DNA of 64,000 nt from a virus: positions 22,318 through 86,317 of the IMG/VR virus record IMGVR_UViG_3300025785_001261. One strand, 5' to 3'. Both the position numbers and the translations under genes were made by a program. Below are positions 1 through 64,000 of the stretch, piece after piece (within the stretch, counting starts at the first letter, position 1; each line of letters starts with the position of its first letter). Below the pieces are notes generated by a model. The model worked only from the letters and a program-made list of their open reading frames with translations. It was not told the origin of the DNA and made no database searches.

Positions 1-1
1 C

Positions 2-109
2 TTTCCAGATCTGGCCATGAGTGTGGCCCTGGGCCAGGTGCCACAGCCCGAAACCTATTGGTTTGCTACCGAACAGGATGCGCTCATGTTTCGTTTGAGG
101 TTTGCATGA
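2..109 (+). CDS. Partial small hypothetical protein (5' end outside window), ends ...WFATEQDALMFRLRFA
   Basis: Open frame from nt 2 to TGA 107-109, overlapping the next ATG (ATGA); shares the C-terminal FxL[KR][WFY] motif with neighbours. Confidence 0.65.
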   Translation, partial: FPDLAMSVALGQVPQPETYWFATEQDALMFRLRFA

Positions 110-339
110 TACAGTTCAAGGCCTGGCCGCCACCTACCTGGACTGAATGCGTAGTGCCTTGGGACTGGATCCTGGGAAATAAACACTTGCATCCAGATGC
201 TCTATATGAATGGTGTGATAAGTACACAAGTTCAGCACGTTATCATGTACATGGATGGCGTAGCACTGAAGGATTTGCATTCCGTTTTGAAGATCCTCGA
301 GACGCTACTGTTTTCAAATTGACCTGGGCCTGTTTATGA
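106..339 (+). CDS. Small hypothetical protein (FxL[KR][WFY]-type C-terminus)
   Basis: ATG 106 coupled to upstream stop; ends FRFEDPRDATVFKLTWACL. Confidence 0.75.
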   Translation: MIQFKAWPPPTWTECVVPWDWILGNKHLHPDALYEWCDKYTSSARYHVHGWRSTEGFAFRFEDPRDATVFKLTWACL

Positions 340-608
340 ACTACTACTACGAACTAGACGAACGAACCGAAAAGGCCTTTAACGAGAACTGGCGCTACTG
401 GTGCTTGTTTAACTGTAGCCCGGCTGACCAAGGTCACATGCCGTTCCATATACATGATGAATTCTTGGCCAATTCCAAGCGGGCCTGGTTGGAAAATGCC
501 AATGGTGTGTACCAAGTACACCCGGCCTGGCATGGACATAGACCTGTAAATCCACATGAGTTTACCCTGATCAAATTGAAATCAAAGACCATCCGGTATG
601 AAAAATGA
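336..608 (+). CDS. Small hypothetical protein
   Basis: 90 aa, ATGA-coupled in the tandem small-gene array. Confidence 0.7.
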   Translation: MNYYYELDERTEKAFNENWRYWCLFNCSPADQGHMPFHIHDEFLANSKRAWLENANGVYQVHPAWHGHRPVNPHEFTLIKLKSKTIRYEK

Positions 609-870
609 ATACTATAAAGACTCCGCGGCCCGCCTGGACACTATCATAGGCGGTGATACCCAGCACTTTTTACGCCTGCAACGGGTCAAGAATGAGTGGG
701 ACGACCTGGCACGTGAAGTGCCCATTGGACAAGGATTCCTGACCTTTGACGACTATGTGCGCGAATACTACGGAGTCAAGTTGCAGTATGATGGTGACAA
801 TGTTAGCCTGGCCTATTCGGTAGTGGATGAAAAAAAGCATCTCATGTTCTTGTTAAAATTCAACCTGTGA
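598..870 (+). CDS. Small hypothetical protein (ends VVDEKKHLMFLLKFNL)
   Basis: 90 aa ORF in the overlapping array; shared C-terminal motif. Confidence 0.75.
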   Translation: MKNEYYKDSAARLDTIIGGDTQHFLRLQRVKNEWDDLAREVPIGQGFLTFDDYVREYYGVKLQYDGDNVSLAYSVVDEKKHLMFLLKFNL

Positions 871-1169
871 AGGTCACGGTCAAACACAACTTGATTGTAT
901 TTCACAACCCATATGAATGGTATCCGTTGGCCGAGCGTCTGAGGAACGAATATGGGCAGAGTATCATGTTGATTTCGGCCCGTTGCCGTCGAGAACTGGG
1001 ATTTACTGTGCGTTATCATAAGGGCTTGGCCGAACATGACAAAGACACATGGGAAGTGATGAAAAGCGAAGGATTCCACAATCGTTACCATTATGAGGAT
1101 CAAGTACACCTAGACTTCTATAATCAAGCTCAAATGAGCTGGTTCGTGCTTAAATACCTAAATAACTAA
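867..1169 (+). CDS. Small hypothetical protein (ends LDFYNQAQMSWFVLKYLNN)
   Basis: GTGA-coupled start, 100 aa, shared C-terminal motif. Confidence 0.75.
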   Translation: MKVTVKHNLIVFHNPYEWYPLAERLRNEYGQSIMLISARCRRELGFTVRYHKGLAEHDKDTWEVMKSEGFHNRYHYEDQVHLDFYNQAQMSWFVLKYLNN

Positions 1170-1173
1170 GCGG

Positions 1174-1202
1174 TTGACCAATAATGCCATTTCATGTATA
1201 AT
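1174..1202 (+). promoter_or_regulatory. Sigma70-type promoter TTGACC-N17-TATAAT
   Basis: Near-consensus -35/-10 with 17-nt spacer in the intergenic gap before ATG 1231; AAGGA RBS follows. Confidence 0.75.
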
Positions 1203-1230
1203 AGTAGTATAGTTAATAATAAGGACAGGT

Positions 1231-2520
1231 ATGAGCACAGCCACTACAGCTAATAAAAAAGAGTCGGACAAGTTCAAGAATCTGTTGGGTCCTACAGATG
1301 CCAAACTGGATCGCGAAGTACGTGAGCAGTTGATCACAGCACGTGTGGGCCTCTTGCTCCGTGCACCGTTTTTTGGTAATCTTTCAACTCGTTTGAAGTT
1401 GGTCAATGCGGACGAATGGTGTCCTACTGCCGCCACCGACGGGCGTAATTTTTACTACAATAGTCGCTTCGTGGACATGCTCAAACCCAAAGAAGTCGAA
1501 TTCTTGTTTGGACATGAGGTACTTCACTGTGTGTATGATCACTTTGGACGTAGAGGTGATAGAGATCCTCAGCTGTTCAACATTGCCAATGACTACTGTG
1601 TCAACGGTGACTTGAAAAAACACCGTGTGGGCGAATTTATCACCAGTGTTCCTTGTTTATACGATGCCAAGTACGAAGGCATGAGCTCAGAAGAGATCTA
1701 CGACATCCTGTACGAAAATGCTGAAAAGATTGACATGAGTCAGTTGATCGATAAACTGTTGGATGAACACTTGGACGGCGAAGGCAACGGTGAAGGATCC
1801 GGTGAGGAAGGCGATGATGCCAAAAATGGCAAAGGTCGCCCCCGGTACAGCGCCGAAGAAAAACAAAAGATCCGTGACGAAATCAAAGAAGCGGTACTGG
1901 CAGCAGCTGCCGCTAGTGACGGTGCAGGTAACTTGCCAGCAGGGGTCAAGCGCATCATTGAAGACATGACTGCACCCAAGATGAACTGGCGTGAGCTATT
2001 GCGCATGCAGTTGGAATCCACAATCAAAAGTGACTATACTTGGATGCGCAACAGTCGTAGAGGCTGGCACATGGACGCGGTCATGCCGGGCATGAAGCTG
2101 GATCCCATGATTGATATTGCCATCAGCATTGATGCTTCTGGATCCATGCAGGATCGAATGCTCAAGGACTTCCTAGCCGAAGTGGCCGGTATCATGGAAC
2201 AGTTTCCCAACTATCGTATCCATGTGCTGTCGTTTGATACCGAAGTATATAATCCACAGCAGTTTGACAGTGAGAATCTGGATGACATCACTGGCTATGA
2301 GATCATGGGCGGCGGAGGTACCGACTTTGATTCGGTATTCAACTACTTCAAAGATAACGAAATTGAACCCAAACGTCATATCATGTTTACCGACGGTTAT
2401 CCCAATGGTTCATGGGGCGATGAGCAGTACTGCGATACTGTGTTTATCATGCATGGAACCACTTCGATCGTTCCACCATTTGGACAGTATGCCTACTATG
2501 AAGAAGAGAGTCGGCACTGA
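1231..2520 (+). CDS. Metallopeptidase-like (HEXXH) plus C-terminal vWA domain protein (DUF2201-like)
   Basis: TAATDG motif, HEVLH, acidic/Gly linker, MIDAS DASGS, GGGGTDF, FTDG. Confidence 0.88.
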   Translation: MSTATTANKKESDKFKNLLGPTDAKLDREVREQLITARVGLLLRAPFFGNLSTRLKLVNADEWCPTAATDGRNFYYNSRFVDMLKPKEVEFLFGHEVLHCVYDHFGRRGDRDPQLFNIANDYCVNGDLKKHRVGEFITSVPCLYDAKYEGMSSEEIYDILYENAEKIDMSQLIDKLLDEHLDGEGNGEGSGEEGDDAKNGKGRPRYSAEEKQKIRDEIKEAVLAAAAASDGAGNLPAGVKRIIEDMTAPKMNWRELLRMQLESTIKSDYTWMRNSRRGWHMDAVMPGMKLDPMIDIAISIDASGSMQDRMLKDFLAEVAGIMEQFPNYRIHVLSFDTEVYNPQQFDSENLDDITGYEIMGGGGTDFDSVFNYFKDNEIEPKRHIMFTDGYPNGSWGDEQYCDTVFIMHGTTSIVPPFGQYAYYEEESRH

Positions 2521-2551
2521 TATTGATTCACTGTGCCGGAATAATCTGCCG

Positions 2552-2559
2552 TATAAATA
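2552..2559 (+). promoter_or_regulatory. T4-type late promoter TATAAATA
   Basis: Exact T4 gp55 consensus in the intergenic gap upstream of the oxygenase and groES genes. Confidence 0.65.
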
Positions 2560-2586
2560 GCCTTGTATACTCTTTCAGGAAAATTT

Positions 2587-3354
2587 ATGTCAATAATCGG
2601 TGAAAATAATAACGAACTTTTCAAAGATGAAACCATTGGGTTTCAAGATGAAGCAATAAAAACGGCCAAAGGTTATCATTTTGATAACAACCAATGGGAT
2701 CATAGATATGATACAGCAACAGTCTTGGGCCGATTTGAAGGCGATTGGAAAGATGAAGTGGCCGACTTGGTGGCCAAATCAAAACCACTGACCTTTCATA
2801 CAAGAGGCGACGAGGATTATGTAGAATATAATCCACCCAGACCGTTTACAACAAAAAAACAAGGACCATTCAAAGATGCAGAGTCTGAATGGTTCAAACG
2901 GGTAGGATTTGGCGAGGGTTACTACAACTACGATATAATCAATAAGACAAACCCACAAGCTAGTAGCACTGTTCAAAAAATGGTCGATCGTTTTTGTTTT
3001 GAAACTCCTATTGCGTCCACAGTGCATGTGCAACTGACCGGCCAGTGTTTTCCTTGGCACGTAGATATATTCCAACATCGATATAATTTTAAAAAAGCTG
3101 ATCACTCTCGACTCATACGCATACATGTCATGCTGACCGATTGGCAACCTGGTCACTGGTTTGGATACGGTAACTACACCTATACCGGATGGAAAGCCGG
3201 CGATTTTCACACGTTCAACGTGGACAATGTACCACACTACACAGCCAATGCATCCTATCATCCACGAGTGAGTCTCATGGTTACCGGTGTACGTACAGAG
3301 GCCACTGATAAATTTTTGTGGGAAGCCATACAAAACAAAACAGTTAAATTATAA
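2587..3354 (+). CDS. 2OG-Fe(II) oxygenase / Asp-Asn beta-hydroxylase-like protein
   Basis: PWHVD (HxD), distal VPHYTAN His and PRVSLMVTG Arg; ATG 2587 follows CAGGA. Confidence 0.7.
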   Translation: MSIIGENNNELFKDETIGFQDEAIKTAKGYHFDNNQWDHRYDTATVLGRFEGDWKDEVADLVAKSKPLTFHTRGDEDYVEYNPPRPFTTKKQGPFKDAESEWFKRVGFGEGYYNYDIINKTNPQASSTVQKMVDRFCFETPIASTVHVQLTGQCFPWHVDIFQHRYNFKKADHSRLIRIHVMLTDWQPGHWFGYGNYTYTGWKAGDFHTFNVDNVPHYTANASYHPRVSLMVTGVRTEATDKFLWEAIQNKTVKL

Positions 3355-3368
3355 AGAGAAATTATCAC

Positions 3369-3659
3369 ATGAATCATGTAACAACCTTAGATCGAGTAGT
3401 GGTCATTAGAGACGACAAAGAAACAACAACTTCATCGGGTCTTATTATTCCGGATCTAGATCCCTTGGTACGTACTGATACCGGATTGGTAGTAGCAGTT
3501 GGTCCTGGCAGAACTACCAAGAACAACGTGGTCATAGAGGTGGCAGTGGCAGTGGGTGATCGAGTCATGTTTGATTCTGGTGCCGGCATCAATGTAAGAA
3601 CCAATGGCGAAGATCTCGTTGTACTCAAAGAAGACGAAATCATTGGAGTGGTTGAATAA
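3369..3659 (+). CDS. groES: Co-chaperonin GroES (Cpn10)
   Basis: DRVVV...TTSSGLIIP...GLVVAVGPG...VGDRVMF...LKEDEIIGVVE. Confidence 0.93.
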   Translation: MNHVTTLDRVVVIRDDKETTTSSGLIIPDLDPLVRTDTGLVVAVGPGRTTKNNVVIEVAVAVGDRVMFDSGAGINVRTNGEDLVVLKEDEIIGVVE

Positions 3660-3784
3660 TGTTGACCTTTGTTACCATTATGGTGGGGATCTTAAAGATA
3701 GCCTGTGCAGTGGCCTTGGTGGCCACAGTGGCTGCCATAGTTGGCATAGCAGTTAGAGAAAATGAAAGGAACAATCATGAATAA
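3659..3784 (+). CDS. 41-aa single-TM membrane peptide (not in ORF track)
   Basis: TAATG coupling to groES; MLTFVTIMVGILKIACAVALVATVAAIVGIAVRENERNNHE. Confidence 0.55.
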   Translation: MLTFVTIMVGILKIACAVALVATVAAIVGIAVRENERNNHE

Positions 3785-3944
3785 ATTTAGACAGTGGTAC
3801 TGGCAAAACGCCACAGAAATCACCTGGTTCTTGACCGGTTGGTTGAGCCTGTGCCTGCTAGAGGATCTTGGTCGCAACAATTGGCTAGGCGTGGTATGGG
3901 ACACAGCCTTGATAGCTTTGAATTTGGCAGTAAACCGTCGCTGA
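3777..3944 (+). CDS. Small membrane protein (two hydrophobic segments)
   Basis: GAAAGGA RBS before ATG 3777; Trp-rich hydrophobic 55 aa. Confidence 0.65.
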   Translation: MNKFRQWYWQNATEITWFLTGWLSLCLLEDLGRNNWLGVVWDTALIALNLAVNRR

Positions 3945-3962
3945 TACCAGATCAATTTAGCC

Positions 3963-3994
3963 AAAATACCCCTAAATGGGGTGTTTTTATTTTG
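3963..3994 (+). terminator. Rho-independent terminator
   Basis: AAAATACCCC-TAAAT-GGGGTGTTTT hairpin followed by a T-rich tract. Confidence 0.75.
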
Positions 3995-4024
3995 ACCGCT
4001 CTATAATCACAGTTAAATATCTGC

Positions 4025-4255
4025 ATGGATAATACAACTCAACCCCAATCAATCACAATAGCCGATCTTGATGTCGTCAAGAAAATTATCGAACTCGCTG
4101 CTGCACGTGGAGCATTCCGTGCTGAAGAGATGACCGACGTGGGTGCCATGTACGACAAACTGTCTGCGTTTTTACAAGCAGTGGTAACACAGGCACAACA
4201 AGCAGAAACAACAACTGATACAACAGCGCCAGCTGATCAATCTCAAGGAGAATAA
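4025..4255 (+). CDS. Hypothetical phage protein (DL..VKKIIE..RGAF..E...VG..YDKL)
   Basis: 76 aa helical ORF; TAAATA 5 nt upstream of ATG. Confidence 0.8.
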   Translation: MDNTTQPQSITIADLDVVKKIIELAAARGAFRAEEMTDVGAMYDKLSAFLQAVVTQAQQAETTTDTTAPADQSQGE

Positions 4256-4256
4256 C

Positions 4257-4988
4257 ATGGCATTTATCAAACACGTAGGCAAGCAAGGAGATCGCAAGGT
4301 CAACATCCTGTTTAGAGAAGTTCCAGGAGAAGAGCACATGTGTTTGTGTATCTACCCTGAGACTTTACACGCACACTGGCAGGATGCTGTGCAAAAGGTC
4401 CTGGAAAGCGATGTAGGCCAAAGCGCAGAACAGTTTGCAGATGCATTGCATCGCAACTTCTTGCCCGACGGCCGCGCTATCCTACAGACCTTGCACGAAG
4501 AGCGCATGATCAAAAAACTGCGCACCAGTGATGTGATCGTTACGCCCAATGGTGCTGCTTCAATCCGCCTGGATGAACTCAACAAGATGTTGAATGAAAT
4601 GAAGTTAGGCGATGCCGCTGTCAAGAAGTTGGCCGAAAATGATGCCAGCCGTGGTCTAGTAGATCCACAGGTCAAGCGCAAGGCCGAAGCAGAATTCAAA
4701 GCCAGCCAAGCAGCCAAATCACAACCTGTACAGACACTACAAGCACCTGCCGAAGGTGCCTTGAGTGATCGTGACATCGCGGCCAACATGGTATTCCAGG
4801 CCAAGAAGATGGAACAAGAAGCCAAGGCCATGATTGCCGAAGCTGCACGCATGAAGAAAGATGCACAACGCATGGACCCCAAAGTAGTGGCTCGCGAAGC
4901 CACGATTGAGCAACCAGCAGACACAGCCGCACCAAAACGCGGTCGTCCTGCACGAGCCAAGACTGCGGTGGCCAATGCAGATCATTGA
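4257..4988 (+). CDS. Hypothetical protein with coiled-coil C-terminus and basic PKRGRP tail
   Basis: 243 aa, AAGGAG RBS; AT-hook-like RGRP near the end. Confidence 0.8.
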   Translation: MAFIKHVGKQGDRKVNILFREVPGEEHMCLCIYPETLHAHWQDAVQKVLESDVGQSAEQFADALHRNFLPDGRAILQTLHEERMIKKLRTSDVIVTPNGAASIRLDELNKMLNEMKLGDAAVKKLAENDASRGLVDPQVKRKAEAEFKASQAAKSQPVQTLQAPAEGALSDRDIAANMVFQAKKMEQEAKAMIAEAARMKKDAQRMDPKVVAREATIEQPADTAAPKRGRPARAKTAVANADH

Positions 4989-5277
4989 TACTTTTTTGGA
5001 TCAGTGGGAAAACATAATTGATGGTGTAAACAAAACAGACGTTCCCCTGGAATGTATCAAAAAGGTTGTAGTCAAACTGGCTGGCGGACGTCAAAAGACC
5101 ATCAATGTGCATGCGCTGTTGAAGCAGGGACTGGAGCTGGAAGAAATAGAAACCATGCTCACTAGATTTTTTACCGAGCGTGACAGCGAAATCAGAGATG
5201 TTGACTTCGTAGTAGATATTTCAGCAGTGGCTGACCTGGTCCAACCCGAAACTGACAAGTTATTAGGCAAACTCTAG
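4975..5277 (+). CDS. Hypothetical protein
   Basis: Likely start ATG 4975 (MQIIDTFLDQWE), overlapping the upstream gene end. Confidence 0.75.
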   Translation: MQIIDTFLDQWENIIDGVNKTDVPLECIKKVVVKLAGGRQKTINVHALLKQGLELEEIETMLTRFFTERDSEIRDVDFVVDISAVADLVQPETDKLLGKL

Positions 5278-5298
5278 ATCGCAAGGTCCGGAGTTTTT

Positions 5299-5307
5299 TG
5301 CTATAAT
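5299..5307 (+). promoter_or_regulatory. Extended -10 promoter (TGcTATAAT), probably leaderless transcript
   Basis: TATAAT 5302-5307 lies 5 nt before ATG 5313; no SD. Confidence 0.55.
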
Positions 5308-5312
5308 TAGCT

Positions 5313-5555
5313 ATGCCAAAGACTGTCTTGCACACATTTACCATGTCGGATGTTGACGATCCATACTTATACGCGGCTTTTCCCTTGTCAGAGTGGCAAA
5401 AGACCGAACACGGCCGGTGGGTAATGGAGCATGCCATTGGTGAACCAACCTTTTATTGTAATGCAGATGCCAACACTTACGGATTCCGGGTGGAAGTGAT
5501 AGGTGATTTGACCGAACAGGATTTGACCTATTTCAAACTAAGGTGGAGCCGATGA
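5313..5555 (+). CDS. Small hypothetical protein (ends LTEQDLTYFKLRWSR)
   Basis: 80 aa; shared FxL[KR]W C-terminal motif. Confidence 0.75.
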   Translation: MPKTVLHTFTMSDVDDPYLYAAFPLSEWQKTEHGRWVMEHAIGEPTFYCNADANTYGFRVEVIGDLTEQDLTYFKLRWSR

Positions 5556-6523
5556 AGGCATTGGTAACAGGTGGATTAGGTTTTATTGGACACTATGTAG
5601 TGGCCATGTTAGAAGCAGTAGGCTACGAAGTGGCCATCATTGATTCAATGACCACTTACGGTATCATACCCATTGGGGAACTTACACCCTTGTTGTCGGA
5701 ACGCATGGCACAGTTTAGTACTAGAGATATTACCATAGCTGACATCAGTGAACCGTTTGATCACAGCATACTTGACGGTGTAGATGTAGTCATACACTTG
5801 GCCAGCTTTCCGCGGCAAAAAGTAGTGAATCACAATCCACAGGCCGGTTCCAGAGTCATGAGTGAAGGCCTGCTGAATCTCTTAGAGCTCAGTGTCAAGC
5901 ATCAGGTTAAAAAGTTTGTGTATGTGAGCTCCAGTATGGTTTATGGCGATTTCAACAAGACCTATTTTGATGGTATAAACGAAAGTGACGACTGTAGACC
6001 CATGGGTCAGTACGGCATCATGAAGCTGGCCGGCGAGTGGTTAGTGCAGGATTATACACGCCGTACTGGCATGAGCCATGTGATTGTAAGACCCAGTGCT
6101 GTGTATGGTCCTAGAGATGTGGAAGATCGTGTGGTTAGTCGTTTCCTGATAACAGCCATGCAGGGTGGTGAAATACAGGTCAACGGTGGCAATGAGAGCC
6201 TGGACTTTACCTATGTAACTGACTGTGCCGCCGGCATAGTAGTGGCCGCAGTCAAAACAACCATTGAAAATCGCACTTACAATCTCAGCAGAGGACATGC
6301 CAGAACCTTGAGCGAAGCGGCCCAGGTAGCTGTGACCACAGCCGGCGCTGGAACTATTCGCCTGAATGATCCTGATGGTGCTTATCCCAGTCGCGGACAA
6401 TTAAATACACTTAATGCTCAACAGGATCTTGGGTTTGCTCCCGAAGTCGACATTGAACAAGGTTTCAAGGACTATTATGAATGGCTTAAGAATTCCATTT
6501 ACGGGATTAAAAAAGCAGTATAA
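5552..6523 (+). CDS. NAD-dependent nucleotide-sugar epimerase/dehydratase (extended SDR)
   Basis: TGGLGFIG Rossmann motif, SSSMVYG, YGIMK (YxxxK), VYGP, DFTYV; ATGA-coupled start with GGAG RBS. Confidence 0.93.
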   Translation: MKALVTGGLGFIGHYVVAMLEAVGYEVAIIDSMTTYGIIPIGELTPLLSERMAQFSTRDITIADISEPFDHSILDGVDVVIHLASFPRQKVVNHNPQAGSRVMSEGLLNLLELSVKHQVKKFVYVSSSMVYGDFNKTYFDGINESDDCRPMGQYGIMKLAGEWLVQDYTRRTGMSHVIVRPSAVYGPRDVEDRVVSRFLITAMQGGEIQVNGGNESLDFTYVTDCAAGIVVAAVKTTIENRTYNLSRGHARTLSEAAQVAVTTAGAGTIRLNDPDGAYPSRGQLNTLNAQQDLGFAPEVDIEQGFKDYYEWLKNSIYGIKKAV

Positions 6524-7562
6524 CAATCTACGTAGCGAAATCTTGGATGTCACAGATGAAGTGCTACGTTCGGGTCAACTCATGGGCGGTAACTACACCG
6601 CTGAGTTTGAAAACTGGTTGGCCCGTAAGAATCATTCAAAGTATGCTGTGACCTGTCACTCGGGTAGTCAGGCCTTGGAAATCATTGCCGAATACTATCG
6701 CTTACAAAGCAGTGTACGTCCGCCTAGAGTAGTCTTACCCAGTATGACCTATGTGGCCACAGCCAATGCATTCATGCGTGCTGGTTGGGACCTATGGATT
6801 TGCGACACCGATGCCAATGGCATACTAAACAAAGACAAGGTACCACAGGATCTTAGCATACAGGCCACTGTGTTGGTTGGCCTATACGGTGCTGCGGTCA
6901 ATGCCGATCGCTTCTGGGGCACTGACCTTGTGATTGAAGATGGTGCACAGCACTGGCTCAGTAACAAGTGCAACAGAGTAGGCAATGCCACAGCTATCAG
7001 CTTTGATCCCATGAAGAATCTCAATGCCTACGGCAATGGCGGTGCTGTAGTAACCGATGACATAGATCTGTTGGAATATGCTAGAGAATGGATCAACAAT
7101 GGCAAACCTCGTCATACCAATATAGGCACCAACAGTCGAATGAGTGAAGTAGACTGCGCACAGATGATGATCAAGACCCAACACATTGATGCCTGGCAAG
7201 AACGGCGCAGAAACATCTGCCTGTACTGGTTAGGACGCTTGAAAAATACCGGCATCCGTAGCTTGATCACCGCACAGAATTTTGAAACACACGCTTACCA
7301 CAAGTTTGTGATTGACGTGGATTCGCGTGATATCCTAGCAAGAAATTTAGAAATCAAAGGCATTGAAACTCGTGTACACTACCGCGAGCCCTTGCATGAG
7401 CTGACTGCTTATGCAGACTATCACGGACCTGATATTCTCAGTGTGGCAAGCAGTCTAAGCCGACGTGTACTGAGCCTTCCACTGTATCCTGAACTAAGTG
7501 ACTTGGAAGTAGAATATATTATTGATTCGGTACTAGATTGCGCTTTATCAGTGCGTAGCTAG
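6477..7562 (+). CDS. DegT/DnrJ/EryC1/StrS family PLP-dependent sugar aminotransferase
   Basis: SGSQAL, TYVATANA, IEDGAQ, SFDPMKNL (PLP Lys), GNGGA, NSRM, LSLPLYP. Confidence 0.93.
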   Translation: MNGLRIPFTGLKKQYNNLRSEILDVTDEVLRSGQLMGGNYTAEFENWLARKNHSKYAVTCHSGSQALEIIAEYYRLQSSVRPPRVVLPSMTYVATANAFMRAGWDLWICDTDANGILNKDKVPQDLSIQATVLVGLYGAAVNADRFWGTDLVIEDGAQHWLSNKCNRVGNATAISFDPMKNLNAYGNGGAVVTDDIDLLEYAREWINNGKPRHTNIGTNSRMSEVDCAQMMIKTQHIDAWQERRRNICLYWLGRLKNTGIRSLITAQNFETHAYHKFVIDVDSRDILARNLEIKGIETRVHYREPLHELTAYADYHGPDILSVASSLSRRVLSLPLYPELSDLEVEYIIDSVLDCALSVRS

Positions 7563-9120
7563 ACAACCAAGCCCAGTCATAACTTTTTTTCAAGGCATCA
7601 AAATCACCGCCAACAGCATCGTAGTATTCCACAGCATCTTCTGCACCGCACACACTCCATTCACTGTTTTTTACCGCTCCAGAATCAGTAAGCCACTCAC
7701 GTAACCGCGATTCATTTTCTATATCGGGCAGACTAGCTTTTAATTTCAACACTTCACGGAATGCTGTACGCCAGGTCATCCAGGGTGTGTCATTGTAGTA
7801 GGCTGTTCCGCTCAGGATCGGCACCACTTCGTGTGCATCATCTAGAGTAAAGTCTAGTCCCACACCGGGGTTGGCCAAGACCAAACGACGATTGTAAGCA
7901 ATCATGGCCTGATGACCATAGGTTAGACCGTTGATGGGATTGCGTGCATGGAAGATATAGTGCTTGGGTTCCTGCAATCTATCAGGTTGCCAGGTCCAGT
8001 CAAATGTACCTTCTACACGCAACTTGGCAAATACAGCAAAAAACCAAGGTGTGGTGCTGAGCCTGGCAGCTGCTTGATAGGCTGCCACACGTCCTGTGAC
8101 TCCTGAGCTACGATGTATACGATTGTTGCTGTTTTGAGTAGTTACATTTAGAAATGCCCAGTTCTGATCAGCACCTGGTTCACCGTTGTCAATAAACACA
8201 ATGTCTAGTGGTGGTTCCTGTCCACGTGCATAGCTCTTGTCAATGTAAGGATAATCGTAAATCTGCCGACGTAGATGCGTTTTGGCTTCTCTAGGTACTA
8301 CTGTAACTCCAGCACCACGTGTGAGTGGCACCACAGTTTTAGTACGTTCTTGCCACAAGCTCACTGTGGGTTCAAACACAGTACTACCACCGGTGCTGAA
8401 CATGACCAATGGTGTGACAAACTCGTGCTCCTGTATAGCGGCCACATGAGTATCGTGTGCATGTTCAACCACTGGCATGGGCTTACGTGGTACCATGATA
8501 TTCTCTACGAAGTTAAGTCCATCATACCATTCCAGTAACTTGATGTCTTGGCTACGTTCTAAGAATGTGGGTACATGTACATAAAAGGTGTCACCAAACC
8601 TTTGTCGATCAGATGCAAACACATGTAGCATGCTCTGTTGCCATTCGCTGGGATGCCAAGTAAAGTTGAAATAGGTATAGTCGCATACACTACTAACTAC
8701 CCAGGCATACTCTGACGAAGTCTTGCTCAACAGGCGACGTAGAGTTCCTAAATAGTCGCTTACATAGCGTACTGTGTGCTCACAGGCCACATCAACACCT
8801 TCGCCGTGGTCTATGCCTAGTACTGCGACAGATTCCTTGCGTTTCAGTATTGGATGGTTGTAATTGGTATCGGTATAACCAGCTGTGGGAACCAGTTCGG
8901 TGCCACCATTCTGCTGGTGTTGGCTGGGCCATACATGTCGTTGATGACTCTCCCAGGGCACAGGTTCCCATAAAAAATCAAAGCCCCGATAGTCAGTTAA
9001 ATAGTTGACCCACCAAAAGTATCTAGTACGACTCAATTCCTTAGCCTGATCCAGATCACGAGCCCATCGCTCGTGAGCAAACAAGTTGGGTTTGGGTCCG
9101 GAATAAAATATATCAAACAT
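7519..9120 (-). CDS. Glycosyltransferase-like protein with internally repeated GT-A-like units
   Basis: C-terminal domain aligns with 23913..24848 (ARNPINGLTYG, WRTAFRE..KL); lacks DxD. Confidence 0.65.
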   Translation of the reverse strand: MFDIFYSGPKPNLFAHERWARDLDQAKELSRTRYFWWVNYLTDYRGFDFLWEPVPWESHQRHVWPSQHQQNGGTELVPTAGYTDTNYNHPILKRKESVAVLGIDHGEGVDVACEHTVRYVSDYLGTLRRLLSKTSSEYAWVVSSVCDYTYFNFTWHPSEWQQSMLHVFASDRQRFGDTFYVHVPTFLERSQDIKLLEWYDGLNFVENIMVPRKPMPVVEHAHDTHVAAIQEHEFVTPLVMFSTGGSTVFEPTVSLWQERTKTVVPLTRGAGVTVVPREAKTHLRRQIYDYPYIDKSYARGQEPPLDIVFIDNGEPGADQNWAFLNVTTQNSNNRIHRSSGVTGRVAAYQAAARLSTTPWFFAVFAKLRVEGTFDWTWQPDRLQEPKHYIFHARNPINGLTYGHQAMIAYNRRLVLANPGVGLDFTLDDAHEVVPILSGTAYYNDTPWMTWRTAFREVLKLKASLPDIENESRLREWLTDSGAVKNSEWSVCGAEDAVEYYDAVGGDFDALKKSYDWAWLSSYALIKRNLVPNQ

Positions 9121-10195
9121 GATCAGAATCGACGAAATTTATTATAACACATTCTTGCCTCAAATACAAGCAAATCCTCGTGGAGCCATGCACTGGTTTG
9201 ATCCATTTGGCTCAGTGAGTTTTGAAGATTTGTGTGCGGAACCGGCAGTGGATCATGGGCATGATACTGTCAGGTATCTGTTTTGGGATCAGGAACCGCT
9301 ACATAAAAATACCACAGATCCAACACTATCTCAGTTTGTTATCAACTTCCCCAAGGGACAACGTCACCTAATAACCAGCGAACAGAACAGTGAATTTGTT
9401 GAGCAGGCCTGTGATACTTATGGATTTACTGCCCACTACTACTTCTTTCATGGCTGGGCAGCTTTAGACTGGTTCAGAGGATATGATCGTAGCTTTCTGA
9501 TTCCTCGTGCCAAACGCCGTTCCCCTGGCAAGACTTTTATGAGTCCAAATCGTATTGTATCTGGCATGCGAGATCATCGTGTGCTGTTTCTTTACAATGT
9601 ATTTAAACAGCAACTACAACACAATTATATCAGCGCACCCAGGATTTGCCCATACTCAGGCGAAAACATTCTCGAAATCGCCGCAGGTCATGCCAACACA
9701 TACCCGGACATAAAGGATGTGTTTTCTCAGGTTGAGTTGCCAAGATATTTTGCGGGAGAAGCTCAGCAGGAGATGAGTTCATATCAACTCGGCAACTGGC
9801 AGGAGGCCAGTGATAGTCTAGTGTATGTAGCTACAGAAACAGTATACTATGGCCGTAGGCAACATCTGACAGAAAAAACATTCAAGGCCATGGCATTAGA
9901 AATGCCATTTATTCTGGTGGCTGCAGCCGGTAGTCTGGAATATTTAAAGAGTTATGGATTCCAAACCTTTGGTGGAATCTGGGATGAAAGCTACGACAAC
10001 GAAACAGATCCTGTACGCCGTGTAGAAAAGGTCACACAACTACTAAAAGAGTTGGATTCATTGAATCAACACGACCGCCAACACATACACGATCTTTGTG
10101 TACCCATAGTCGAACACAATTACGTACATTTTTATTCTGGCTCTTTTGAACGTGTATTATGGAAAGAACTCACAGGAATGTTGCATGACTTTTAA
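9119..10195 (+). CDS. Glycosyltransferase-like protein (GT10/fucosyltransferase-like C-terminal motif), paralog 1
   Basis: ATET...LTEKTFKA...PFILV...GSLEYLKSYGFQTF...DESYD. Confidence 0.65.
   Translation: MIRIDEIYYNTFLPQIQANPRGAMHWFDPFGSVSFEDLCAEPAVDHGHDTVRYLFWDQEPLHKNTTDPTLSQFVINFPKGQRHLITSEQNSEFVEQACDTYGFTAHYYFFHGWAALDWFRGYDRSFLIPRAKRRSPGKTFMSPNRIVSGMRDHRVLFLYNVFKQQLQHNYISAPRICPYSGENILEIAAGHANTYPDIKDVFSQVELPRYFAGEAQQEMSSYQLGNWQEASDSLVYVATETVYYGRRQHLTEKTFKAMALEMPFILVAAAGSLEYLKSYGFQTFGGIWDESYDNETDPVRRVEKVTQLLKELDSLNQHDRQHIHDLCVPIVEHNYVHFYSGSFERVLWKELTGMLHDF
9141..9169 (-). promoter_or_regulatory. Sigma70-type promoter for the 7519..9120 gene, embedded in the opposite CDS
   Basis: Minus strand TTGTAT-N17-TATAAT with TGn extension, -10 ending 20 nt before the start codon. 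Confidence 0.5.
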
Positions 10196-11261
10196 ATTCG
10201 CTATTCATCCAGGATCGATGCCAAGACGTATGTTGATGAATGCCATGGATGCTCACTCTATACCTTACGAAATACAGTCCATACAGAATAGCATGCCCGG
10301 TACTCCATATTTTGTTACCTTTGATACGTTTGACCACAAATATGATTACATCGCTGCCATACCAGATGCGGTATTCGACCGCGATCTTAGAATTATATTC
10401 TACTATCACGAGGGTGATCATCCAGGTTTCATCCGACAGCGTCTAGACGATCGTTGTAGGCAACATTCACGAAATATAGATTGTTACAGACTGGTCAGTG
10501 CCAATACCTTGGCCGATCAATTGGATCGTTGTTGCTATTTTAATGATCACGAAATGCGGTACTGGTTAGGCAATAGATCCACCCAACCATTGGAAATCCA
10601 TAATCGTCCCAGACCATTTGAGTTTACAGCACTGAGTCGTACACACAAATGGTGGAGAGCCACAGTCATGACTGATTTAAAATTGCGCGGGCTGTTAGAT
10701 CATAGTCAATGGAGCTACAATACACTGTTGGATCTAGGTCAGGACAAGGAAGTTGATAATCCCATTGAGCTAGGCAAAATTTTTAACTATCACCTGGATC
10801 AATTCATATCGGCCGGGCCTTACACTTGCGATGACATGGACAGCGATAGTCATAACAACCATTCGATTCTGGTTCCAAAACATTTTACTGAGTCCTATTG
10901 TAGCATAGTGTTGGAGACTTTTATTGATATTGAAAATTCAAATGGCACTTTCCTGACCGAAAAAACTTTCAAGTGTATCAAGCACGGACATCCATTTGTA
11001 TTGATAGCACCGCCGGGCAGCTTACAACTTCTGCGCGACATGGGGTATCGTACCTTTGATCATGCTATAGATAATTCTTACGACTTGATAAAGGATCCTA
11101 CCGAGCGCTGGCTCAGTATTGCCAAAACTATTGAAAAATTACAGGCCCAAGATATGCAGGTCTGGTTTGAATCGTGCAGAGAAGATCTAGAACATAACCA
11201 ACAGTTATTCTGTGACAGCAAGGCTGACAGATTAAATACCCTTATTGAAAGACTACAATGA
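10185..11261 (+). CDS. Glycosyltransferase-like protein (GT10-like motif), paralog 2
   Basis: IVLET...FLTEKTFKCIKHGHPFV...GSLQLLRDMGYRTF...DNSYD. Confidence 0.65.
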   Translation: MTFKFAIHPGSMPRRMLMNAMDAHSIPYEIQSIQNSMPGTPYFVTFDTFDHKYDYIAAIPDAVFDRDLRIIFYYHEGDHPGFIRQRLDDRCRQHSRNIDCYRLVSANTLADQLDRCCYFNDHEMRYWLGNRSTQPLEIHNRPRPFEFTALSRTHKWWRATVMTDLKLRGLLDHSQWSYNTLLDLGQDKEVDNPIELGKIFNYHLDQFISAGPYTCDDMDSDSHNNHSILVPKHFTESYCSIVLETFIDIENSNGTFLTEKTFKCIKHGHPFVLIAPPGSLQLLRDMGYRTFDHAIDNSYDLIKDPTERWLSIAKTIEKLQAQDMQVWFESCREDLEHNQQLFCDSKADRLNTLIERLQ

Positions 11262-12277
11262 TCAACAGCTATACATCCTGGCAACCACTTGAAGAAGTCA
11301 TAGTGGGGCGTGCCTACACACCGGACTACTTTGACTTTATTGACAATGCGCAGGTACGCAATCAACTGCAACAGATCCTAAATGAAACTGCCGAAGATCT
11401 AGATAATCTACAGCGTACTATTGAAATCTATGGTGCTCGGGTGCGTAGACCTAATCTGATGGATCGACATCAATTTCAACAGAGTCAGTTAGCAGGACAA
11501 GGTGCTCCATTACCTCCTCTTACTCCTCGAGATTGGCAAATCAGTTTAGGACAAAAACTCCTACGGGTACTTCCCATGAAAGAACTGGACGATATTTGCA
11601 AGGACTATGCCGATCAAGTGGTCAATCCACACGGTGCTGATTGGGATCCTGGCTGCATATTAAATGGTGCAAGTGCATCGTGCATCGTGCGTGTAGGACG
11701 CGATGTGTTTTTTGACAACAGTGATTTTTTGCGTCCTGATCAAACACGCTGGATCGTAGACAACTGCTTGGGTCCAGAGTACAGAATACATGAAGCTGTG
11801 ACCGACGGTCATGGGGATGCTGTGTTTGCCATACTCAAACCCGGAGTAATTCTTTCAAGCAAACACGACATGCATCTGCATCTAGCAGAAGACTTTCCTG
11901 GTTGGGAAGTGTTGAAGATCTGGGATAGCAGTATCTGGGCTGCTATGGAAGTGGGCAAGTTCAAGTATGAAGAAAGTCCCGGTGCCTGGTATGTGCAGGG
12001 GCAAACACCTACTCCTGAGTTTACCACCTTTGTGGATACCTATCTGAACAAATGGACCGGCTTTGTGGCCGAAACAGTATTTGATGTCAACTGCCTGGTG
12101 TTGGACGAAGAAAATGTGATTTTTAGCGCCTACAATAAAAATGTATTTGATTTTTGCAAACGACATAGAATCAATCCCATCATCAGCGAACTGCGTCATA
12201 GCTATTTCTGGGACGGTGGCATTTCGTGTTGTACACAGGATCTGCGCCGCAGCGGCGGATTAGAAACTTATCTTTGA
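11258..12277 (+). CDS. Amidinotransferase (glycine / inosamine-phosphate amidinotransferase family)
   Basis: NSYTSWQPLEEVIVGR N-terminus, TPRD, GHGD (His), GGISCCTQD (catalytic Cys). Confidence 0.88.
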   Translation: MINSYTSWQPLEEVIVGRAYTPDYFDFIDNAQVRNQLQQILNETAEDLDNLQRTIEIYGARVRRPNLMDRHQFQQSQLAGQGAPLPPLTPRDWQISLGQKLLRVLPMKELDDICKDYADQVVNPHGADWDPGCILNGASASCIVRVGRDVFFDNSDFLRPDQTRWIVDNCLGPEYRIHEAVTDGHGDAVFAILKPGVILSSKHDMHLHLAEDFPGWEVLKIWDSSIWAAMEVGKFKYEESPGAWYVQGQTPTPEFTTFVDTYLNKWTGFVAETVFDVNCLVLDEENVIFSAYNKNVFDFCKRHRINPIISELRHSYFWDGGISCCTQDLRRSGGLETYL

Positions 12278-12287
12278 TCTCAAAACA

Positions 12288-12569
12288 GTGCGGGCCATAG
12301 TAAGATTTTTCAAAGAAAGTCATCAGCGTAGTCCGCATGTGTTCTGGCTGGATCTAGCCAGTACCATACTGACCATGATAGCCAGTCTCAGCTTGGCTAT
12401 CACAGCCCGAGCACCACACATGGAATATATCTATCCCGGCTACTTCCTGGGCAGTTTGATCAGCATCTATACCGGTTATCGTCGACACAGCCCCTGGACT
12501 GTAGTCTTGTGCAGTTATTTCTGCGTGATGAACATTGCTGGATTTAGTAGGGCCGCTGGTTGGATCTAG
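12288..12569 (+). CDS. Small three-TM membrane protein
   Basis: 93 aa with three hydrophobic segments; GTG start. Confidence 0.7.
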   Translation: MRAIVRFFKESHQRSPHVFWLDLASTILTMIASLSLAITARAPHMEYIYPGYFLGSLISIYTGYRRHSPWTVVLCSYFCVMNIAGFSRAAGWI

Positions 12570-12570
12570 C

Positions 12571-14022
12571 TCAACTGCATACAGTTATACCGTAAAGATC
12601 CTGGAATCTATCAGCGTCGCTGCGATCGTTAACCATAGGCTCACCTCGAATATTAAGGCTAGTATTAAGCAGGATAGCACAACCGGTTTTCGCATGCCAG
12701 GCCTCTAAGAGTTGTCTAATTCCGCTATCATCCGGCGGTACAGTTTGTATCCTACTGGTACCATCAACATGGGTAATAGCAGGAAATAGATCAGGACGCC
12801 TGCAACGACCGACGACCTGCATATACCTAGTGTCACAGAAACCACTAGGGATATCAAAATACTCATTAGCATACTCCTCCAAAACAACGGGAGCGAACGG
12901 TCTAAATTGTTGTCTACGTTTGATGGCATTTACACGATCCTTTATATCTGATCCTCGGGGGTCTGCGAGCAGACTTCTATTTCCCAGGGCTCTGGGTCCA
13001 AACTCGGCCCGACCGCTAGCGACACCGACGATTCTATCACTGAGTAAACGATCAAGGCAGGCGCTGACAGGATACGTTCCTGGGATGTTTGTGCCAAGGT
13101 ACGCATTTTGCCAGTTGATCCTGCCTCCGTAGGCCAATGCGGCAGCGCCAAGACTGCTGCCACCGTCACCAGGGCAAGGCATGATCCAGATATTTTCAAA
13201 ATATTCATTTAAGTTTCGATTGGCCAAACAGTTGAGTGCAACACCGCCCTGATATACAAGATTACGACTCCAGCCAAAGGCTCGGGCACGTTGCATAACC
13301 TTATATATCTCTTCTTCAAGAATAACCTGCGCACTAGCAGCTATATCCACATCTCTAGCTGTGGGCAGGAACATGTGATCGATTCCTACATGTAGATTTT
13401 CCTGCAACAGGATCTGCATGGTATCTGTGTGCCTAGCTTCGCCATAGGCACTCATGCCCATCAGTATGTATTCATCTTCCATGGGTCTCAATCCCACACG
13501 TTCTGTGATGGCGGTATAGAATAATCCTAGGCTATAAGGATATCGCTGGCGCCATAGGATATCATACTGAGCTTGGCCATCTACATAGTGTGCGCCCCAA
13601 ATGGTTATGGTATCCCATTCGCCAATGGCATCAATCACGACCACCGTGGCTCGATCAAAACTACTGGTTTGGAAACCAGCAGCCGCGTGGCTCAAATGAT
13701 GACTGTGTGTTGACACAGGAACATTATCAAAAAAGCCATCCAGCTGTTGATCTAGCACTTGATGGGTAGTTAGCTTGTTCCACTCAATGCCTTGTCCTGA
13801 GTACAGTTGACGCAACTGTTTTTTCCAAGGTGTTTCATAATAAGCAATGTGATCAATATGGCGCCCTTGTGCTAGATCAAACAACATGTCTACATTAAGA
13901 TTGGCATCATTTTTGATTTTACTATAGCGTTCGGCATGACCAGCATACACTATGTTGCCGCCAGCATCAATTACTGTAGCAGCAGCGTCATGAAAACCGG
14001 CACTGATCCCTAGGATATTCAT
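12571..14022 (-). CDS. Carbamoyltransferase (NodU/CmcH/TobZ family)
   Basis: ILGISAGFHDAAA, ERYSKIK, HHLSHA, DAIGE, GGVALNC, EFGPRALGNRS, RPFAP, HVDGTSRIQTV, LNTSLN. Confidence 0.95.
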   Translation of the reverse strand: MNILGISAGFHDAAATVIDAGGNIVYAGHAERYSKIKNDANLNVDMLFDLAQGRHIDHIAYYETPWKKQLRQLYSGQGIEWNKLTTHQVLDQQLDGFFDNVPVSTHSHHLSHAAAGFQTSSFDRATVVVIDAIGEWDTITIWGAHYVDGQAQYDILWRQRYPYSLGLFYTAITERVGLRPMEDEYILMGMSAYGEARHTDTMQILLQENLHVGIDHMFLPTARDVDIAASAQVILEEEIYKVMQRARAFGWSRNLVYQGGVALNCLANRNLNEYFENIWIMPCPGDGGSSLGAAALAYGGRINWQNAYLGTNIPGTYPVSACLDRLLSDRIVGVASGRAEFGPRALGNRSLLADPRGSDIKDRVNAIKRRQQFRPFAPVVLEEYANEYFDIPSGFCDTRYMQVVGRCRRPDLFPAITHVDGTSRIQTVPPDDSGIRQLLEAWHAKTGCAILLNTSLNIRGEPMVNDRSDADRFQDLYGITVCS

Positions 14023-14120
14023 TTGTAGATAAAGGGATCTCTTTTACGTAGTTCTTTTAACTTGCGACGATAACGTATTTCTAGCATCACACGGTTATAG
14101 ATATTTTTAAACCATTGCAC
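14019..14120 (-). CDS. 33-aa basic peptide MQWFKNIYNRVMLEIRYRRKLKELRKRDPFIYK (not in ORF track)
   Basis: GAGGAG RBS, GTG start, TGA overlapping the carbamoyltransferase ATG; fills the gap exactly. Confidence 0.75.
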   Translation of the reverse strand: MQWFKNIYNRVMLEIRYRRKLKELRKRDPFIYK

Positions 14121-14790
14121 GTTGCTTCTCCTCTAGTATAGGATCAAACAAAGGCAAAGCACAAAAGGTCACTGTGTCTTTGGGTATGACTGTGGCCCGA
14201 CGAAAAGCCACAACTGTTTCCAAGTTATAGTAGTTGTACCTTGTATCAATTGCTTGTGTCCATTTGAGTCCAGTTCCAATACCGGTGCCATTTACTATGT
14301 CATAATTGGGTTCAACGGTACCAGCAAATTCATTCCAATCAACAGGCCAATCCATGAGATACGGCAAAATCAATAATCGCCAACCTGGTGCCATGCGGGC
14401 ACGCCAGGGCCAATGTAGAAGTCTGACACCATACTCGTATGGACTGAAATCACCTGGTGCCCACTGTCCACGTTCACCACGGTTGGCAAAGCGTGTGCCG
14501 TACAGCATGTCAGGGTGCAAGCGACCACGATTGAAATATGTATCGTAGGTATTGACTTCTTCTGGTAAGGGGATGGTGAATCCCAAGTTAGCCAGGCCTC
14601 TGAATCCCAGACAGTTGCGTATGGTTTGCTGATCAGCTATGTCAATTTCGGCCTTGCGTGCTTTTTGTGCTTTGAACCAGTCTGGCATGTGATTTTGCAT
14701 GGCTGTGGGTGCCGGACAGTTCAAGTACTGTATGGCAGGATCTGTACTGTACTCCCAGGTCAAGTAGTCGTTTACATATATATCATTCAT
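14107..14790 (-). CDS. Hypothetical protein (possible dUTPase-like beta fold)
   Basis: PDWFK...TIRNC...GFTIPLP...WPWR...PGWRLL..P...AGTV pattern; ATGA coupling. Confidence 0.6.
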   Translation of the reverse strand: MNDIYVNDYLTWEYSTDPAIQYLNCPAPTAMQNHMPDWFKAQKARKAEIDIADQQTIRNCLGFRGLANLGFTIPLPEEVNTYDTYFNRGRLHPDMLYGTRFANRGERGQWAPGDFSPYEYGVRLLHWPWRARMAPGWRLLILPYLMDWPVDWNEFAGTVEPNYDIVNGTGIGTGLKWTQAIDTRYNYYNLETVVAFRRATVIPKDTVTFCALPLFDPILEEKQRAMV

Positions 14791-15818
14791 AACAGATCCA
14801 TTTGTTGTTGAGCATATCTGGGATCATTCCAGTGATATGTGTATTCTGCTCGGGCACTACTAGTGCGTATCTCGGTTACATCCAATCTGGAAGCCAGCAT
14901 GTTCCATATTTGCACATAATCTTCTGTTCCAAAACTGCGTATCAAATTTACCTGGCCTATCTGCGGATGACCAATGGTAAGGGTTTTGTCTTCAGGATCA
15001 AATCCATTGGTTACTAACCATTCACGAAATTCAGCCAGTTGGCGGATTTGCCAATCATGTGCTCCAGGATCTCTGGCCCATTCAATGTCAAAATCGCCAG
15101 CAGCTTCGGTTTGATTTTTCAAGGTAGTTGTTGTCAACTCGTTGATCCTACTGTCGCGGCCTTCGTCCTGGAACACTTCCCAGTGATGCTTGCCTACGGC
15201 CTTGTTGACTCCTACATATACTCCACCCATTTTCCGATTGATTGTTTCAATTCCAAACAGTTCATAATCGGCTTCGTCCAATACAAAACGTGGAGCATTT
15301 AGCCAACACATGAGTTGACTGGGTCTCATCCATTCGGGTGCGGTGTGTTTCTTGCGCCAACTCAAGGCCCAGCTTTCAAATTCATGACACAGGAGATTCA
15401 GTTGTCGTATGTGCCAGCGCACCGATGCATCTGCATCACGATAAAAATGACTTATACGTCCGCTGACACCTTGAAGATCTTCAAAATATCTGTGAAGATG
15501 ATTGAACCGTTCGCGTACAATGTTCATGTCATGGTCCATCACAGTATCCAACGTAAACACATCATCAATGGTATAACCTATATTGGCTGAATTTATTTCG
15601 GCAATTGAATTGTTGATTTGACCACAAAGATAATCACCGTTTCTTTCAGAATCAGGAAATCCCATGAAACAGTAGTTTTTTTCTAAATGATATTGGTCAC
15701 GTATCAAATCATTCAAGGCTGCCAACCATTTACGACTGAGACTGCTATCCCATACATTGATGTAGATGGTGAGATCTTCCAGATCTATTTCTACAACATC
15801 AAGTAACGATTGATTCAT
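14787..15818 (-). CDS. Hypothetical protein
   Basis: Long ORF in operon; His-containing motifs NHLHRYFE, LNLLCHEFE, VGKHHWEVF. Confidence 0.75.
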   Translation of the reverse strand: MNQSLLDVVEIDLEDLTIYINVWDSSLSRKWLAALNDLIRDQYHLEKNYCFMGFPDSERNGDYLCGQINNSIAEINSANIGYTIDDVFTLDTVMDHDMNIVRERFNHLHRYFEDLQGVSGRISHFYRDADASVRWHIRQLNLLCHEFESWALSWRKKHTAPEWMRPSQLMCWLNAPRFVLDEADYELFGIETINRKMGGVYVGVNKAVGKHHWEVFQDEGRDSRINELTTTTLKNQTEAAGDFDIEWARDPGAHDWQIRQLAEFREWLVTNGFDPEDKTLTIGHPQIGQVNLIRSFGTEDYVQIWNMLASRLDVTEIRTSSARAEYTYHWNDPRYAQQQMDLL

Positions 15819-17088
15819 ACCATGCACCAATTTCTGGGTCTTGCCCTAGGATGTCCGCAAGAGTAAATGAATCTCCACGGATAGATTCTAATTGTAACAC
15901 ACGACGCTTGCCTCGTGCAAGAGATTCGGCAAAGGTATCAGGCCATTGCTCCTCAAATGTCGGACGACATTTGAGCTGTAGCAATATATCTTGCATAGCT
16001 CCTGAAGTTTCGGTTATTAGACTGTCTACAGTTTTGTCTAATAACTCACGTGGCAAGGCCAATGGACTTAGGATTATGTCTGGAGTAAAACTGAATACTA
16101 CCTTGGCCAGGATGTCTACGCCGAAGTCGGCGGCAAGAGACGTAATGTTGGCGACTTCAAAGAGTCCTGGTAGCGTAAGAGTAAAATCGATTCGCCATTG
16201 GCGGCGGTTCTTGGCCATGGCAACGCCTCGGGCGAAATTATCTCGCCATGCACTGTAATCAAGTCCGGTTCTGATGTATTCTCCTGTGGCTCCGGTTCCG
16301 TCGAGACTGGCACAGATTTGATAATCCCGTAGATGAGCCAAAATGTCACTATAAAGGTCACAACCCCTGTAATTAACCCGGCTAAGATTTGTGTTGTATC
16401 TAGCATAAACGCGATCTCCGTCGCCTAATTCAATAATTCTTTTCATGTATCGCCAGTGCTGTTCATACATGAGCGGCTCTCCACCTACCCAGTACACTTC
16501 TTCTACACGATGTTCTTCTACTGCTTGAGCGAATTCACGTTCAATCTGACCGTCTTGAAAAGTACTTATCTCAGATCTGATCTCGGGGCGCATCCAGTTG
16601 TTTTTTGAATCGTCCCAGTTGATCATGTCATGCTGTCGCTGTTCGGTTTCCCACGCAGAACTCAGCATGTCACCACACATGCGGCATTTGAAATTGCACA
16701 GGTTACTGAATCTATAGTCCCAGGAAATTGGCTTGACTGTGGTAAAACCTGTAGCATCTGTGGCCTGCATGGCGGACTCATAACGGTCGCCAAACATTCT
16801 GTTAAAATAACTACGATAAACATCAGTATTCAACAGTTGATTGTTGCATACATCACACTCGGGTAGAGTTTCACCGGCCATCATTCTACGACGAACACTG
16901 CGCATATGATCGCTGTTCCAATGCTCGTCTAATGTGATAGGAATATACTGCCCGGTACCTGCGGCTGTATCTATGTACTGAGCAAAATTCTGCGCAGGTT
17001 CACGCGATGCACAGCACATTCTGCGTTCGGTTTGTGGACTTAGATACGTGTGAGTCCAAGGTGCCATACACAAGGTATCAGGTTTCAC
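15799..17088 (-). CDS. Radical SAM protein with N-terminal twitch/SPASM domain
   Basis: CMAPW...MCC...CDVC, then CNFKCRMC, GGEP, YNTN; GTGA-coupled start. Confidence 0.9.
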   Translation of the reverse strand: MKPDTLCMAPWTHTYLSPQTERRMCCASREPAQNFAQYIDTAAGTGQYIPITLDEHWNSDHMRSVRRRMMAGETLPECDVCNNQLLNTDVYRSYFNRMFGDRYESAMQATDATGFTTVKPISWDYRFSNLCNFKCRMCGDMLSSAWETEQRQHDMINWDDSKNNWMRPEIRSEISTFQDGQIEREFAQAVEEHRVEEVYWVGGEPLMYEQHWRYMKRIIELGDGDRVYARYNTNLSRVNYRGCDLYSDILAHLRDYQICASLDGTGATGEYIRTGLDYSAWRDNFARGVAMAKNRRQWRIDFTLTLPGLFEVANITSLAADFGVDILAKVVFSFTPDIILSPLALPRELLDKTVDSLITETSGAMQDILLQLKCRPTFEEQWPDTFAESLARGKRRVLQLESIRGDSFTLADILGQDPEIGAWYESIVT

Positions 17089-17597
17089 TTGTTGGTCCAA
17101 TTGATATATAGGGTTTTTCTGTAGGACACATGGGCCACTTCGCCAATCATATGATGCAAGATCTTGTTGCTGTTGTGTAACATTATTCCATGATTTTTGC
17201 GATATTCAACAAAATATTCTGCGTCATCTTCGTAGTATTTGGTGCCCATTTCACCATGGCCCCAGGTGTCAAGATATACGATGATCACATTATGTACATT
17301 TTCAAAATCCACATGGATAGTATTTCTGTAACCAGGGTAATCTCTCCATAGTTCTATCGAAGAAGATTTTGGCACATCAAAACAGGCCAGTATGCGTTGA
17401 CGCAGTTCGGTGTTGGCCAATAACAACACATGTCGATCAGATCCAGATAACGGTGTCAGCAGTTCCGGAGCATCATCAGCTGTCTGTATACGGGTAGGTG
17501 TAAATGTATCTACTAGATCGATTATTTCCTGCAGGAGATCATCTGGAAATACATCACACAGTCTCGCCCCATTGGGGGACAAAGGTTTGATGTGCAT
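17085..17597 (-). CDS. 2OG-Fe(II) oxygenase superfamily protein
   Basis: LWRD...IHVD (HxD), IVYL, GTKY, LHHM, RKTLY. Confidence 0.75.
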   Translation of the reverse strand: MHIKPLSPNGARLCDVFPDDLLQEIIDLVDTFTPTRIQTADDAPELLTPLSGSDRHVLLLANTELRQRILACFDVPKSSSIELWRDYPGYRNTIHVDFENVHNVIIVYLDTWGHGEMGTKYYEDDAEYFVEYRKNHGIMLHNSNKILHHMIGEVAHVSYRKTLYINWTNK

Positions 17598-17598
17598 G

Positions 17599-18816
17599 TT
17601 AATCTGGTCCCATATAATTGATCATGTGAGCGAATTCTGGTTCCACCTTACAGAGATTTTGACCACGTCGGCGATCCAGATTGGCCATTTCTCTACGCAT
17701 GTTGAAACCGTCTAGACTGACACCGCCCAGCATGAAATCAATGATGCGATCAAATTCCTTACGGTCCTGCGGATTGACCCGAGCCAGGCGCAGACGTTGT
17801 GCGATTGTATACTTGGCCGATTCTGGCAAGGTGCTGATACTAAAGTAATAGGCTTCATGCATCATGTTCCAGTAGACAAAATCAAACTGTTGTTGCTCAA
17901 TCCAGTGACTTAATTCTTCAAGATAGCATACATTAAATACATTCACCGTGGCACATACCTGTAGTTGTATGTTGTCACAACGTCTGCGCATGTCTTGGAA
18001 ACGTTCAATGTTGGCACACACTTCGGTCCATTGAGCATTGCTACGTTGGTATTCAAATCTAGCACCCACATCGTCGATGCTGAAAGCTATTTCCACTGTT
18101 TTAAAATAGCGCCAAATTTCTTCAGCTTGCTCAGGCCATTGTGTGCCATTGGTGTTGTAATGTATTTCTATATTGTGAGCTATGCCGCGATTGATCAAGC
18201 CCTGCAACATGTCAAAGTGTTCTTGGATCATAAATGGTTCGCCACCGGTGAATTCAATGTAGCGTATTTGATCTGACACTTGATCTATTTCAGTCCAGAA
18301 TGTTTCATTTTCTCTAGGCCATGCACCGTTGCGTAACATTTGATAATGAAAACTGGTTTTCTTATCTTCACCGGGTTCCAAATTGGCCAGTTCTTCTATG
18401 GCAAATGTACTTGAGCTCCATGATCCACAGATACGACATTTTAAATTGCAGATGTTGCCCAGCTTGAGATCTAAGAACATGAGTGGTTTGGCATCTGCGG
18501 TCCATTCTGAATCGTCAATCATGTGCTTGAGTCGATCCAGGGTATGCATACGCTTCGATGTACGGCCACTACGTTCTTCACGCCAGCATTTTCTACAGGT
18601 CTGTGGCTGTTCACCGGCTAGGAACTGTTCACGTAGATGTCGCATACTGGCGCTGTCCTGTATGCTACTGAATTGTGCGGTGGCCAGATTGAATTTTTGT
18701 CCAGACTCATCTACCAGTTCATCTTCGGCCAGGCAACAAGGACGTACCGTGCCAACAGGACTGGTTTCCAAGCTGATCCATGGCAGTACGCAGAATCGAT
18801 CGTGTGGTATTTTCAT
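17599..18816 (-). CDS. Radical SAM protein with N-terminal twitch/SPASM domain
   Basis: CVLPW...PCC...CRKC, then CNLKCRIC, GGEPF, YNTNG. Confidence 0.92.
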   Translation of the reverse strand: MKIPHDRFCVLPWISLETSPVGTVRPCCLAEDELVDESGQKFNLATAQFSSIQDSASMRHLREQFLAGEQPQTCRKCWREERSGRTSKRMHTLDRLKHMIDDSEWTADAKPLMFLDLKLGNICNLKCRICGSWSSSTFAIEELANLEPGEDKKTSFHYQMLRNGAWPRENETFWTEIDQVSDQIRYIEFTGGEPFMIQEHFDMLQGLINRGIAHNIEIHYNTNGTQWPEQAEEIWRYFKTVEIAFSIDDVGARFEYQRSNAQWTEVCANIERFQDMRRRCDNIQLQVCATVNVFNVCYLEELSHWIEQQQFDFVYWNMMHEAYYFSISTLPESAKYTIAQRLRLARVNPQDRKEFDRIIDFMLGGVSLDGFNMRREMANLDRRRGQNLCKVEPEFAHMINYMGPD

Positions 18817-20138
18817 CGGAGCGGAACTCGTTTATCTTCAGGACGATATTGAACAATGGCCTCCAGCTCCGGAACCACACTCAACAAACTTTCACTGCGG
18901 CTCCAATCCAAATCGTTGACTGCTTGCCAAAAATTCTTCAACAAGTGACTATTGTCTTGGGCCATCATGAATTCAATCGCGCCGCGGAATCCACCTACAG
19001 CACGCTGTATGGTGTCAAGGGGTTCAAGCCATGCTATGTGTGCTTCAAATTCGGCTTTGAATTTAAGTTTTAATTCCATGGGCAACATGTCTATACGATA
19101 ACTGTCAGGACCTTGCAGTATGTTTAAATTGAAATCCTGCGCCCGGATATACCCGGATTCCACCATGTAGCGATGGAATCGGGTAAAATTCCAGATATTC
19201 ATCATGCTGAGCGTAGGACTGATCATAAAATCAATATGTGGACATTCGCGTTTCAAGTCACGTATATTCTGTTCAACTTGTGCCCAGTCGGTGCCCGAAC
19301 GTATGATGCCGGCTCGATCACCCATGTCGTCTAGGCTGGCTGCCACGCATACATTAGGAAACTGTTTCCACAGATCCAACACACTTTCCTTTTTAAATTT
19401 CAATTCAGTTAGATTGGTATTATAGATCAATCCAAGATCGGTATTGCCTTTTTCAATCAGCAGTTTTAGGATACGATTGTGTTCTTCCATGATCAAGGGT
19501 TCGCCGCCGGCGAAATATATCTGTGTTAAGTGTGGGATATGCTCCTGCATCTGTTCCCAGATATCTTCATCGTGCCGTCCGGCAAATGATACACGTGGTC
19601 GTAGTTCTTTACCCCACAGCTTGACATCATCATCATACCAACGACTGCTGAATATAGAGCCACAGCTGCGACATTTTAAATTGCAGATGTTACTAAAACG
19701 CACATCCCAATAGTGCAGACGCATGTCAGGTAAACTGCCGTCGGCACGGGTTTCGTCTACTTCAGCAATATAGTGTCCAAAGTTTTTGTTTGAATTGTTT
19801 CGCATGCTGGCAAAACCAGCGGCTTCCTGTTCATAACAGTCGCTGCATTCACGACAAGGTTTTTCTTCCAACATGTTTCTGCGCATTTCACGCATGCCTT
19901 CGGCATTCCATACTTCACGCATGGTCTGTTGTTTAAGATCACCCACTGGGTATTTGCCATTTGCCAAACAGCAAGGATAAGCGCGACCGTCGGGCCAGGC
20001 ATGCAGATGTATCCAAGGTAGTATACAAAAATGCTCTGACTCCATCAAGCGATGCTTCTGCTTGTCGTCTAGCTCATCCAGTGCTATGTAATTAGGCACT
20101 CGATCCATCCAGTTGTATTTTCCTATAATCTTGCTCAC
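18813..20138 (-). CDS. Radical SAM protein with N-terminal twitch/SPASM domain
   Basis: CILPW...PCC...CSDC, then CNLKCRSC, GGEPL, YNTN; GTGA-coupled start. Confidence 0.92.
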   Translation of the reverse strand: MSKIIGKYNWMDRVPNYIALDELDDKQKHRLMESEHFCILPWIHLHAWPDGRAYPCCLANGKYPVGDLKQQTMREVWNAEGMREMRRNMLEEKPCRECSDCYEQEAAGFASMRNNSNKNFGHYIAEVDETRADGSLPDMRLHYWDVRFSNICNLKCRSCGSIFSSRWYDDDVKLWGKELRPRVSFAGRHDEDIWEQMQEHIPHLTQIYFAGGEPLIMEEHNRILKLLIEKGNTDLGLIYNTNLTELKFKKESVLDLWKQFPNVCVAASLDDMGDRAGIIRSGTDWAQVEQNIRDLKRECPHIDFMISPTLSMMNIWNFTRFHRYMVESGYIRAQDFNLNILQGPDSYRIDMLPMELKLKFKAEFEAHIAWLEPLDTIQRAVGGFRGAIEFMMAQDNSHLLKNFWQAVNDLDWSRSESLLSVVPELEAIVQYRPEDKRVPLR

Positions 20139-21466
20139 AGTGTATGGTACCAATCTTGTAGTTGTGCGAATGTTTTGCTAAAGTTTTTTCCTCGACGCTG
20201 ATCATATTGCTTATAAAACTGCTTGAAGTCGTTGTGCAGTTTGGGCATTTCAAACGCTTCAGAATGTGGCGTCTTGACCACATCAAGATAATCAATAAGT
20301 CGTTGTACATGATTGCGTTCATGTTCGTGGATCATGTCATCGGATCCCCACTGATCCAGCCAGGCCTCTAGCTGTTGCTTGTGCCGGGTGCGTATTACAT
20401 CGGGCAAGACCAAGGCGCTTTGAAAGCTAGGGAATCTGAGTATGTTTAGAGTGAAGCTGGGAAAGTCTCGACCATATTGATGTTTCCAACGCATGAATAC
20501 TGTCAGTAGGTCGGGCAAGGTGTCCAAGCACAAGGCATTGATGGTGCACATGACGTGCAGGCCACGCAGACGATCACTGTCCATCAATTTGATCATGTTC
20601 ATGACCCAAGCACTGTAATCAAGCCCGTCTCTGATGTATTCAGCCTGGACTCCAACACTTTCCTGGCTGGTGTATAGATCCAGTTCTATCCCTTGGGTGG
20701 CAGTCAACAAGCGATCTAGATCCACGCCAGGACCTAAATTTGAGTTGATGGCTAGTCGTGTAGAACTACGCCCAGGGTTATTTTGAAACCAGTCAATCAG
20801 CTTCCAGGTATCACCACTCATGAGTGGCTCGCCACCAGTGATCCTTAGTTCTTGGAGTGTTTGATGGAGGTCTGTTTCCCACCACTTGAAAAACGCTTCA
20901 ACATAGGGATTTGTTTCGCCAAAGCGGTATAGTTGACTAGTATCGTGAGCATGAGTAAAGTGGCCACGCCCATCAGACACCAGGCCGTCATAGGCGCCGT
21001 TGGATCGTATGTCACGAACCCATGTGCTACTGAAAGCAGGGTTACAATAGCTACAAGCGAATTGGCAAGTGCGATCGAACGCGATTTCAAGCGTGCGAAG
21101 ATTGACATCTTCTTGGTGTGGTTTTTGATATGCTTCATTTAAGGCCTCCAGAGGGTAAATTCGACTTTTGTACACACGGTCACTCACAGCATCGCGACCC
21201 ATGTCTTCGATTTTCCAACAGTATTCGCAACCTTTGGGACGGTTACCCAACTGCATGTTCAATCGATCTATTTTCTTCTCTACTGTGTTGTGTATGGCAC
21301 TGGGACGGGTTTTGATTTCCTCTACGTCAATGGCATGTGCCGGTGGATGATGACAACTTGTGGTCTGACCAGATCCCAACCAGATAGTGGCATTGTACCA
21401 TTTGGCCGCGCAGAAGCTGGCACTTTTTGGGTCTAAGACCTGTTGTTTAAACTCTAAATCGTTCAC
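20135..21466 (-). CDS. Radical SAM protein with N-terminal twitch-like domain (CxAKW/CHHP subtype)
   Basis: CAAKW...SCHHP...CEYC, then CQFACSYC, GGEPL; GTG 21466 is the likely start. Confidence 0.9.
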   Translation of the reverse strand: MNDLEFKQQVLDPKSASFCAAKWYNATIWLGSGQTTSCHHPPAHAIDVEEIKTRPSAIHNTVEKKIDRLNMQLGNRPKGCEYCWKIEDMGRDAVSDRVYKSRIYPLEALNEAYQKPHQEDVNLRTLEIAFDRTCQFACSYCNPAFSSTWVRDIRSNGAYDGLVSDGRGHFTHAHDTSQLYRFGETNPYVEAFFKWWETDLHQTLQELRITGGEPLMSGDTWKLIDWFQNNPGRSSTRLAINSNLGPGVDLDRLLTATQGIELDLYTSQESVGVQAEYIRDGLDYSAWVMNMIKLMDSDRLRGLHVMCTINALCLDTLPDLLTVFMRWKHQYGRDFPSFTLNILRFPSFQSALVLPDVIRTRHKQQLEAWLDQWGSDDMIHEHERNHVQRLIDYLDVVKTPHSEAFEMPKLHNDFKQFYKQYDQRRGKNFSKTFAQLQDWYHTL

Positions 21467-22520
21467 GTATAAATTTTTCAAAGCGTTGAGGAAATTCGGC
21501 ACGGACCTGTAGCCGCATGTCTGCGAGATGTTGCTTGTTGTATTTACACACATCCTCGCAGGCTGTAAGGAAACTGGCCAGATCTTGCTGACACAGATCT
21601 CGTATCACTTCGGCACATCGCACTACACGAACATGATTGTCGGCTATGTTATCAAAAGATTCATCTATCACATGTCCAAACGTGCGGAAACCCAGTTTGT
21701 GTAGATCTCTATAAAATCCACAATTGGCCACAGCAATAAATGGATGACCAATGGCTATGGGTTTCCATATTTTTTCTGTCCGGAAACTGTAAGGATATCT
21801 ATGCACTGTTTCGGTGACCACGCTGAAATATGTGTCCTGATAAGGACGAGCCTTGAGATATATTTCTCCCCAGATTCCGCGGAACAGTTGATTTTTGATC
21901 AGTCCCACCGAGACTGTGGTATCGACAGTCGAATCAAACATGTCAGGTTCATAACCGGCCGGTAAAAGCTGTATTGGGCCGTTGCCACTATCCAAATTGG
22001 TCCACAAGGCCTGATCCAGTACCGGTCTCAACAGGTCTATCATGTAGCGTCTATGATCGCGTTGTCGTCCATTCAGGAACAGGAACTTATAAGGACGATC
22101 TGTAGAATATTGATCCTGATACTGTTGCACTGCTTCCATGTTTTCCACATAGTCATACAGCTTGGGCAAAAAACTTTCATACAACAGATGCGGATACTGT
22201 GCAGGGATATCACCGCCGGTGATAACTGGAATCTGCCCTTGCTCAAGCAGATCCATCACTTTCAATCCAAATTCACAGTGAGTAATCACAGTTTCGGACC
22301 CTTCGGCTGGATTGCTAAAAACTACATCTATAGTTTTATTTCGCACAAGATCTACGATGAGATCGCGATTGGCATTGAACTGCTGTCGACCAATCACATA
22401 TACTGCGCCTGGCAAAATTTCGTGTTGCGATAAATCCCAAAATTCTGCATCAATCCAAGGTTGTATTAGATCAGATATTTCACTAAAGGTGTCTACTACC
22501 AGCTTACGATTGCCTAGCAT
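21447..22520 (-). CDS. Glycosyltransferase-like protein (GT10-like motif), paralog 3
   Basis: VVTET...RTEKIWKPIAIGHPF...LHKLGFRTF...DESFD. Confidence 0.65.
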   Translation of the reverse strand: MLGNRKLVVDTFSEISDLIQPWIDAEFWDLSQHEILPGAVYVIGRQQFNANRDLIVDLVRNKTIDVVFSNPAEGSETVITHCEFGLKVMDLLEQGQIPVITGGDIPAQYPHLLYESFLPKLYDYVENMEAVQQYQDQYSTDRPYKFLFLNGRQRDHRRYMIDLLRPVLDQALWTNLDSGNGPIQLLPAGYEPDMFDSTVDTTVSVGLIKNQLFRGIWGEIYLKARPYQDTYFSVVTETVHRYPYSFRTEKIWKPIAIGHPFIAVANCGFYRDLHKLGFRTFGHVIDESFDNIADNHVRVVRCAEVIRDLCQQDLASFLTACEDVCKYNKQHLADMRLQVRAEFPQRFEKFIRERFRV

Positions 22521-23919
22521 AGTATTCGCACTCCTTCCACCAGGCAGTCATTTCTGGAAAGGTCTTTAAAAAATCTGTGCCATGTCTGCGATCGGCTTCG
22601 CTAAAGAATCTAAAAAAGTCGGCCTTGTTGCGTTGTAAGTATGCAGGCTCTAACTTTTGTCCATCACGCATCCAGGCTATGTCGCGATCCAGTCTGGCTA
22701 TCTCGTAGTCTTTGAATCCATGAAAAGGATCGTCCTCGCGTTCAATTTGACGTATCATCCAGGCCCAGAGATATTCCAACTGTTCTGCATAACTTTCAGG
22801 CAGTAGCTGTAAACTTTGCCAGGCAGGCTGACGAAGTACAGGAGTGTCAAACCAAACACGTTGATAAGTCTTGCTGTACAGTTTGCGCAGGCCTAAAATA
22901 CCAGCAAACAGGCTACTGAGATTGGTCACACTCAGATTGTTCATGGTCACAATAAAAGTAATGCTGTTGCGACCAGGAATCTCTGTTAGAAATTGATTAA
23001 CGCGATCCCATAAGAGATTAAAATCTAAACCGTGACGAATATATTCAGCCTGCGACCCCCACGAATCCAAACTTACATACTGCATAAAATGTTCGATCTT
23101 TTCACCCTCACACAGTTCTTTCACATGGCCTTTGTATTTTTGCCACGACTTTTCATCCACACTAAAATTACTAGTCACATCCAAGTGTAAGTTGGGTTTA
23201 GGGTTGGCCAACACATAGTCAAACACACGATAGGTATTCTTATCCAGCATGGGTTCGCCGCCAGTCATGCGGAAATGTTCTAGTTCTGGATACAGTTCAG
23301 GCCACCAAGACCAAAATGCATCAACGTAGGGATTGGCGTCACGACTAGGTATAGGGCGATTGCGACCAGTAAAGTGACTGGGATCATTGTGTATAGTGCC
23401 AGTAGGATATCCTCCCCACTTATCAACTTCTGCTTGCCAAGTTGAGCTAAACTGCGGACTACAGTAACTACAAGCCAAATTACAGGCGTGATTAAAATTA
23501 ACTTCAACATAACTAGGAACAACATTTTCATCTCCTGAGGAATTCATTATTGATTCAAAATTTACGGCCGCCCATGGCTCGCCCGATCTGTAGTGTCGAT
23601 CACTTAGTTTGCCATTGTCCTCCATGCTCCAGCAGTAGCTACATTCTGCAGGACGTTCTTGTTGCAACATGATCTTGCGTTGTATTTTTTTGTAGGGTGT
23701 ATTGTGCAGAATACTAGGATCGTTGGCCAGCGACTCAGTGGGTATTTCATGCAAGGGAGGATGGTAGCAACTGTTGTTGAGTCCGGTAGTTAAATGAAGG
23801 CTTACCTGTTTCCATTTGGCCAGGCACATGGCCGGACCCAACAGAGCCTGCATGTCCTCGGCACTGCTCAGAAATTTAGATTTGAAATCTGAAGTGATTT
23901 CATCACCCTTGTTTACCAT
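22504..23919 (-). CDS. Radical SAM protein with N-terminal twitch-like domain (CxAKW/CYHP subtype)
   Basis: CLAKW...SCYHP...CSYC, then CNLACSYC, GGEPM. Confidence 0.9.
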   Translation of the reverse strand: MVNKGDEITSDFKSKFLSSAEDMQALLGPAMCLAKWKQVSLHLTTGLNNSCYHPPLHEIPTESLANDPSILHNTPYKKIQRKIMLQQERPAECSYCWSMEDNGKLSDRHYRSGEPWAAVNFESIMNSSGDENVVPSYVEVNFNHACNLACSYCSPQFSSTWQAEVDKWGGYPTGTIHNDPSHFTGRNRPIPSRDANPYVDAFWSWWPELYPELEHFRMTGGEPMLDKNTYRVFDYVLANPKPNLHLDVTSNFSVDEKSWQKYKGHVKELCEGEKIEHFMQYVSLDSWGSQAEYIRHGLDFNLLWDRVNQFLTEIPGRNSITFIVTMNNLSVTNLSSLFAGILGLRKLYSKTYQRVWFDTPVLRQPAWQSLQLLPESYAEQLEYLWAWMIRQIEREDDPFHGFKDYEIARLDRDIAWMRDGQKLEPAYLQRNKADFFRFFSEADRRHGTDFLKTFPEMTAWWKECEYYARQS

Positions 23920-24848
23920 CCTTCTTGACTCCTGATCACATCAATTTCTTTGTCCATAAAATGACGGTTTTGCCAGTTACTGCGATAATGATGTTTGAAG
24001 AAGGCGCTTTCTTTCTCCAACATCATGTTGATGGGCAGACTCAGTTGTGTGGTAAGATCCTCGGCCACACGGCCAGCAAGTAGTTCTGGATTAGAATTTT
24101 CCACCGTTGTCCATAATTGAGCCAGAGTATCAAAGTCCTGCACCTGTTTGTAGTCCCAATCGGTCAGCATGGTCATGTAGGTGCCCATACGTGATCCTGC
24201 GATAGCCCAGATGCCATTGTCTACATCGCGTCCTACATTGTGCCATATGGTCAAGTGATCAAGATTGCGATGATGTACACGATCTTGGAATTCTGTTACT
24301 GTGGGGCGTGCGCCTTGATTCAAGCACATCTTCACTCCTTCACGGAAGCCAGCACGCCAGGCCTGGAAAGCAGATCCGTTAGGGTAAGTGGTACTATAAC
24401 AGTTGTACATGGCATGATAATCTGGATAGAAACAGAACTCCACATCATTGGCCGCAGAACCGTCTGTGTTTTCATGGGTACGCATGGTGGCCACGAACTC
24501 TCGGGTCCAGCATGACAGTCCGCCATTGCCGTACATGAGTCCATTGATGATGTTTCTAGCACGCCAACGAAATACAGCACGGTGCTCATGGGCACCTTTG
24601 AGTACGATACGTTGATTGAAAAAATCTTCGTCAGGAATGTTGTCACCGTCGATCAAGATGAATCGCTCAGTTGTACTCATTTCAGCTGCGGCCTTATGTG
24701 CGGCGTCTGATCCTTTGATGCCATCTACACGTCGTGCCCAGGGCACCATATTTTTGATACGCACCCAAGTTTCTTCCTTGTTGGGTTCATCATAGCTGAG
24801 GTATATGCAATCCAAATCGGCTACGTCTATTCCTGTTACTTCAATCAT
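23913..24848 (-). CDS. GT-A fold (GT2-like) glycosyltransferase
   Basis: YLSYDEP, GIKGSDAAHKAAA, LIDGDN (DxD), RNIINGLMYGNGG, AWRAGFREGVK; ATGA-coupled start 24848. Confidence 0.75.
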   Translation of the reverse strand: MIEVTGIDVADLDCIYLSYDEPNKEETWVRIKNMVPWARRVDGIKGSDAAHKAAAEMSTTERFILIDGDNIPDEDFFNQRIVLKGAHEHRAVFRWRARNIINGLMYGNGGLSCWTREFVATMRTHENTDGSAANDVEFCFYPDYHAMYNCYSTTYPNGSAFQAWRAGFREGVKMCLNQGARPTVTEFQDRVHHRNLDHLTIWHNVGRDVDNGIWAIAGSRMGTYMTMLTDWDYKQVQDFDTLAQLWTTVENSNPELLAGRVAEDLTTQLSLPINMMLEKESAFFKHHYRSNWQNRHFMDKEIDVIRSQEGW

Positions 24849-25180
24849 TGTAAACTCCATTTGATATGCGGTTCTGACTCGTTGACCATGACACAGATGT
24901 CTTGTGGGTGACAAGCTGTGCCTTTCCCATTGGGACGAAGTTTGTGTATTGTACTGGTTTTGATAAAGACCAATTTTCCTTCAACCACGCGACAGTTGGT
25001 TGGACCAGCTCTAAATATTTCTGGATCAACGTCTATGTAATTACCGGGTAAATCTTCCATACTGTAAAATAACACATCGCCCAGTTCGTTGTAGTATAAT
25101 CTATAGATAGGATCATGCACATCTGGCGGTACATATTGTGACAAGGCCAGCCAAAAATTATCATTGGTACTATTGCTCAT
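24845..25180 (-). CDS. Hypothetical protein
   Basis: ORF in operon (YRLYYNELG...YSMEDLPG). Confidence 0.7.
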   Translation of the reverse strand: MSNSTNDNFWLALSQYVPPDVHDPIYRLYYNELGDVLFYSMEDLPGNYIDVDPEIFRAGPTNCRVVEGKLVFIKTSTIHKLRPNGKGTACHPQDICVMVNESEPHIKWSLQ

Positions 25181-25901
25181 TGTTCCAGTCCTTGACATGA
25201 TAGTGCACCAGACCCCATTGGGCGATAGTGTTGATCCTGAAAGGATCGTTTTCCCAGACCAGTTCGTCAGTCCAATTTTCAGAGACAGTTCCTATCATAT
25301 TTTTCTTCATGTGTACTATGGTTGGACCCAATCCTGGCGGCAAGGTCACTTGATCTTCGCCAATGATAACTGCAGCCATGGCATAGACCACATCGGTGGT
25401 GGCTTCTAAATCTGGAAATTTCAACAACACACGGTACTGTTGCCAATTGGTAAAAATTGTACGCACCAGATCAAAAAAATCCTGTGCTGTTTTACTACGG
25501 CGCCAATAGGTAATGGCATTGTAAACGTCTGGCAAACTGTTATGATCAAATATCTTGCGATATAAACGAGACTGGCCTGGCGTGTCATGATAAGTCCGGC
25601 AACCGGTACTGATCACTAGATCTCTGCGTTCAAACAAGGTCCACCAATGATCAATTGGGCTGGCGCAGAGCATGTCCGCTTCTAACTTGATAGTCTGTCT
25701 GTAGGGACTAATCTCAAACATTTGCCAATCGTTAGCGAATCCGCCCAGATCTCCATGTGGTAATTGATCAACAGTCACTATGGATATGTCAGCCAGCGGA
25801 TGATGCTGTAGTATCGAGTCAGCCAGGCGCCTGGCGCAGGTCACATATTGATCGCCAATGGCCGGTATCAAGTATCCACGTTCAGCTAGCAAGGTCAACA
25901 A
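25170..25901 (-). CDS. Nucleotide-diphospho-sugar transferase (GT8-like) protein
   Basis: GYLI...Y...A..LA.SI, SPYRQTIKLEAD; paralog of the adjacent gene. Confidence 0.7.
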   Translation of the reverse strand: MLTLLAERGYLIPAIGDQYVTCARRLADSILQHHPLADISIVTVDQLPHGDLGGFANDWQMFEISPYRQTIKLEADMLCASPIDHWWTLFERRDLVISTGCRTYHDTPGQSRLYRKIFDHNSLPDVYNAITYWRRSKTAQDFFDLVRTIFTNWQQYRVLLKFPDLEATTDVVYAMAAVIIGEDQVTLPPGLGPTIVHMKKNMIGTVSENWTDELVWENDPFRINTIAQWGLVHYHVKDWNNEQ

Positions 25902-26646
25902 TGGCTCCTAAGTGTCCTTTGCCCATGGCATGAAAATCATGTGTCAGTTTCATCCAGCGTGGACGAGATTCTTGATCAGTCCAGTCCACACGATATTCAT
26001 CTGGACCTGTCTTGGTCAGTTTGTGTTCGTGTGTGACTGTGGCCAATTTCCAAGGAATATCAGCATGATTCAACACATGCCCGTTGACCATGCCTAGTGC
26101 TATACTCAGGGCAAAGTCGTTACGATACGTGGTACGAGATATGCCGTACAAGCTACGATAATGATCCCAGTGTTGGCGTACCATCTGCATGCTTTCAAAT
26201 ATCAATTGGGCCTGTTCACTGCGGCGGAACATCATGACTGTGGCCCACCACATGGGCATGCGATGATCACCAAAAGTATCCAAGTCTTTAAAAGTTTCTT
26301 TGGCTGTGACATCATAAGCGGTACGATGGGCAATAAAATCTATATCTGCTTCTAGCAAGGCCTGTAGCTGGTTGCTGGCCACCACATAGTCGGCATCCAG
26401 CACCAAGGTACAATCCCATGGTGACAGATTATAGGCATCTACACGATTGACATTGTACCAGGTGACCTGAGACGGTAGGTCCTGGAAGGTTCTAGTTGAT
26501 CCAGCAATCGGTTCTACATCCTGATTGGTTATGATTCTGGTAGGTATGCCAAGATGCCGTTCAATGTTGCTGGCTGACCAGCGAGCCATGGCTTCGTAGT
26601 CAACATGTTCGTTATTAAAAGCAAAGATTAACGCACCTGTGGTCAT
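25882..26646 (-). CDS. Nucleotide-diphospho-sugar transferase (GT8-like) protein
   Basis: GALIFAFNN..DY, SPWDCTLVLDADY (DxD), RNDFALSIA, HAMGK. Confidence 0.72.
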   Translation of the reverse strand: MTTGALIFAFNNEHVDYEAMARWSASNIERHLGIPTRIITNQDVEPIAGSTRTFQDLPSQVTWYNVNRVDAYNLSPWDCTLVLDADYVVASNQLQALLEADIDFIAHRTAYDVTAKETFKDLDTFGDHRMPMWWATVMMFRRSEQAQLIFESMQMVRQHWDHYRSLYGISRTTYRNDFALSIALGMVNGHVLNHADIPWKLATVTHEHKLTKTGPDEYRVDWTDQESRPRWMKLTHDFHAMGKGHLGAIVDLAS

Positions 26647-26945
26647 CGGTTACTGTTCAAAGTTTCATATTCAACCAACCAGGCATTGAGTTGTTCTTGC
26701 CAACGTTCAAGTACCTGCTCGTAAAATTCTTCAGCATTGACTCTTACCGGTGTTTCATACAGATCTAGGATCACAACATCACCACTACAGCATTTTAATA
26801 GAGTCAACAGCTCTGGTCCGGCCTGCCACATGCCTCCGGCATGAGCAAATACAGATTTGCCTTGGTATTTTTCTTTGAGCATGCGACGAGAAGCAGCATG
26901 CTCAAAACGGGCACGGGCGTGTGCTACAAGTTTTTCAGTATCCAT
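26643..26945 (-). CDS. Hypothetical protein, first gene of the minus-strand enzyme operon
   Basis: 100 aa; ATGA-coupled to the downstream GT. Confidence 0.75.
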   Translation of the reverse strand: MDTEKLVAHARARFEHAASRRMLKEKYQGKSVFAHAGGMWQAGPELLTLLKCCSGDVVILDLYETPVRVNAEEFYEQVLERWQEQLNAWLVEYETLNSNR

Positions 26946-26951
26946 AGGTTT

Positions 26952-26980
26952 ATTATACTACAAAAACTACATAAGGTAAA
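26952..26980 (-). promoter_or_regulatory. Sigma70-type promoter TTTACC-N17-TATAAT, probably leaderless
   Basis: -10 ends 6 nt before ATG 26945; no SD. Confidence 0.6.
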
Positions 26981-26998
26981 GCCCCTTTCGGGGCTTTT
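26978..26998 (-). terminator. Hairpin terminator after the tail fibre genes (possibly bidirectional)
   Basis: AAAGCCCC-GAAA-GGGGCTTT stem with GNRA loop. Confidence 0.7.
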
Positions 26999-27023
26999 GG
27001 TGATATATCGTCGAGTATTACGG

Positions 27024-28052
27024 TCATACGAATGATGACGAAATGGTTGGGCTTCCCCATGTATTGGCAATATAGAGTTGCTCTGGAGGTGTAAGAGTAA
27101 CCAATACTGTGGGAGCTGAACCAAAGCTAAGAGTACCTGTAGTTGCCGCTGTTCCGCCTGAAATTGCTGTGTTGGAACCTGCGTTGCCATCACCTGCGTC
27201 GTACCAGGTGGTATACAGAGTCAAGGTGGTTGGCGCTGTGGTGCTGTTGACCAAGGCATTGATACGCACATAGTTGCTGGTATAAGCAGTACCCGTATCA
27301 TTCTGTTGGAAAACAGTTGTGTTGGCTGTACCCAGGTTGAATACACCTGTGGCTGAAGCCAAGGTGCCCGGAGTTAATGTTCCACCGTACTTGTTGGTTC
27401 CTACATAGGTAGTACCATTGATAGTTTTGCTAGTGCCACTGCCGGTCAGTACCACGTTGCCTGCGCACTTGCCGCCGGCCCCGCCAAATCCAATAAAAGC
27501 ATTCCATTCAGCATCGCCCTGGGTAGATCCACCTGCACCGGTACTGTTTTTGCTGTTGTACCATTTGATTGTTCCACCTGCATTAAAGAAAGAATAATAA
27601 GCAGCTGTGTTGGCAAACGTGATGGTGTGCGTCCAGTTGATACTCCAGGCGGCAGTACCACCACCTGTGGCAGTGGTCTTGCTGGGTGAGCCGGTCCAGC
27701 CGGTAAACAGGGTGCCAACTGAAGCCGCATTGGCACGATTGGCATAACAAGTGGCAATGTCGGTGGCCACGTTGGCATTGGCATAGATTATGTTGCCAGT
27801 GACCGGATATGGTGTACGGCTGGTAATTGATGAGCCCTGATGTGAAGCCATGTTGGCTATAATACTGAACAAACTTGACCACTGAGTAGCCTGTACTGTA
27901 CCACCGGTCGCAACTGTGGAAATATTTCCTTGACCGTAACCTGCACCGTTGCCAGCTGTACCCCAAGTGGCATTAACGTTGCCACCAGATGTTGTACTTA
28001 CGAAACCGTTGTAATCGGTGGCCTGTATGTTTCCAGTTGAGATGTATGTCAT
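27024..28052 (-). CDS. Virion structural / tail fibre-associated protein (G/T/S/N-rich)
   Basis: Composition, beta-strand pattern, position downstream of the fibre gene. Confidence 0.7.
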   Translation of the reverse strand: MTYISTGNIQATDYNGFVSTTSGGNVNATWGTAGNGAGYGQGNISTVATGGTVQATQWSSLFSIIANMASHQGSSITSRTPYPVTGNIIYANANVATDIATCYANRANAASVGTLFTGWTGSPSKTTATGGGTAAWSINWTHTITFANTAAYYSFFNAGGTIKWYNSKNSTGAGGSTQGDAEWNAFIGFGGAGGKCAGNVVLTGSGTSKTINGTTYVGTNKYGGTLTPGTLASATGVFNLGTANTTVFQQNDTGTAYTSNYVRINALVNSTTAPTTLTLYTTWYDAGDGNAGSNTAISGGTAATTGTLSFGSAPTVLVTLTPPEQLYIANTWGSPTISSSFV

Positions 28053-28064
28053 TTTTTGTTCCGG

Positions 28065-29345
28065 TTATTTGATTGTGACAATGGCTTCTACGGTGCCCTC
28101 GTCTGCTGTTAATTTATCTTTCAACGCACGACCAATCACATTAAATGCTGTGGCTTCTCCGGCCTGTGCTGCACGGGCTAGGCCCTTGCCAGCAGATACC
28201 AAGCGATCTCCTTTGCGCACGATACCAATGCTTCGCACCGGAACTCGTCCTGTCATGGCCACTGCTGGGTGAGTCAAATCTGATCCAGCTGAGCTGTTCA
28301 TTAGGTAGGCTGCTTGGGTACTTATAACACCAAACACATTGTCGCTTAATTCTGTAGCACTTTGAGTGATTTCGGCAGAACCGCCCAACTCAACTACTGT
28401 ACCTGGAGCCAAGTCGGCGTCGGCTTCAAAACGTTCAGCCACGTCAGCATACTGTGCCGTGATCTGTGTGCCTTGGATAGTGCCATTGGCACCAAAAATG
28501 GTCATGGCCGTGGTTGGAACTCCAGCCACGTTGACCACAAATGCTATGTTGCCACCGTTGTCTTGATTGGCCACGGTCACATTGGTATTGGCCACAGATA
28601 CTCTGAAATCTTGGCTGGCGCCCACTGATAGGCCTGCATTGTTGTTGATAGCAATGGTACCAGTGGTTGTGGTATTGGAATCGGTACGCATGAAACTGTC
28701 GCTGGTAAATCCGTTCAGGTATGATGCGTTGTTGACTGTGCCCCAGAACTGTGGTGCCTGTCCATTGACTGTGGTGGCCAACTGTATGCCAGGATTCACA
28801 TTGGCAAATCCAGGAATGGCCGACTGCGGAACGAATGTAGCGTCTTGACTCACAATGCCAACTATGTCGCTGTTGACTACCAGCTCAATCACAGGATGCA
28901 CAGTTGAGTTGTTGTCGGTAATCACATTGGCAAATGCACCAGTGACACCTGTGGCTGAACTATAGTTTGGTCCAATCAATAGGAAGGCAGTGCCAGTCCA
29001 GACAAACAACTGTGCATTGGTAGTGTTGTACCAGAGGTCGCCAGTCACGTTACTGGTAGGTGCTGTTCCTTGCGCTGTGGCGCTGCTGATGGTTTTCCAT
29101 GAAGAGCCGTTATAAACCTGTAGCAAGTTGCTACCAGAATTCCACCACAGTTGACCTGTTAGCGGAGCACCAGGAGGAGTAGTGTTGGATGAATTTTCTA
29201 GAAGGTGTATAAAGTTGGTGTCTAAGAATTGACCGTAACCGGCATAGTTTTTGCCCACCAGTGTCATGCTACTGCTGGTGTTTATTGTACCGTCAGGAAT
29301 GACAGCAAATATAGCGCCATCAGTTAGGTTAATTGTGTATGACAT
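28065..29345 (-). CDS. Tail fibre-like protein with C-terminal intramolecular-chaperone/peptidase G2-like domain
   Basis: N-terminal LVGKNYAGYGQ..N..LLEN, PLTGQLWW and VTGDLWY repeats; C-terminal YADVAERF...PGTVV...GVIS...AMTGRVPV...KGDRLVS...IGRAL. Confidence 0.78.
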   Translation of the reverse strand: MSYTINLTDGAIFAVIPDGTINTSSSMTLVGKNYAGYGQFLDTNFIHLLENSSNTTPPGAPLTGQLWWNSGSNLLQVYNGSSWKTISSATAQGTAPTSNVTGDLWYNTTNAQLFVWTGTAFLLIGPNYSSATGVTGAFANVITDNNSTVHPVIELVVNSDIVGIVSQDATFVPQSAIPGFANVNPGIQLATTVNGQAPQFWGTVNNASYLNGFTSDSFMRTDSNTTTTGTIAINNNAGLSVGASQDFRVSVANTNVTVANQDNGGNIAFVVNVAGVPTTAMTIFGANGTIQGTQITAQYADVAERFEADADLAPGTVVELGGSAEITQSATELSDNVFGVISTQAAYLMNSSAGSDLTHPAVAMTGRVPVRSIGIVRKGDRLVSAGKGLARAAQAGEATAFNVIGRALKDKLTADEGTVEAIVTIK

Positions 29346-29367
29346 GTTTTATTACTCCGTCTTGTTG

Positions 29368-29398
29368 TATTTACCGCACATTAATATACTCATATTTA
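29368..29398 (-). promoter_or_regulatory. Two TAAATA late-promoter motifs
   Basis: Minus-strand TAAATA at 29393-29398 and 29368-29373, upstream of the fibre gene. Confidence 0.6.
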
Positions 29399-30016
29399 TG
29401 CGGCACTTAAATTTGTCAAAGTCTGGATACGCAGGGTATAATCAATCTGGATCTGGCGGTTCAGACTCTTTTGTACAGGGTGAAAAATAACATGGGTGAT
29501 CAGCAACAGATCTGTGGCGCTGGTACCGTAGCACTGTAGCCCTAGCTCATCAAACACATATTCACCGTTAAAATTGGTACTGTTATCGTAGGCCTGTTGT
29601 CCAGCAGGTTCGCCGTAGTCCAAGGTACAGGTTACCACGATGTCTGTATAAGGTTGACCTGATGTATGCAGGACTGTCATGTAGTTGTTGGCTGGATCTA
29701 AATCGGCTACCGAATTATCATCTACCACCTTGACATAAGTTTCGTTGTACAAGGTAGCATTTGTGCCGGTAGTATTAGGTGGCAAATAAGTGATGACACC
29801 GGTTGGATCCACTGCACTACCGCCATTGCCAAAGGCCATGGCATAGATCCAGCCGCCGCCCTGAGCACTGGTTCTATTGCTCAGAGTGCGTGCCATAGCA
29901 ATACTGATATTTTCATAGTGTATGGCATTTTTTTTATCAACTAACACTTCGCCGGTGTTAGGATCGGTAATTTTTACAAAGCCTTCAATTCTGGCCAGTC
30001 CGGGTTGGATCATCAT
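29396..30016 (-). CDS. Virion structural protein (baseplate/tail associated)
   Basis: KKNAIHYEN, MAFGNGG, FDELGL, THVIFHPVQKSLNR; in the structural operon. Confidence 0.75.
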   Translation of the reverse strand: MMIQPGLARIEGFVKITDPNTGEVLVDKKNAIHYENISIAMARTLSNRTSAQGGGWIYAMAFGNGGSAVDPTGVITYLPPNTTGTNATLYNETYVKVVDDNSVADLDPANNYMTVLHTSGQPYTDIVVTCTLDYGEPAGQQAYDNSTNFNGEYVFDELGLQCYGTSATDLLLITHVIFHPVQKSLNRQIQIDYTLRIQTLTNLSAA

Positions 30017-30162
30017 GCTGGTTTCTCCACAAATTTTTCTTGTGTGTTTGGATCAAATATTTTTACAAATCCCCGTACTACCACAGTCCCGGTTTCATTG
30101 GGACGTGCCTGAGGAGCTTTTGCTGATTTTGGCGCAGTTTCTTGCTGGTTATTCTGGGTCAT
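30013..30162 (-). CDS. 49-aa protein MTQNNQQ...RPNETGTVVVRGFVKIFDPNTQEKFVEKPA (not in ORF track)
   Basis: TAAATA 4 nt upstream; stop overlaps the next ATG; similar to the N-terminus of the next gene. Confidence 0.75.
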   Translation of the reverse strand: MTQNNQQETAPKSAKAPQARPNETGTVVVRGFVKIFDPNTQEKFVEKPA

Positions 30163-30178
30163 GAGTTATTTAGCTGGA

Positions 30179-33100
30179 TTATAAGCCCCGTAAAAACCTT
30201 GCAGGTGCTGTTTCGGTATCCTGTAAAGGTTGTCCGTTGCTGGCGGTGCCATCGCCGGGTGCATACCAGGTTGATCCGCGCTGTACCAAGATAGTAACAT
30301 CAACCCCTGCTGGAGGAGCTGTATCAAATGTCACAGTGGCCGGGTCAGCGCTGGTCAAGGTATATCCAGTCTGGACATATAATCCTCCTACATAGACCTG
30401 CACCGCTTCTGGTTGTTGTGTGGTTGTTAGGTCACTTACGTTGATATTTTCAGCTACAAATACAGTTTGAGTTCCATTGGACAGTATGGTGTTGCTGACC
30501 ACGTGGTTCTGGTACTGTGCATACAGCAACTGACTTGGGCCCATGCTGTAAACTATGGCTCCAGCAACATGTGGAGCATTGGCTGTACCAGCTGTGCCAC
30601 GTAAAAGACCACTGATGGTGTTGGCCGTAGTATCTCTGTAGCGATACATGATGCGTTCGGCATCTATGGTAACGACTCCCCATATGTCAGCCGCCAAATC
30701 TGGAGCCGACAAGGCCGCGGCATTGGCCACATGAATCACATCATCAGTTTTAGTCACAGCCTGAGTTGTTGTGCTGGTGGTATCTGGTGTCATTCTGTAG
30801 GTTGCCTGCACTCCGCGCATGTCTTGGAATATACGGAACTCCATGGCTTCGGGCACAACAAAGTTTGTAAACTGTGTGACTATCACTTGATCAGTTGGTC
30901 CCATGACTCCGGTGTTGAGATTCAGTTTGGTTCCGTCAAGAGTAAATCCGCTACCATTGAATAGGCGGCGACCATTGAAGTAGACCCACAACCGGTCTGG
31001 GTCAGTGATTATGGTACCCAGATCTATGTCATTGACTTGCACTGTTTCGCCTGTGGTGAAGTCGTATGATCCAGAACTGTTGTTGTAGGCATCGGTATCA
31101 TTGCTACGCACTAGATCAACTGCATAGGCCAGTCCAGTGCCAGATCCTGGACCAAGAGCTTGGAATATAGTTCCAGGATTGTTATTGGCGGCGCCACACA
31201 AGGTCCAGTCAGTGTTGCCGGTGATGTAGATCTGATAGAGATAGTTGGCCTTCAGGGATCCTGCTTCAAACGGACCAGGGTCAGAAGAATACTGTACGGA
31301 CTGTATGTAATTAGGATCAAATGGAGTTTCATCAAGGCCTTCTGATACAGTGATACCAGCTACCACTGGACCTGAAAACAACTGAGTAAGAAGTCCTTGT
31401 TGCCGTGTGTCATTCCAGGATGTCACAGCAATAGTAGATCCAGCAGGTGGAACTAGTCCAGCTCCGGCCACAAAGGTCAGGACACCATCGCTCACTATGG
31501 CCTGTGGATTGGCTGATGCGTAGATCTGTATGGCAGTGCCGGCGGCAGGAACAGTGTTAAAGGTTACGTATTTTGTGGCACCCACAATGGATCCACCTGA
31601 CACATAGGCCCCGGTACTGGTGTTGCCAAAAAACACACTGGTTACAGTACAAGATATAACTGTAAAGGTACCATTATAGCCACTGCCAGTTCCGGTCAAG
31701 CCAGTAACAGTAATTTGTTCACCGGGTAGATAGGGAGGAACTGCCTGGGCCGCAAATGTCAATCTGGCTACACTACCATTTCCATTGGCTCCGTTGACCG
31801 CTATAGGACCCAGTGGTGACAGGGACCATTGTGTGGTTGCTACAGGTAAATTGTTTACATAAACCGACACAGCAGAACTTGAAATTGTACTAGGATCCAC
31901 GCCCGAGCGTGTAGGCAACAGGAACGATGAAATGGCACCATCGCCCACATAATTGACACCACTGGCCATGCGAGCTCTAGCCCCGTTTACGGATACAATC
32001 AAATTACTGGGATTACTGTAGTCCAAATTGTTATCTAGCACATATGATGTAGCACCTGTGGCTGTGATAATTTGAGTCTGTGGAGTACTCCAGCTGTAGT
32101 TGGTTGTTACTCCGTTGATAGTGGTAGGTGCCAAAACATATAGGCAGACAAAATCAGCCGCTGTCAACTGTTCAAGGAACACCACTTCGGTTTCATTGAC
32201 TCCATAGGCTGAGTAGACATAATTGGTAGATAACACACCATTAATAAACACCACCAGTTCCTGTATGTTGGGATTCGTACTGCCCTGTTGGTAATATTCT
32301 ACCGGTAATATGGCATAACTGTAAACAGTAGTGTCAACTGTGTGGGTGGGCAAATTGGCACCGTTGTAGTTGTTTCTGTAAAGCTGATTGCCTCCACCGA
32401 CTTCAAACACAGAAATCACAATGGTATCACCAGCAGTGGCATTGCCTGTAATGGTTATCTGTTGATTGGGCCAGTCTACAGTATATCCTGTGCCTAACAC
32501 CAGATCAGTTTCCTGCGTTTGATTGGACACACGTACCTGTGCTGGGTAAGGTGCCATACCGGCAAAGCTCACAGTTGGAGTCAAGGGATCGTATACAAAT
32601 TTTTCAAGAACTTCAAGGAACCCGTGTCCTCGTTGTTGCCAGTCAGCGCCAGGTGTGGTATATACCCGCATGTCCAAGGTATCAAATTCGCTGCCAGGTA
32701 CCAGTTCTTCTGGAGCATAGCTGCTGAAGGTATCAATGTATCCACCGCCGTCCACATTGATATCAGTGGGTCTTGTTCCTAGATATAGATCCAGATACGA
32801 ACTAGAATATCTAGCATCTAGAATACTAGGATCATATGTGGGTTGTCCACTGGCATCGTAGCTGATGTTATCAAATGGATTGATGTTGTAATTGCCCACA
32901 TCAAAACCTGTGTTCTGGTTGTAAGTGGGTCCAGTGACCTGGACTCCAGGATAGCTGACTCCGTTGATCAACAAGGGCAGACTGAGTCCGGGCATGTTGA
33001 CACCGGGTACATAGAAACCCATGGTGCGATCTACACCACTGAGCTGACTAGCTGGTACCAAAGACCAAAATGCCGGATCAAAATAGCTTTCATTCAAGGT

Positions 33101-36100
33101 AGTGTTGGCTGACCAAACCGCATCAAGATAACGAACTCGATCCCCTGCGTTGTAGGTCACGCCTGCTTGCCATTCGTGTATGGTAGACGCATACTGGTAA
33201 CGATCATACTTGATAGTAGTTTTGAAACTGCGTACTAGACTGTTGCTCATGACAGCAACCGCTTGCGCACCCGACCCGTTGCCACCGGTGAGAGAAATAG
33301 TAGCTGTGGTAACGTAACCGGATCCGGGTGTGAGCACATTTATGGCCACAACCTGGCCAGCACTGTTGATCACAGCAGCCATGGTGGCCTGCTGGGTGCA
33401 GTTGCCTGTGACCACTACCACTGGTGGTACGGTATAGCCCGATCCGCCGTTGACTATTTCTACCGAATCAATATTGAGAGTATAGTTGTTGAACCAGTCG
33501 GACCAGGGCCATTGGCTCCATACAGCGGCATTTGATGCTTCGTCGCTGATGGTTGATTCAACTAGGCTGCCGGATAGCGTGTATGGAGTCAGCACAGGGC
33601 TAGTAAACTGCGGTATTACCAGATCTGTATTCCAGTAAGCCGGCAGATCAAAGTCACTTAGTTCTCCACCATAGGTATCAAGACCGTCATATATCAAATT
33701 AAAGGCAGAAGTCTGCACATGATAAGGTTTGACTTCATTCAAATAATCTTGAACAAAAATCTGATTGTCCTTTTGATACAGCTGATAAGGTAACAAAGCA
33801 CGCAAATTATGATCTACTTCGATGAAACTGCTCTTGACCAACCAGTCAGGAGCAGTAAATTCACTGTAGACAAAGTTGAACAACAAGATCAAGCACTGAT
33901 TACGGAATATCAATAGATCATCAATGAATAATTCTTGATTGATGGCCTGGATGATTTTTCTAGTCTCAATCACTGGTTCTTGATCAAAGTACTGAGCATC
34001 AAATACCTGGGCGTCATATCCGTATTTTCCAAGCTGATAGTTCCACAAGGTCTCACTGAATGCAATGGTACCTTGTTGTAATCCTACTCGTGTCCAGTCT
34101 GATATGGCTCCGACAGCAGTGGTACGTAGATAAATTTCCCACATGCCACCATTGTAATTGGTGACTTGCACACTGCTGCCAACAGGAGCCTGTGATAGGC
34201 TTAGGCTCAGCAGATCACCGGTATTTTGTACCTGTGCCACTGGTTGTGTGGCCTTGTTGTATCCGGGCAGATACCAGTCAATGTAGTTCCAATAAAGTGG
34301 AGTATCGTAATTTTGGATACGTATCAGATTTGTTTCACGCTTGAGCCCTGTAGCATCTAGTGCCACTTCATACACAGTCCAACGACCATTTTGTGTTGAA
34401 TCCGATGTAACTAAAAATAGATAGCCTAACGGAACAATATAAAGATTTTGATAAGTCAGTACTTCGTAGCTGTCTACCTGTTGGTTGTAACCATTGGTGC
34501 CTGTCACTGCCACATTGGTCAAATACAAACTGTCATTGAGAATATAAGTTCCAGAGTCACCATAGCCATTGATGGTGACAAAAGGTGGTATTCCGTCTCC
34601 GGTCAGGGTCATTCCCACCACGAACTCACCTGTCAAGTCACCACCCACAGTGAGAATATTGCCCGAGATTGAACAAACTGTAGCTGTGGCTGTGACCGAT
34701 GATGGCAAGGCTTCAGAACTGTTGAGTAAATTGAAACTCCTAATTTCACTGATAGGGTACTGCGCCAGTATAGAGTTGGCTCTGGTAAGATAATTTTCCA
34801 GTGCTGCAAATCGATCACTGAACATGCTTTGTCTTGGCCGGAACTTTACTCCGTAACGCTGACCAGGACTTAGGAATGGATCAGGTACTGGATTTCCTAC
34901 AGTATCCTCACCGCAGAGACTGTCTTGTAATTTTCTATACAGGGTGTCGTCCAAGAAACTGTGCGGACGTCCGTCGGCTACAAGTGCATACTCTTGATGA
35001 ATATTATTTTGTGAGCCAGCGGCCTGTTGATCATATTCAACATGTAACACTGTGTTGTTGGCACTGACCAGATTTGGAACTGCATTGTACAGTGCAATGG
35101 CACTGGAATTCAAAGCACCTATATAGGCAATTCCACTGTTGATAGGATATTGAATATAACTGGCAATGGCTGTTGTGCTCAGAGTCTTACCTGTGTATAC
35201 AGTAGGTATATTCCTAACCCAATAGTAATAAGTGGTAGAGAACAGCCCATTGAGTCCCAGGGCAGATCCTACACTGTAACTAGTGGTGCTGAGCGGTGTT
35301 CCAGGTCCACTATAGTTGGCTGGTGGTACAGAGCTTTCTATCCACTGATAGATGTCTACTCTACTGCCCGGAAATGTTTGTCCCCATTGGCGACTAGCAT
35401 AGGTTATATCATTCTGATTGGGATTGATAAATCTTACCAGGTTGGTGTCCCACCAGATTTGACCTACATGGCTGGCAGCCCAGGTAGTTCCATTGTTGTG
35501 TACAGTTCCGTGATTGTAACTGGCTGGGTCTACAGCTCCAATATAGTCAATATTTTGCTGGGCCACTCCAAGTATCTTGCCCTGCAATGGATCAATAAAA
35601 TCGTAATAGGTCTGCGTGCTGCTCAACAGCTTGTCAAAAGAATAAACAGAATTAATCAATTCTACATTGACCACTGGTTCTTGTTGATGTATCACTTGCC
35701 AGGCTGGCAAGCCCAACAGATTGTCAAGCACAGTGGCAGTTCCATAGTTGGTTTGATTGGCTGATCCAAGATCGGCACCTGGAGCACCGGCTATCAGTTG
35801 TCCTTCAGTGAAAGATACCGAAGTTCCAAAGCCATCGCCCTGGGCCAAAGTGGTGTTATAAACCTGTTGACCAAATACCAGTTGTCCTGGGTTGGTAGCC
35901 GAAGGATTGGCACTTTCTAAAAGATCAAATGTGTAGACCACGCCAGAGTTGGTCACTAGATTGCTAAAGCTGGTGCTATTTTTGTCAAATATGGTCTTAC
36001 CGCCGTCGAACGGCATGATTTCGTACACGTTGCCGTTGGGCGATCCTACCACTAGATTTGATGCCGGGGCATTGACACCCAGGCTATGTCCAAATCGTCC

Positions 36101-39100
36101 AGAATTTACCGGATTGGGACTGTAGATAGTTTGCGTATAGATCCAGCTGGTAAAGCCAAGGTTGGCGAATGCTGTTCCATTGCTGCCGGGCAACACTGTG
36201 AGTTGACTGTAGGCGGTTGCTGAAGGATTTATGACATTCAACACCAGGCGTCCCGAAACAACCAAGATGGTTTTGCCACCCAGTGGAGCTGTTACAAATA
36301 AGATCTGTTGTGCGGTATTGTCGTAGGTATAGTCGGTACTATAGGTTTGCAATACACCTGCAACATAGACCTTAGTAGTTGGGCCGCCCGGGCCAAACAC
36401 TGTAGAAGAATAAATGGATCCCACATCATAGATCTTGGTTGTCCCGTCGGCCACAAATGTAAGATCGCTGGTTAGGCTAGCCGACACATTGGGTATGCTG
36501 AAACTGAGTTTCCAGAACGACGGATTGTTCGAAGGCGTCTTGTTGGTGCTGGTGGTCAGAGCTGTGTAGCACAAGTTTTGGTAAATCACTCGATTACCGG
36601 TATGGTACTGCACAGTGCTGAGATATGGGCCTGGATTGATAGCACGGGCCAGTCCAGCAATAGTGTTGTCGGGACTAGCAGGCACCGCTATCTCTATGTT
36701 GTTGATACGTATGGTATCACCGGCTGTAAGAGTTGGATTGGCTATGTTGCTCACAATCACTCCATACCTACGACTCTGGTCTACGAGGCTTTGTACTTCA
36801 CCACTGTTGGTGGTTGTGTCGCTAGCATTCGGTGCGCCAACATAAACCGTGGTGTTGTTGGAACTCATGGCTAGGCTGTAACCAAACTGGGAGTCACTGG
36901 CGGGATTATTTGCCGACAGTTTTTGCACCAGCTGGAACTGGTTGGTGCTGATTTCTAATTCGTCGCCTAGAACTAGATACACTGAACTGGACAGTATAAT
37001 GTTGTTGCCTGAAACTGTATATTGACCATTTAAGAAATTAGCTGTATTGGTCAAGACAGTCTTGTTTAGTGTGACCTGAACTGGTGTGCTGACCATACCA
37101 GGTACAGTATATACCAGCTGAGTGGCATCGTTTACAATGTAGCGTATCACGCTACGATCGTACACATAGCTAGACCCTGCATGTGTAACTATGTTGCCGT
37201 TGCTATCTAGAGTCTGATCATTTTTAGCACCCACTATGAGTGTTTGTCCGTCGGTGCTGGTGACCAGACTGCTGCCAAATCCAGCATCATCAGCCAGACC
37301 CAGGCTGCCAGTTTCCAAGGTGTTGACCAAGGCCCAGTAGGTTGATGTTATGACATCAATGCTTGCACCTGCTCTAGGCGCTACTGCAAATACCAACCCA
37401 GTGTCGGGAGTATTTACAACCACCTGCTCCATAGAGTCGGTGTTTATGTATTCACCATCCAGAGTGACCAAATCTTCAAGATTGCCAGTGTTATAAATGT
37501 AGTCAATAGATGGGCGTTGTAAAATTCCATCAACATATACTGTAAATGAATCTATGTCGGTAATGGTATACAGAAATCCTGTCAAATTAAAACCAACTCT
37601 TGTACCATTGCCGGTCAAATTAACAGCCACCCGACGAGTGATTCTCAGTTTTTGATTTGGTGGCAGTTGTGTTATCAGTTGTATTGAGTTTGAATTTACC
37701 TGATAGTCAACCTGGTATGTCAAGGCCCGGTTGTTCAGCGTGACCAGCAGTTGTGCAGGTGCCTGATAATTGACCTGTATTGAGTCACTCCAGTTGTAAA
37801 ATACCGTGACCCCATCAGTGACATATTCAACTGACTGTGCCTGTTGATCCACTCGCGTGTAGGCATATACTCTGTTGTGTCCAGGACCACCAATGTACAA
37901 CCATCTTTCGTCATAGCTGAGTGCGATCGCAGTACCAAACTGCAAATTATTAAGGTAGTATTCAGGTGAAGTTATCAGCTGATTTATTCTAAATTCGTTG
38001 GTTGCAGGATCTTGATACAGTACAGTTGCATAGCCCTTGTTACCGTTACTGGCCGGTGCACCAACGGCTGCCCAGGTATTGTTGCCATAGGTGACCTTTT
38101 GACCAAAACCAAGAGTGTTTGTGGCATTGATGGTCAAGCTGACGCCGGTTCTGTAGTTGCCGTCCGAGGTTCGGTAGAAGGTTTCTACTTGACCAGTGCC
38201 TATGCCAGGTGTTCCAATCATCAAGGTACCACTGTTGAATGACTGTGTCACGCTGGTGCCAAAGTTGGCCTGCTCAACTAGACTGTTAGGTTGCAATATG
38301 CTATTCTGCGTGAAAGGAGCTGTTTTTTCAAGCACTTCCCATTGTCCATTGCCGTTGTTGTCAACCCAGGCCCTGGCACCTGAAAACAGCTCTTTGGAAT
38401 ATGGCAAGGAGGCCACATCACTGGCCTGCGCTACACGCTGAGTTTGCAAGCGCCAAACCAGTCCGTTACCACTGCTGTAAATGGTAGTTTGACTGGTGCT
38501 GGTAAAGCTGTATGCTATGACCACAGTGTTTAGCGAAGGCGTAGACAGGACACGATACACTCCATCAATTCCGGTGGCAAAGTAACGCATGATAATTAGA
38601 TCACCCACAGCCAGACCTGTGGTCTGGCTCAGTGTTACCAGACTGGTGCCGTTGAGATTGTCTGTAATCTGCAGGATCTGACCTGCAACCTGTGTGCAAC
38701 GATACACATTCCAGTTGTAACTGTTGTCTTTGGCCACCCAGATACTGGTACCAGTTCCAATCGTGTTGATTTGGCTGGCTATGTTGGACGGATCGTCCAG
38801 ACTGAATACAGTGATATCTACATCATCAAGATTGACATAGCCAGCCGATGGCAAGGCTGTATTTGATACTGGAGAAGTGATGGTAGGTAGTATGTTTGTG
38901 CTATTGATATTGTAACTGGAACTCCACAAATTACCCAACTGTACTGTTTGATCTGCCTGGCTGGTTTCACCTGGATAGATGATCTGCACTGTGCTGGGGT
39001 TGCTGGTCAAATCTGCTTCATTCAACAGGATTTCAAAATAGCTGCGATTGTAGTTGGCACCATAGGTTCCTACCAGTATGCCCCACTCTTCGTAGATGTT

Positions 39101-42100
39101 GTACTGTCCTGTTTCCTTGCCAAGATTCACGCGAGTTAATAGTTCGGCGGCACGCAGGCTACCCTTGGTCTTGATGAACTGCTGATACAGATTGATCTGG
39201 CTTACGTCATCCAGCTCAAGATCAACCATGTACTGGCGTGGCTGGAAGCCAATCAGGTTATAGGCCAGGAGGTCGTTGTCGCTGTTGAGATTGGCTGTTT
39301 GTGTGCTGTAGGTATTGGCCAACTGATCGGCCTTGTTGGCCAAGTTGGGCAATAGGCCTTGATCAATCATGGCGTAGTTGCTCTTGTACCAGTCATTGTA
39401 GTCAAACTGTGTCTTGGGCTGTACTAGGCCGGCAGCCTGCCAGTAGTTGTTTTTGTAACGTACAATTTCACCCTTGGTATAGCGTTGTGTGCTAGACCAA
39501 GGCTCAACGTTATTGTAGTTCAGTATGAACCCTTTGGCATTGAGAGTACCGTCCCATTGGGTGCTGTTAAATGCTTCCAGGTACAGGCGATTTTGGCGGG
39601 CTGCAGTGATAGGATCATAGATAAGATCATTGAATATGTCCACATTATCAAATACGATCATGTTTTCATAATCAGTAAACTTTAAATCTAAGAAACTAAT
39701 GGTTTGTGATGTGCTGGGTGCAGGTTGGATAGTAAATGTATCGCCCGAGCGTTGTATCACTAGATCTCGTGTGGCAAAGGTCTGACGATTTTGATCCAAC
39801 AGCTGATTGGCCAAACTGTAACTTATGATGTCGTCTACTACCGATCCAACTTGATACACAGTCAGTCTAGTTGCGCTGGGATTTAGATTGATAATAGTGC
39901 CTTCGCTCCAGCCCTGTTCTGCATAATACAAGAATTCCTGAGCCATTTGGTTCCAGTTTATGATCAGTCCATTTTCAATCTGGGTGAATGTAAATCCTTG
40001 ATTGGAAAGATACTGGCCGTAGCTGAGCAGGAAGTCGACTACCATGGTTGCATTAGAGAACACATAGCCATACGGTATGTAGGCTACTGAGTTTGAATAC
40101 TGTGCCGGTACTGAAACAGTAGCACCGCCAGCTGATATAGTTTGTAGTATGCCATTGGGCAAACTGACCTGTATAGGGAAATAGGGATCATATCCACTAT
40201 AGCCGTATACAGCATAGCCACCAGCAACTGTTTCAACTATTACTGAACTGTAGGTTATACGTCCATAAGGTTGATCTTTGTAGACCAGGAGATTATAGCT
40301 TTCGGGCGGAATGTACAGACTTTGATTCTGACTCTCCGGACTGGATTTTTCCAAGGCGATCTTGAGATAGTTATCGGCTGTCCAAGCTGCCATTCTATAG
40401 CACAGGCGAACATCCAGGTTGGCCAGATCAGTGCTCAAAATATTAGTGCTGTTGAGTCCGCGCTGTTGATTGAAGTCTACGATCCAGTTGATAAAACTGG
40501 CCTTGCTCACACCATTGCCGTAGATTTGTAGACCACTACCATCTAGTCTATAGCGTCCATTGTAAAGATACTGTTCTAGTTCAGTGTTATATCTGTAGAG
40601 ATCTCTATCGGCAAACAGACTGAAGAATTCTGCCGGGCGTGTCAGGGCCAGCAGTCGCATGATAGCAAATGGATAGCTGGAGCTCATCCACCAAGAAGCT
40701 TCTACAGGGCCGCCGTCGCCAACTTTCCAGCTGCGTTTGAAATTGTTGGGATCATACACGCCGACCACGCTTTCCAAAGGCGGTAGCAGTTGTCCTTGCT
40801 CATCAACCGGAATAACATTGGTCAGGCCTGGCCGTACATAGCGTGGATCTACATAAGGAGCTACAGGATCCGCCACATACCCGACTTCGAGGTCACCCCA
40901 CAGCACCAGGTTGTCACTGGTATAAGGTACAGGACCATAGCGATCGGTCCACCAGACTGGTTGCTCACTGAATCCCAGCATTTCCCATGGTGTGAGATTG
41001 GGTGTAAATGTGTCGTAAAAATATCTATAAATTCCGCGCCAGGCACCTTGTGTCAGAGCTGTTTCATTGATGTTGCTGATTTGACCGTTGACAAGTCTAA
41101 TACCATCACCGGTATAGTTGTAGGTAAATGGATTGTTGGCCAAGTAATCCTGGGCAGTATAATCCAACTTGTTGTAGCCAACCCAGCTGAGGAAATCTTC
41201 GCCCAAGATCTGGGTGATGGTGGTGTTGCTGTAGTCAGTGGTCCTGAAGTAGCCAGGAATCACATCCTCAGCTGTAAGCGGCACAGGATTGCCATCATTT
41301 TTCAAATTATCATAAATTCTGGTTTCAAATTCCAACAAGACCTGATCGCGAATGTCACCAAAGGCCACGGTGGTGCTGCCATCGTGTCCTTGGATAACAA
41401 AAGTTGGATTGATGTAGTCTGAATCTAGATAAAGCTCAGGACGGAACTTGGGATATAAACCCAACTTGGTCGGTGTGTTGGGGACATAGTTGCCGGTTGT
41501 GTCGTTGTATTCATTGATCGTGACCGTATCGCCCACGTTGAGAGGAATTAACACAGTCAAGGTTGGTGTATCTGTACCAACCACATAGTCATAGTTACGA
41601 GTCAACAAACGACCGTTTAGATAGACCAGGAGTCCTAGATAATTTGATTCAGTAAAATTATAAGTTTGTACTGTGTTGAATTGGTTGGTTGTGATGGCTG
41701 TGACCGTATAGGTATTGGAAGCATAAACTTTGCCGGATGGCAACATGTCTGACCAATAGAATGGACTCAGTTTGGTGTCGCCAGCATTCATCAACAGCAT
41801 GGCACTGTCTAAAATTTCTGGTACAGTTTGATTGCCCCAGTCGTTGGTGATCACGGTATTGAGCAACTGTGATTTGAATTTGATATATTCGCGACTGTTG
41901 TAATCAAGGCTTTCAAAAATATTGAACTGTTCATTGCGTAAAAAATAACCGGCCAAGGTCAACGGAGCACTTTGTTGTAAGATCTGCAGACCGTACGGAA
42001 TAATATTGCCTAGGTCTCTAGTGTTGTTGGGTCCAATTACAGGTCCTTCAAGACCGATCAAGTTTTCAGCTATGGTGCTGTAGTGATTGCGTGCAGTGCC

Positions 42101-45085
42101 CAATGTAAAATATTGGCTATTGCCGTTGAATGGATTGTTTTCAAGATTAACCGGTACCTGATAAAATCCTACACTACTGGTTTGATCACTTAGGACCTGT
42201 ACTTCAATCAAGTCACCTGGCACATAAGTGGTCAGCAAGGTAATGGTTGTGGTCGTAGCAGTTGTAGTTACAGTGTAATTGTAGCTTTCTTGGAACGTGG
42301 CATTGACAAATATCTGCACAGCCGGCACCACGGTATTGGTGTTGACTGCTATGTCCAACTGCAAAGGAGAACCATCGTAGGTAAACTGGAACTGCTGGCG
42401 TATCTGACTCTGTGTCACTGCTGGTTGCCAACCAATGTCCTTTTTGAAGGTCACACGATTTGAGTATTCGTAAACAAATCCTGTGCTGATGTTGGTAGTG
42501 TATCCTACATTGTCAATGGTGTAGTTGAAGGTGTCGTTGTAAAGATTGTTCTCAAACTTGATGTCACCTATGTTGGTCAGATTGAGATAGACCAATGGAA
42601 ATCCTAAAACAGCATCCGTAGCACCATTGCCGATGGCATAGCTGAAAAGTGGACTGCCGGTAAAGGTCGAGCTGGGATAAATGTCTTGATTTCCAAAACT
42701 GTATCCATTGGTGTCGTACACATCAAACTTTGGTGGCTGATTTACACTGGTTTTTTGTTGGCACTTGACCCACTCAGTTCCATCATATCTAAAACTGATG
42801 CCCTGCAGTGTGGATCCATCTATACATACAGTATTTTGATCGGGCAAGGCCGAAGCAACGGCTGTTAGATTGATAACTGGTTCGGCAATCAAGGGCGGCA
42901 CAGTGTCGGGTGTTATAAACTGCACTTGATAAATGTTGTTGCGTACAAGTGGATCTAGATCACCGGCAAAGATAATTGTGCTGCCATTGAGCAGGGTATA
43001 ACCGTCGGTGCTGAAGCCAATGGATCCATTCACAGTGTGCAGAGCATCGGTCTGATCAAAATTAATAATGTTCACTGGTGGCAGAGCATCGGTGCCAAAA
43101 TCATACAGTCGTAACCCTCCACGGAATTCCAGGATAGGTCTACGTGCGATGAATTCGTTGTCGTAAACAGGAACAGTATTGTTGTACTTGGCAGATGCAT
43201 TGATGACATCAATGTGGAACCAACGATTGCTACGACTCCAGGGATTCTGATTCATCGCCGAGCGATTGATAGTGATATAGTCAGGAACCAAGGGTGCGTT
43301 CAATGTACCATCAAATGGTGACTGATCAAACAGCAAACTAGAAAATGGGGTGGTGGCGTTTTTGGTATAGGTCTCAGGAGTTATAAAATCTCTTGTCAGC
43401 GACAGGGTGATTGCTGTGCCAACTCCTTCTACAAAATAACTGTTGCCTTCGTAACTGGCAGGATAAGTCGGACTGTTGAAAGTGACTATCATGCCGTTGG
43501 TAAAAGCCACACCGTTGGGACTGGTATAAGATTTACTACCAAGTATGCGATCAATATCCAGTGTCGACGTGTTTTGGTCTACTAGAGTTATTGTGCCAAA
43601 TATGGTAGGATCTGTGCTGTCCTGATAATACAGGATATCCTGTGTGGCCGTCAGCAAAGGCATTTGCTCAAATACACTGTCGGCATTCTTATACCAGTTG
43701 GTATTGGCGTACTGGGTACCAAACAATATGGTGCATTTTGTAAGATTGTCAACAGTGAACGCCAGAGTCAAATTAATAACACCATCTACATAGTTGATTC
43801 GCCAGACATTGTACAGAGCTGGGTCCACATTATTACTACCAGCGAATATCAAGGTACGTGTGTCAAGATTGGTAATGCCGTCGATGCCTGCAGGGTTGGC
43901 CAACATGAAATCAGCCACAGTCTGTCCATTGACAGAGTCAAAGGGCAAGGTAGTGACCAAATCAACCGTACCCAGAGATTGGTTAGCGACAGGGCCAATG
44001 ACTGGCATGTTATAAAAGAAATTCTGTGCGGTATTTGCTGGTGTATTAAAAGTGACCGTGCCCAGGTCGGTGCCATTATTGACTACACCCAGCACATCTC
44101 TGCTGCTGATGTTAGGAGTGGCAGGAATGAGTCCATTCACTCCTGGAGCTGTTTGTATCCAAAATTGAGAACCTGTACCAGGAGTGGCATCAATAATGTT
44201 GAATGTGCCTTGTAGATTAAATTCTACATCGTTGCAATAGTACAGAGTATCAGGGGCATCTTGCGGAACCGTAAACGTGACAAGACCAGTGGTAGCACCG
44301 TTATTGTTGACTCCTGAGTTGTAGACATTTACAGTACCAAGACTCACTTGGGTCTTGATGTAAAATGCCAGTGGCGCCGACTGTGTGAGATTAAATGTGT
44401 AGGTGTTGCCACGTGTCAGGGTCAGACTAGGATTGGCTTCATAGTCAATATTCCAGTTGGCAGTTCCGTTGTTGGTCACACGATATTGTACAGCAGCCTG
44501 CTCATTCTGAGCCACCACAAAGTTATAACTGCCGCCGCGGGCCAAGGTTATGTTGGGATTATTGCCGGCGACGCCTGAAAATGTGTAATAGCCGTTGTTG
44601 CGTGTTACAGTAAAATCTTCTAATGTAGCAACTCCCCCATTGGTCACCGAAACCGGTAAGGGTCCAAATGGCAACCAGTAGTACTGGGCATAATTTATGT
44701 ACTTGTCAAAATCAACAAAGGGATCCCAGGCATAGTAGTCACTCTTGTATAGGTTGCTGGGATTGGCCACATCAGCTCCTTGGACTGCCAAGGCATCATT
44801 GATACCAGGATAGGTTATTGCATCAACTACCTGATGTGTGTTGGCCGGATTGACCTGTACCACACCCGGTTCCAGCTGATAGTTGCGACGGGTGGCTGTA
44901 GGTTCGGTCACATAACCGTCGTTGGCATTGACTCCGGGTCCTACACGTTGACCGATGAAACCTTGACTCTTTTTGAATGCCGGTTCTTGTATCAGCTGAT
45001 CAAGTGTGGCCGCCAAAAATTGTTCATTGACCGGCGTTTGGAATATTTCAGGAAGAAAATCTACCGAGCGTACATTGGCGGCCAT
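30179..45085 (-). CDS. Giant 4968-aa virion structural protein (baseplate wedge/fibre scaffold)
   Basis: Uninterrupted 14.9 kb ORF directly after the gp6-like gene; FG-GAP repeats, CBM5/12-like motifs, repeated V.VNG beta modules. Confidence 0.85.
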   Translation of the reverse strand: MAANVRSVDFLPEIFQTPVNEQFLAATLDQLIQEPAFKKSQGFIGQRVGPGVNANDGYVTEPTATRRNYQLEPGVVQVNPANTHQVVDAITYPGINDALAVQGADVANPSNLYKSDYYAWDPFVDFDKYINYAQYYWLPFGPLPVSVTNGGVATLEDFTVTRNNGYYTFSGVAGNNPNITLARGGSYNFVVAQNEQAAVQYRVTNNGTANWNIDYEANPSLTLTRGNTYTFNLTQSAPLAFYIKTQVSLGTVNVYNSGVNNNGATTGLVTFTVPQDAPDTLYYCNDVEFNLQGTFNIIDATPGTGSQFWIQTAPGVNGLIPATPNISSRDVLGVVNNGTDLGTVTFNTPANTAQNFFYNMPVIGPVANQSLGTVDLVTTLPFDSVNGQTVADFMLANPAGIDGITNLDTRTLIFAGSNNVDPALYNVWRINYVDGVINLTLAFTVDNLTKCTILFGTQYANTNWYKNADSVFEQMPLLTATQDILYYQDSTDPTIFGTITLVDQNTSTLDIDRILGSKSYTSPNGVAFTNGMIVTFNSPTYPASYEGNSYFVEGVGTAITLSLTRDFITPETYTKNATTPFSSLLFDQSPFDGTLNAPLVPDYITINRSAMNQNPWSRSNRWFHIDVINASAKYNNTVPVYDNEFIARRPILEFRGGLRLYDFGTDALPPVNIINFDQTDALHTVNGSIGFSTDGYTLLNGSTIIFAGDLDPLVRNNIYQVQFITPDTVPPLIAEPVINLTAVASALPDQNTVCIDGSTLQGISFRYDGTEWVKCQQKTSVNQPPKFDVYDTNGYSFGNQDIYPSSTFTGSPLFSYAIGNGATDAVLGFPLVYLNLTNIGDIKFENNLYNDTFNYTIDNVGYTTNISTGFVYEYSNRVTFKKDIGWQPAVTQSQIRQQFQFTYDGSPLQLDIAVNTNTVVPAVQIFVNATFQESYNYTVTTTATTTTITLLTTYVPGDLIEVQVLSDQTSSVGFYQVPVNLENNPFNGNSQYFTLGTARNHYSTIAENLIGLEGPVIGPNNTRDLGNIIPYGLQILQQSAPLTLAGYFLRNEQFNIFESLDYNSREYIKFKSQLLNTVITNDWGNQTVPEILDSAMLLMNAGDTKLSPFYWSDMLPSGKVYASNTYTVTAITTNQFNTVQTYNFTESNYLGLLVYLNGRLLTRNYDYVVGTDTPTLTVLIPLNVGDTVTINEYNDTTGNYVPNTPTKLGLYPKFRPELYLDSDYINPTFVIQGHDGSTTVAFGDIRDQVLLEFETRIYDNLKNDGNPVPLTAEDVIPGYFRTTDYSNTTITQILGEDFLSWVGYNKLDYTAQDYLANNPFTYNYTGDGIRLVNGQISNINETALTQGAWRGIYRYFYDTFTPNLTPWEMLGFSEQPVWWTDRYGPVPYTSDNLVLWGDLEVGYVADPVAPYVDPRYVRPGLTNVIPVDEQGQLLPPLESVVGVYDPNNFKRSWKVGDGGPVEASWWMSSSYPFAIMRLLALTRPAEFFSLFADRDLYRYNTELEQYLYNGRYRLDGSGLQIYGNGVSKASFINWIVDFNQQRGLNSTNILSTDLANLDVRLCYRMAAWTADNYLKIALEKSSPESQNQSLYIPPESYNLLVYKDQPYGRITYSSVIVETVAGGYAVYGYSGYDPYFPIQVSLPNGILQTISAGGATVSVPAQYSNSVAYIPYGYVFSNATMVVDFLLSYGQYLSNQGFTFTQIENGLIINWNQMAQEFLYYAEQGWSEGTIINLNPSATRLTVYQVGSVVDDIISYSLANQLLDQNRQTFATRDLVIQRSGDTFTIQPAPSTSQTISFLDLKFTDYENMIVFDNVDIFNDLIYDPITAARQNRLYLEAFNSTQWDGTLNAKGFILNYNNVEPWSSTQRYTKGEIVRYKNNYWQAAGLVQPKTQFDYNDWYKSNYAMIDQGLLPNLANKADQLANTYSTQTANLNSDNDLLAYNLIGFQPRQYMVDLELDDVSQINLYQQFIKTKGSLRAAELLTRVNLGKETGQYNIYEEWGILVGTYGANYNRSYFEILLNEADLTSNPSTVQIIYPGETSQADQTVQLGNLWSSSYNINSTNILPTITSPVSNTALPSAGYVNLDDVDITVFSLDDPSNIASQINTIGTGTSIWVAKDNSYNWNVYRCTQVAGQILQITDNLNGTSLVTLSQTTGLAVGDLIIMRYFATGIDGVYRVLSTPSLNTVVIAYSFTSTSQTTIYSSGNGLVWRLQTQRVAQASDVASLPYSKELFSGARAWVDNNGNGQWEVLEKTAPFTQNSILQPNSLVEQANFGTSVTQSFNSGTLMIGTPGIGTGQVETFYRTSDGNYRTGVSLTINATNTLGFGQKVTYGNNTWAAVGAPASNGNKGYATVLYQDPATNEFRINQLITSPEYYLNNLQFGTAIALSYDERWLYIGGPGHNRVYAYTRVDQQAQSVEYVTDGVTVFYNWSDSIQVNYQAPAQLLVTLNNRALTYQVDYQVNSNSIQLITQLPPNQKLRITRRVAVNLTGNGTRVGFNLTGFLYTITDIDSFTVYVDGILQRPSIDYIYNTGNLEDLVTLDGEYINTDSMEQVVVNTPDTGLVFAVAPRAGASIDVITSTYWALVNTLETGSLGLADDAGFGSSLVTSTDGQTLIVGAKNDQTLDSNGNIVTHAGSSYVYDRSVIRYIVNDATQLVYTVPGMVSTPVQVTLNKTVLTNTANFLNGQYTVSGNNIILSSSVYLVLGDELEISTNQFQLVQKLSANNPASDSQFGYSLAMSSNNTTVYVGAPNASDTTTNSGEVQSLVDQSRRYGVIVSNIANPTLTAGDTIRINNIEIAVPASPDNTIAGLARAINPGPYLSTVQYHTGNRVIYQNLCYTALTTSTNKTPSNNPSFWKLSFSIPNVSASLTSDLTFVADGTTKIYDVGSIYSSTVFGPGGPTTKVYVAGVLQTYSTDYTYDNTAQQILFVTAPLGGKTILVVSGRLVLNVINPSATAYSQLTVLPGSNGTAFANLGFTSWIYTQTIYSPNPVNSGRFGHSLGVNAPASNLVVGSPNGNVYEIMPFDGGKTIFDKNSTSFSNLVTNSGVVYTFDLLESANPSATNPGQLVFGQQVYNTTLAQGDGFGTSVSFTEGQLIAGAPGADLGSANQTNYGTATVLDNLLGLPAWQVIHQQEPVVNVELINSVYSFDKLLSSTQTYYDFIDPLQGKILGVAQQNIDYIGAVDPASYNHGTVHNNGTTWAASHVGQIWWDTNLVRFINPNQNDITYASRQWGQTFPGSRVDIYQWIESSVPPANYSGPGTPLSTTSYSVGSALGLNGLFSTTYYYWVRNIPTVYTGKTLSTTAIASYIQYPINSGIAYIGALNSSAIALYNAVPNLVSANNTVLHVEYDQQAAGSQNNIHQEYALVADGRPHSFLDDTLYRKLQDSLCGEDTVGNPVPDPFLSPGQRYGVKFRPRQSMFSDRFAALENYLTRANSILAQYPISEIRSFNLLNSSEALPSSVTATATVCSISGNILTVGGDLTGEFVVGMTLTGDGIPPFVTINGYGDSGTYILNDSLYLTNVAVTGTNGYNQQVDSYEVLTYQNLYIVPLGYLFLVTSDSTQNGRWTVYEVALDATGLKRETNLIRIQNYDTPLYWNYIDWYLPGYNKATQPVAQVQNTGDLLSLSLSQAPVGSSVQVTNYNGGMWEIYLRTTAVGAISDWTRVGLQQGTIAFSETLWNYQLGKYGYDAQVFDAQYFDQEPVIETRKIIQAINQELFIDDLLIFRNQCLILLFNFVYSEFTAPDWLVKSSFIEVDHNLRALLPYQLYQKDNQIFVQDYLNEVKPYHVQTSAFNLIYDGLDTYGGELSDFDLPAYWNTDLVIPQFTSPVLTPYTLSGSLVESTISDEASNAAVWSQWPWSDWFNNYTLNIDSVEIVNGGSGYTVPPVVVVTGNCTQQATMAAVINSAGQVVAINVLTPGSGYVTTATISLTGGNGSGAQAVAVMSNSLVRSFKTTIKYDRYQYASTIHEWQAGVTYNAGDRVRYLDAVWSANTTLNESYFDPAFWSLVPASQLSGVDRTMGFYVPGVNMPGLSLPLLINGVSYPGVQVTGPTYNQNTGFDVGNYNINPFDNISYDASGQPTYDPSILDARYSSSYLDLYLGTRPTDINVDGGGYIDTFSSYAPEELVPGSEFDTLDMRVYTTPGADWQQRGHGFLEVLEKFVYDPLTPTVSFAGMAPYPAQVRVSNQTQETDLVLGTGYTVDWPNQQITITGNATAGDTIVISVFEVGGGNQLYRNNYNGANLPTHTVDTTVYSYAILPVEYYQQGSTNPNIQELVVFINGVLSTNYVYSAYGVNETEVVFLEQLTAADFVCLYVLAPTTINGVTTNYSWSTPQTQIITATGATSYVLDNNLDYSNPSNLIVSVNGARARMASGVNYVGDGAISSFLLPTRSGVDPSTISSSAVSVYVNNLPVATTQWSLSPLGPIAVNGANGNGSVARLTFAAQAVPPYLPGEQITVTGLTGTGSGYNGTFTVISCTVTSVFFGNTSTGAYVSGGSIVGATKYVTFNTVPAAGTAIQIYASANPQAIVSDGVLTFVAGAGLVPPAGSTIAVTSWNDTRQQGLLTQLFSGPVVAGITVSEGLDETPFDPNYIQSVQYSSDPGPFEAGSLKANYLYQIYITGNTDWTLCGAANNNPGTIFQALGPGSGTGLAYAVDLVRSNDTDAYNNSSGSYDFTTGETVQVNDIDLGTIITDPDRLWVYFNGRRLFNGSGFTLDGTKLNLNTGVMGPTDQVIVTQFTNFVVPEAMEFRIFQDMRGVQATYRMTPDTTSTTTQAVTKTDDVIHVANAAALSAPDLAADIWGVVTIDAERIMYRYRDTTANTISGLLRGTAGTANAPHVAGAIVYSMGPSQLLYAQYQNHVVSNTILSNGTQTVFVAENINVSDLTTTQQPEAVQVYVGGLYVQTGYTLTSADPATVTFDTAPPAGVDVTILVQRGSTWYAPGDGTASNGQPLQDTETAPARFLRGL

Positions 45086-48000
45086 TAAATTACTCCACTA
45101 CCAGGTTGTGTTTGTAGATTGGTACTGGTTAGAGCGGTAATAACTTCAACATCGTTGACTGTGGCTCCGTTGACAAATATCTGATTGGGCGCACAACGGA
45201 TTTCATACAGATCACCAAAGCTCTTCTGTGGATTCAATGGCACCAGAACCACGCTGCTGACCACATCGCCAATGTTTTGATGTATGTAGGCGGCCAGTTC
45301 TGAAAAATAGAATGTCTGACCAAAGTCCCAATTCTGTAGATCAAAATAGGCACTCATGTTGGCCACCACTAAATTTTTAATTGTGCTGACACTGGCAGTG
45401 CTTTGCGCAGATTGTATTACCTTGACTGTGGCTCTGAGAGAATCCACTGCCTTGCTACCAAACAATGGTTGGAAATCCACACTGTTGAGAATCATGTTGT
45501 CGCTGATCATCTTGTAGCTTTGTAGACCCGAATAGGCTGTGGTCAGCTCATTGATGGTAGGTGGTGTTGGGTTGACCACTGTACCGGTAGTGTCCTGTAT
45601 CCAGTTGGTATAGGCAGTGTAGTAATCATTGGTCACAACATAGAGGTCGATGATATTGGTAGATCCAGGATCAATTCTGCTGGTCAAGGGGCTGTTGTGG
45701 CGGTACTGGAAATACAGTCCTTGGCGACCGGTCAGTGCCAAATAAGTGTCGGTTGGAGTCAACGTGTAGTTGCCTGAACTGTCTAGAGTCAGGATATAAA
45801 ACACCTGGTCCTGGTAAGCATAAAATACCTGGCCTGTGGTGTACTGACTTAGATTCAACTGTATGGCCACTATGGTAGCATAGTCGCTGTTGACTATGCC
45901 AGGATTCAGCATGAGATATCGTTGTAAATTATCAAAGTCCACTGTGGCCTGGAAGAACACCAGTTTGTGATTGGAGTCAACATTGGGTGCTACAATGTCA
46001 TTGAAAAAATCTGGATTAGATGGAATTGAATCACCATAGCCGTAGCTGAAACTGACTTCAACCTGGAAGTCATCTGTTAGTCCATCACTCAGCACAGGTT
46101 GGTCAATGATGTTCATTACCTTGTCGCCATTGAGCGGTAGATTGCTGTCTGGTTGACTGTTTACCTTCAAGACATTGACATAGTCTCTGATGACTGTTCC
46201 GGTCCGGCTATCGTAAATTGGGTCGCCTGTGTAAAAGAAAAATCTGGTTTCGGCCACGCTGCCAAAGTAGTAATTGAGAGATCGGCTCTGCACAGTATAG
46301 TTGGTGCCATTGGTGGTACACTGTATCAACCAGCTTGCATCCAGCCCTTGTCCAGATGTATTCTGGGCGTATTGTGTGCTGTAGTCAGCTCCCACTGCCA
46401 GATTCTGCTGGGTAATCAAGTACCAGGTGGCTGTCAAGTTATCGTAGCCCAATCCAAAATTTTGACTAAGATAGATCTGATTTACAATGGTTTGCTCCAG
46501 TGTGCTTCCTAGATCTGTTTCAAACACCGGAATAACCAACAAAGGAATAGCACCAGTTGGCACAAAGGTATTCAACACCACGGGTCCAATGCCTGAAGGC
46601 AAGTTACCCAGGCCTTGGGCTGTTCCGCTAAGATACACTGCTGTTGGGCTGGCCCATATGGTCAGCTTTTCGTCGGCCCCGGTGGGACTTCCTACCTGCA
46701 GTTTGTTTTCTTTGTCAAAATAGTAGCCGGGTGGAGCTCCAAACTGTACCAGACTGCCTTGTGTAATAAAACGAGCATTATTGCTGGCAAATGATCCAAC
46801 GGCCACAGGATTGCCTAGACTATTTTGGAAATAGCCAGTGGTCTCATTGGTTATGACTGTGCTCTGATGCCAGGTCAAACTCAGTGCAGACAGGTTGGGT
46901 CTGTTGAAGTTAGCATAATAGAATTGTTGCAGTCCGGCACGAGCCAACAAGGGATTGATCTGATTGTATACCACATCAGAAATGTTGTTGGTGGTAGTGT
47001 AGTTAAATTTGAAAGTAGGGCGAGTATTGCTTTCGTATAGGGCACCATCGCTAGCAAAAATACTGGTGCTGGAATACTTGCCAGTACCGTCCACTAGATC
47101 AAGATAGCGGCTGGTTCCAATACTGGCGCGATTTACCGCTGTGCTTTTTAAAATGCTATTGTACTGAGTAAACGGAAAGTTTGAATAGTCTTCGCCGTTG
47201 ACCATGCGATTTTGCGTGTAGTACTGAGCAGGTGCACGCTGTTTGATTTCGGCAATGGTTTCTCTGGCCTGGGCATTGGTCACAGGTTGCGTGATTCCAC
47301 AAACAAAGGTGATGGTTTCGATGTTGCCTGTTCTACTGACATAGCTGATGGGAATGCTCACACTCTGCATCTCAGCAGGATTGATTATGTAGGTAAGGCC
47401 ATTTGATGCCCGCACATAGGTACGGAAGATGCCCACCGGAATTGAACTGAATATGCCGTCGCCAAAGTTCAAGGTAATTTGATCATTGGTTCGACTACCT
47501 ATGCTGTAGATATTTTGTGTGCCAGGGGCCAGTTGTTCGGTGGCTGCTGCATAAACATTTTGTACTGATTTCCAGTAACTGGTAATGTTGCCTGTATTGT
47601 CCAACTGATACAGCCACACATCGGTGTTGTTGATGCCTTCGATGTTGATGTCTACCGCACGATTGGTAATTCGCTCGGTCAAATTAAAATCTTGATTTTG
47701 CAAAATGCCCTGTTTGAACAGGAAGAAAAATCCAGTGTTGGCACTGGCAAAGCCCAGCTGATCATTACGGAACAAGATATTGAATTGTCCGTTGGGCAGA
47801 GGAGGAGGTTCATAAACATAATCCTCACCGGCCGCTGTGGCACTGACCGCTTCAAATGGCATGTTGACACCGTTGATGTTGGAAGTGTAAGGTACCACTG
47901 GAATGTAGCCAGGTACCAAGTTTATGGTGTATTCTTGTGTGTCAACACCCAGGATTGTTTTGTCGGCTCCAGGACGACCAAAGCGTTGTGTGTTGACCAA

Positions 48001-48489
48001 GGTAGCGTTGATGATAGTATTGAACTGTTCCTGCCAGTCTAGATTGGTAGGGTCTGCCCAGTTCACTGTGATATTGGCTAGATTGATTCCGTTGTAGTCG
48101 GTAAGATTCTCAGTGGTTGTTACGCTGAATACCTTGAGATAACCCGATGCTTCGGTATTACGCAAGGGTGTATAACTGACCAAGTTGGCCAGTTTGACCA
48201 CACTGTCTCGGCGTTCTGCTGTGCTGAGATAGTTTTCTCTGTTGTTGAGATCGGAACGGAACGCAAGGCTTTGACCCATGAATGCCATGACATCCAAGAG
48301 TGCAATAAATTCAGAACTTTCAATGTAGTCATTGAATGTTTCAGGGTAGTATAGGCGCAAGTAGTCCACAAAAGTCTTGCGTAGAGTTTCAAAATCGTAG
48401 CTTTGGAAGTCAGCTTCTCTATAGGTCTGATAGATGCGTTTCCAGTCCTCGACTCCAAAAACGTAGGTTTGTCTTGTGGTTGTGGCCAT
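45085..48489 (-). CDS. gp6: Baseplate wedge subunit (T4 gp6-like)
   Basis: SYDFETLRK, ESSEFIALLD, ENYLSTAERRDSV.KLA..VSY, FGDG, ETIAEIKQRAP..YYTQNRMVNGEDY. Confidence 0.88.
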   Translation of the reverse strand: MATTTRQTYVFGVEDWKRIYQTYREADFQSYDFETLRKTFVDYLRLYYPETFNDYIESSEFIALLDVMAFMGQSLAFRSDLNNRENYLSTAERRDSVVKLANLVSYTPLRNTEASGYLKVFSVTTTENLTDYNGINLANITVNWADPTNLDWQEQFNTIINATLVNTQRFGRPGADKTILGVDTQEYTINLVPGYIPVVPYTSNINGVNMPFEAVSATAAGEDYVYEPPPLPNGQFNILFRNDQLGFASANTGFFFLFKQGILQNQDFNLTERITNRAVDINIEGINNTDVWLYQLDNTGNITSYWKSVQNVYAAATEQLAPGTQNIYSIGSRTNDQITLNFGDGIFSSIPVGIFRTYVRASNGLTYIINPAEMQSVSIPISYVSRTGNIETITFVCGITQPVTNAQARETIAEIKQRAPAQYYTQNRMVNGEDYSNFPFTQYNSILKSTAVNRASIGTSRYLDLVDGTGKYSSTSIFASDGALYESNTRPTFKFNYTTTNNISDVVYNQINPLLARAGLQQFYYANFNRPNLSALSLTWHQSTVITNETTGYFQNSLGNPVAVGSFASNNARFITQGSLVQFGAPPGYYFDKENKLQVGSPTGADEKLTIWASPTAVYLSGTAQGLGNLPSGIGPVVLNTFVPTGAIPLLVIPVFETDLGSTLEQTIVNQIYLSQNFGLGYDNLTATWYLITQQNLAVGADYSTQYAQNTSGQGLDASWLIQCTTNGTNYTVQSRSLNYYFGSVAETRFFFYTGDPIYDSRTGTVIRDYVNVLKVNSQPDSNLPLNGDKVMNIIDQPVLSDGLTDDFQVEVSFSYGYGDSIPSNPDFFNDIVAPNVDSNHKLVFFQATVDFDNLQRYLMLNPGIVNSDYATIVAIQLNLSQYTTGQVFYAYQDQVFYILTLDSSGNYTLTPTDTYLALTGRQGLYFQYRHNSPLTSRIDPGSTNIIDLYVVTNDYYTAYTNWIQDTTGTVVNPTPPTINELTTAYSGLQSYKMISDNMILNSVDFQPLFGSKAVDSLRATVKVIQSAQSTASVSTIKNLVVANMSAYFDLQNWDFGQTFYFSELAAYIHQNIGDVVSSVVLVPLNPQKSFGDLYEIRCAPNQIFVNGATVNDVEVITALTSTNLQTQPGSGVI

Positions 48490-48508
48490 GTGTTATTCCA
48501 ATTTGTAT

Positions 48509-48514
48509 TATTTA
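48509..48514 (-). promoter_or_regulatory. TAAATA late-promoter motif
   Basis: CATAAATA in the intergenic gap upstream of the gp6-like gene. Confidence 0.55.
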
Positions 48515-48535
48515 TGGATAAAATAAACTGGGTAG

Positions 48536-48910
48536 TTAAACGTAGCTGGCTGTGGCCTGCGATTGATCAAAAAACAATGCCAGCAGTTGTGCATCAGTGC
48601 TGTTGACTGTGGTCAATTCTAGCTGTATAAGAACACCATTTTCTTGCGGAAATATATTGGTTGATTTCAGATACACACGAGGATCACCGGATACCACACG
48701 TTGTACTTCGGCATAGATGGTCTGCATGGTTTCTTGAGTTTGATTCTCAAACAAATTGTCCCACAAGGTGGTTCCATAAGCAGGTCGACCTGGCAGTTGA
48801 CCTTGTCGTATGTTGAATGCGTTTAGAAGATCTATCTTGATCAAATTGAAATCCACCACTGTGAAGTGCTTGTTCTGATTGATAGTGTTAAATCCGATAA
48901 AGGTTGGCAT
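48536..48910 (-). CDS. gp25: Baseplate wedge subunit (gp25-like)
   Basis: LIKIDLLNAFNIRQG...P.YGT.LW..LFE...DPRV; TAAATA 5 nt upstream. Confidence 0.85.
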   Translation of the reverse strand: MPTFIGFNTINQNKHFTVVDFNLIKIDLLNAFNIRQGQLPGRPAYGTTLWDNLFENQTQETMQTIYAEVQRVVSGDPRVYLKSTNIFPQENGVLIQLELTTVNSTDAQLLALFFDQSQATASYV

Positions 48911-48918
48911 GATTGTAT

Positions 48919-50757
48919 TTAACCTGTGGCTGTAGCACCAAATCCTTGATTGCTGGAACTGGATATGCCTGACAAGATTCCTTGTGCAGCCGATACATCT
49001 TTGGCTGGCGCTTGAGCTGAAGTCGAGGCATATTCAAATTTAGGCACAGGTATCTTGGTGCTGCCCAGGATACGTTGCACAGCGGCATTTACTGTGGCGC
49101 GATTCACTGTGTTGGTAAATCCGGCGGCGACTTTGGTTCCAGACACCAGTTCATCACCACCACCGCCAAACAAGCCACCAACACTGCCTAAACTACCTAG
49201 ATTACCCAGACTGCCGAGATTGCCGATACTGCCTAGACTACCCAGGCTGCCAGTGAGTGAACCGATACTACCTAGTCCAGGTATACTGGTTAGGCTGCCA
49301 AGATTTTTTGTAAGTCCACCTAAACTGCCACTGAGATTGGTAAGACTGCCCAGATTGGTAATACTAGTTAAATTGTTTATGGTGCCCAGATTGCCTAGAT
49401 TACCCAGATTGGTGCCTAATCCGCCTAGATTGTTTAGACCCAAGCTACTAACATTGAAACCGCCTAGATTGTTTAGTCCACCTAGAGGATTGCTAAACAA
49501 GGTGGCAAAACTGCTGGATTTGCCCATGATATTGAGACTGCTGGATAGACCTGATAGACTTCCAGGTAGATTGTTCAAGGCACCTGACAGGCCACTGTAG
49601 CCATTTTTTATCAAGTTCTCTGCTCCGGTTCCTAGATTTTTGATACCGCCTTCGATACTGGATAGACTGAGATTTTCCAAGGAGGAAAGACCTTTTGACA
49701 CGGTGTTGCCAATGGATCCCAAGGACACATTACCCAGTCTTGACCAGGCAGCGGTGGCCGCTGTGCCAAAGGTAGCTCCGTTGTTGATCAAGGCTCCAAT
49801 GGCTGCATTAACAGCAGTGTTGGTTGATCCGGACAGGCCAGCTGCCGCTGTGGCCAAGGTTCCTGTGGCTCCAGAACTGATGGTGCTGGTGTTGACCACT
49901 GACGTACTCAAAAGATCAGCCAGGGGCGTTCCGGCCAACGATGCGGCCACGTCTGATGACACTGATATACTGGCACCAGTGGCTACACTGAGCGCATTGA
50001 TGGTTTGAAGTCCACTGTTGGTATACACAGTGCCTTGATTGGCTGTGATTGCGCTAGTTGGAGTGGGCGTGATTACACCTGCTGCTAAAAGGCTGTTGTA
50101 GCTGTTTTGCATCAAGCTCTGGAAGGCACTGTTTTGTGCGTCGGTGCTGTTGAGAAAATCGTTAAGACTATAGATACCATTGAAGCCGGTCCAGATAGAT
50201 GCTACATTCAACACATCTATCAAATTCATTTGCCCAAAAATAAAACGCTGGTAGGTCCCGGGTTTGACATAGCCGGCCTGTTCCAGCTGTTGGCAAAATA
50301 AGCCATACTGGCCAGCACCACGATCATTGGTGGCCACGTTGGCCGACTGTCCAACAAGATTTACCACCTGAGCCATGAGTCCTTGTACCTGTGATTCGTT
50401 CAAGGGACCAATGGCCTGTGCTCCACTGTTGACCTGCACTATGTCAGCCTGGCTGATGGCATTGGTCAAAGGCACACCGACTAGATCGGGTATACCTGAA
50501 ATAGTGGGTATGTTATTGACTATGGCCAACACGGCTCGCTCATCTACTCCAGCTGTGCCGCGATCTAGTCGGCTCAGGGCAAACTTGGTCAAATTTGATG
50601 TGGCGCTGGTCAAAGTTTGTCCGGCACTGTAGCCCACAAAGGTTCCGGCGGCCACCTGACCATAAAAGATCACATCAGCCTGGGCCTGCGTGGTACCTGT
50701 GGGTGCATTCATTTGAAATGTAGCTCCCGACGGAAGGGTATACTTGAATATGCTCAT
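48919..50757 (-). CDS. Baseplate/tail-associated protein with possible lysozyme-like segment and Leu-Gly-(Ser/Asn) low-complexity region
   Basis: GQYG...LEQAGYVKPG...WTGFNG..S..DFL...Q segment; between gp5-like and gp25-like genes. Confidence 0.65.
   Translation of the reverse strand: MSIFKYTLPSGATFQMNAPTGTTQAQADVIFYGQVAAGTFVGYSAGQTLTSATSNLTKFALSRLDRGTAGVDERAVLAIVNNIPTISGIPDLVGVPLTNAISQADIVQVNSGAQAIGPLNESQVQGLMAQVVNLVGQSANVATNDRGAGQYGLFCQQLEQAGYVKPGTYQRFIFGQMNLIDVLNVASIWTGFNGIYSLNDFLNSTDAQNSAFQSLMQNSYNSLLAAGVITPTPTSAITANQGTVYTNSGLQTINALSVATGASISVSSDVAASLAGTPLADLLSTSVVNTSTISSGATGTLATAAAGLSGSTNTAVNAAIGALINNGATFGTAATAAWSRLGNVSLGSIGNTVSKGLSSLENLSLSSIEGGIKNLGTGAENLIKNGYSGLSGALNNLPGSLSGLSSSLNIMGKSSSFATLFSNPLGGLNNLGGFNVSSLGLNNLGGLGTNLGNLGNLGTINNLTSITNLGSLTNLSGSLGGLTKNLGSLTSIPGLGSIGSLTGSLGSLGSIGNLGSLGNLGSLGSVGGLFGGGGDELVSGTKVAAGFTNTVNRATVNAAVQRILGSTKIPVPKFEYASTSAQAPAKDVSAAQGILSGISSSSNQGFGATATG
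49160..49490 (-). repeat. Degenerate 9-bp / tripeptide (LGS, LGN) coding repeat
   Basis: LGNLGNLG...LGSLGSIGNLGSLGNLGSLG; recurring cctagatt/cccagatt units. Confidence 0.8.
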
Positions 50758-52259
50758 GATGTCTTGGTTATGCTCACATCGTCGGGCACTATGGGTGCTC
50801 CAGGCGGGGAACTAGGTTGTCCTGATTCCAGACTGGTGCTGTCTTGTACGCCTTGATTATGATAAGGATAAGGTTCATGTGTGGGCACGCGAGTACAGAT
50901 ACTTTCAGTTCCGGTGGCATTTACCGTCCAACCCACACTGCTGTTGAATTCCACATCGGGATTTAGATATTTGGTTATTCCTGCAGGAGTTGACACCGAT
51001 GCTGCTGGTGCTTGGCCGTTCAAGCTGATGGGTAGTCCTTTGAGACTCAGCGGACCTTGGCTGGCAATAGCAATGGTTTGGCCTTTCATGGCTATGCTAC
51101 TCTTGCTCTTGACTCCCACCGTGCTGCCAAACAGAGTCAGGGCCGCCTTGGTAGCCACATTGAGATCGGCATCACTTTGTAAACTGGTTCCGGCCTTGCT
51201 CTTCAAGTTCATTTTGTTACCCGCATAGATATTGACATCCTGATCAGCATGCAGATTAATAGTGCCCTGAGTACGAAGATTTATACTGTTGGTGCTGAAC
51301 ACATCCAAGGTACCTTCCTGGCCCAGTTCAACCCAGGTTTGACCATTGGCATGACATATATAAAAACAGTTGCCATCATCACTCATGGTGATCTGATGTC
51401 CTTTGGCTGTGCGTATGCGTATGAGATTGTCGTGTCCATCTAGATCACCATCGTCCATAACAAAACTGTGTCCACCTCTGCGACCAATCACCTTGACGTC
51501 GGCCAGTTTTTCACCGGCTACCTGTGAGCTTGCTGTACCATTACTGTCATCTAGGCCACCTTGATAGATTGCACGACCCGGTGTGGATATACCGTAGCAG
51601 TTGCTGGGGCTTTCGCGTTGGCTGGAGCTGAGAATTGGTCCACGTACTGTGTCATTGTTGAGACCCTGCTGGAACAGGATACCAGCCACATAGCTGTGCA
51701 CCGGTTTGGGCTGATCAAAAAACTTGGGATTCTCATTGATCTTGGTATTGGCCGCATTGATTTCTGTGACCGGTAGCTGTTTGGCGCCGGCAAAATAGGT
51801 TGACTGATTTTGATTTTGTGTTACAGCTTGAGCTGTGGGTGCGGCTCCAATGGCCGGTATCATGTGATTGATGCCCTGCACCGGTACACAGCCCAAGTAG
51901 TAGCCTTGATTGGGATCACCGGCTACAAAGAAACACAACACCGTGGTGCCTATGTCTGGAGGAGTGAACCACATGCCGTAGCTCTGTTGATTGCCTTGTA
52001 GGAATGTACCAGTGCCAGTTGATCCCTGTTGCGGAGTTACTCCGTAAAAAGGCGGCACATAGTTTACTGTGCGCCACAGGCTCTTGTCAGTCTTGTTGGG
52101 TCCAGCAAACTGTTCGATATAGACCTGCAGGCGACCACCTCTGGTGGGATCAACATTGTTCATGACTTCGCCAACAAAAGGACCAAATTCAGCCGAAGCA
52201 CCGGCACGATCAAACTTGTAGCCTTGCGGTTGTCCTTTGTTGCGTGATATATTTTCCAT
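50754..52259 (-). CDS. gp5: Baseplate hub/spike protein (gp5/VgrG OB-fold)
   Basis: DPTRGGRLQVYI, SYGMWFTPPDIG.VL..F..GD, GHSFVMDD, beta-helix repeats, RVPTHEPY. Confidence 0.82.
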   Translation of the reverse strand: MENISRNKGQPQGYKFDRAGASAEFGPFVGEVMNNVDPTRGGRLQVYIEQFAGPNKTDKSLWRTVNYVPPFYGVTPQQGSTGTGTFLQGNQQSYGMWFTPPDIGTTVLCFFVAGDPNQGYYLGCVPVQGINHMIPAIGAAPTAQAVTQNQNQSTYFAGAKQLPVTEINAANTKINENPKFFDQPKPVHSYVAGILFQQGLNNDTVRGPILSSSQRESPSNCYGISTPGRAIYQGGLDDSNGTASSQVAGEKLADVKVIGRRGGHSFVMDDGDLDGHDNLIRIRTAKGHQITMSDDGNCFYICHANGQTWVELGQEGTLDVFSTNSINLRTQGTINLHADQDVNIYAGNKMNLKSKAGTSLQSDADLNVATKAALTLFGSTVGVKSKSSIAMKGQTIAIASQGPLSLKGLPISLNGQAPAASVSTPAGITKYLNPDVEFNSSVGWTVNATGTESICTRVPTHEPYPYHNQGVQDSTSLESGQPSSPPGAPIVPDDVSITKTS

Positions 52260-52272
52260 TTATACTTTCCTG

Positions 52273-54066
52273 TTATCGATCTGATGAATCATCATCAGCA
52301 ACCAGTTGTGCTGGTGCTGGATTATTTTCTACCACTTGTTCTCCCGGAGTCAAACTGTTGGCCACGGCTACATCACCATTGCTGGTAGGATCACCTGGAG
52401 GTGCGGCTGGTTGCGGTGCTGGAGCACTGGCTGCATCAGGACCCACAGTGGTCTGCGACAGGGGATCTGAATCTGGTACTTCGGCGGCTCGATACAGAAC
52501 CCCATCCTTGTATGTATTACCCTTGCTGTCGGTGGTGTAGGTATCTAGTTCGGTATCATAACCAGCAGCAGGAGCACGCACTCCAGCACCAGTGGCGTTG
52601 GTTCCTGCTCCACCAGTGGCACCACCTGCGGTATTGTTGCTGTTGGTCACTGCTCCGGTGACACTGGGTGCGGTCTGTGGTCTTCCAGTACCGGCAGAAG
52701 CCTGTGTACTAGCACTGGCTGGACCGTTTCCAGACACATCGGTCAACAAGGTGCCGTGCAGGACCTGGGTAAAACTGCCCTTGCTGAATGAGCTGTTTAC
52801 CGTCATGCATCGATAGGTTTGATTCTGCTGTGGGTGATTGTGGCTATAGGTGCCGTTTGAATTTTTTTGATTGTTGTTGACCGATGTTATGCCGGTACTG
52901 AAATCGTAGTCTTCGGGCTGGTTCCAGATTATGTCAAAACACACTTCGCTGGCATCAAAGTTAATACCTCCGTCGGCGTTGAATGGCGCAAAACTAAAGT
53001 TGGCAGCATCAATGGTACTGGAACACTCGCCCTGCTGTAACCAGGCCGGATCACCTATGATCTTCAGGGTGACCTTGGCAAAGTCTGCGGGATTATACAG
53101 GAAGTCGGCCAGATTGGCCGCTGGTTCCAGAGTTTTGCCTGTGGCTCCTTGATCGCTTTGATCACTACGAGTCTGGAAACTGCGCTTGTATAACACACTA
53201 CTGTTGGTAGTATAGTCCTGTTGTACATTAGGCAAGTCACCGCTAACCGTCAACAGGAACGTGCTGTTGATGTCTTGCTCGTAGCTTAGGACCGCAGTAT
53301 TTTGTCCTGTGAACCAGTAAGGATAACTCTTGTGTACTCCGCGGAACGATGTCTTGGGAAAGTATTGGCTCTGGGTTTCGTTGATGGCATAGGGAGTAAT
53401 CAAGTAGGTCATCTTGTAGGCTTGATCATTGCGGGCAGGATCGGCACCCAGACTGGTCACGATCACACTGATCTTGTACCAGGCCACATTTTTTCCGCTT
53501 GTGGTGGTGTTTTTCACAGCCTTTTGTGTTTCCTCATCAATGACCCAGGTCTGTTGATCACTGATATAACTGCTGGCACGTATGGTCTGATCTATAAACT
53601 GCACGATCTGTGTCCCGGCTGTGACACTGATAAGGCGACCGGTTGTGTCGGTACTATTGGTATTGGTATCCAAGGCTGTTTTGGCATTGGTTGGCTGTTG
53701 CATGGGCGTGCGATCCTTGTTGGTCTCGCCTTGTTTTTTCACTGTGGCATTGCCCATGGTGGCTGGAGCAAAAACTATTTCATACTGGTCGGCTATCTTG
53801 TATTGTTTTTTCTTGGCCAGATCCTGTTGCCAGGCATTGAGTGCTTCACACAGACCAGTAAACTGTTGTGCTGGGTTGGATCCGGTGGGTGCGGCTGTGG
53901 CATTGGGCGGCGCTGTGTTGGGATCGGTAGGTGCGGCTGCTTGTACAGCCGGAGCCGACGTGGCATCGCGTACTGCGGCTGTGGTACGCTGACTGGCACT
54001 AAAGCTCTGAGGGAAGCTACCAAGAAAAGTAGTACCAAGTGCGTTCTTCTGTCCATTGGCTGGCAT
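52273..54066 (-). CDS. Baseplate hub-like protein, probable C-terminal part
   Basis: KSYPYWFTGQN..VL, LKIIGDPAWL, Y....V.SSFSKGSFTQ.L; GGAGGT RBS. Confidence 0.65.
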   Translation of the reverse strand: MPANGQKNALGTTFLGSFPQSFSASQRTTAAVRDATSAPAVQAAAPTDPNTAPPNATAAPTGSNPAQQFTGLCEALNAWQQDLAKKKQYKIADQYEIVFAPATMGNATVKKQGETNKDRTPMQQPTNAKTALDTNTNSTDTTGRLISVTAGTQIVQFIDQTIRASSYISDQQTWVIDEETQKAVKNTTTSGKNVAWYKISVIVTSLGADPARNDQAYKMTYLITPYAINETQSQYFPKTSFRGVHKSYPYWFTGQNTAVLSYEQDINSTFLLTVSGDLPNVQQDYTTNSSVLYKRSFQTRSDQSDQGATGKTLEPAANLADFLYNPADFAKVTLKIIGDPAWLQQGECSSTIDAANFSFAPFNADGGINFDASEVCFDIIWNQPEDYDFSTGITSVNNNQKNSNGTYSHNHPQQNQTYRCMTVNSSFSKGSFTQVLHGTLLTDVSGNGPASASTQASAGTGRPQTAPSVTGAVTNSNNTAGGATGGAGTNATGAGVRAPAAGYDTELDTYTTDSKGNTYKDGVLYRAAEVPDSDPLSQTTVGPDAASAPAPQPAAPPGDPTSNGDVAVANSLTPGEQVVENNPAPAQLVADDDSSDR

Positions 54067-54068
54067 GA

Positions 54069-55238
54069 TTAACCTCCACCGTATCTGTTGGGATCAGCTG
54101 CGCTGGCCGCTGTGACTTGACCACTACTGTCAAGTATGGCTTGATCGTTGGGCACGTTGGTTGGTGCTTGTTGCACTGTAGGTGTGCTGAGGCGCCCATC
54201 CTGGACCTGATTGGTAGCGGCTATGCCACTGCCGGGCTTGCCATTCAGTACTTCAGCCAAGGTCTTGCCAGAAAATTCATAGTTGAACGGTATAGAGCCG
54301 CGAGCTGATCCCAGGCCAGTTGAGTATGGTAACGGCACACAGCTGATTTTGTATTCAACCTGCTTGTTGACTATGCGGGTGGTCAAGTTGGCTATGGAAA
54401 AAGGAAAATATTTCTGTACCACAGCCGGAGCACCGCCAGCAAAGGTCGCATTGTTGGTTATGCTGCCGGTGGCCGGTGCCACTAGATTGCCAGCGCTGTC
54501 GTAGCCATAGAACTGTATGACCAGGCAGTACTGCACCTGTTGCCAAGAACTCAAGGGTGGTAGATTGTTTTGTTTGAAAAGATCCACTGCTGACCGGTAT
54601 AGATTATCGATCAAGGTAAATCCATTGGGTTCGGTCACAGTAAAACTCATGGCCGTGTTGTTGTTGGGACCGCCGGATCCTTTGCCCAAGATCTGAGTTT
54701 CAATTTCTAGATTGTCCATATAGTAATCCAGATTGAAATAGCTGTTGCGGCTACCTGCATTGTTGCCGGGAGTGAGTTGAGCACCACCGTCCTGCATCAA
54801 CAGGCTCCAGGTATTGATATTTTTTTGACCGCTTTGCCCCAGAGCATTGAACTGGGTCGGTGTCAGCATGTACCAGGATATAGCATAGGTATAACTGGTA
54901 TACTGATCCAGCACATTGGGTTCGGGGTTGATCTGTTGATTGGCCGATGCGTTGACTACTGTTTGTGTGACTGTGTTGTTTGGCGCTGTACCGTCTTCGG
55001 TGGCGGCACCTACACCGGGATTTTGTGCCGGGGTTTGTGCGCTGTATTCTGAATCGTTGTAAAATCCTGCGTTGTTGTTAGGATCAGCCGGCGGGGTAGC
55101 CTGGGTGGTGGTCAAAGTTTTGACCGGGTCGTTGGTACCAACGTCGTCTCTGCTCGCAGCCACGGTTCGTTGACTTACTCCAAAGCTGGTAGGCAAAGGA
55201 CCAAAAAAGTTGGGATTGTTTTGTCGGTTGGCCGGCAT
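54069..55238 (-). CDS. Baseplate hub-like protein, probable N-terminal part
   Basis: NVLDQYTSYTY.ISW, YYMDNLEI, FTVTEPNG..L.D.L, L.IQFYGYD. Confidence 0.65.
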   Translation of the reverse strand: MPANRQNNPNFFGPLPTSFGVSQRTVAASRDDVGTNDPVKTLTTTQATPPADPNNNAGFYNDSEYSAQTPAQNPGVGAATEDGTAPNNTVTQTVVNASANQQINPEPNVLDQYTSYTYAISWYMLTPTQFNALGQSGQKNINTWSLLMQDGGAQLTPGNNAGSRNSYFNLDYYMDNLEIETQILGKGSGGPNNNTAMSFTVTEPNGFTLIDNLYRSAVDLFKQNNLPPLSSWQQVQYCLVIQFYGYDSAGNLVAPATGSITNNATFAGGAPAVVQKYFPFSIANLTTRIVNKQVEYKISCVPLPYSTGLGSARGSIPFNYEFSGKTLAEVLNGKPGSGIAATNQVQDGRLSTPTVQQAPTNVPNDQAILDSSGQVTAASAADPNRYGGG

Positions 55239-55239
55239 G

Positions 55240-55539
55240 CTAGAATCCCAACACTGTTTTTAAGGTATTGATATTGGGTAGGTAAATCTGTACACCAGCG
55301 GCAAAATCAAGCGGTGGTTTGGTCAGGGTGTTGGAATTGCGTTGATAGAAAACCCACCAGAGTCCAGGATTGCCATAGAGGTCATAGGCCAGGAGATCGG
55401 GTCTGTATTGATAGGTCTGATTTAGAACCAAGAGTTGATCATCAGGGCGTTTAGGAATGGGTCTATTGACCATGACATCCAAGAAGAACTGGCTATATCC
55501 AGTGAGATAGTAAGGACTGGTCGAATCGTAAGTGGCCAT
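55240..55539 (-). CDS. gp53: Baseplate wedge protein (gp53/LysM-like)
   Basis: YRPDLLAYDLYGNPGLWWVF..RN...G..IYLP. Confidence 0.82.
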   Translation of the reverse strand: MATYDSTSPYYLTGYSQFFLDVMVNRPIPKRPDDQLLVLNQTYQYRPDLLAYDLYGNPGLWWVFYQRNSNTLTKPPLDFAAGVQIYLPNINTLKTVLGF

Positions 55540-56834
55540 TACCAGAATCCTTTTCTTAGTAGATCACCACTGGCAAATCCTTTGAGGCTAAACTGTGTGC
55601 TGACCTGTTGACGACTCTGTACCGGCATCAAGGCTAGTTGTATTTCAATCTTGGTTGGCACATAGGTTGGACTGTTAAGAGTATTAGCTGGTGGTGGTGC
55701 TGTGGGCTTGGCACCTTGTGATACTGGATTGCCGTTGCTGAGTATGGCCGTGGCCAGCCGTTGTAAACTGCCAAAGTTGCTGTTGATGCTGACACCGGTC
55801 TTGGGTCTGGCCAAGTCCTGATTCAGTTGTAGATTGTTGGTACTACCAGCACGGATGTAATCTACATCAGCTGGCAAAACATAGTTAAAGTTACTCACCA
55901 GACAGGCATGATTGTTGAACTGATATTCACCTAGACCCGAAAGGTAAACCACCGGTGGCGGCGAACCGCGCTCGGCATCTTGTCCATAGAACATCTTGGT
56001 CACAGATTTGAAAAATTGTATCACGGCCAACATGTAATTGGCTTCGGTAGTATTTTGTGCGGTAAAGGGCGCAGTGATATTGATAATGTCCACAAAGCTG
56101 TTTTGATACCAGTAGCCACGATAGTTTGAATGCGTAAGGTCGTAAGGACTATAGCTGGCACGATAGGCCGTGGTGATGGCCGGCGTGTAAGGAAATATTA
56201 CTCCATTGGTACCGCGCAAGGGTTCCAGGATGCCAGCCGAGCCGGTTGGCTGAGAATTATAAAGATACTTGCTCTGCGGTGCTAGACTCAGTTTGACTCG
56301 CCAGTCATTTTGATTGATCTGTCGATTCTGATCTGAAAAGGTCTGTTGTTTTTGTGCTGACCCGGTGAGCCCTTGTATAGCTGATGCTATGGCCCCGGAT
56401 GTTGATCCAAGATTAAACAGGGCGCCTGCGAATGAACCACCGTTGACCGCTCCAGTAGCATCGGTGATGGCCTTGGCTTCAGGATTGACTGTGGGACTGA
56501 CTTCGCTGTCAGATGCAGCAGCTCGATAGAATGTACCATTTTTAAAAATATTGCCTTTGCTGTCAGTGGTGTAGGTATCGGTTGGTTTTCCAGTTTCAGG
56601 GTCCACTGTAGGATCTACTTCGCTGTCAGAATTGGCTGCACGATAGAAAGTACCGTTCTTGAAAACATTGCCGTTGCTGTCAGTGGTGTATTCGTCGGCC
56701 GAAGTAACTTCGCTGTTGGCTGCAGGATCTACCGGCTGAGGTTCAGTTGCTATTTGATCCGCAGGTGGTTGTGTATCTACCGGTTGAGGTACTTCGGGGT
56801 CTGTACCTGGGTCTACGTTTGTATCGTCAGCCAT
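55539..56834 (-). CDS. Tail tube initiator / baseplate-tube junction protein (gp48/gp54-like)
   Basis: GVIFPYTP.I, THSNY, FTAQN..EA, KSVTKMFYG, GSPPP...LSGLG; acidic repeat N-terminus. Confidence 0.72.
   Translation of the reverse strand: MADDTNVDPGTDPEVPQPVDTQPPADQIATEPQPVDPAANSEVTSADEYTTDSNGNVFKNGTFYRAANSDSEVDPTVDPETGKPTDTYTTDSKGNIFKNGTFYRAAASDSEVSPTVNPEAKAITDATGAVNGGSFAGALFNLGSTSGAIASAIQGLTGSAQKQQTFSDQNRQINQNDWRVKLSLAPQSKYLYNSQPTGSAGILEPLRGTNGVIFPYTPAITTAYRASYSPYDLTHSNYRGYWYQNSFVDIINITAPFTAQNTTEANYMLAVIQFFKSVTKMFYGQDAERGSPPPVVYLSGLGEYQFNNHACLVSNFNYVLPADVDYIRAGSTNNLQLNQDLARPKTGVSINSNFGSLQRLATAILSNGNPVSQGAKPTAPPPANTLNSPTYVPTKIEIQLALMPVQSRQQVSTQFSLKGFASGDLLRKGFW
56475..56696 (-). repeat. Tandem duplication of a ~35-aa module (YTTDS.GN.FKNGTFYRAA.SDSEV.PTV.PE)
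   Basis: Two similar copies visible at DNA and protein level. Confidence 0.85.
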
Positions 56835-56851
56835 GTTGGTTTCCTATCGAA

Positions 56852-56857
56852 TATTTA
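56852..56857 (-). promoter_or_regulatory. TAAATA late promoter for the baseplate operon
   Basis: CGGTAAATA then AGGA RBS and ATG 56834; same CGGTAAATA context as at 29368. Confidence 0.65.
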
Positions 56858-56893
56858 CCGCAAAAATAATCTGGCCATATAATGATAAATAGG

Positions 56894-56921
56894 TTGACAC
56901 GTGTGGTTTTTGTGCTACAAT
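56894..56921 (+). promoter_or_regulatory. Sigma70-type promoter TTGACA-N16-TACAAT (TGn extended) for gp55
   Basis: Consensus -35, extended -10, AGGAG RBS downstream. Confidence 0.7.
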
Positions 56922-56946
56922 AACTACACTATTAGGAGACTCCTCA

Positions 56947-57867
56947 GTGGCCACACAATTTGCCCCCAAGATCATAACACCCAAGAATTACCTCAACAAC
57001 CGAGACATATTAAAACAGATTCACCTAAGCAAGAACACCTACTGTAGCTATCTAGATCCGGTCACGGATCATCAGTACGATATCATCTTGCCCACCGTAC
57101 TCAAAATCAATCAGAGAACCATAGCCGAAGCACGCAGAAACAGAGCTGACCGTATCAAGCGCGAAACCGGTGTGGTCGTAGACCCTAAAAAGATCCCCAA
57201 TACCGATCTGGTGTTTCGTGTTACCTGTTGGGATCACATACCCATGGCGCCAAAAAAAGCGCCCAAGGTCACAGGCAAAAAACGCAAGATTGAGGACATG
57301 CTGGAACTGGATCTTTTTGAAGAAGAAGATCCACTGGCTGATCTAGTCGACGAACCCATACTGGATGCCAAGCACATACGCCTGAACTTTCCGCCATTCT
57401 ATCACTATCGCTTGAACGAGGCCAAAGAACCTGTGTTGGTGGGCAAGAGTCACTGGAAAGGCGACTTGACGCACGGCGAATTCTCAAAAGATCACGGACA
57501 GGCCACAAGAACACTTGCTACCATGTACATGAAATTATGTGAACGCTATGCCACTCGTAGCAACTGGCGCGGCTACACCTACAACGAAGAAATGCGTGGC
57601 CAGGCCCTGTTGCAACTGAGTCAGATTGGTCTACAATTTGACGAGTCCAAAAGTCAAAATCCGTTTGCCTACTACACAGCCGCGATCACCAACAGTTTCA
57701 CACGTATTTTGAATCTAGAAAAGAAAAATCAAAACATTCGTGACGACATGTTGGAACAGGCTGGACTCAATCCTTCTTGGACTAGACAAAATGCCGGCAA
57801 GAAGAACCCCAACTCAGGAGCTGTGGTTACCAACATTGATATTGCAGAATACAACGACGAAACTTAA
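56947..57867 (+). CDS. gp55: Late-transcription sigma factor (T4 gp55-like)
   Basis: NYLNN.D.L, NWRGYTYNEEM, FDESKSQNPFAYYT..I.NSF.R....EKK; upstream of gp47/gp46 as in T4. Confidence 0.9.
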   Translation: MATQFAPKIITPKNYLNNRDILKQIHLSKNTYCSYLDPVTDHQYDIILPTVLKINQRTIAEARRNRADRIKRETGVVVDPKKIPNTDLVFRVTCWDHIPMAPKKAPKVTGKKRKIEDMLELDLFEEEDPLADLVDEPILDAKHIRLNFPPFYHYRLNEAKEPVLVGKSHWKGDLTHGEFSKDHGQATRTLATMYMKLCERYATRSNWRGYTYNEEMRGQALLQLSQIGLQFDESKSQNPFAYYTAAITNSFTRILNLEKKNQNIRDDMLEQAGLNPSWTRQNAGKKNPNSGAVVTNIDIAEYNDET

Positions 57868-57876
57868 CCAGACTGG

Positions 57877-57905
57877 TTGCAATCAACCGATTGTGACTGT
57901 AAACT
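57877..57905 (+). promoter_or_regulatory. Sigma70-type promoter TTGCAA-N17-TAAACT, probably leaderless
   Basis: -10 ends 7 nt before ATG 57913; no SD. Confidence 0.5.
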
Positions 57906-57912
57906 GTAATCT

Positions 57913-58929
57913 ATGACAACTCTATTCCGCAAGGCAGCTGTTTGTACGGACATCCATTTTGGACTTAAATCAAACAGTCTGGTACACAATCAAGACTGTG
58001 AAGCATTTATCGATTGGTTTATAGCAACTGCTCGGGCCGAAGGTTGCGAAACCGGCATGTTCCTAGGTGACTGGCATCACCATCGTGCCAGTATCAACCT
58101 ACAGACTCTGCACGTTAGCCTGCGTAGCCTGGAAAAACTCAGTGCCGCATTTGATCAATTTTATTTTATACCAGGCAATCATGATCTATACTATCGTGAC
58201 AAGCGTGACATACACGGTGCCGAGTGGGCACAACACCTGCCCAACATCACAGTGGTCAATGACTGGTTTAAACAGGACGATGTGATCATTGCGCCTTGGC
58301 TGGTCGGGGACGACCACAAGAAACTGCCCAAAATGTCAGCCAAGTACATGTTTGGACATTTTGAACTGCCGCACTTCAAGATGAATGCCATGGTAGAAAT
58401 GCCAGATCACGGCGAAGTCAAAGTAGAAAATTTTAGCGGTGTTGAAAGCGTGTATTCCGGTCACTTTCACTTGCGTCAAAAGAAAAAGAATATCAACTAT
58501 ATTGGTAACTGCTTTCCGCACAACTTTGCCGACGCCGGTGATGCAGACCGTGGCATGATGATCTTAGAATGGGGACAGCCTGAAAAATATCTGGCATGGC
58601 CAGGACAACCGCTTTATCGTGTTATGAAGTTGAGCGAGGTCATTGACAATGGTAAAAATATACTGGTGCCCAACATGCATGTGCGGGTAGAATTGGATAT
58701 TGATATCAGCTACGAAGAAGCCAATTTTATCAAAGAAACATTCATCAAAGATCACAACTTGAGAGAAATGGCATTGATACCCAGCAAACGCACCGACATT
58801 GATATTGACATGGCGCCAGGCGAGGTCAAGTTTGAAAGTGTGGATCAGATTGTTACAGATCAGTTGACCAATATTGAAAGTGAATTTTACGATCCTAAGC
58901 TCTTGTTAAAAATCTATCAGAACCTATGA
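57913..58929 (+). CDS. gp47: Recombination endonuclease (gp47 / Mre11-SbcD-like)
   Basis: TDIHFG, LGDWHH, PGNHD, GHFE, SGHFH metallophosphoesterase motifs. Confidence 0.93.
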   Translation: MTTLFRKAAVCTDIHFGLKSNSLVHNQDCEAFIDWFIATARAEGCETGMFLGDWHHHRASINLQTLHVSLRSLEKLSAAFDQFYFIPGNHDLYYRDKRDIHGAEWAQHLPNITVVNDWFKQDDVIIAPWLVGDDHKKLPKMSAKYMFGHFELPHFKMNAMVEMPDHGEVKVENFSGVESVYSGHFHLRQKKKNINYIGNCFPHNFADAGDADRGMMILEWGQPEKYLAWPGQPLYRVMKLSEVIDNGKNILVPNMHVRVELDIDISYEEANFIKETFIKDHNLREMALIPSKRTDIDIDMAPGEVKFESVDQIVTDQLTNIESEFYDPKLLLKIYQNL

Positions 58930-59732
58930 TTTATTGCGTTTGGTATCCTAGTGGAGGCTTTGGGCATTTTATCAACGGCATATTAACCTTGCATGGTGAA
59001 GGATTTAAACGTCCAACCGATAATAAAATACCGTTTAGCTCAACCGGCGATAGTCATGGCTTAGAGCTGGTGGCTCCAAAATATACTGCAAATTATAGTC
59101 ATGAATTTGACCCTGCATGCAATTATAGTGTGCTTGTGGACTTAGGAATCAACTCGAATAGTCGTAATTTCATGCTGGAATTTCCAGGAGCCAAGTTTAT
59201 CAAAGTCTGCTATACCGATACATCGTGGCCTGTTGTAGCCAGGACTATGATTGATAAGGCTATGCGATCATCGATCGAAGCCGAACTAATTGTAGACTCA
59301 GACTCGTGGACCTCTGCAGAACCCTGGGCACAACGTGAAAAATATTTTTTGTTCTTACGAGATCATGCATTAAGGACCGCATGGCGTCCTGAACCTGGTA
59401 TCGATTGTGTAGGTGTTGACTGTTTGCTTGACTATGATGAATTAAAACACACAATCGAACATACTGGTATAAAACTCACTGGGTTCGAAGGATTATGGAA
59501 AGAATGGTATGCCCATAATGAAAAATACTTTGTGCCTATAACTATAGCTAAACAAGTGTTAGACAACATCAAAAAACAAAAATCATTTGATTTGACACCC
59601 ATCAAAGATATTTGGACGCAAGCTGTAATTTATTATTTCATATGGACAGAGTTTGAGAAAGAAGTACCTCACAATGATTTTGAGAATTTTTTCAGCGACA
59701 CAGATCAAATAACACAATGGCTCAACCAATAA
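58926..59732 (+). CDS. Hypothetical protein (weak sulfotransferase/P-loop-like N-terminus)
   Basis: 268 aa, YPSGGFGHFI; ATGA-coupled to gp47. Confidence 0.65.
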   Translation: MIYCVWYPSGGFGHFINGILTLHGEGFKRPTDNKIPFSSTGDSHGLELVAPKYTANYSHEFDPACNYSVLVDLGINSNSRNFMLEFPGAKFIKVCYTDTSWPVVARTMIDKAMRSSIEAELIVDSDSWTSAEPWAQREKYFLFLRDHALRTAWRPEPGIDCVGVDCLLDYDELKHTIEHTGIKLTGFEGLWKEWYAHNEKYFVPITIAKQVLDNIKKQKSFDLTPIKDIWTQAVIYYFIWTEFEKEVPHNDFENFFSDTDQITQWLNQ

Positions 59733-60487
59733 AATTATTAACCATTGCTGACGGGTTTGGCGACAGTCGGGCGGTGCCTGCATGGTATCCTGATTACATC
59801 AAGTGGCCGGAAATAATTCAATTAATGACTCGCGGCGTTGAGTTGCATAACCTGTCTCGATATGGTGCCGGTAATGAATATATAGTTCAATGCTTACGTA
59901 ACAACTTGACAGAAAAACATGCTGTATTGATACAATGGGCAGAACCAAACAGATTGGATTTGGTTTTGTCCCACGACCTTGAATACACAGAATTTTGGAA
60001 TCAAGAAATAGAAAATGACCCTGTTTACAACAACAATGTTGTTCAACTCGGTCATGCTCGCATATGGGTCTCAAGTGCGTCGACTAGGCCTGCGATTCAA
60101 GAATATCATAAAAAATTCATTGGCCATCAACAACACCAAATTCGATCGCAATTTTACGTTGATTATGCTACACTGCTGTTAGCACAAGTACAGCATGGAT
60201 TTTTATTGACTAAAAATAGTGAATATCTCAGCGAAACTGTTACTGACCATGCCAATTGGTTTTGGCATGATCAGTTCCAGGGTATGTGTGAGTTTAGGCA
60301 TCAGAGTAAGTATGTTGATTTAGAATTAGGATTGGTTCAACCAACGCCGTTGGTACAGTTTGATTTTGTCAGGCAATTTATACAACCAAGGTTTGATTTG
60401 CCTTGGCGAAACGATCGAGAGATCAACGCAGTCGAAGCAATGTTGTACAGGAAATACAAAGAATCAATTAAAAATAGACCCCAATGA
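59717..60487 (+). CDS. SGNH-hydrolase-like protein with degenerate catalytic residues
   Basis: LLTIADGFG, WPEII, NLSRYGAGNEYI, VLIQW..P.R.D, QPTP. Confidence 0.6.
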   Translation: MAQPIKLLTIADGFGDSRAVPAWYPDYIKWPEIIQLMTRGVELHNLSRYGAGNEYIVQCLRNNLTEKHAVLIQWAEPNRLDLVLSHDLEYTEFWNQEIENDPVYNNNVVQLGHARIWVSSASTRPAIQEYHKKFIGHQQHQIRSQFYVDYATLLLAQVQHGFLLTKNSEYLSETVTDHANWFWHDQFQGMCEFRHQSKYVDLELGLVQPTPLVQFDFVRQFIQPRFDLPWRNDREINAVEAMLYRKYKESIKNRPQ

Positions 60488-62247
60488 TACATATAAAAAA
60501 TCTCACTGTTCGTAACTTTATGAGTGTGGGCAATACCACCCAGGCCATTGACTTTGATCGGCAGGACCTAACTCTGGTCTTGGGTGAGAACTTGGATCTA
60601 GGCGGTGATGGTAGTCGCAACGGCACAGGTAAGACCACCATCATCAATGCCCTAAGCTATGCCTTGTATGGACAGGCGCTTAGTAACATACGCAAAGATA
60701 ATCTGGTCAACAAGACCAACGGCAAGGGCATGATGGTTAGCCTGGAGTTTAGCTCTGGCTCACAAGACTACAAGATTGAACGTGGTCGCAAGCCCAATGT
60801 GTTGAAGTTTTATGTCAACAGCCAAGAACAGGTCATCACTGACGAAGCACAAGGCGACAGCAGAGAAACACAGGAAGCCATCGAAACTACCTTGGGTCTA
60901 AGTCACGACATGTTCAAGCACATCATGGCCTTGAACACCTATACTGAACCGTTTTTGAGTTTGAAAGCCAATGAACAGCGTACCATTATTGAACAACTCT
61001 TAGGTATCACACAGTTGAGCGAGCGTGCTGATCGTATCAAAGAGCTCAACAAGGAAACCAAAGATGGCATACAGCAGGAGGAGTTTCGTATTCGTGCTGT
61101 ACAAGAAGCCAACAAGCGTATTGAAGAACAGATCGATTCGCTCAAACGCAAACAGGGACTGTGGGTCAAAAAACATGAAGAAAGTATCAAAGAACTCGAG
61201 ACGGCCTTACAGGCGTTACAGAATATACAAATTGAAGTGGAAATACAAGCGCACAAAGATCACAAGGCATGGGATCAGCGACGCAAGGATATCAACGATC
61301 TATCAGGTCAGATCAGCCGCACGAAACTGGACATTGACCGTGAGAACAAAGCGATTTCCAAACTATCCAAGGAAATCGAGACGCTCGAAAACCATGAGTG
61401 TCATACATGCGGTCAATCATTCCACGACAGTAAGCACCAACAGGTCCTGGAAGGTAAACAGACGGATCTGGTGGGAGCGCGAGAAGCGTGCCAGACTCAT
61501 ACTGCCACACTGGCAGAGCTGGAGACTGCCTTTGAAACCTTGGGCACGCTAGGCAAGCCGCCCGAGATGTTCTACGACAACGAAGCTGATGCTATCCAGC
61601 ATCAGGCCACTGTGACTACCTTGCAACAGCAGATTGCTGGCAAGACTGTCGAAACTGATCCGTATACCGAACAGATCGAAGAAATGAATTCTAAAGCCCT
61701 ACAGGAGGTCACATATGATACACTTAATGAACTTACTCGTTTACAAGAACACCAAGACTTCTTGCTCAAACTGCTCACCAGCAAGGACTCATTCATCCGC
61801 AAGAAAATTATTGAACAGAATCTTAGCTATCTCAACGCTAGACTGACACACTACCTGGACCGTGTAGGACTTCCGCATACAGTGGTGTTTCAGAACGACC
61901 TTACAGTTTCAATTGAAGAGCTGGGTCGCGAATTAGACTTTGACAACTTGAGTCGCGGTGAACGCAATAGACTTATCTTGAGCATGAGCTGGGCCTTCCG
62001 TGATGTGTTTGAGAGCCTGTATCAACCCATCAACTTGCTGTTCATTGACGAAATGATTGACAACGGTCTTGATACCGCTGGTGTAGAATCAGCCTTGGCC
62101 CTGTTGAAACAGATGAGTCGTGATCGACACAAATCAATCTGGTTGGTCAGCCACAGAGATGAACTGACTGGACGTGTGGAAAACATACTCAAGGTCATCA
62201 AGGAAAACGGCTTTACTAGTTACAATACGGATGTGGAAATAGCATGA
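60484..62247 (+). CDS. gp46: Recombination ATPase (gp46 / Rad50-SbcC-like)
   Basis: NFMSVG, Walker A NGTGKTT, coiled coil with CHTC zinc hook, LSRGE signature, LFIDE Walker B, VSH. Confidence 0.95.
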   Translation: MIHIKNLTVRNFMSVGNTTQAIDFDRQDLTLVLGENLDLGGDGSRNGTGKTTIINALSYALYGQALSNIRKDNLVNKTNGKGMMVSLEFSSGSQDYKIERGRKPNVLKFYVNSQEQVITDEAQGDSRETQEAIETTLGLSHDMFKHIMALNTYTEPFLSLKANEQRTIIEQLLGITQLSERADRIKELNKETKDGIQQEEFRIRAVQEANKRIEEQIDSLKRKQGLWVKKHEESIKELETALQALQNIQIEVEIQAHKDHKAWDQRRKDINDLSGQISRTKLDIDRENKAISKLSKEIETLENHECHTCGQSFHDSKHQQVLEGKQTDLVGAREACQTHTATLAELETAFETLGTLGKPPEMFYDNEADAIQHQATVTTLQQQIAGKTVETDPYTEQIEEMNSKALQEVTYDTLNELTRLQEHQDFLLKLLTSKDSFIRKKIIEQNLSYLNARLTHYLDRVGLPHTVVFQNDLTVSIEELGRELDFDNLSRGERNRLILSMSWAFRDVFESLYQPINLLFIDEMIDNGLDTAGVESALALLKQMSRDRHKSIWLVSHRDELTGRVENILKVIKENGFTSYNTDVEIA

Positions 62248-62768
62248 AGATTGCAGTAACCGGGCATACTGCTGGAATTGGTTTGGCTATTGTAGATTTT
62301 TTCAAAGATAATCATGAAGTCATTGGCTTTAGTAGGGCCAATGGTTACAACTTGGAGGATGTTGATAGTATAGTATCGGTTGCCAAACATGTTGATGTGT
62401 TTGTAAATAATGCTTACTACCAATACCAGCAGTGCGAAATTTTAAAACAATTGGCTCGTTGTTGGCAAGGCACAAACAAACACATCATCAATATAGGTAG
62501 CACCTGTGTAAACTATTCTCGAATTGAGGCAGAACTGGACAATGATCCTTGGGAATATCGTGATCACAAAACAGCTCTTGAAAAAATGTTTAGGGTATTG
62601 GTCAAACAGTCAGATGCCTGTGCAATCAGCTTGATTAATCCCGGACCGGTTGATACCGATATGATTCGTCATTTGACTGTACCAAAATTATCTCCGGTGG
62701 ATGTTGCCCAAGCTATCAATCTCATGATAGAGAATAAAAAAATAAAGGAACTTACACTGTGGGCATAA
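62244..62768 (+). CDS. Short-chain dehydrogenase/reductase (minimal SDR)
   Basis: VTGHTAGIG, NNA, IINIGS, YRDHK (YxxxK), PGPVDT. Confidence 0.85.
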   Translation: MKIAVTGHTAGIGLAIVDFFKDNHEVIGFSRANGYNLEDVDSIVSVAKHVDVFVNNAYYQYQQCEILKQLARCWQGTNKHIINIGSTCVNYSRIEAELDNDPWEYRDHKTALEKMFRVLVKQSDACAISLINPGPVDTDMIRHLTVPKLSPVDVAQAINLMIENKKIKELTLWA

Positions 62769-63859
62769 ATTGGCAATTTTATCATTGGCACCTAGAACCC
62801 AGTGCTGTATGCACAGTTCGGTGTCCACGTTGTCCCAGAGTAGAACATCCAGACACTCCGTGGCTCAACAAAAACATGACCTTAGATTTTGTAAAAAAGT
62901 TTTTTACAGAAGAAATGTTGCTGAATCAAGTCAAACGTGTGACCATGTGCGGTGATGTGGGTGATCCTATCTACTGCAAGGAATACATTGAAATTTGTCG
63001 CTATATCAAATCAGTTAATCCTGATATTCATATCTTTACAATTACCAACGGTAGCTACAAAAAACCCGAATGGTGGCGCGAGTTAGCGTTGGTGCTAAAT
63101 GACCGCGACACTATTAACTTTAGTGTTGACGGTTACGACAATACCAGCAACAACCTGTATCGTGTCAACAGCAATTTTGAAAGCATTATGCAGGGCATAA
63201 AAACTGTGCGTGAAACCAACAAAGATGTGTTTCTTGTTTGGGCAACTATTATTTTTTCGTTCAATCAAGACTATCTGGACAACATTGTTTCGCAGGCTGG
63301 CCAGTTGAAGATGGATGCTATACAATGGACTCGAAGCACGAAGTTTGGCAGTGTGTATGGCGGCTATGGTGGTAAAAATGATCCGCTGGAACCACGTGCT
63401 GAATTTATTAGCAAGACACACAGATACGAGCGAGAGGTTGTGAATATCAGTGGGCGTCAACAAAACAATCATGACTATTTAGAGCACAATCAGAAAAAAT
63501 ATTTTGAAATCAAAGAGCAGTATAAGGATGCACCCGTAACTCCGTTGTGTGAGATTGGTAATCGCGGCGTGTATGTCAATGCCGAAGGTGTGGTATTTCC
63601 TTGTAGTTGGGTAAGTTTTCCATATCATAGCCTTACCCACGGCGATAAAACTATTGAATGGAAGGACGGTTTTTTTGCCAAATATCGCGAGCGCATGAGC
63701 CTCCACAATCGATCCTTTGAAGAAATCATTACTGATCCTTTGTGGAACAAGTGCAGTCAGGGATTTACTGATTCAAATAAAACTTGGGTTGAGTGTGGGC
63801 AAAAATGTTCTACACCTGTGGTTACTGAAAACTATGCAGTTGGTTGGGAAACGAACTAA
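62759..63859 (+). CDS. Radical SAM protein with C-terminal SPASM/twitch domain
   Basis: CTVRCPRC, CGDVGDP, ITNG, FSVDG; C-terminal LC...VNAEG.VFPC...CGQKC. Confidence 0.9.
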   Translation: MGINWQFYHWHLEPSAVCTVRCPRCPRVEHPDTPWLNKNMTLDFVKKFFTEEMLLNQVKRVTMCGDVGDPIYCKEYIEICRYIKSVNPDIHIFTITNGSYKKPEWWRELALVLNDRDTINFSVDGYDNTSNNLYRVNSNFESIMQGIKTVRETNKDVFLVWATIIFSFNQDYLDNIVSQAGQLKMDAIQWTRSTKFGSVYGGYGGKNDPLEPRAEFISKTHRYEREVVNISGRQQNNHDYLEHNQKKYFEIKEQYKDAPVTPLCEIGNRGVYVNAEGVVFPCSWVSFPYHSLTHGDKTIEWKDGFFAKYRERMSLHNRSFEEIITDPLWNKCSQGFTDSNKTWVECGQKCSTPVVTENYAVGWETN

Positions 63860-63869
63860 GTATGAATCC

Positions 63870-64000
63870 ATGGTATGGTTGTACGAAAACTCTCAAATCT
63901 CAGAACTACCCGAAGACTGTGTCGGATTTGTCTATTTGATCACAAATAAACTATCTGGCCGGAAATATATTGGAAAAAAATTAGCAAAGTTTAGCAAGAC
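63870..64000 (+). CDS. GIY-YIG family nuclease (partial, runs off window)
   Basis: MVWLYEN...GFVYLITNKLSGRKYIGKK. Confidence 0.8.
   Translation, partial: MVWLYENSQISELPEDCVGFVYLITNKLSGRKYIGKKLAKFSK

Follow-up and report, generated by a model that had tools for sequence, protein, structure and literature searches.

A conserved island of sugar-modifying enzymes, glycosyltransferase-like proteins and radical SAM proteins beside the tail-fibre genes of a jumbo phage

We analyzed a 64,000-nt stretch of DNA (hereafter the window, to which all positions refer) from an uncultured freshwater jumbo myovirus of the T4 superfamily, within the Rak2/XacN1/GAP32 group, an assignment that agrees with the phage origin claimed in a previous sequence-only reading. 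The window contains a ~21-kb island that encodes sugar-modifying enzymes, glycosyltransferases and five radical SAM (rSAM) proteins and adjoins tail-fibre genes; its fibre and baseplate surroundings were confirmed. The gene order of the whole block is kept in two complete relatives (DTR genomes of 337–344 kb) and in 11 IMG/VR contigs, and given this identical order, the co-occurrence of the island genes is far beyond chance. Thus, the single syntenic island described from the sequence alone, which was proposed to be traced through relatives, is indeed conserved beside the fibre genes.

The plus-strand arm begins with an 80-aa entry of the ORF list (5313..5555, +), which starts 7 nt past TGCTATAAT, an extended -10-like site (promoter called by eye), and is apparently leaderless. 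It is followed by an extended SDR of the NDP-sugar type (5543..6523, +; PF01370, 4e-41), which is closest to UDP-sugar 4-epimerases, the best solved structure being UDP-glucose 4-epimerase 4zrm (1e-26), with UDP-GlcA 4-epimerases, Pal and UXS also near. Inspected by eye, this protein carries GxxGxxG and YGIMK motifs, and its 'SSSMVYG' segment lacks the Asp-Glu pair of 4,6-dehydratases; orthologues in relatives G002 and G003 are 60–62% identical. The next gene encodes a DegT/PseC-like PLP-dependent sugar aminotransferase (6414..7562, +; PF01041, 2e-54) with an 'SFDPMK' Lys motif, for which the top NCBIfam match is PseC (3e-38, under the cut-off of that model); its orthologues, 67–84% identical, are island-adjacent in 5 of 5 relatives. 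Because the SDR is epimerase-like, the source of the keto-sugar for the aminotransferase is not accounted for, which counts against the pathway proposed below.

Two further enzymes would decorate the sugars. An amidinotransferase of the AGAT/StrB1/HsvA/SxtG superfamily (11258..12277, +), missed by Pfam and NCBIfam, was detected by searching a profile built from 8 orthologues against the PDB (AGAT, 4e-18; HsvA, 2e-13; StrB1, 2e-12; SxtG, 6e-12). Its Cys324 and His185 align to the Cys and His that serve catalysis in AGAT, and it is 83–91% identical in relatives. On the opposite strand lies a NodU/TobZ-type carbamoyltransferase (12571..14022, -; PF16861, 1e-48; PF02543, 6e-36), which is not NodU itself, scoring 132 bits with the NodU equivalog against a cut-off of 1000. 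The epimerase, aminotransferase, amidinotransferase and carbamoyltransferase had all been named in the sequence-only reading, and these family assignments hold.

The same reading counted seven glycosyltransferase-like proteins. Three of these are mutual paralogues, the 'TEK' family (9119..10195, +; 10146..11261, +; 21447..22520, -, with orthologues at 47–59% identity), in which the alignment has invariant E/T-E-K, P, G, T-F and D columns. An AF2 model of the first copy (pLDDT 72, pTM 0.76) retrieved exclusively GT-B glycosyltransferases among its best 50 VIA matches (Z 9.0–6.5), including T4 BGT (9.0), FUT11 (9.0) and alpha1,3-FucT (8.9), and the best Foldseek matches in the PDB were also GT-B (E ~2e-3). 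Based on this model, and on the family alignment for the other two copies, the 'TEK' proteins are predicted to be GT-B fold glycosyltransferase-like. In BFVD, 22 viral proteins are homologous to the first copy, and one of them carries a fused UDP-Glc/GDP-Man dehydrogenase domain.

Two more, paralogous to each other (hhalign 96%), are GT-A candidates encoded at 25170..25901 (-; phrog_1903, 4e-12) and 25882..26646 (-). Both share an invariant DxD...H and, by protein-language-model comparison, neighbors named GT8 / Nucleotid_trans (0.96–0.97). The nearest named Atlas clusters of the latter are GT8 / PF03407, at 0.96–0.97, nucleotide-diphospho-sugar transferase-like; its relatives span 903 clusters, with D84xD86 and H239 invariant over 71 diverse sequences. 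A search by sequence against solved structures in the PDB gave no match for either protein, and we treat the GT8-like assignment as a lead only. The remaining two of the seven are unconfirmed. One, the founder of what we call the w23913 family (23913..24914, -; true start probably Met23), is well conserved (71–75% identity in relatives, 41–46% in marine contigs, 41.5% in RsoM2USA); it contains a DGD motif and is possibly a GT-A enzyme, its glycosyltransferase evidence consisting of a weak GT2 lead (0.87), and a PDB search returned no match. The other, a 533-aa protein kept in relatives (7519..9120, -), combines an N-terminal half of three W-rich repeats with a C-terminal half paralogous to the w23913 family (hhalign 97%, E 1e-10); it had no match in Pfam, NCBIfam or PHROG searches.

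The minus strand also encodes the five rSAM proteins, all members of the uncharacterized family NF033640 (cut-off 170 bits; island matches spanning 8e-83 to 2e-121), in which the twitch (auxiliary-cluster) domain is N-terminal. Subtype A comprises the proteins encoded at 15799..17100 (-; 8e-84), with a CxxxCxxC motif and an N-terminal Cys set, 17599..18816 (-; 8e-101) and 18813..20153 (-; 2e-121; >7000 homologues); subtype B, assigned in the rSAM alignment, comprises those at 20135..21553 (-; 9e-83) and 22504..23919 (-; 1.5e-88), the latter orthologous to RsoM2USA ORF349 (35% identical). Hence, the count of five put forward earlier is correct, but the likeness to BtrN/NeoN is not. The five paralogues share only 16–35% identity with one another, yet 63–86% with their own orthologues, a pattern that points to five distinct conserved roles.

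These N-twitch rSAM proteins need not act on sugars. Relatives carry 7–11 copies per genome, mostly outside the island, and in the complete relatives these occupy 2–6 further sites that lack island partners or sugar genes; Vibrio phage K566 encodes four consecutive copies surrounded by hypothetical genes; and bacterial neighborhoods are heterogeneous, with PhyH, ketoacyl synthases and methyltransferases. Weak secondary HMM matches to SPASM peptide maturases and anSME could likewise suggest that the rSAM array, together with the small ORFs and a 347-aa helical-bundle protein with invariant His/Glu motifs (w14787 family; 14787..15830, -), forms a separate system to which the sugar genes are mere neighbors, yielding a modified protein or peptide (for example, cross-linked or oxidized virion proteins) or another non-glycan product. 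We consider this unlikely. Glycosyltransferase-like genes lie interspersed among the rSAM genes, in an order kept in all relatives, and the GT-A pair, the w23913 gene and an rSAM core stay together in RsoM2USA and marine contigs. Other secondary rSAM matches are to nucleotide-handling enzymes (viperin, MoaA, QueE, BlsE), neither a RiPP recognition element nor a precursor-like peptide turned up, and bacterial arrays are sometimes adjoined by DegT, SDR and carbamoyltransferase genes. The w14787 gene, present in 11 of 11 relative loci, also accompanies such arrays, in Bacteriovoracaceae contigs; none of its >6000 metagenomic homologues has a Pfam domain, and a fold search with its AF2 model (pLDDT 71.5) gave no specific match.

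Comparison of distant loci separates a core from its surroundings. The order fibre-fibre-small ORF-GT-A-GT-A-w23913-rSAM, beside a giant structural protein and baseplate genes, persists at 24–46% identity in marine phage contigs and in the cultured Ralstonia phage RsoM2USA, whereas the amino, amidino, carbamoyl and GT-B genes come and go among relatives. The small ORF, the first gene of the minus-strand unit, encodes a 100-aa protein (26643..26945, -; apparently leaderless) whose orthologues occur in relatives, in marine contigs and, judging from position, as ORF354 in RsoM2USA. Judged by sequence conservation, this core (two GT-A-like proteins, the w23913 protein, at least one N-twitch rSAM and the 100-aa protein) appears ancient, and the amino, amidino, carbamoyl and GT-B genes appear to be lineage-specific decorations. 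The cationic decorations (amino, amidino and carbamoyl) of the glycan envisaged in the sequence-only reading are better described as variable additions, with the conserved core being smaller.

Directly upstream of the island lie two candidate acceptors. The nearer is a 342-aa Gly/Thr/Ser/Asn-rich fibre-like protein (27024..28052, -), fast-evolving (41–54% identity in relatives, 28–30% in marine contigs), with homologues invariably in this position; the farther is a 426-aa fibre/spike (28065..29345, -; PF11962, 8.6e-5, under its cut-off) with an intramolecular-chaperone-like C-terminal domain, and its adjacency to the island is kept in contigs L033, L035 and L107 and in RsoM2USA. The intergenic region between the fibre genes and the island (26946..27023, -) contains a conserved hairpin, whose stem shows compensatory changes in 8 relatives, and then a sigma70-like -10. 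The putative promoter of the minus-strand unit, TTTACC-N17-TATAAT (10 of 12 matches), has its -10 located 7–8 nt ahead of the ATG. Given this hairpin and its own -10, the island does not merely extend the fibre operon, and its expression may differ in timing from that of the fibre genes. The adjacency to fibres could also reflect synteny inherited within a variable part of the genome.

None of the conserved island enzymes has a transmembrane segment. The sole such segment in the island, in a hydrophobic 93-aa protein (12288..12569, +), belongs to a gene missing from all relative loci, and among the island genes there were no matches to Wzx/Wzy/ABC components or a polyprenyl-phosphate transferase. 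Moreover, the complete relatives yielded no match to PF00303, PF01702 or PF00483 and no sugar nucleotidyltransferase, so that the pathway must begin from host NDP-sugars. Together, these observations suggest that the island is probably a self-contained, cytoplasmic system that builds a decorated glycan. Host NDP-sugars would be converted to an NDP-amino sugar by the epimerase-type SDR and the DegT aminotransferase; the amidinotransferase and carbamoyltransferase would attach amidino and carbamoyl groups; and three GT-B and two to four GT-A-like transferases would assemble the sugars on an acceptor. The five non-redundant rSAM proteins might each catalyze a different radical step, acting on the sugars or on the acceptor; for auxiliary-cluster enzymes, the most plausible chemistry is dehydrogenation or epimerization. 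The likeliest acceptor would be the fibre proteins encoded immediately upstream (27024–29345). We favor the virion fibres as the target, albeit tentatively, and the complete scheme of a soluble island glycosylating them likewise has, in our judgment, a little less than an even chance. We found no publication describing this enzyme set, in line with the earlier statement that no such phage pathway is known to have been characterized, and the island would represent a new form of virus-encoded glycosylation.

The host envelope ranks second as acceptor, a doubtful but still substantial alternative in which the same pathway would place cationic or carbamoylated sugars on a surface glycan of the host, such as LPS core, O-antigen or capsule. 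Soluble enzymes of the GT8 and GT-B classes are known to act in LPS core synthesis on the inner membrane face; the lack of transmembrane segments is thus compatible with such a target, and both classes may be present here, the GT8-like pair being a lead. Consistent with this alternative are the separate transcription unit, the resemblance of the aminotransferase to ArnB-type enzymes (NF008658, 1.5e-24) and the closest phage homologue of the amidinotransferase, a gene of cyanophage S-SCSM2R (30% identical) located among KdsA/KdsB, 2OG oxygenases and glycosyltransferases. A remodeled envelope could block superinfection, prevent progeny from re-adsorbing to infected cells or debris, or alter the cell surface through the long latent period of a jumbo phage. 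Nevertheless, the island encodes no lipid-carrier transferase, flippase, polymerase or exporter, and the deep conservation of the fibre adjacency spans lineages whose hosts are presumably very different and differ in their envelopes; both points count against this alternative.

A diffusible aminoglycoside- or guanidino-sugar-like antibiotic or signal is quite improbable. The aminotransferase, StrB1-family, TobZ-family and twitch rSAM proteins recall aminoglycoside and saxitoxin-type pathways, and the island enzymes are all soluble, but five to seven glycosyltransferase-like proteins far exceed those of known pseudo-oligosaccharide pathways, the matches include no cyclitol synthase, exporter or self-resistance gene, and the linkage to fibre genes is conserved. 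Least probable of all is hypermodification of phage DNA with a decorated sugar against restriction or CRISPR, a target entertained in the sequence-only reading. The GT-B model does retrieve T4 beta- and alpha-glucosyltransferases near the top (Z 9.0 and 7.8), and the promoter is possibly an early one, but dozens of other GT-B enzymes tie with them, and DNA is disfavored because ThyA-family dNMP hydroxymethylase (hydroxymethyl-pyrimidine synthase) and TGT/DpdA, the known routes to glycosylatable bases, are both missing from the two complete relatives.

Several smaller ORFs complete the island. A 170-aa protein (17085..17597, -), previously labeled a 2OG oxygenase, is absent from relatives and had no match in Pfam (E<=10), NCBIfam, PHROGs or the PDB, leaving that call unconfirmed. 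A 227-aa variable protein (14107..14790, -) had phrog_7084 (9e-6) as its only library match and occurs among relatives in L010 only. A 117-aa protein (24845..25198, -) is conserved, with orthologues at 36–52% identity. Finally, a basic micro-ORF (14019..14120, -), whose stop overlaps the start of the carbamoyltransferase gene, encodes a conserved peptide ending in RYRKKLKELRKRDPFIYK that recurs in 9 of 11 relatives, including the divergent L032 and L034.

The genes at 5552-26945, proposed from the sequence alone to form a single phage-encoded glycan pathway, do occur together in relatives: the whole island, in the same order, is present in 11 IMG/VR contigs and in two complete genomes of 337 and 344 kb with terminal repeats, and the conserved order runs from the epimerase/dehydratase (SDR) gene through the fibre genes (27024-29345, minus strand) to the gene for a giant protein. 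A 93-aa membrane protein and the genes at 14107-14790 and 17085-17597 are variable in these relatives, and the island had no megablast match among 50,697 phage records. The island is real, coherent and conserved, and is read most economically as a cytoplasmic pathway; it would build and transfer a glycan decorated with amino, amidino and carbamoyl groups, with the adjacent fibre proteins as the favoured acceptor.

The sugar-modifying enzymes named in the sequence-only reading largely stood, with Pfam and NCBIfam bearing out the SDR, the DegT aminotransferase and the carbamoyltransferase. The SDR (5543-6523) matches PF01370 at 141 bits, with 'TGGLGFIG' (GxxGxxG) and 'YGIMK' (YxxxK) readable in its sequence. 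An NDP-hexose 4,6-dehydratase of the RmlB type was rejected for this protein: the motif 'SSSMVYG' lacks the Asp-Glu (T-D-E) pair, TIGR01181 reaches 107 bits against a cut-off of 365, and the nearest solved proteins are UDP-sugar 4-epimerases. With the SDR epimerase-like and the dehydratase Asp-Glu pair missing, the keto-sugar for DegT may come from another enzyme; one possibility, by analogy only, is that a radical SAM dehydrogenase would supply it. DegT itself (6414-7562) matches PF01041 at 185 bits (cut-off 19.8), and its PLP-Lys motif S-x-x-x-x-K reads 'SFDPMK', but no NCBIfam equivalog cut-off is reached (PseC, 132 versus 423), so that the call is one of family and not of specificity. The carbamoyltransferase (12571-14022) exceeds the cut-offs of both PF02543 (N-terminal, Kae1-like; 125 bits) and PF16861 (C-terminal, YrdC-like; 165 bits), and is not a NodU equivalog. 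The amidinotransferase (11258-12277) was missed by the curated libraries and was recovered with a profile of eight orthologues, which matches the AGAT/StrB1 superfamily (AGAT at 4e-18, and also HsvA, StrB1 and SxtG). Three aligned stretches span profile positions 2-339, placing 'GGISC', close to the C-terminus, on AGAT 'GGFHC' with its catalytic Cys, and 'GHGDA' on 'PHIDA' with the catalytic His. A basic micro-ORF (14019-14120, minus strand), ending in RYRKKLKELRKRDPFIYK, has a stop that overlaps the start of the carbamoyltransferase gene and is near-invariant in 9 of 11 relatives, divergent ones included.

Five radical SAM (rSAM) proteins were confirmed by Pfam and NCBIfam, but not as the BtrN/NeoN type first suggested: all five belong to family NF033640, scoring 279-406 bits (cut-off 170), with a SPASM/twitch domain at residues ~9-106 and the CxxxCxxC core after it, the cysteines of this core and of an N-terminal cluster being invariant in our alignment of these N-terminal-twitch (N-twitch) proteins. 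We rejected the BtrN/NeoN type on the inverted domain order, and no BtrN/NeoN model was among the matches listed; a similar chemistry is still conceivable. Identity to the reference copy of the alignment is as low as 16-35% for the paralogues and extra copies, but reaches 63-86% between each window paralogue and its own orthologue in relatives, a pattern of divergence that argues for five separate conserved functions. The two complete relatives carry 7 and 11 NF033640 copies over the cut-off, versus 0 of 14 control genomes, a strong expansion of the family in this lineage of phages. Outside the island, 2-6 extra rSAM genes per complete relative lie beside unrelated hypothetical genes (at 74354-78112, 156394, 207536, 244138 and 260047 in G003:C1, and at 73417 and 331472 in G002:C1), and these scattered copies have no island partners nearby.

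Related bacterial loci, which we searched for with a four-sequence rSAM alignment, include tandem arrays in Bacteriovoracaceae, Flavobacteriales, Saprospiraceae, Polyangiaceae, Paenibacillus and others. These arrays occasionally include DegT, SDR, carbamoyltransferase or the family of 14787-15830, in otherwise heterogeneous surroundings, and neighbourhood analysis of 70+ bacterial N-twitch loci showed no single recurring context. A literature search found no paper on NF033640. These observations bear on a composite island, in which the radical SAM system would be unrelated to the sugar genes around it; we consider this less likely, and an N-twitch rSAM gene is still found with the fibre genes in distantly related contigs.

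The seven glycosyltransferase (GT)-like proteins counted from the sequence fared unevenly: a GT-B fold is supported for three and a GT8-like lead exists for two, whereas two others (23913-24914 and 7519-9120) were unconfirmed. The first three (9119-10195, 10146-11261 and 21447-22520) align over a common C-terminal T-E-K...P-F motif. All 50 structural matches listed for the AlphaFold model of 9119-10195 (pLDDT 72, with low confidence in the N-terminal domain) are GT-B glycosyltransferases. T4 BGT, FUT11, an alpha1,3-fucosyltransferase and FUT9 score Z 8.6-9.0, and the entries 1c3j (Z 9.0, rmsd 5.6 A over 245 aligned residues) and 5zoi (Z 8.9) are among these matches. We regard the members of this family as putative GT-B glycosyltransferases (GT10-like) with two predicted Rossmann-like domains. 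The viral structure library holds 22 relatives of 9119-10195, one of them fused to a UDP-glucose/GDP-mannose dehydrogenase domain. The next two proteins, 25170-25901 and 25882-26646, are paralogues; language-model neighbours of the latter are GT8, nucleotide-diphospho-sugar transferase and PF03407 (0.96-0.97), and its DxD...H pattern is invariant in 71 diverse relatives. The family has no Pfam match, no PDB sequence was matched by profiles built from 9 and from 71 sequences, and a comparison with a local GT2 alignment by hhalign fell short of significance (E 0.03-0.35). Both proteins are candidate GT-A/GT8 enzymes, and the GT8 call for 25882-26646 is only a lead because no solved structure is matched in sequence. 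As for the remaining two, 23913-24914 is related to the C-terminal half of 7519-9120; its family has no PDB match, and Atlas gave viral hypothetical clusters only. The 533-aa product of 7519-9120 (minus strand) carries three copies of a W-rich motif, F/W-x-x-V...DY..F-x-F/W-x-W-x-P..W, at residues ~33-66, 138-170 and 358-391.

The proposed 2OG oxygenase (17085-17597) was unconfirmed: the one feature in its favour is an 'HVD...H' pattern found by eye, the class being defined by a DSBH fold with HxD/E...H; Pfam (E<=10), NCBIfam, PHROGs and PDB gave no support, and the gene is not conserved. The conserved protein of 14787-15830 (minus strand) belongs to a family with no match in Pfam, NCBIfam, PHROG or PDB, and its AF2 model fits generic helical bundles only. 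Invariant His/Glu pairs (LHRYFE, CHEFE) on this predicted bundle may form a metal site. The same family adjoins N-twitch rSAM arrays in Bacteriovoracaceae contigs (loci L044 and L053).

Beyond the close relatives, contigs at 24-70% identity, clearly of phage origin, keep in this order the fibre, the fibre-like protein, a 100-aa ORF, the two GT-A-like proteins, the 23913-24914 family and an N-twitch rSAM, and the amino, amidino, carbamoyl and GT-B genes vary. Seven loci in which the island is accompanied by fibre, baseplate, gp55 and gp46/47 genes (L031-L035, L090 and L107) were deposited within bacterial MAGs (Haliscomenobacter EUL_031 ctg1/ctg3, Legionellales SP228, TMED41, TMED56 and MED657) and are almost certainly misbinned jumbo-phage DNA. 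A reduced core is present in the cultured Ralstonia phage RsoM2USA (ORF348-355; MG752970.1, 216665-223553), where every gene is annotated as hypothetical. In the same order as in the window, it comprises a fibre, a small ORF, two GT-A-like genes, one or more genes like 23913-24914 and an N-twitch rSAM of subtype B, at identities of 27-41%, and it likewise adjoins a giant structural protein (2541 aa) and baseplate genes. Unlike the window, it lacks DegT, the amidinotransferase, the carbamoyltransferase, all three GT-B genes and all but one of the five rSAMs. The RsoM2USA paper covers proteomics of ten major bands only and does not mention glycans; with a cultured phage that carries the reduced core, the question is directly testable.

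DNA, one of the targets first put forward, is now less likely. T4 DNA glucosylation by alpha- and beta-glucosyltransferases resembles the GT-B triplet in fold, T4 BGT being among the tied top structural matches, but it needs hydroxymethyl-dCMP synthesis, which is absent from the complete relatives of the window phage. PF00303 (ThyA family) was absent from both complete relatives in a search that found it in 10 of 14 control genomes, and TGT/DpdA was likewise absent from them, so that no known route to a DNA base open to glycosylation is left. The complete relatives also lack a sugar nucleotidyltransferase, and the pathway must therefore start from host NDP-sugars.

The choice between the virion and the host envelope is less one-sided. 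An Und-P-dependent surface polysaccharide locus (Wzx/Wzy or ABC) was rejected: Pfam detected no lipid-carrier (initiating polyprenyl-phosphate) transferase, flippase, polymerase or exporter in the island, and the conserved island proteins have no membrane segments. The fibre proteins are favoured as the acceptor because of this absence of membrane steps and of DNA-base genes, and because the adjacency of fibre and island survives deep divergence, with presumably different hosts. In the 27024-28052 protein, N-x-S/T sequons counted by eye are not above the frequency expected from composition. Remodelling of the host envelope in place of fibre glycosylation is a serious rival, since soluble GT8 and GT-B enzymes also build LPS cores and the island has a promoter separate from that of the fibre genes. 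Specifically, the fibre-like gene and the island are separated by a hairpin (26946-27023, minus strand) that is conserved, its stem showing compensatory changes in eight relatives. Next comes a TATAAT, also conserved, which ends 7-8 nt short of the start codon (ATG) of the 100-aa ORF. The island thus forms a transcription unit of its own, whose first gene, this ORF, would apparently yield a leaderless mRNA. Generic promoter and terminator scans did not rise above shuffles, and this single intergenic site was retained from them because it is conserved. The T4 late-promoter motif TATAAATA occurs once versus two expected; the looser NNTAAATA, tried as a late-promoter marker, lies 5-25 nt upstream of several structural genes and also of two island genes, and is therefore non-discriminating. 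The plus-strand arm opens with a similar arrangement of TGCTATAAT and ATG at ~5300-5315.

To our knowledge, good documentation of glycosylation encoded by viruses is limited to giant eukaryotic viruses, a few mycobacteriophages and the glucosylation of DNA. Mimivirus fibril clusters resemble the island in being virus-encoded and host-independent, with an SDR and a DegT-type aminotransferase leading to amino-deoxy sugars and several GTs decorating the virus's own surface fibres; their glycans are chemically characterised, whereas the island is known from genes alone. Mimivirus infects eukaryotes, and we know of no amidinotransferase, carbamoyltransferase or radical SAM enzyme in its clusters. 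Aminoglycoside and aminocyclitol tailoring (StrB1, StrS/DegT, TobZ, BtrN) shares with the island an amidinotransferase, DegT, a TobZ-type carbamoyltransferase and the notion that a twitch-domain rSAM dehydrogenase supplies an aminotransferase with its substrate, likenesses that speak for a small-molecule product, a less likely reading. The island differs in its lack of a cyclitol synthase, its N-terminal-twitch NF033640 proteins, its many more GTs and its position in a phage beside fibre genes. In the T4-like aquatic cyanomyovirus S-SCSM2R (Synechococcus), a homologous amidinotransferase (30% identity) adjoins GTs, KdsA/KdsB, an epimerase and 2OG oxygenases; unlike the island, that locus has Kdo genes and GT11/GT1/GT2, lacks an N-twitch rSAM array, has no carbamoyltransferase within the stretch covered, and is not beside fibres. 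Mycobacteriophages likewise encode GTs near structural genes, which glycosylate capsid and tail proteins in the cytoplasm (Freeman et al. 2023, cited in PMC12619734); these siphoviruses of Actinobacteria differ in drawing on host sugars with a single GT or a small number of them, and are not known to have a sugar-tailoring pathway or an rSAM. Virus-encoded glycosylation is thus known, and what is new is the enzyme set and its link to an uncharacterised rSAM family expanded in an abundant phage lineage.

If the glycan pathway is true, no phage-encoded sugar pathway described so far would be as elaborate: decoration with amino, amidino and carbamoyl groups would be joined to five proteins of an rSAM family without known function. 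The answer would give NF033640 its chemistry and would decide between fibre glycosylation and host remodelling by jumbo phages. A more daring version, to which we would assign a low probability, is that the N-twitch rSAMs and their GT-A/GT-B partners carry out novel radical reactions on fibre-attached glycans, giving a virus-made, cationic, hyper-decorated glycan coat. Such reactions might include in-situ oxidation to keto-sugars followed by amination, amidination and carbamoylation, or C-C/C-O cross-links; variable decorations would then set host range or shield the fibres, and many of the abundant jumbo phages of aquatic habitats would carry the system.

The source record is a single contig of 86,317 bp without a terminal repeat, and is therefore a fragment. 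Downstream of the island lie genes for a gp25-like baseplate protein, a VgrG/gp5-like hub, a 1134-aa baseplate wedge (phrog_10646, 4e-275), a gp55-like late sigma factor and gp46/47-like nuclease subunits, together with a 4968-aa ORF (30179-45085, minus strand) with an FG-GAP repeat and a weak CBM5/12 match, kept in the complete relatives at 59% identity and 4718-4992 aa, which is probably a giant fibre or baseplate-attached protein. The wedge is 32-35% identical to those of the Rak2-group jumbo phages GAP32, CBB, Serratia BF, XbC2, Atu_ph07 and Phosso, and window DNA was found in freshwater metagenome runs under 20 study codes, with seven runs marked as possible sources. From this gene content, these wedge relatives and these runs, the window phage is a jumbo myovirus of the T4 superfamily, uncultured and from freshwater. 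Its lineage is very abundant, with 6,000-7,000 metagenomic homologues for individual proteins of the island. A sixth radical SAM protein (62759-63859, plus strand), encoded after the gp46/47-like nuclease genes, is of a different type, lacking the N-terminal twitch domain, and its best matches are a tungsten-cofactor maturase and phrog_21308. At the other end of the window, 1231-2520 (plus strand) encodes a DUF2201 metallopeptidase-like and VWA protein, upstream of which are several ORFs of 90-100 aa and a consensus promoter, TTGACC-N17-TATAAT.
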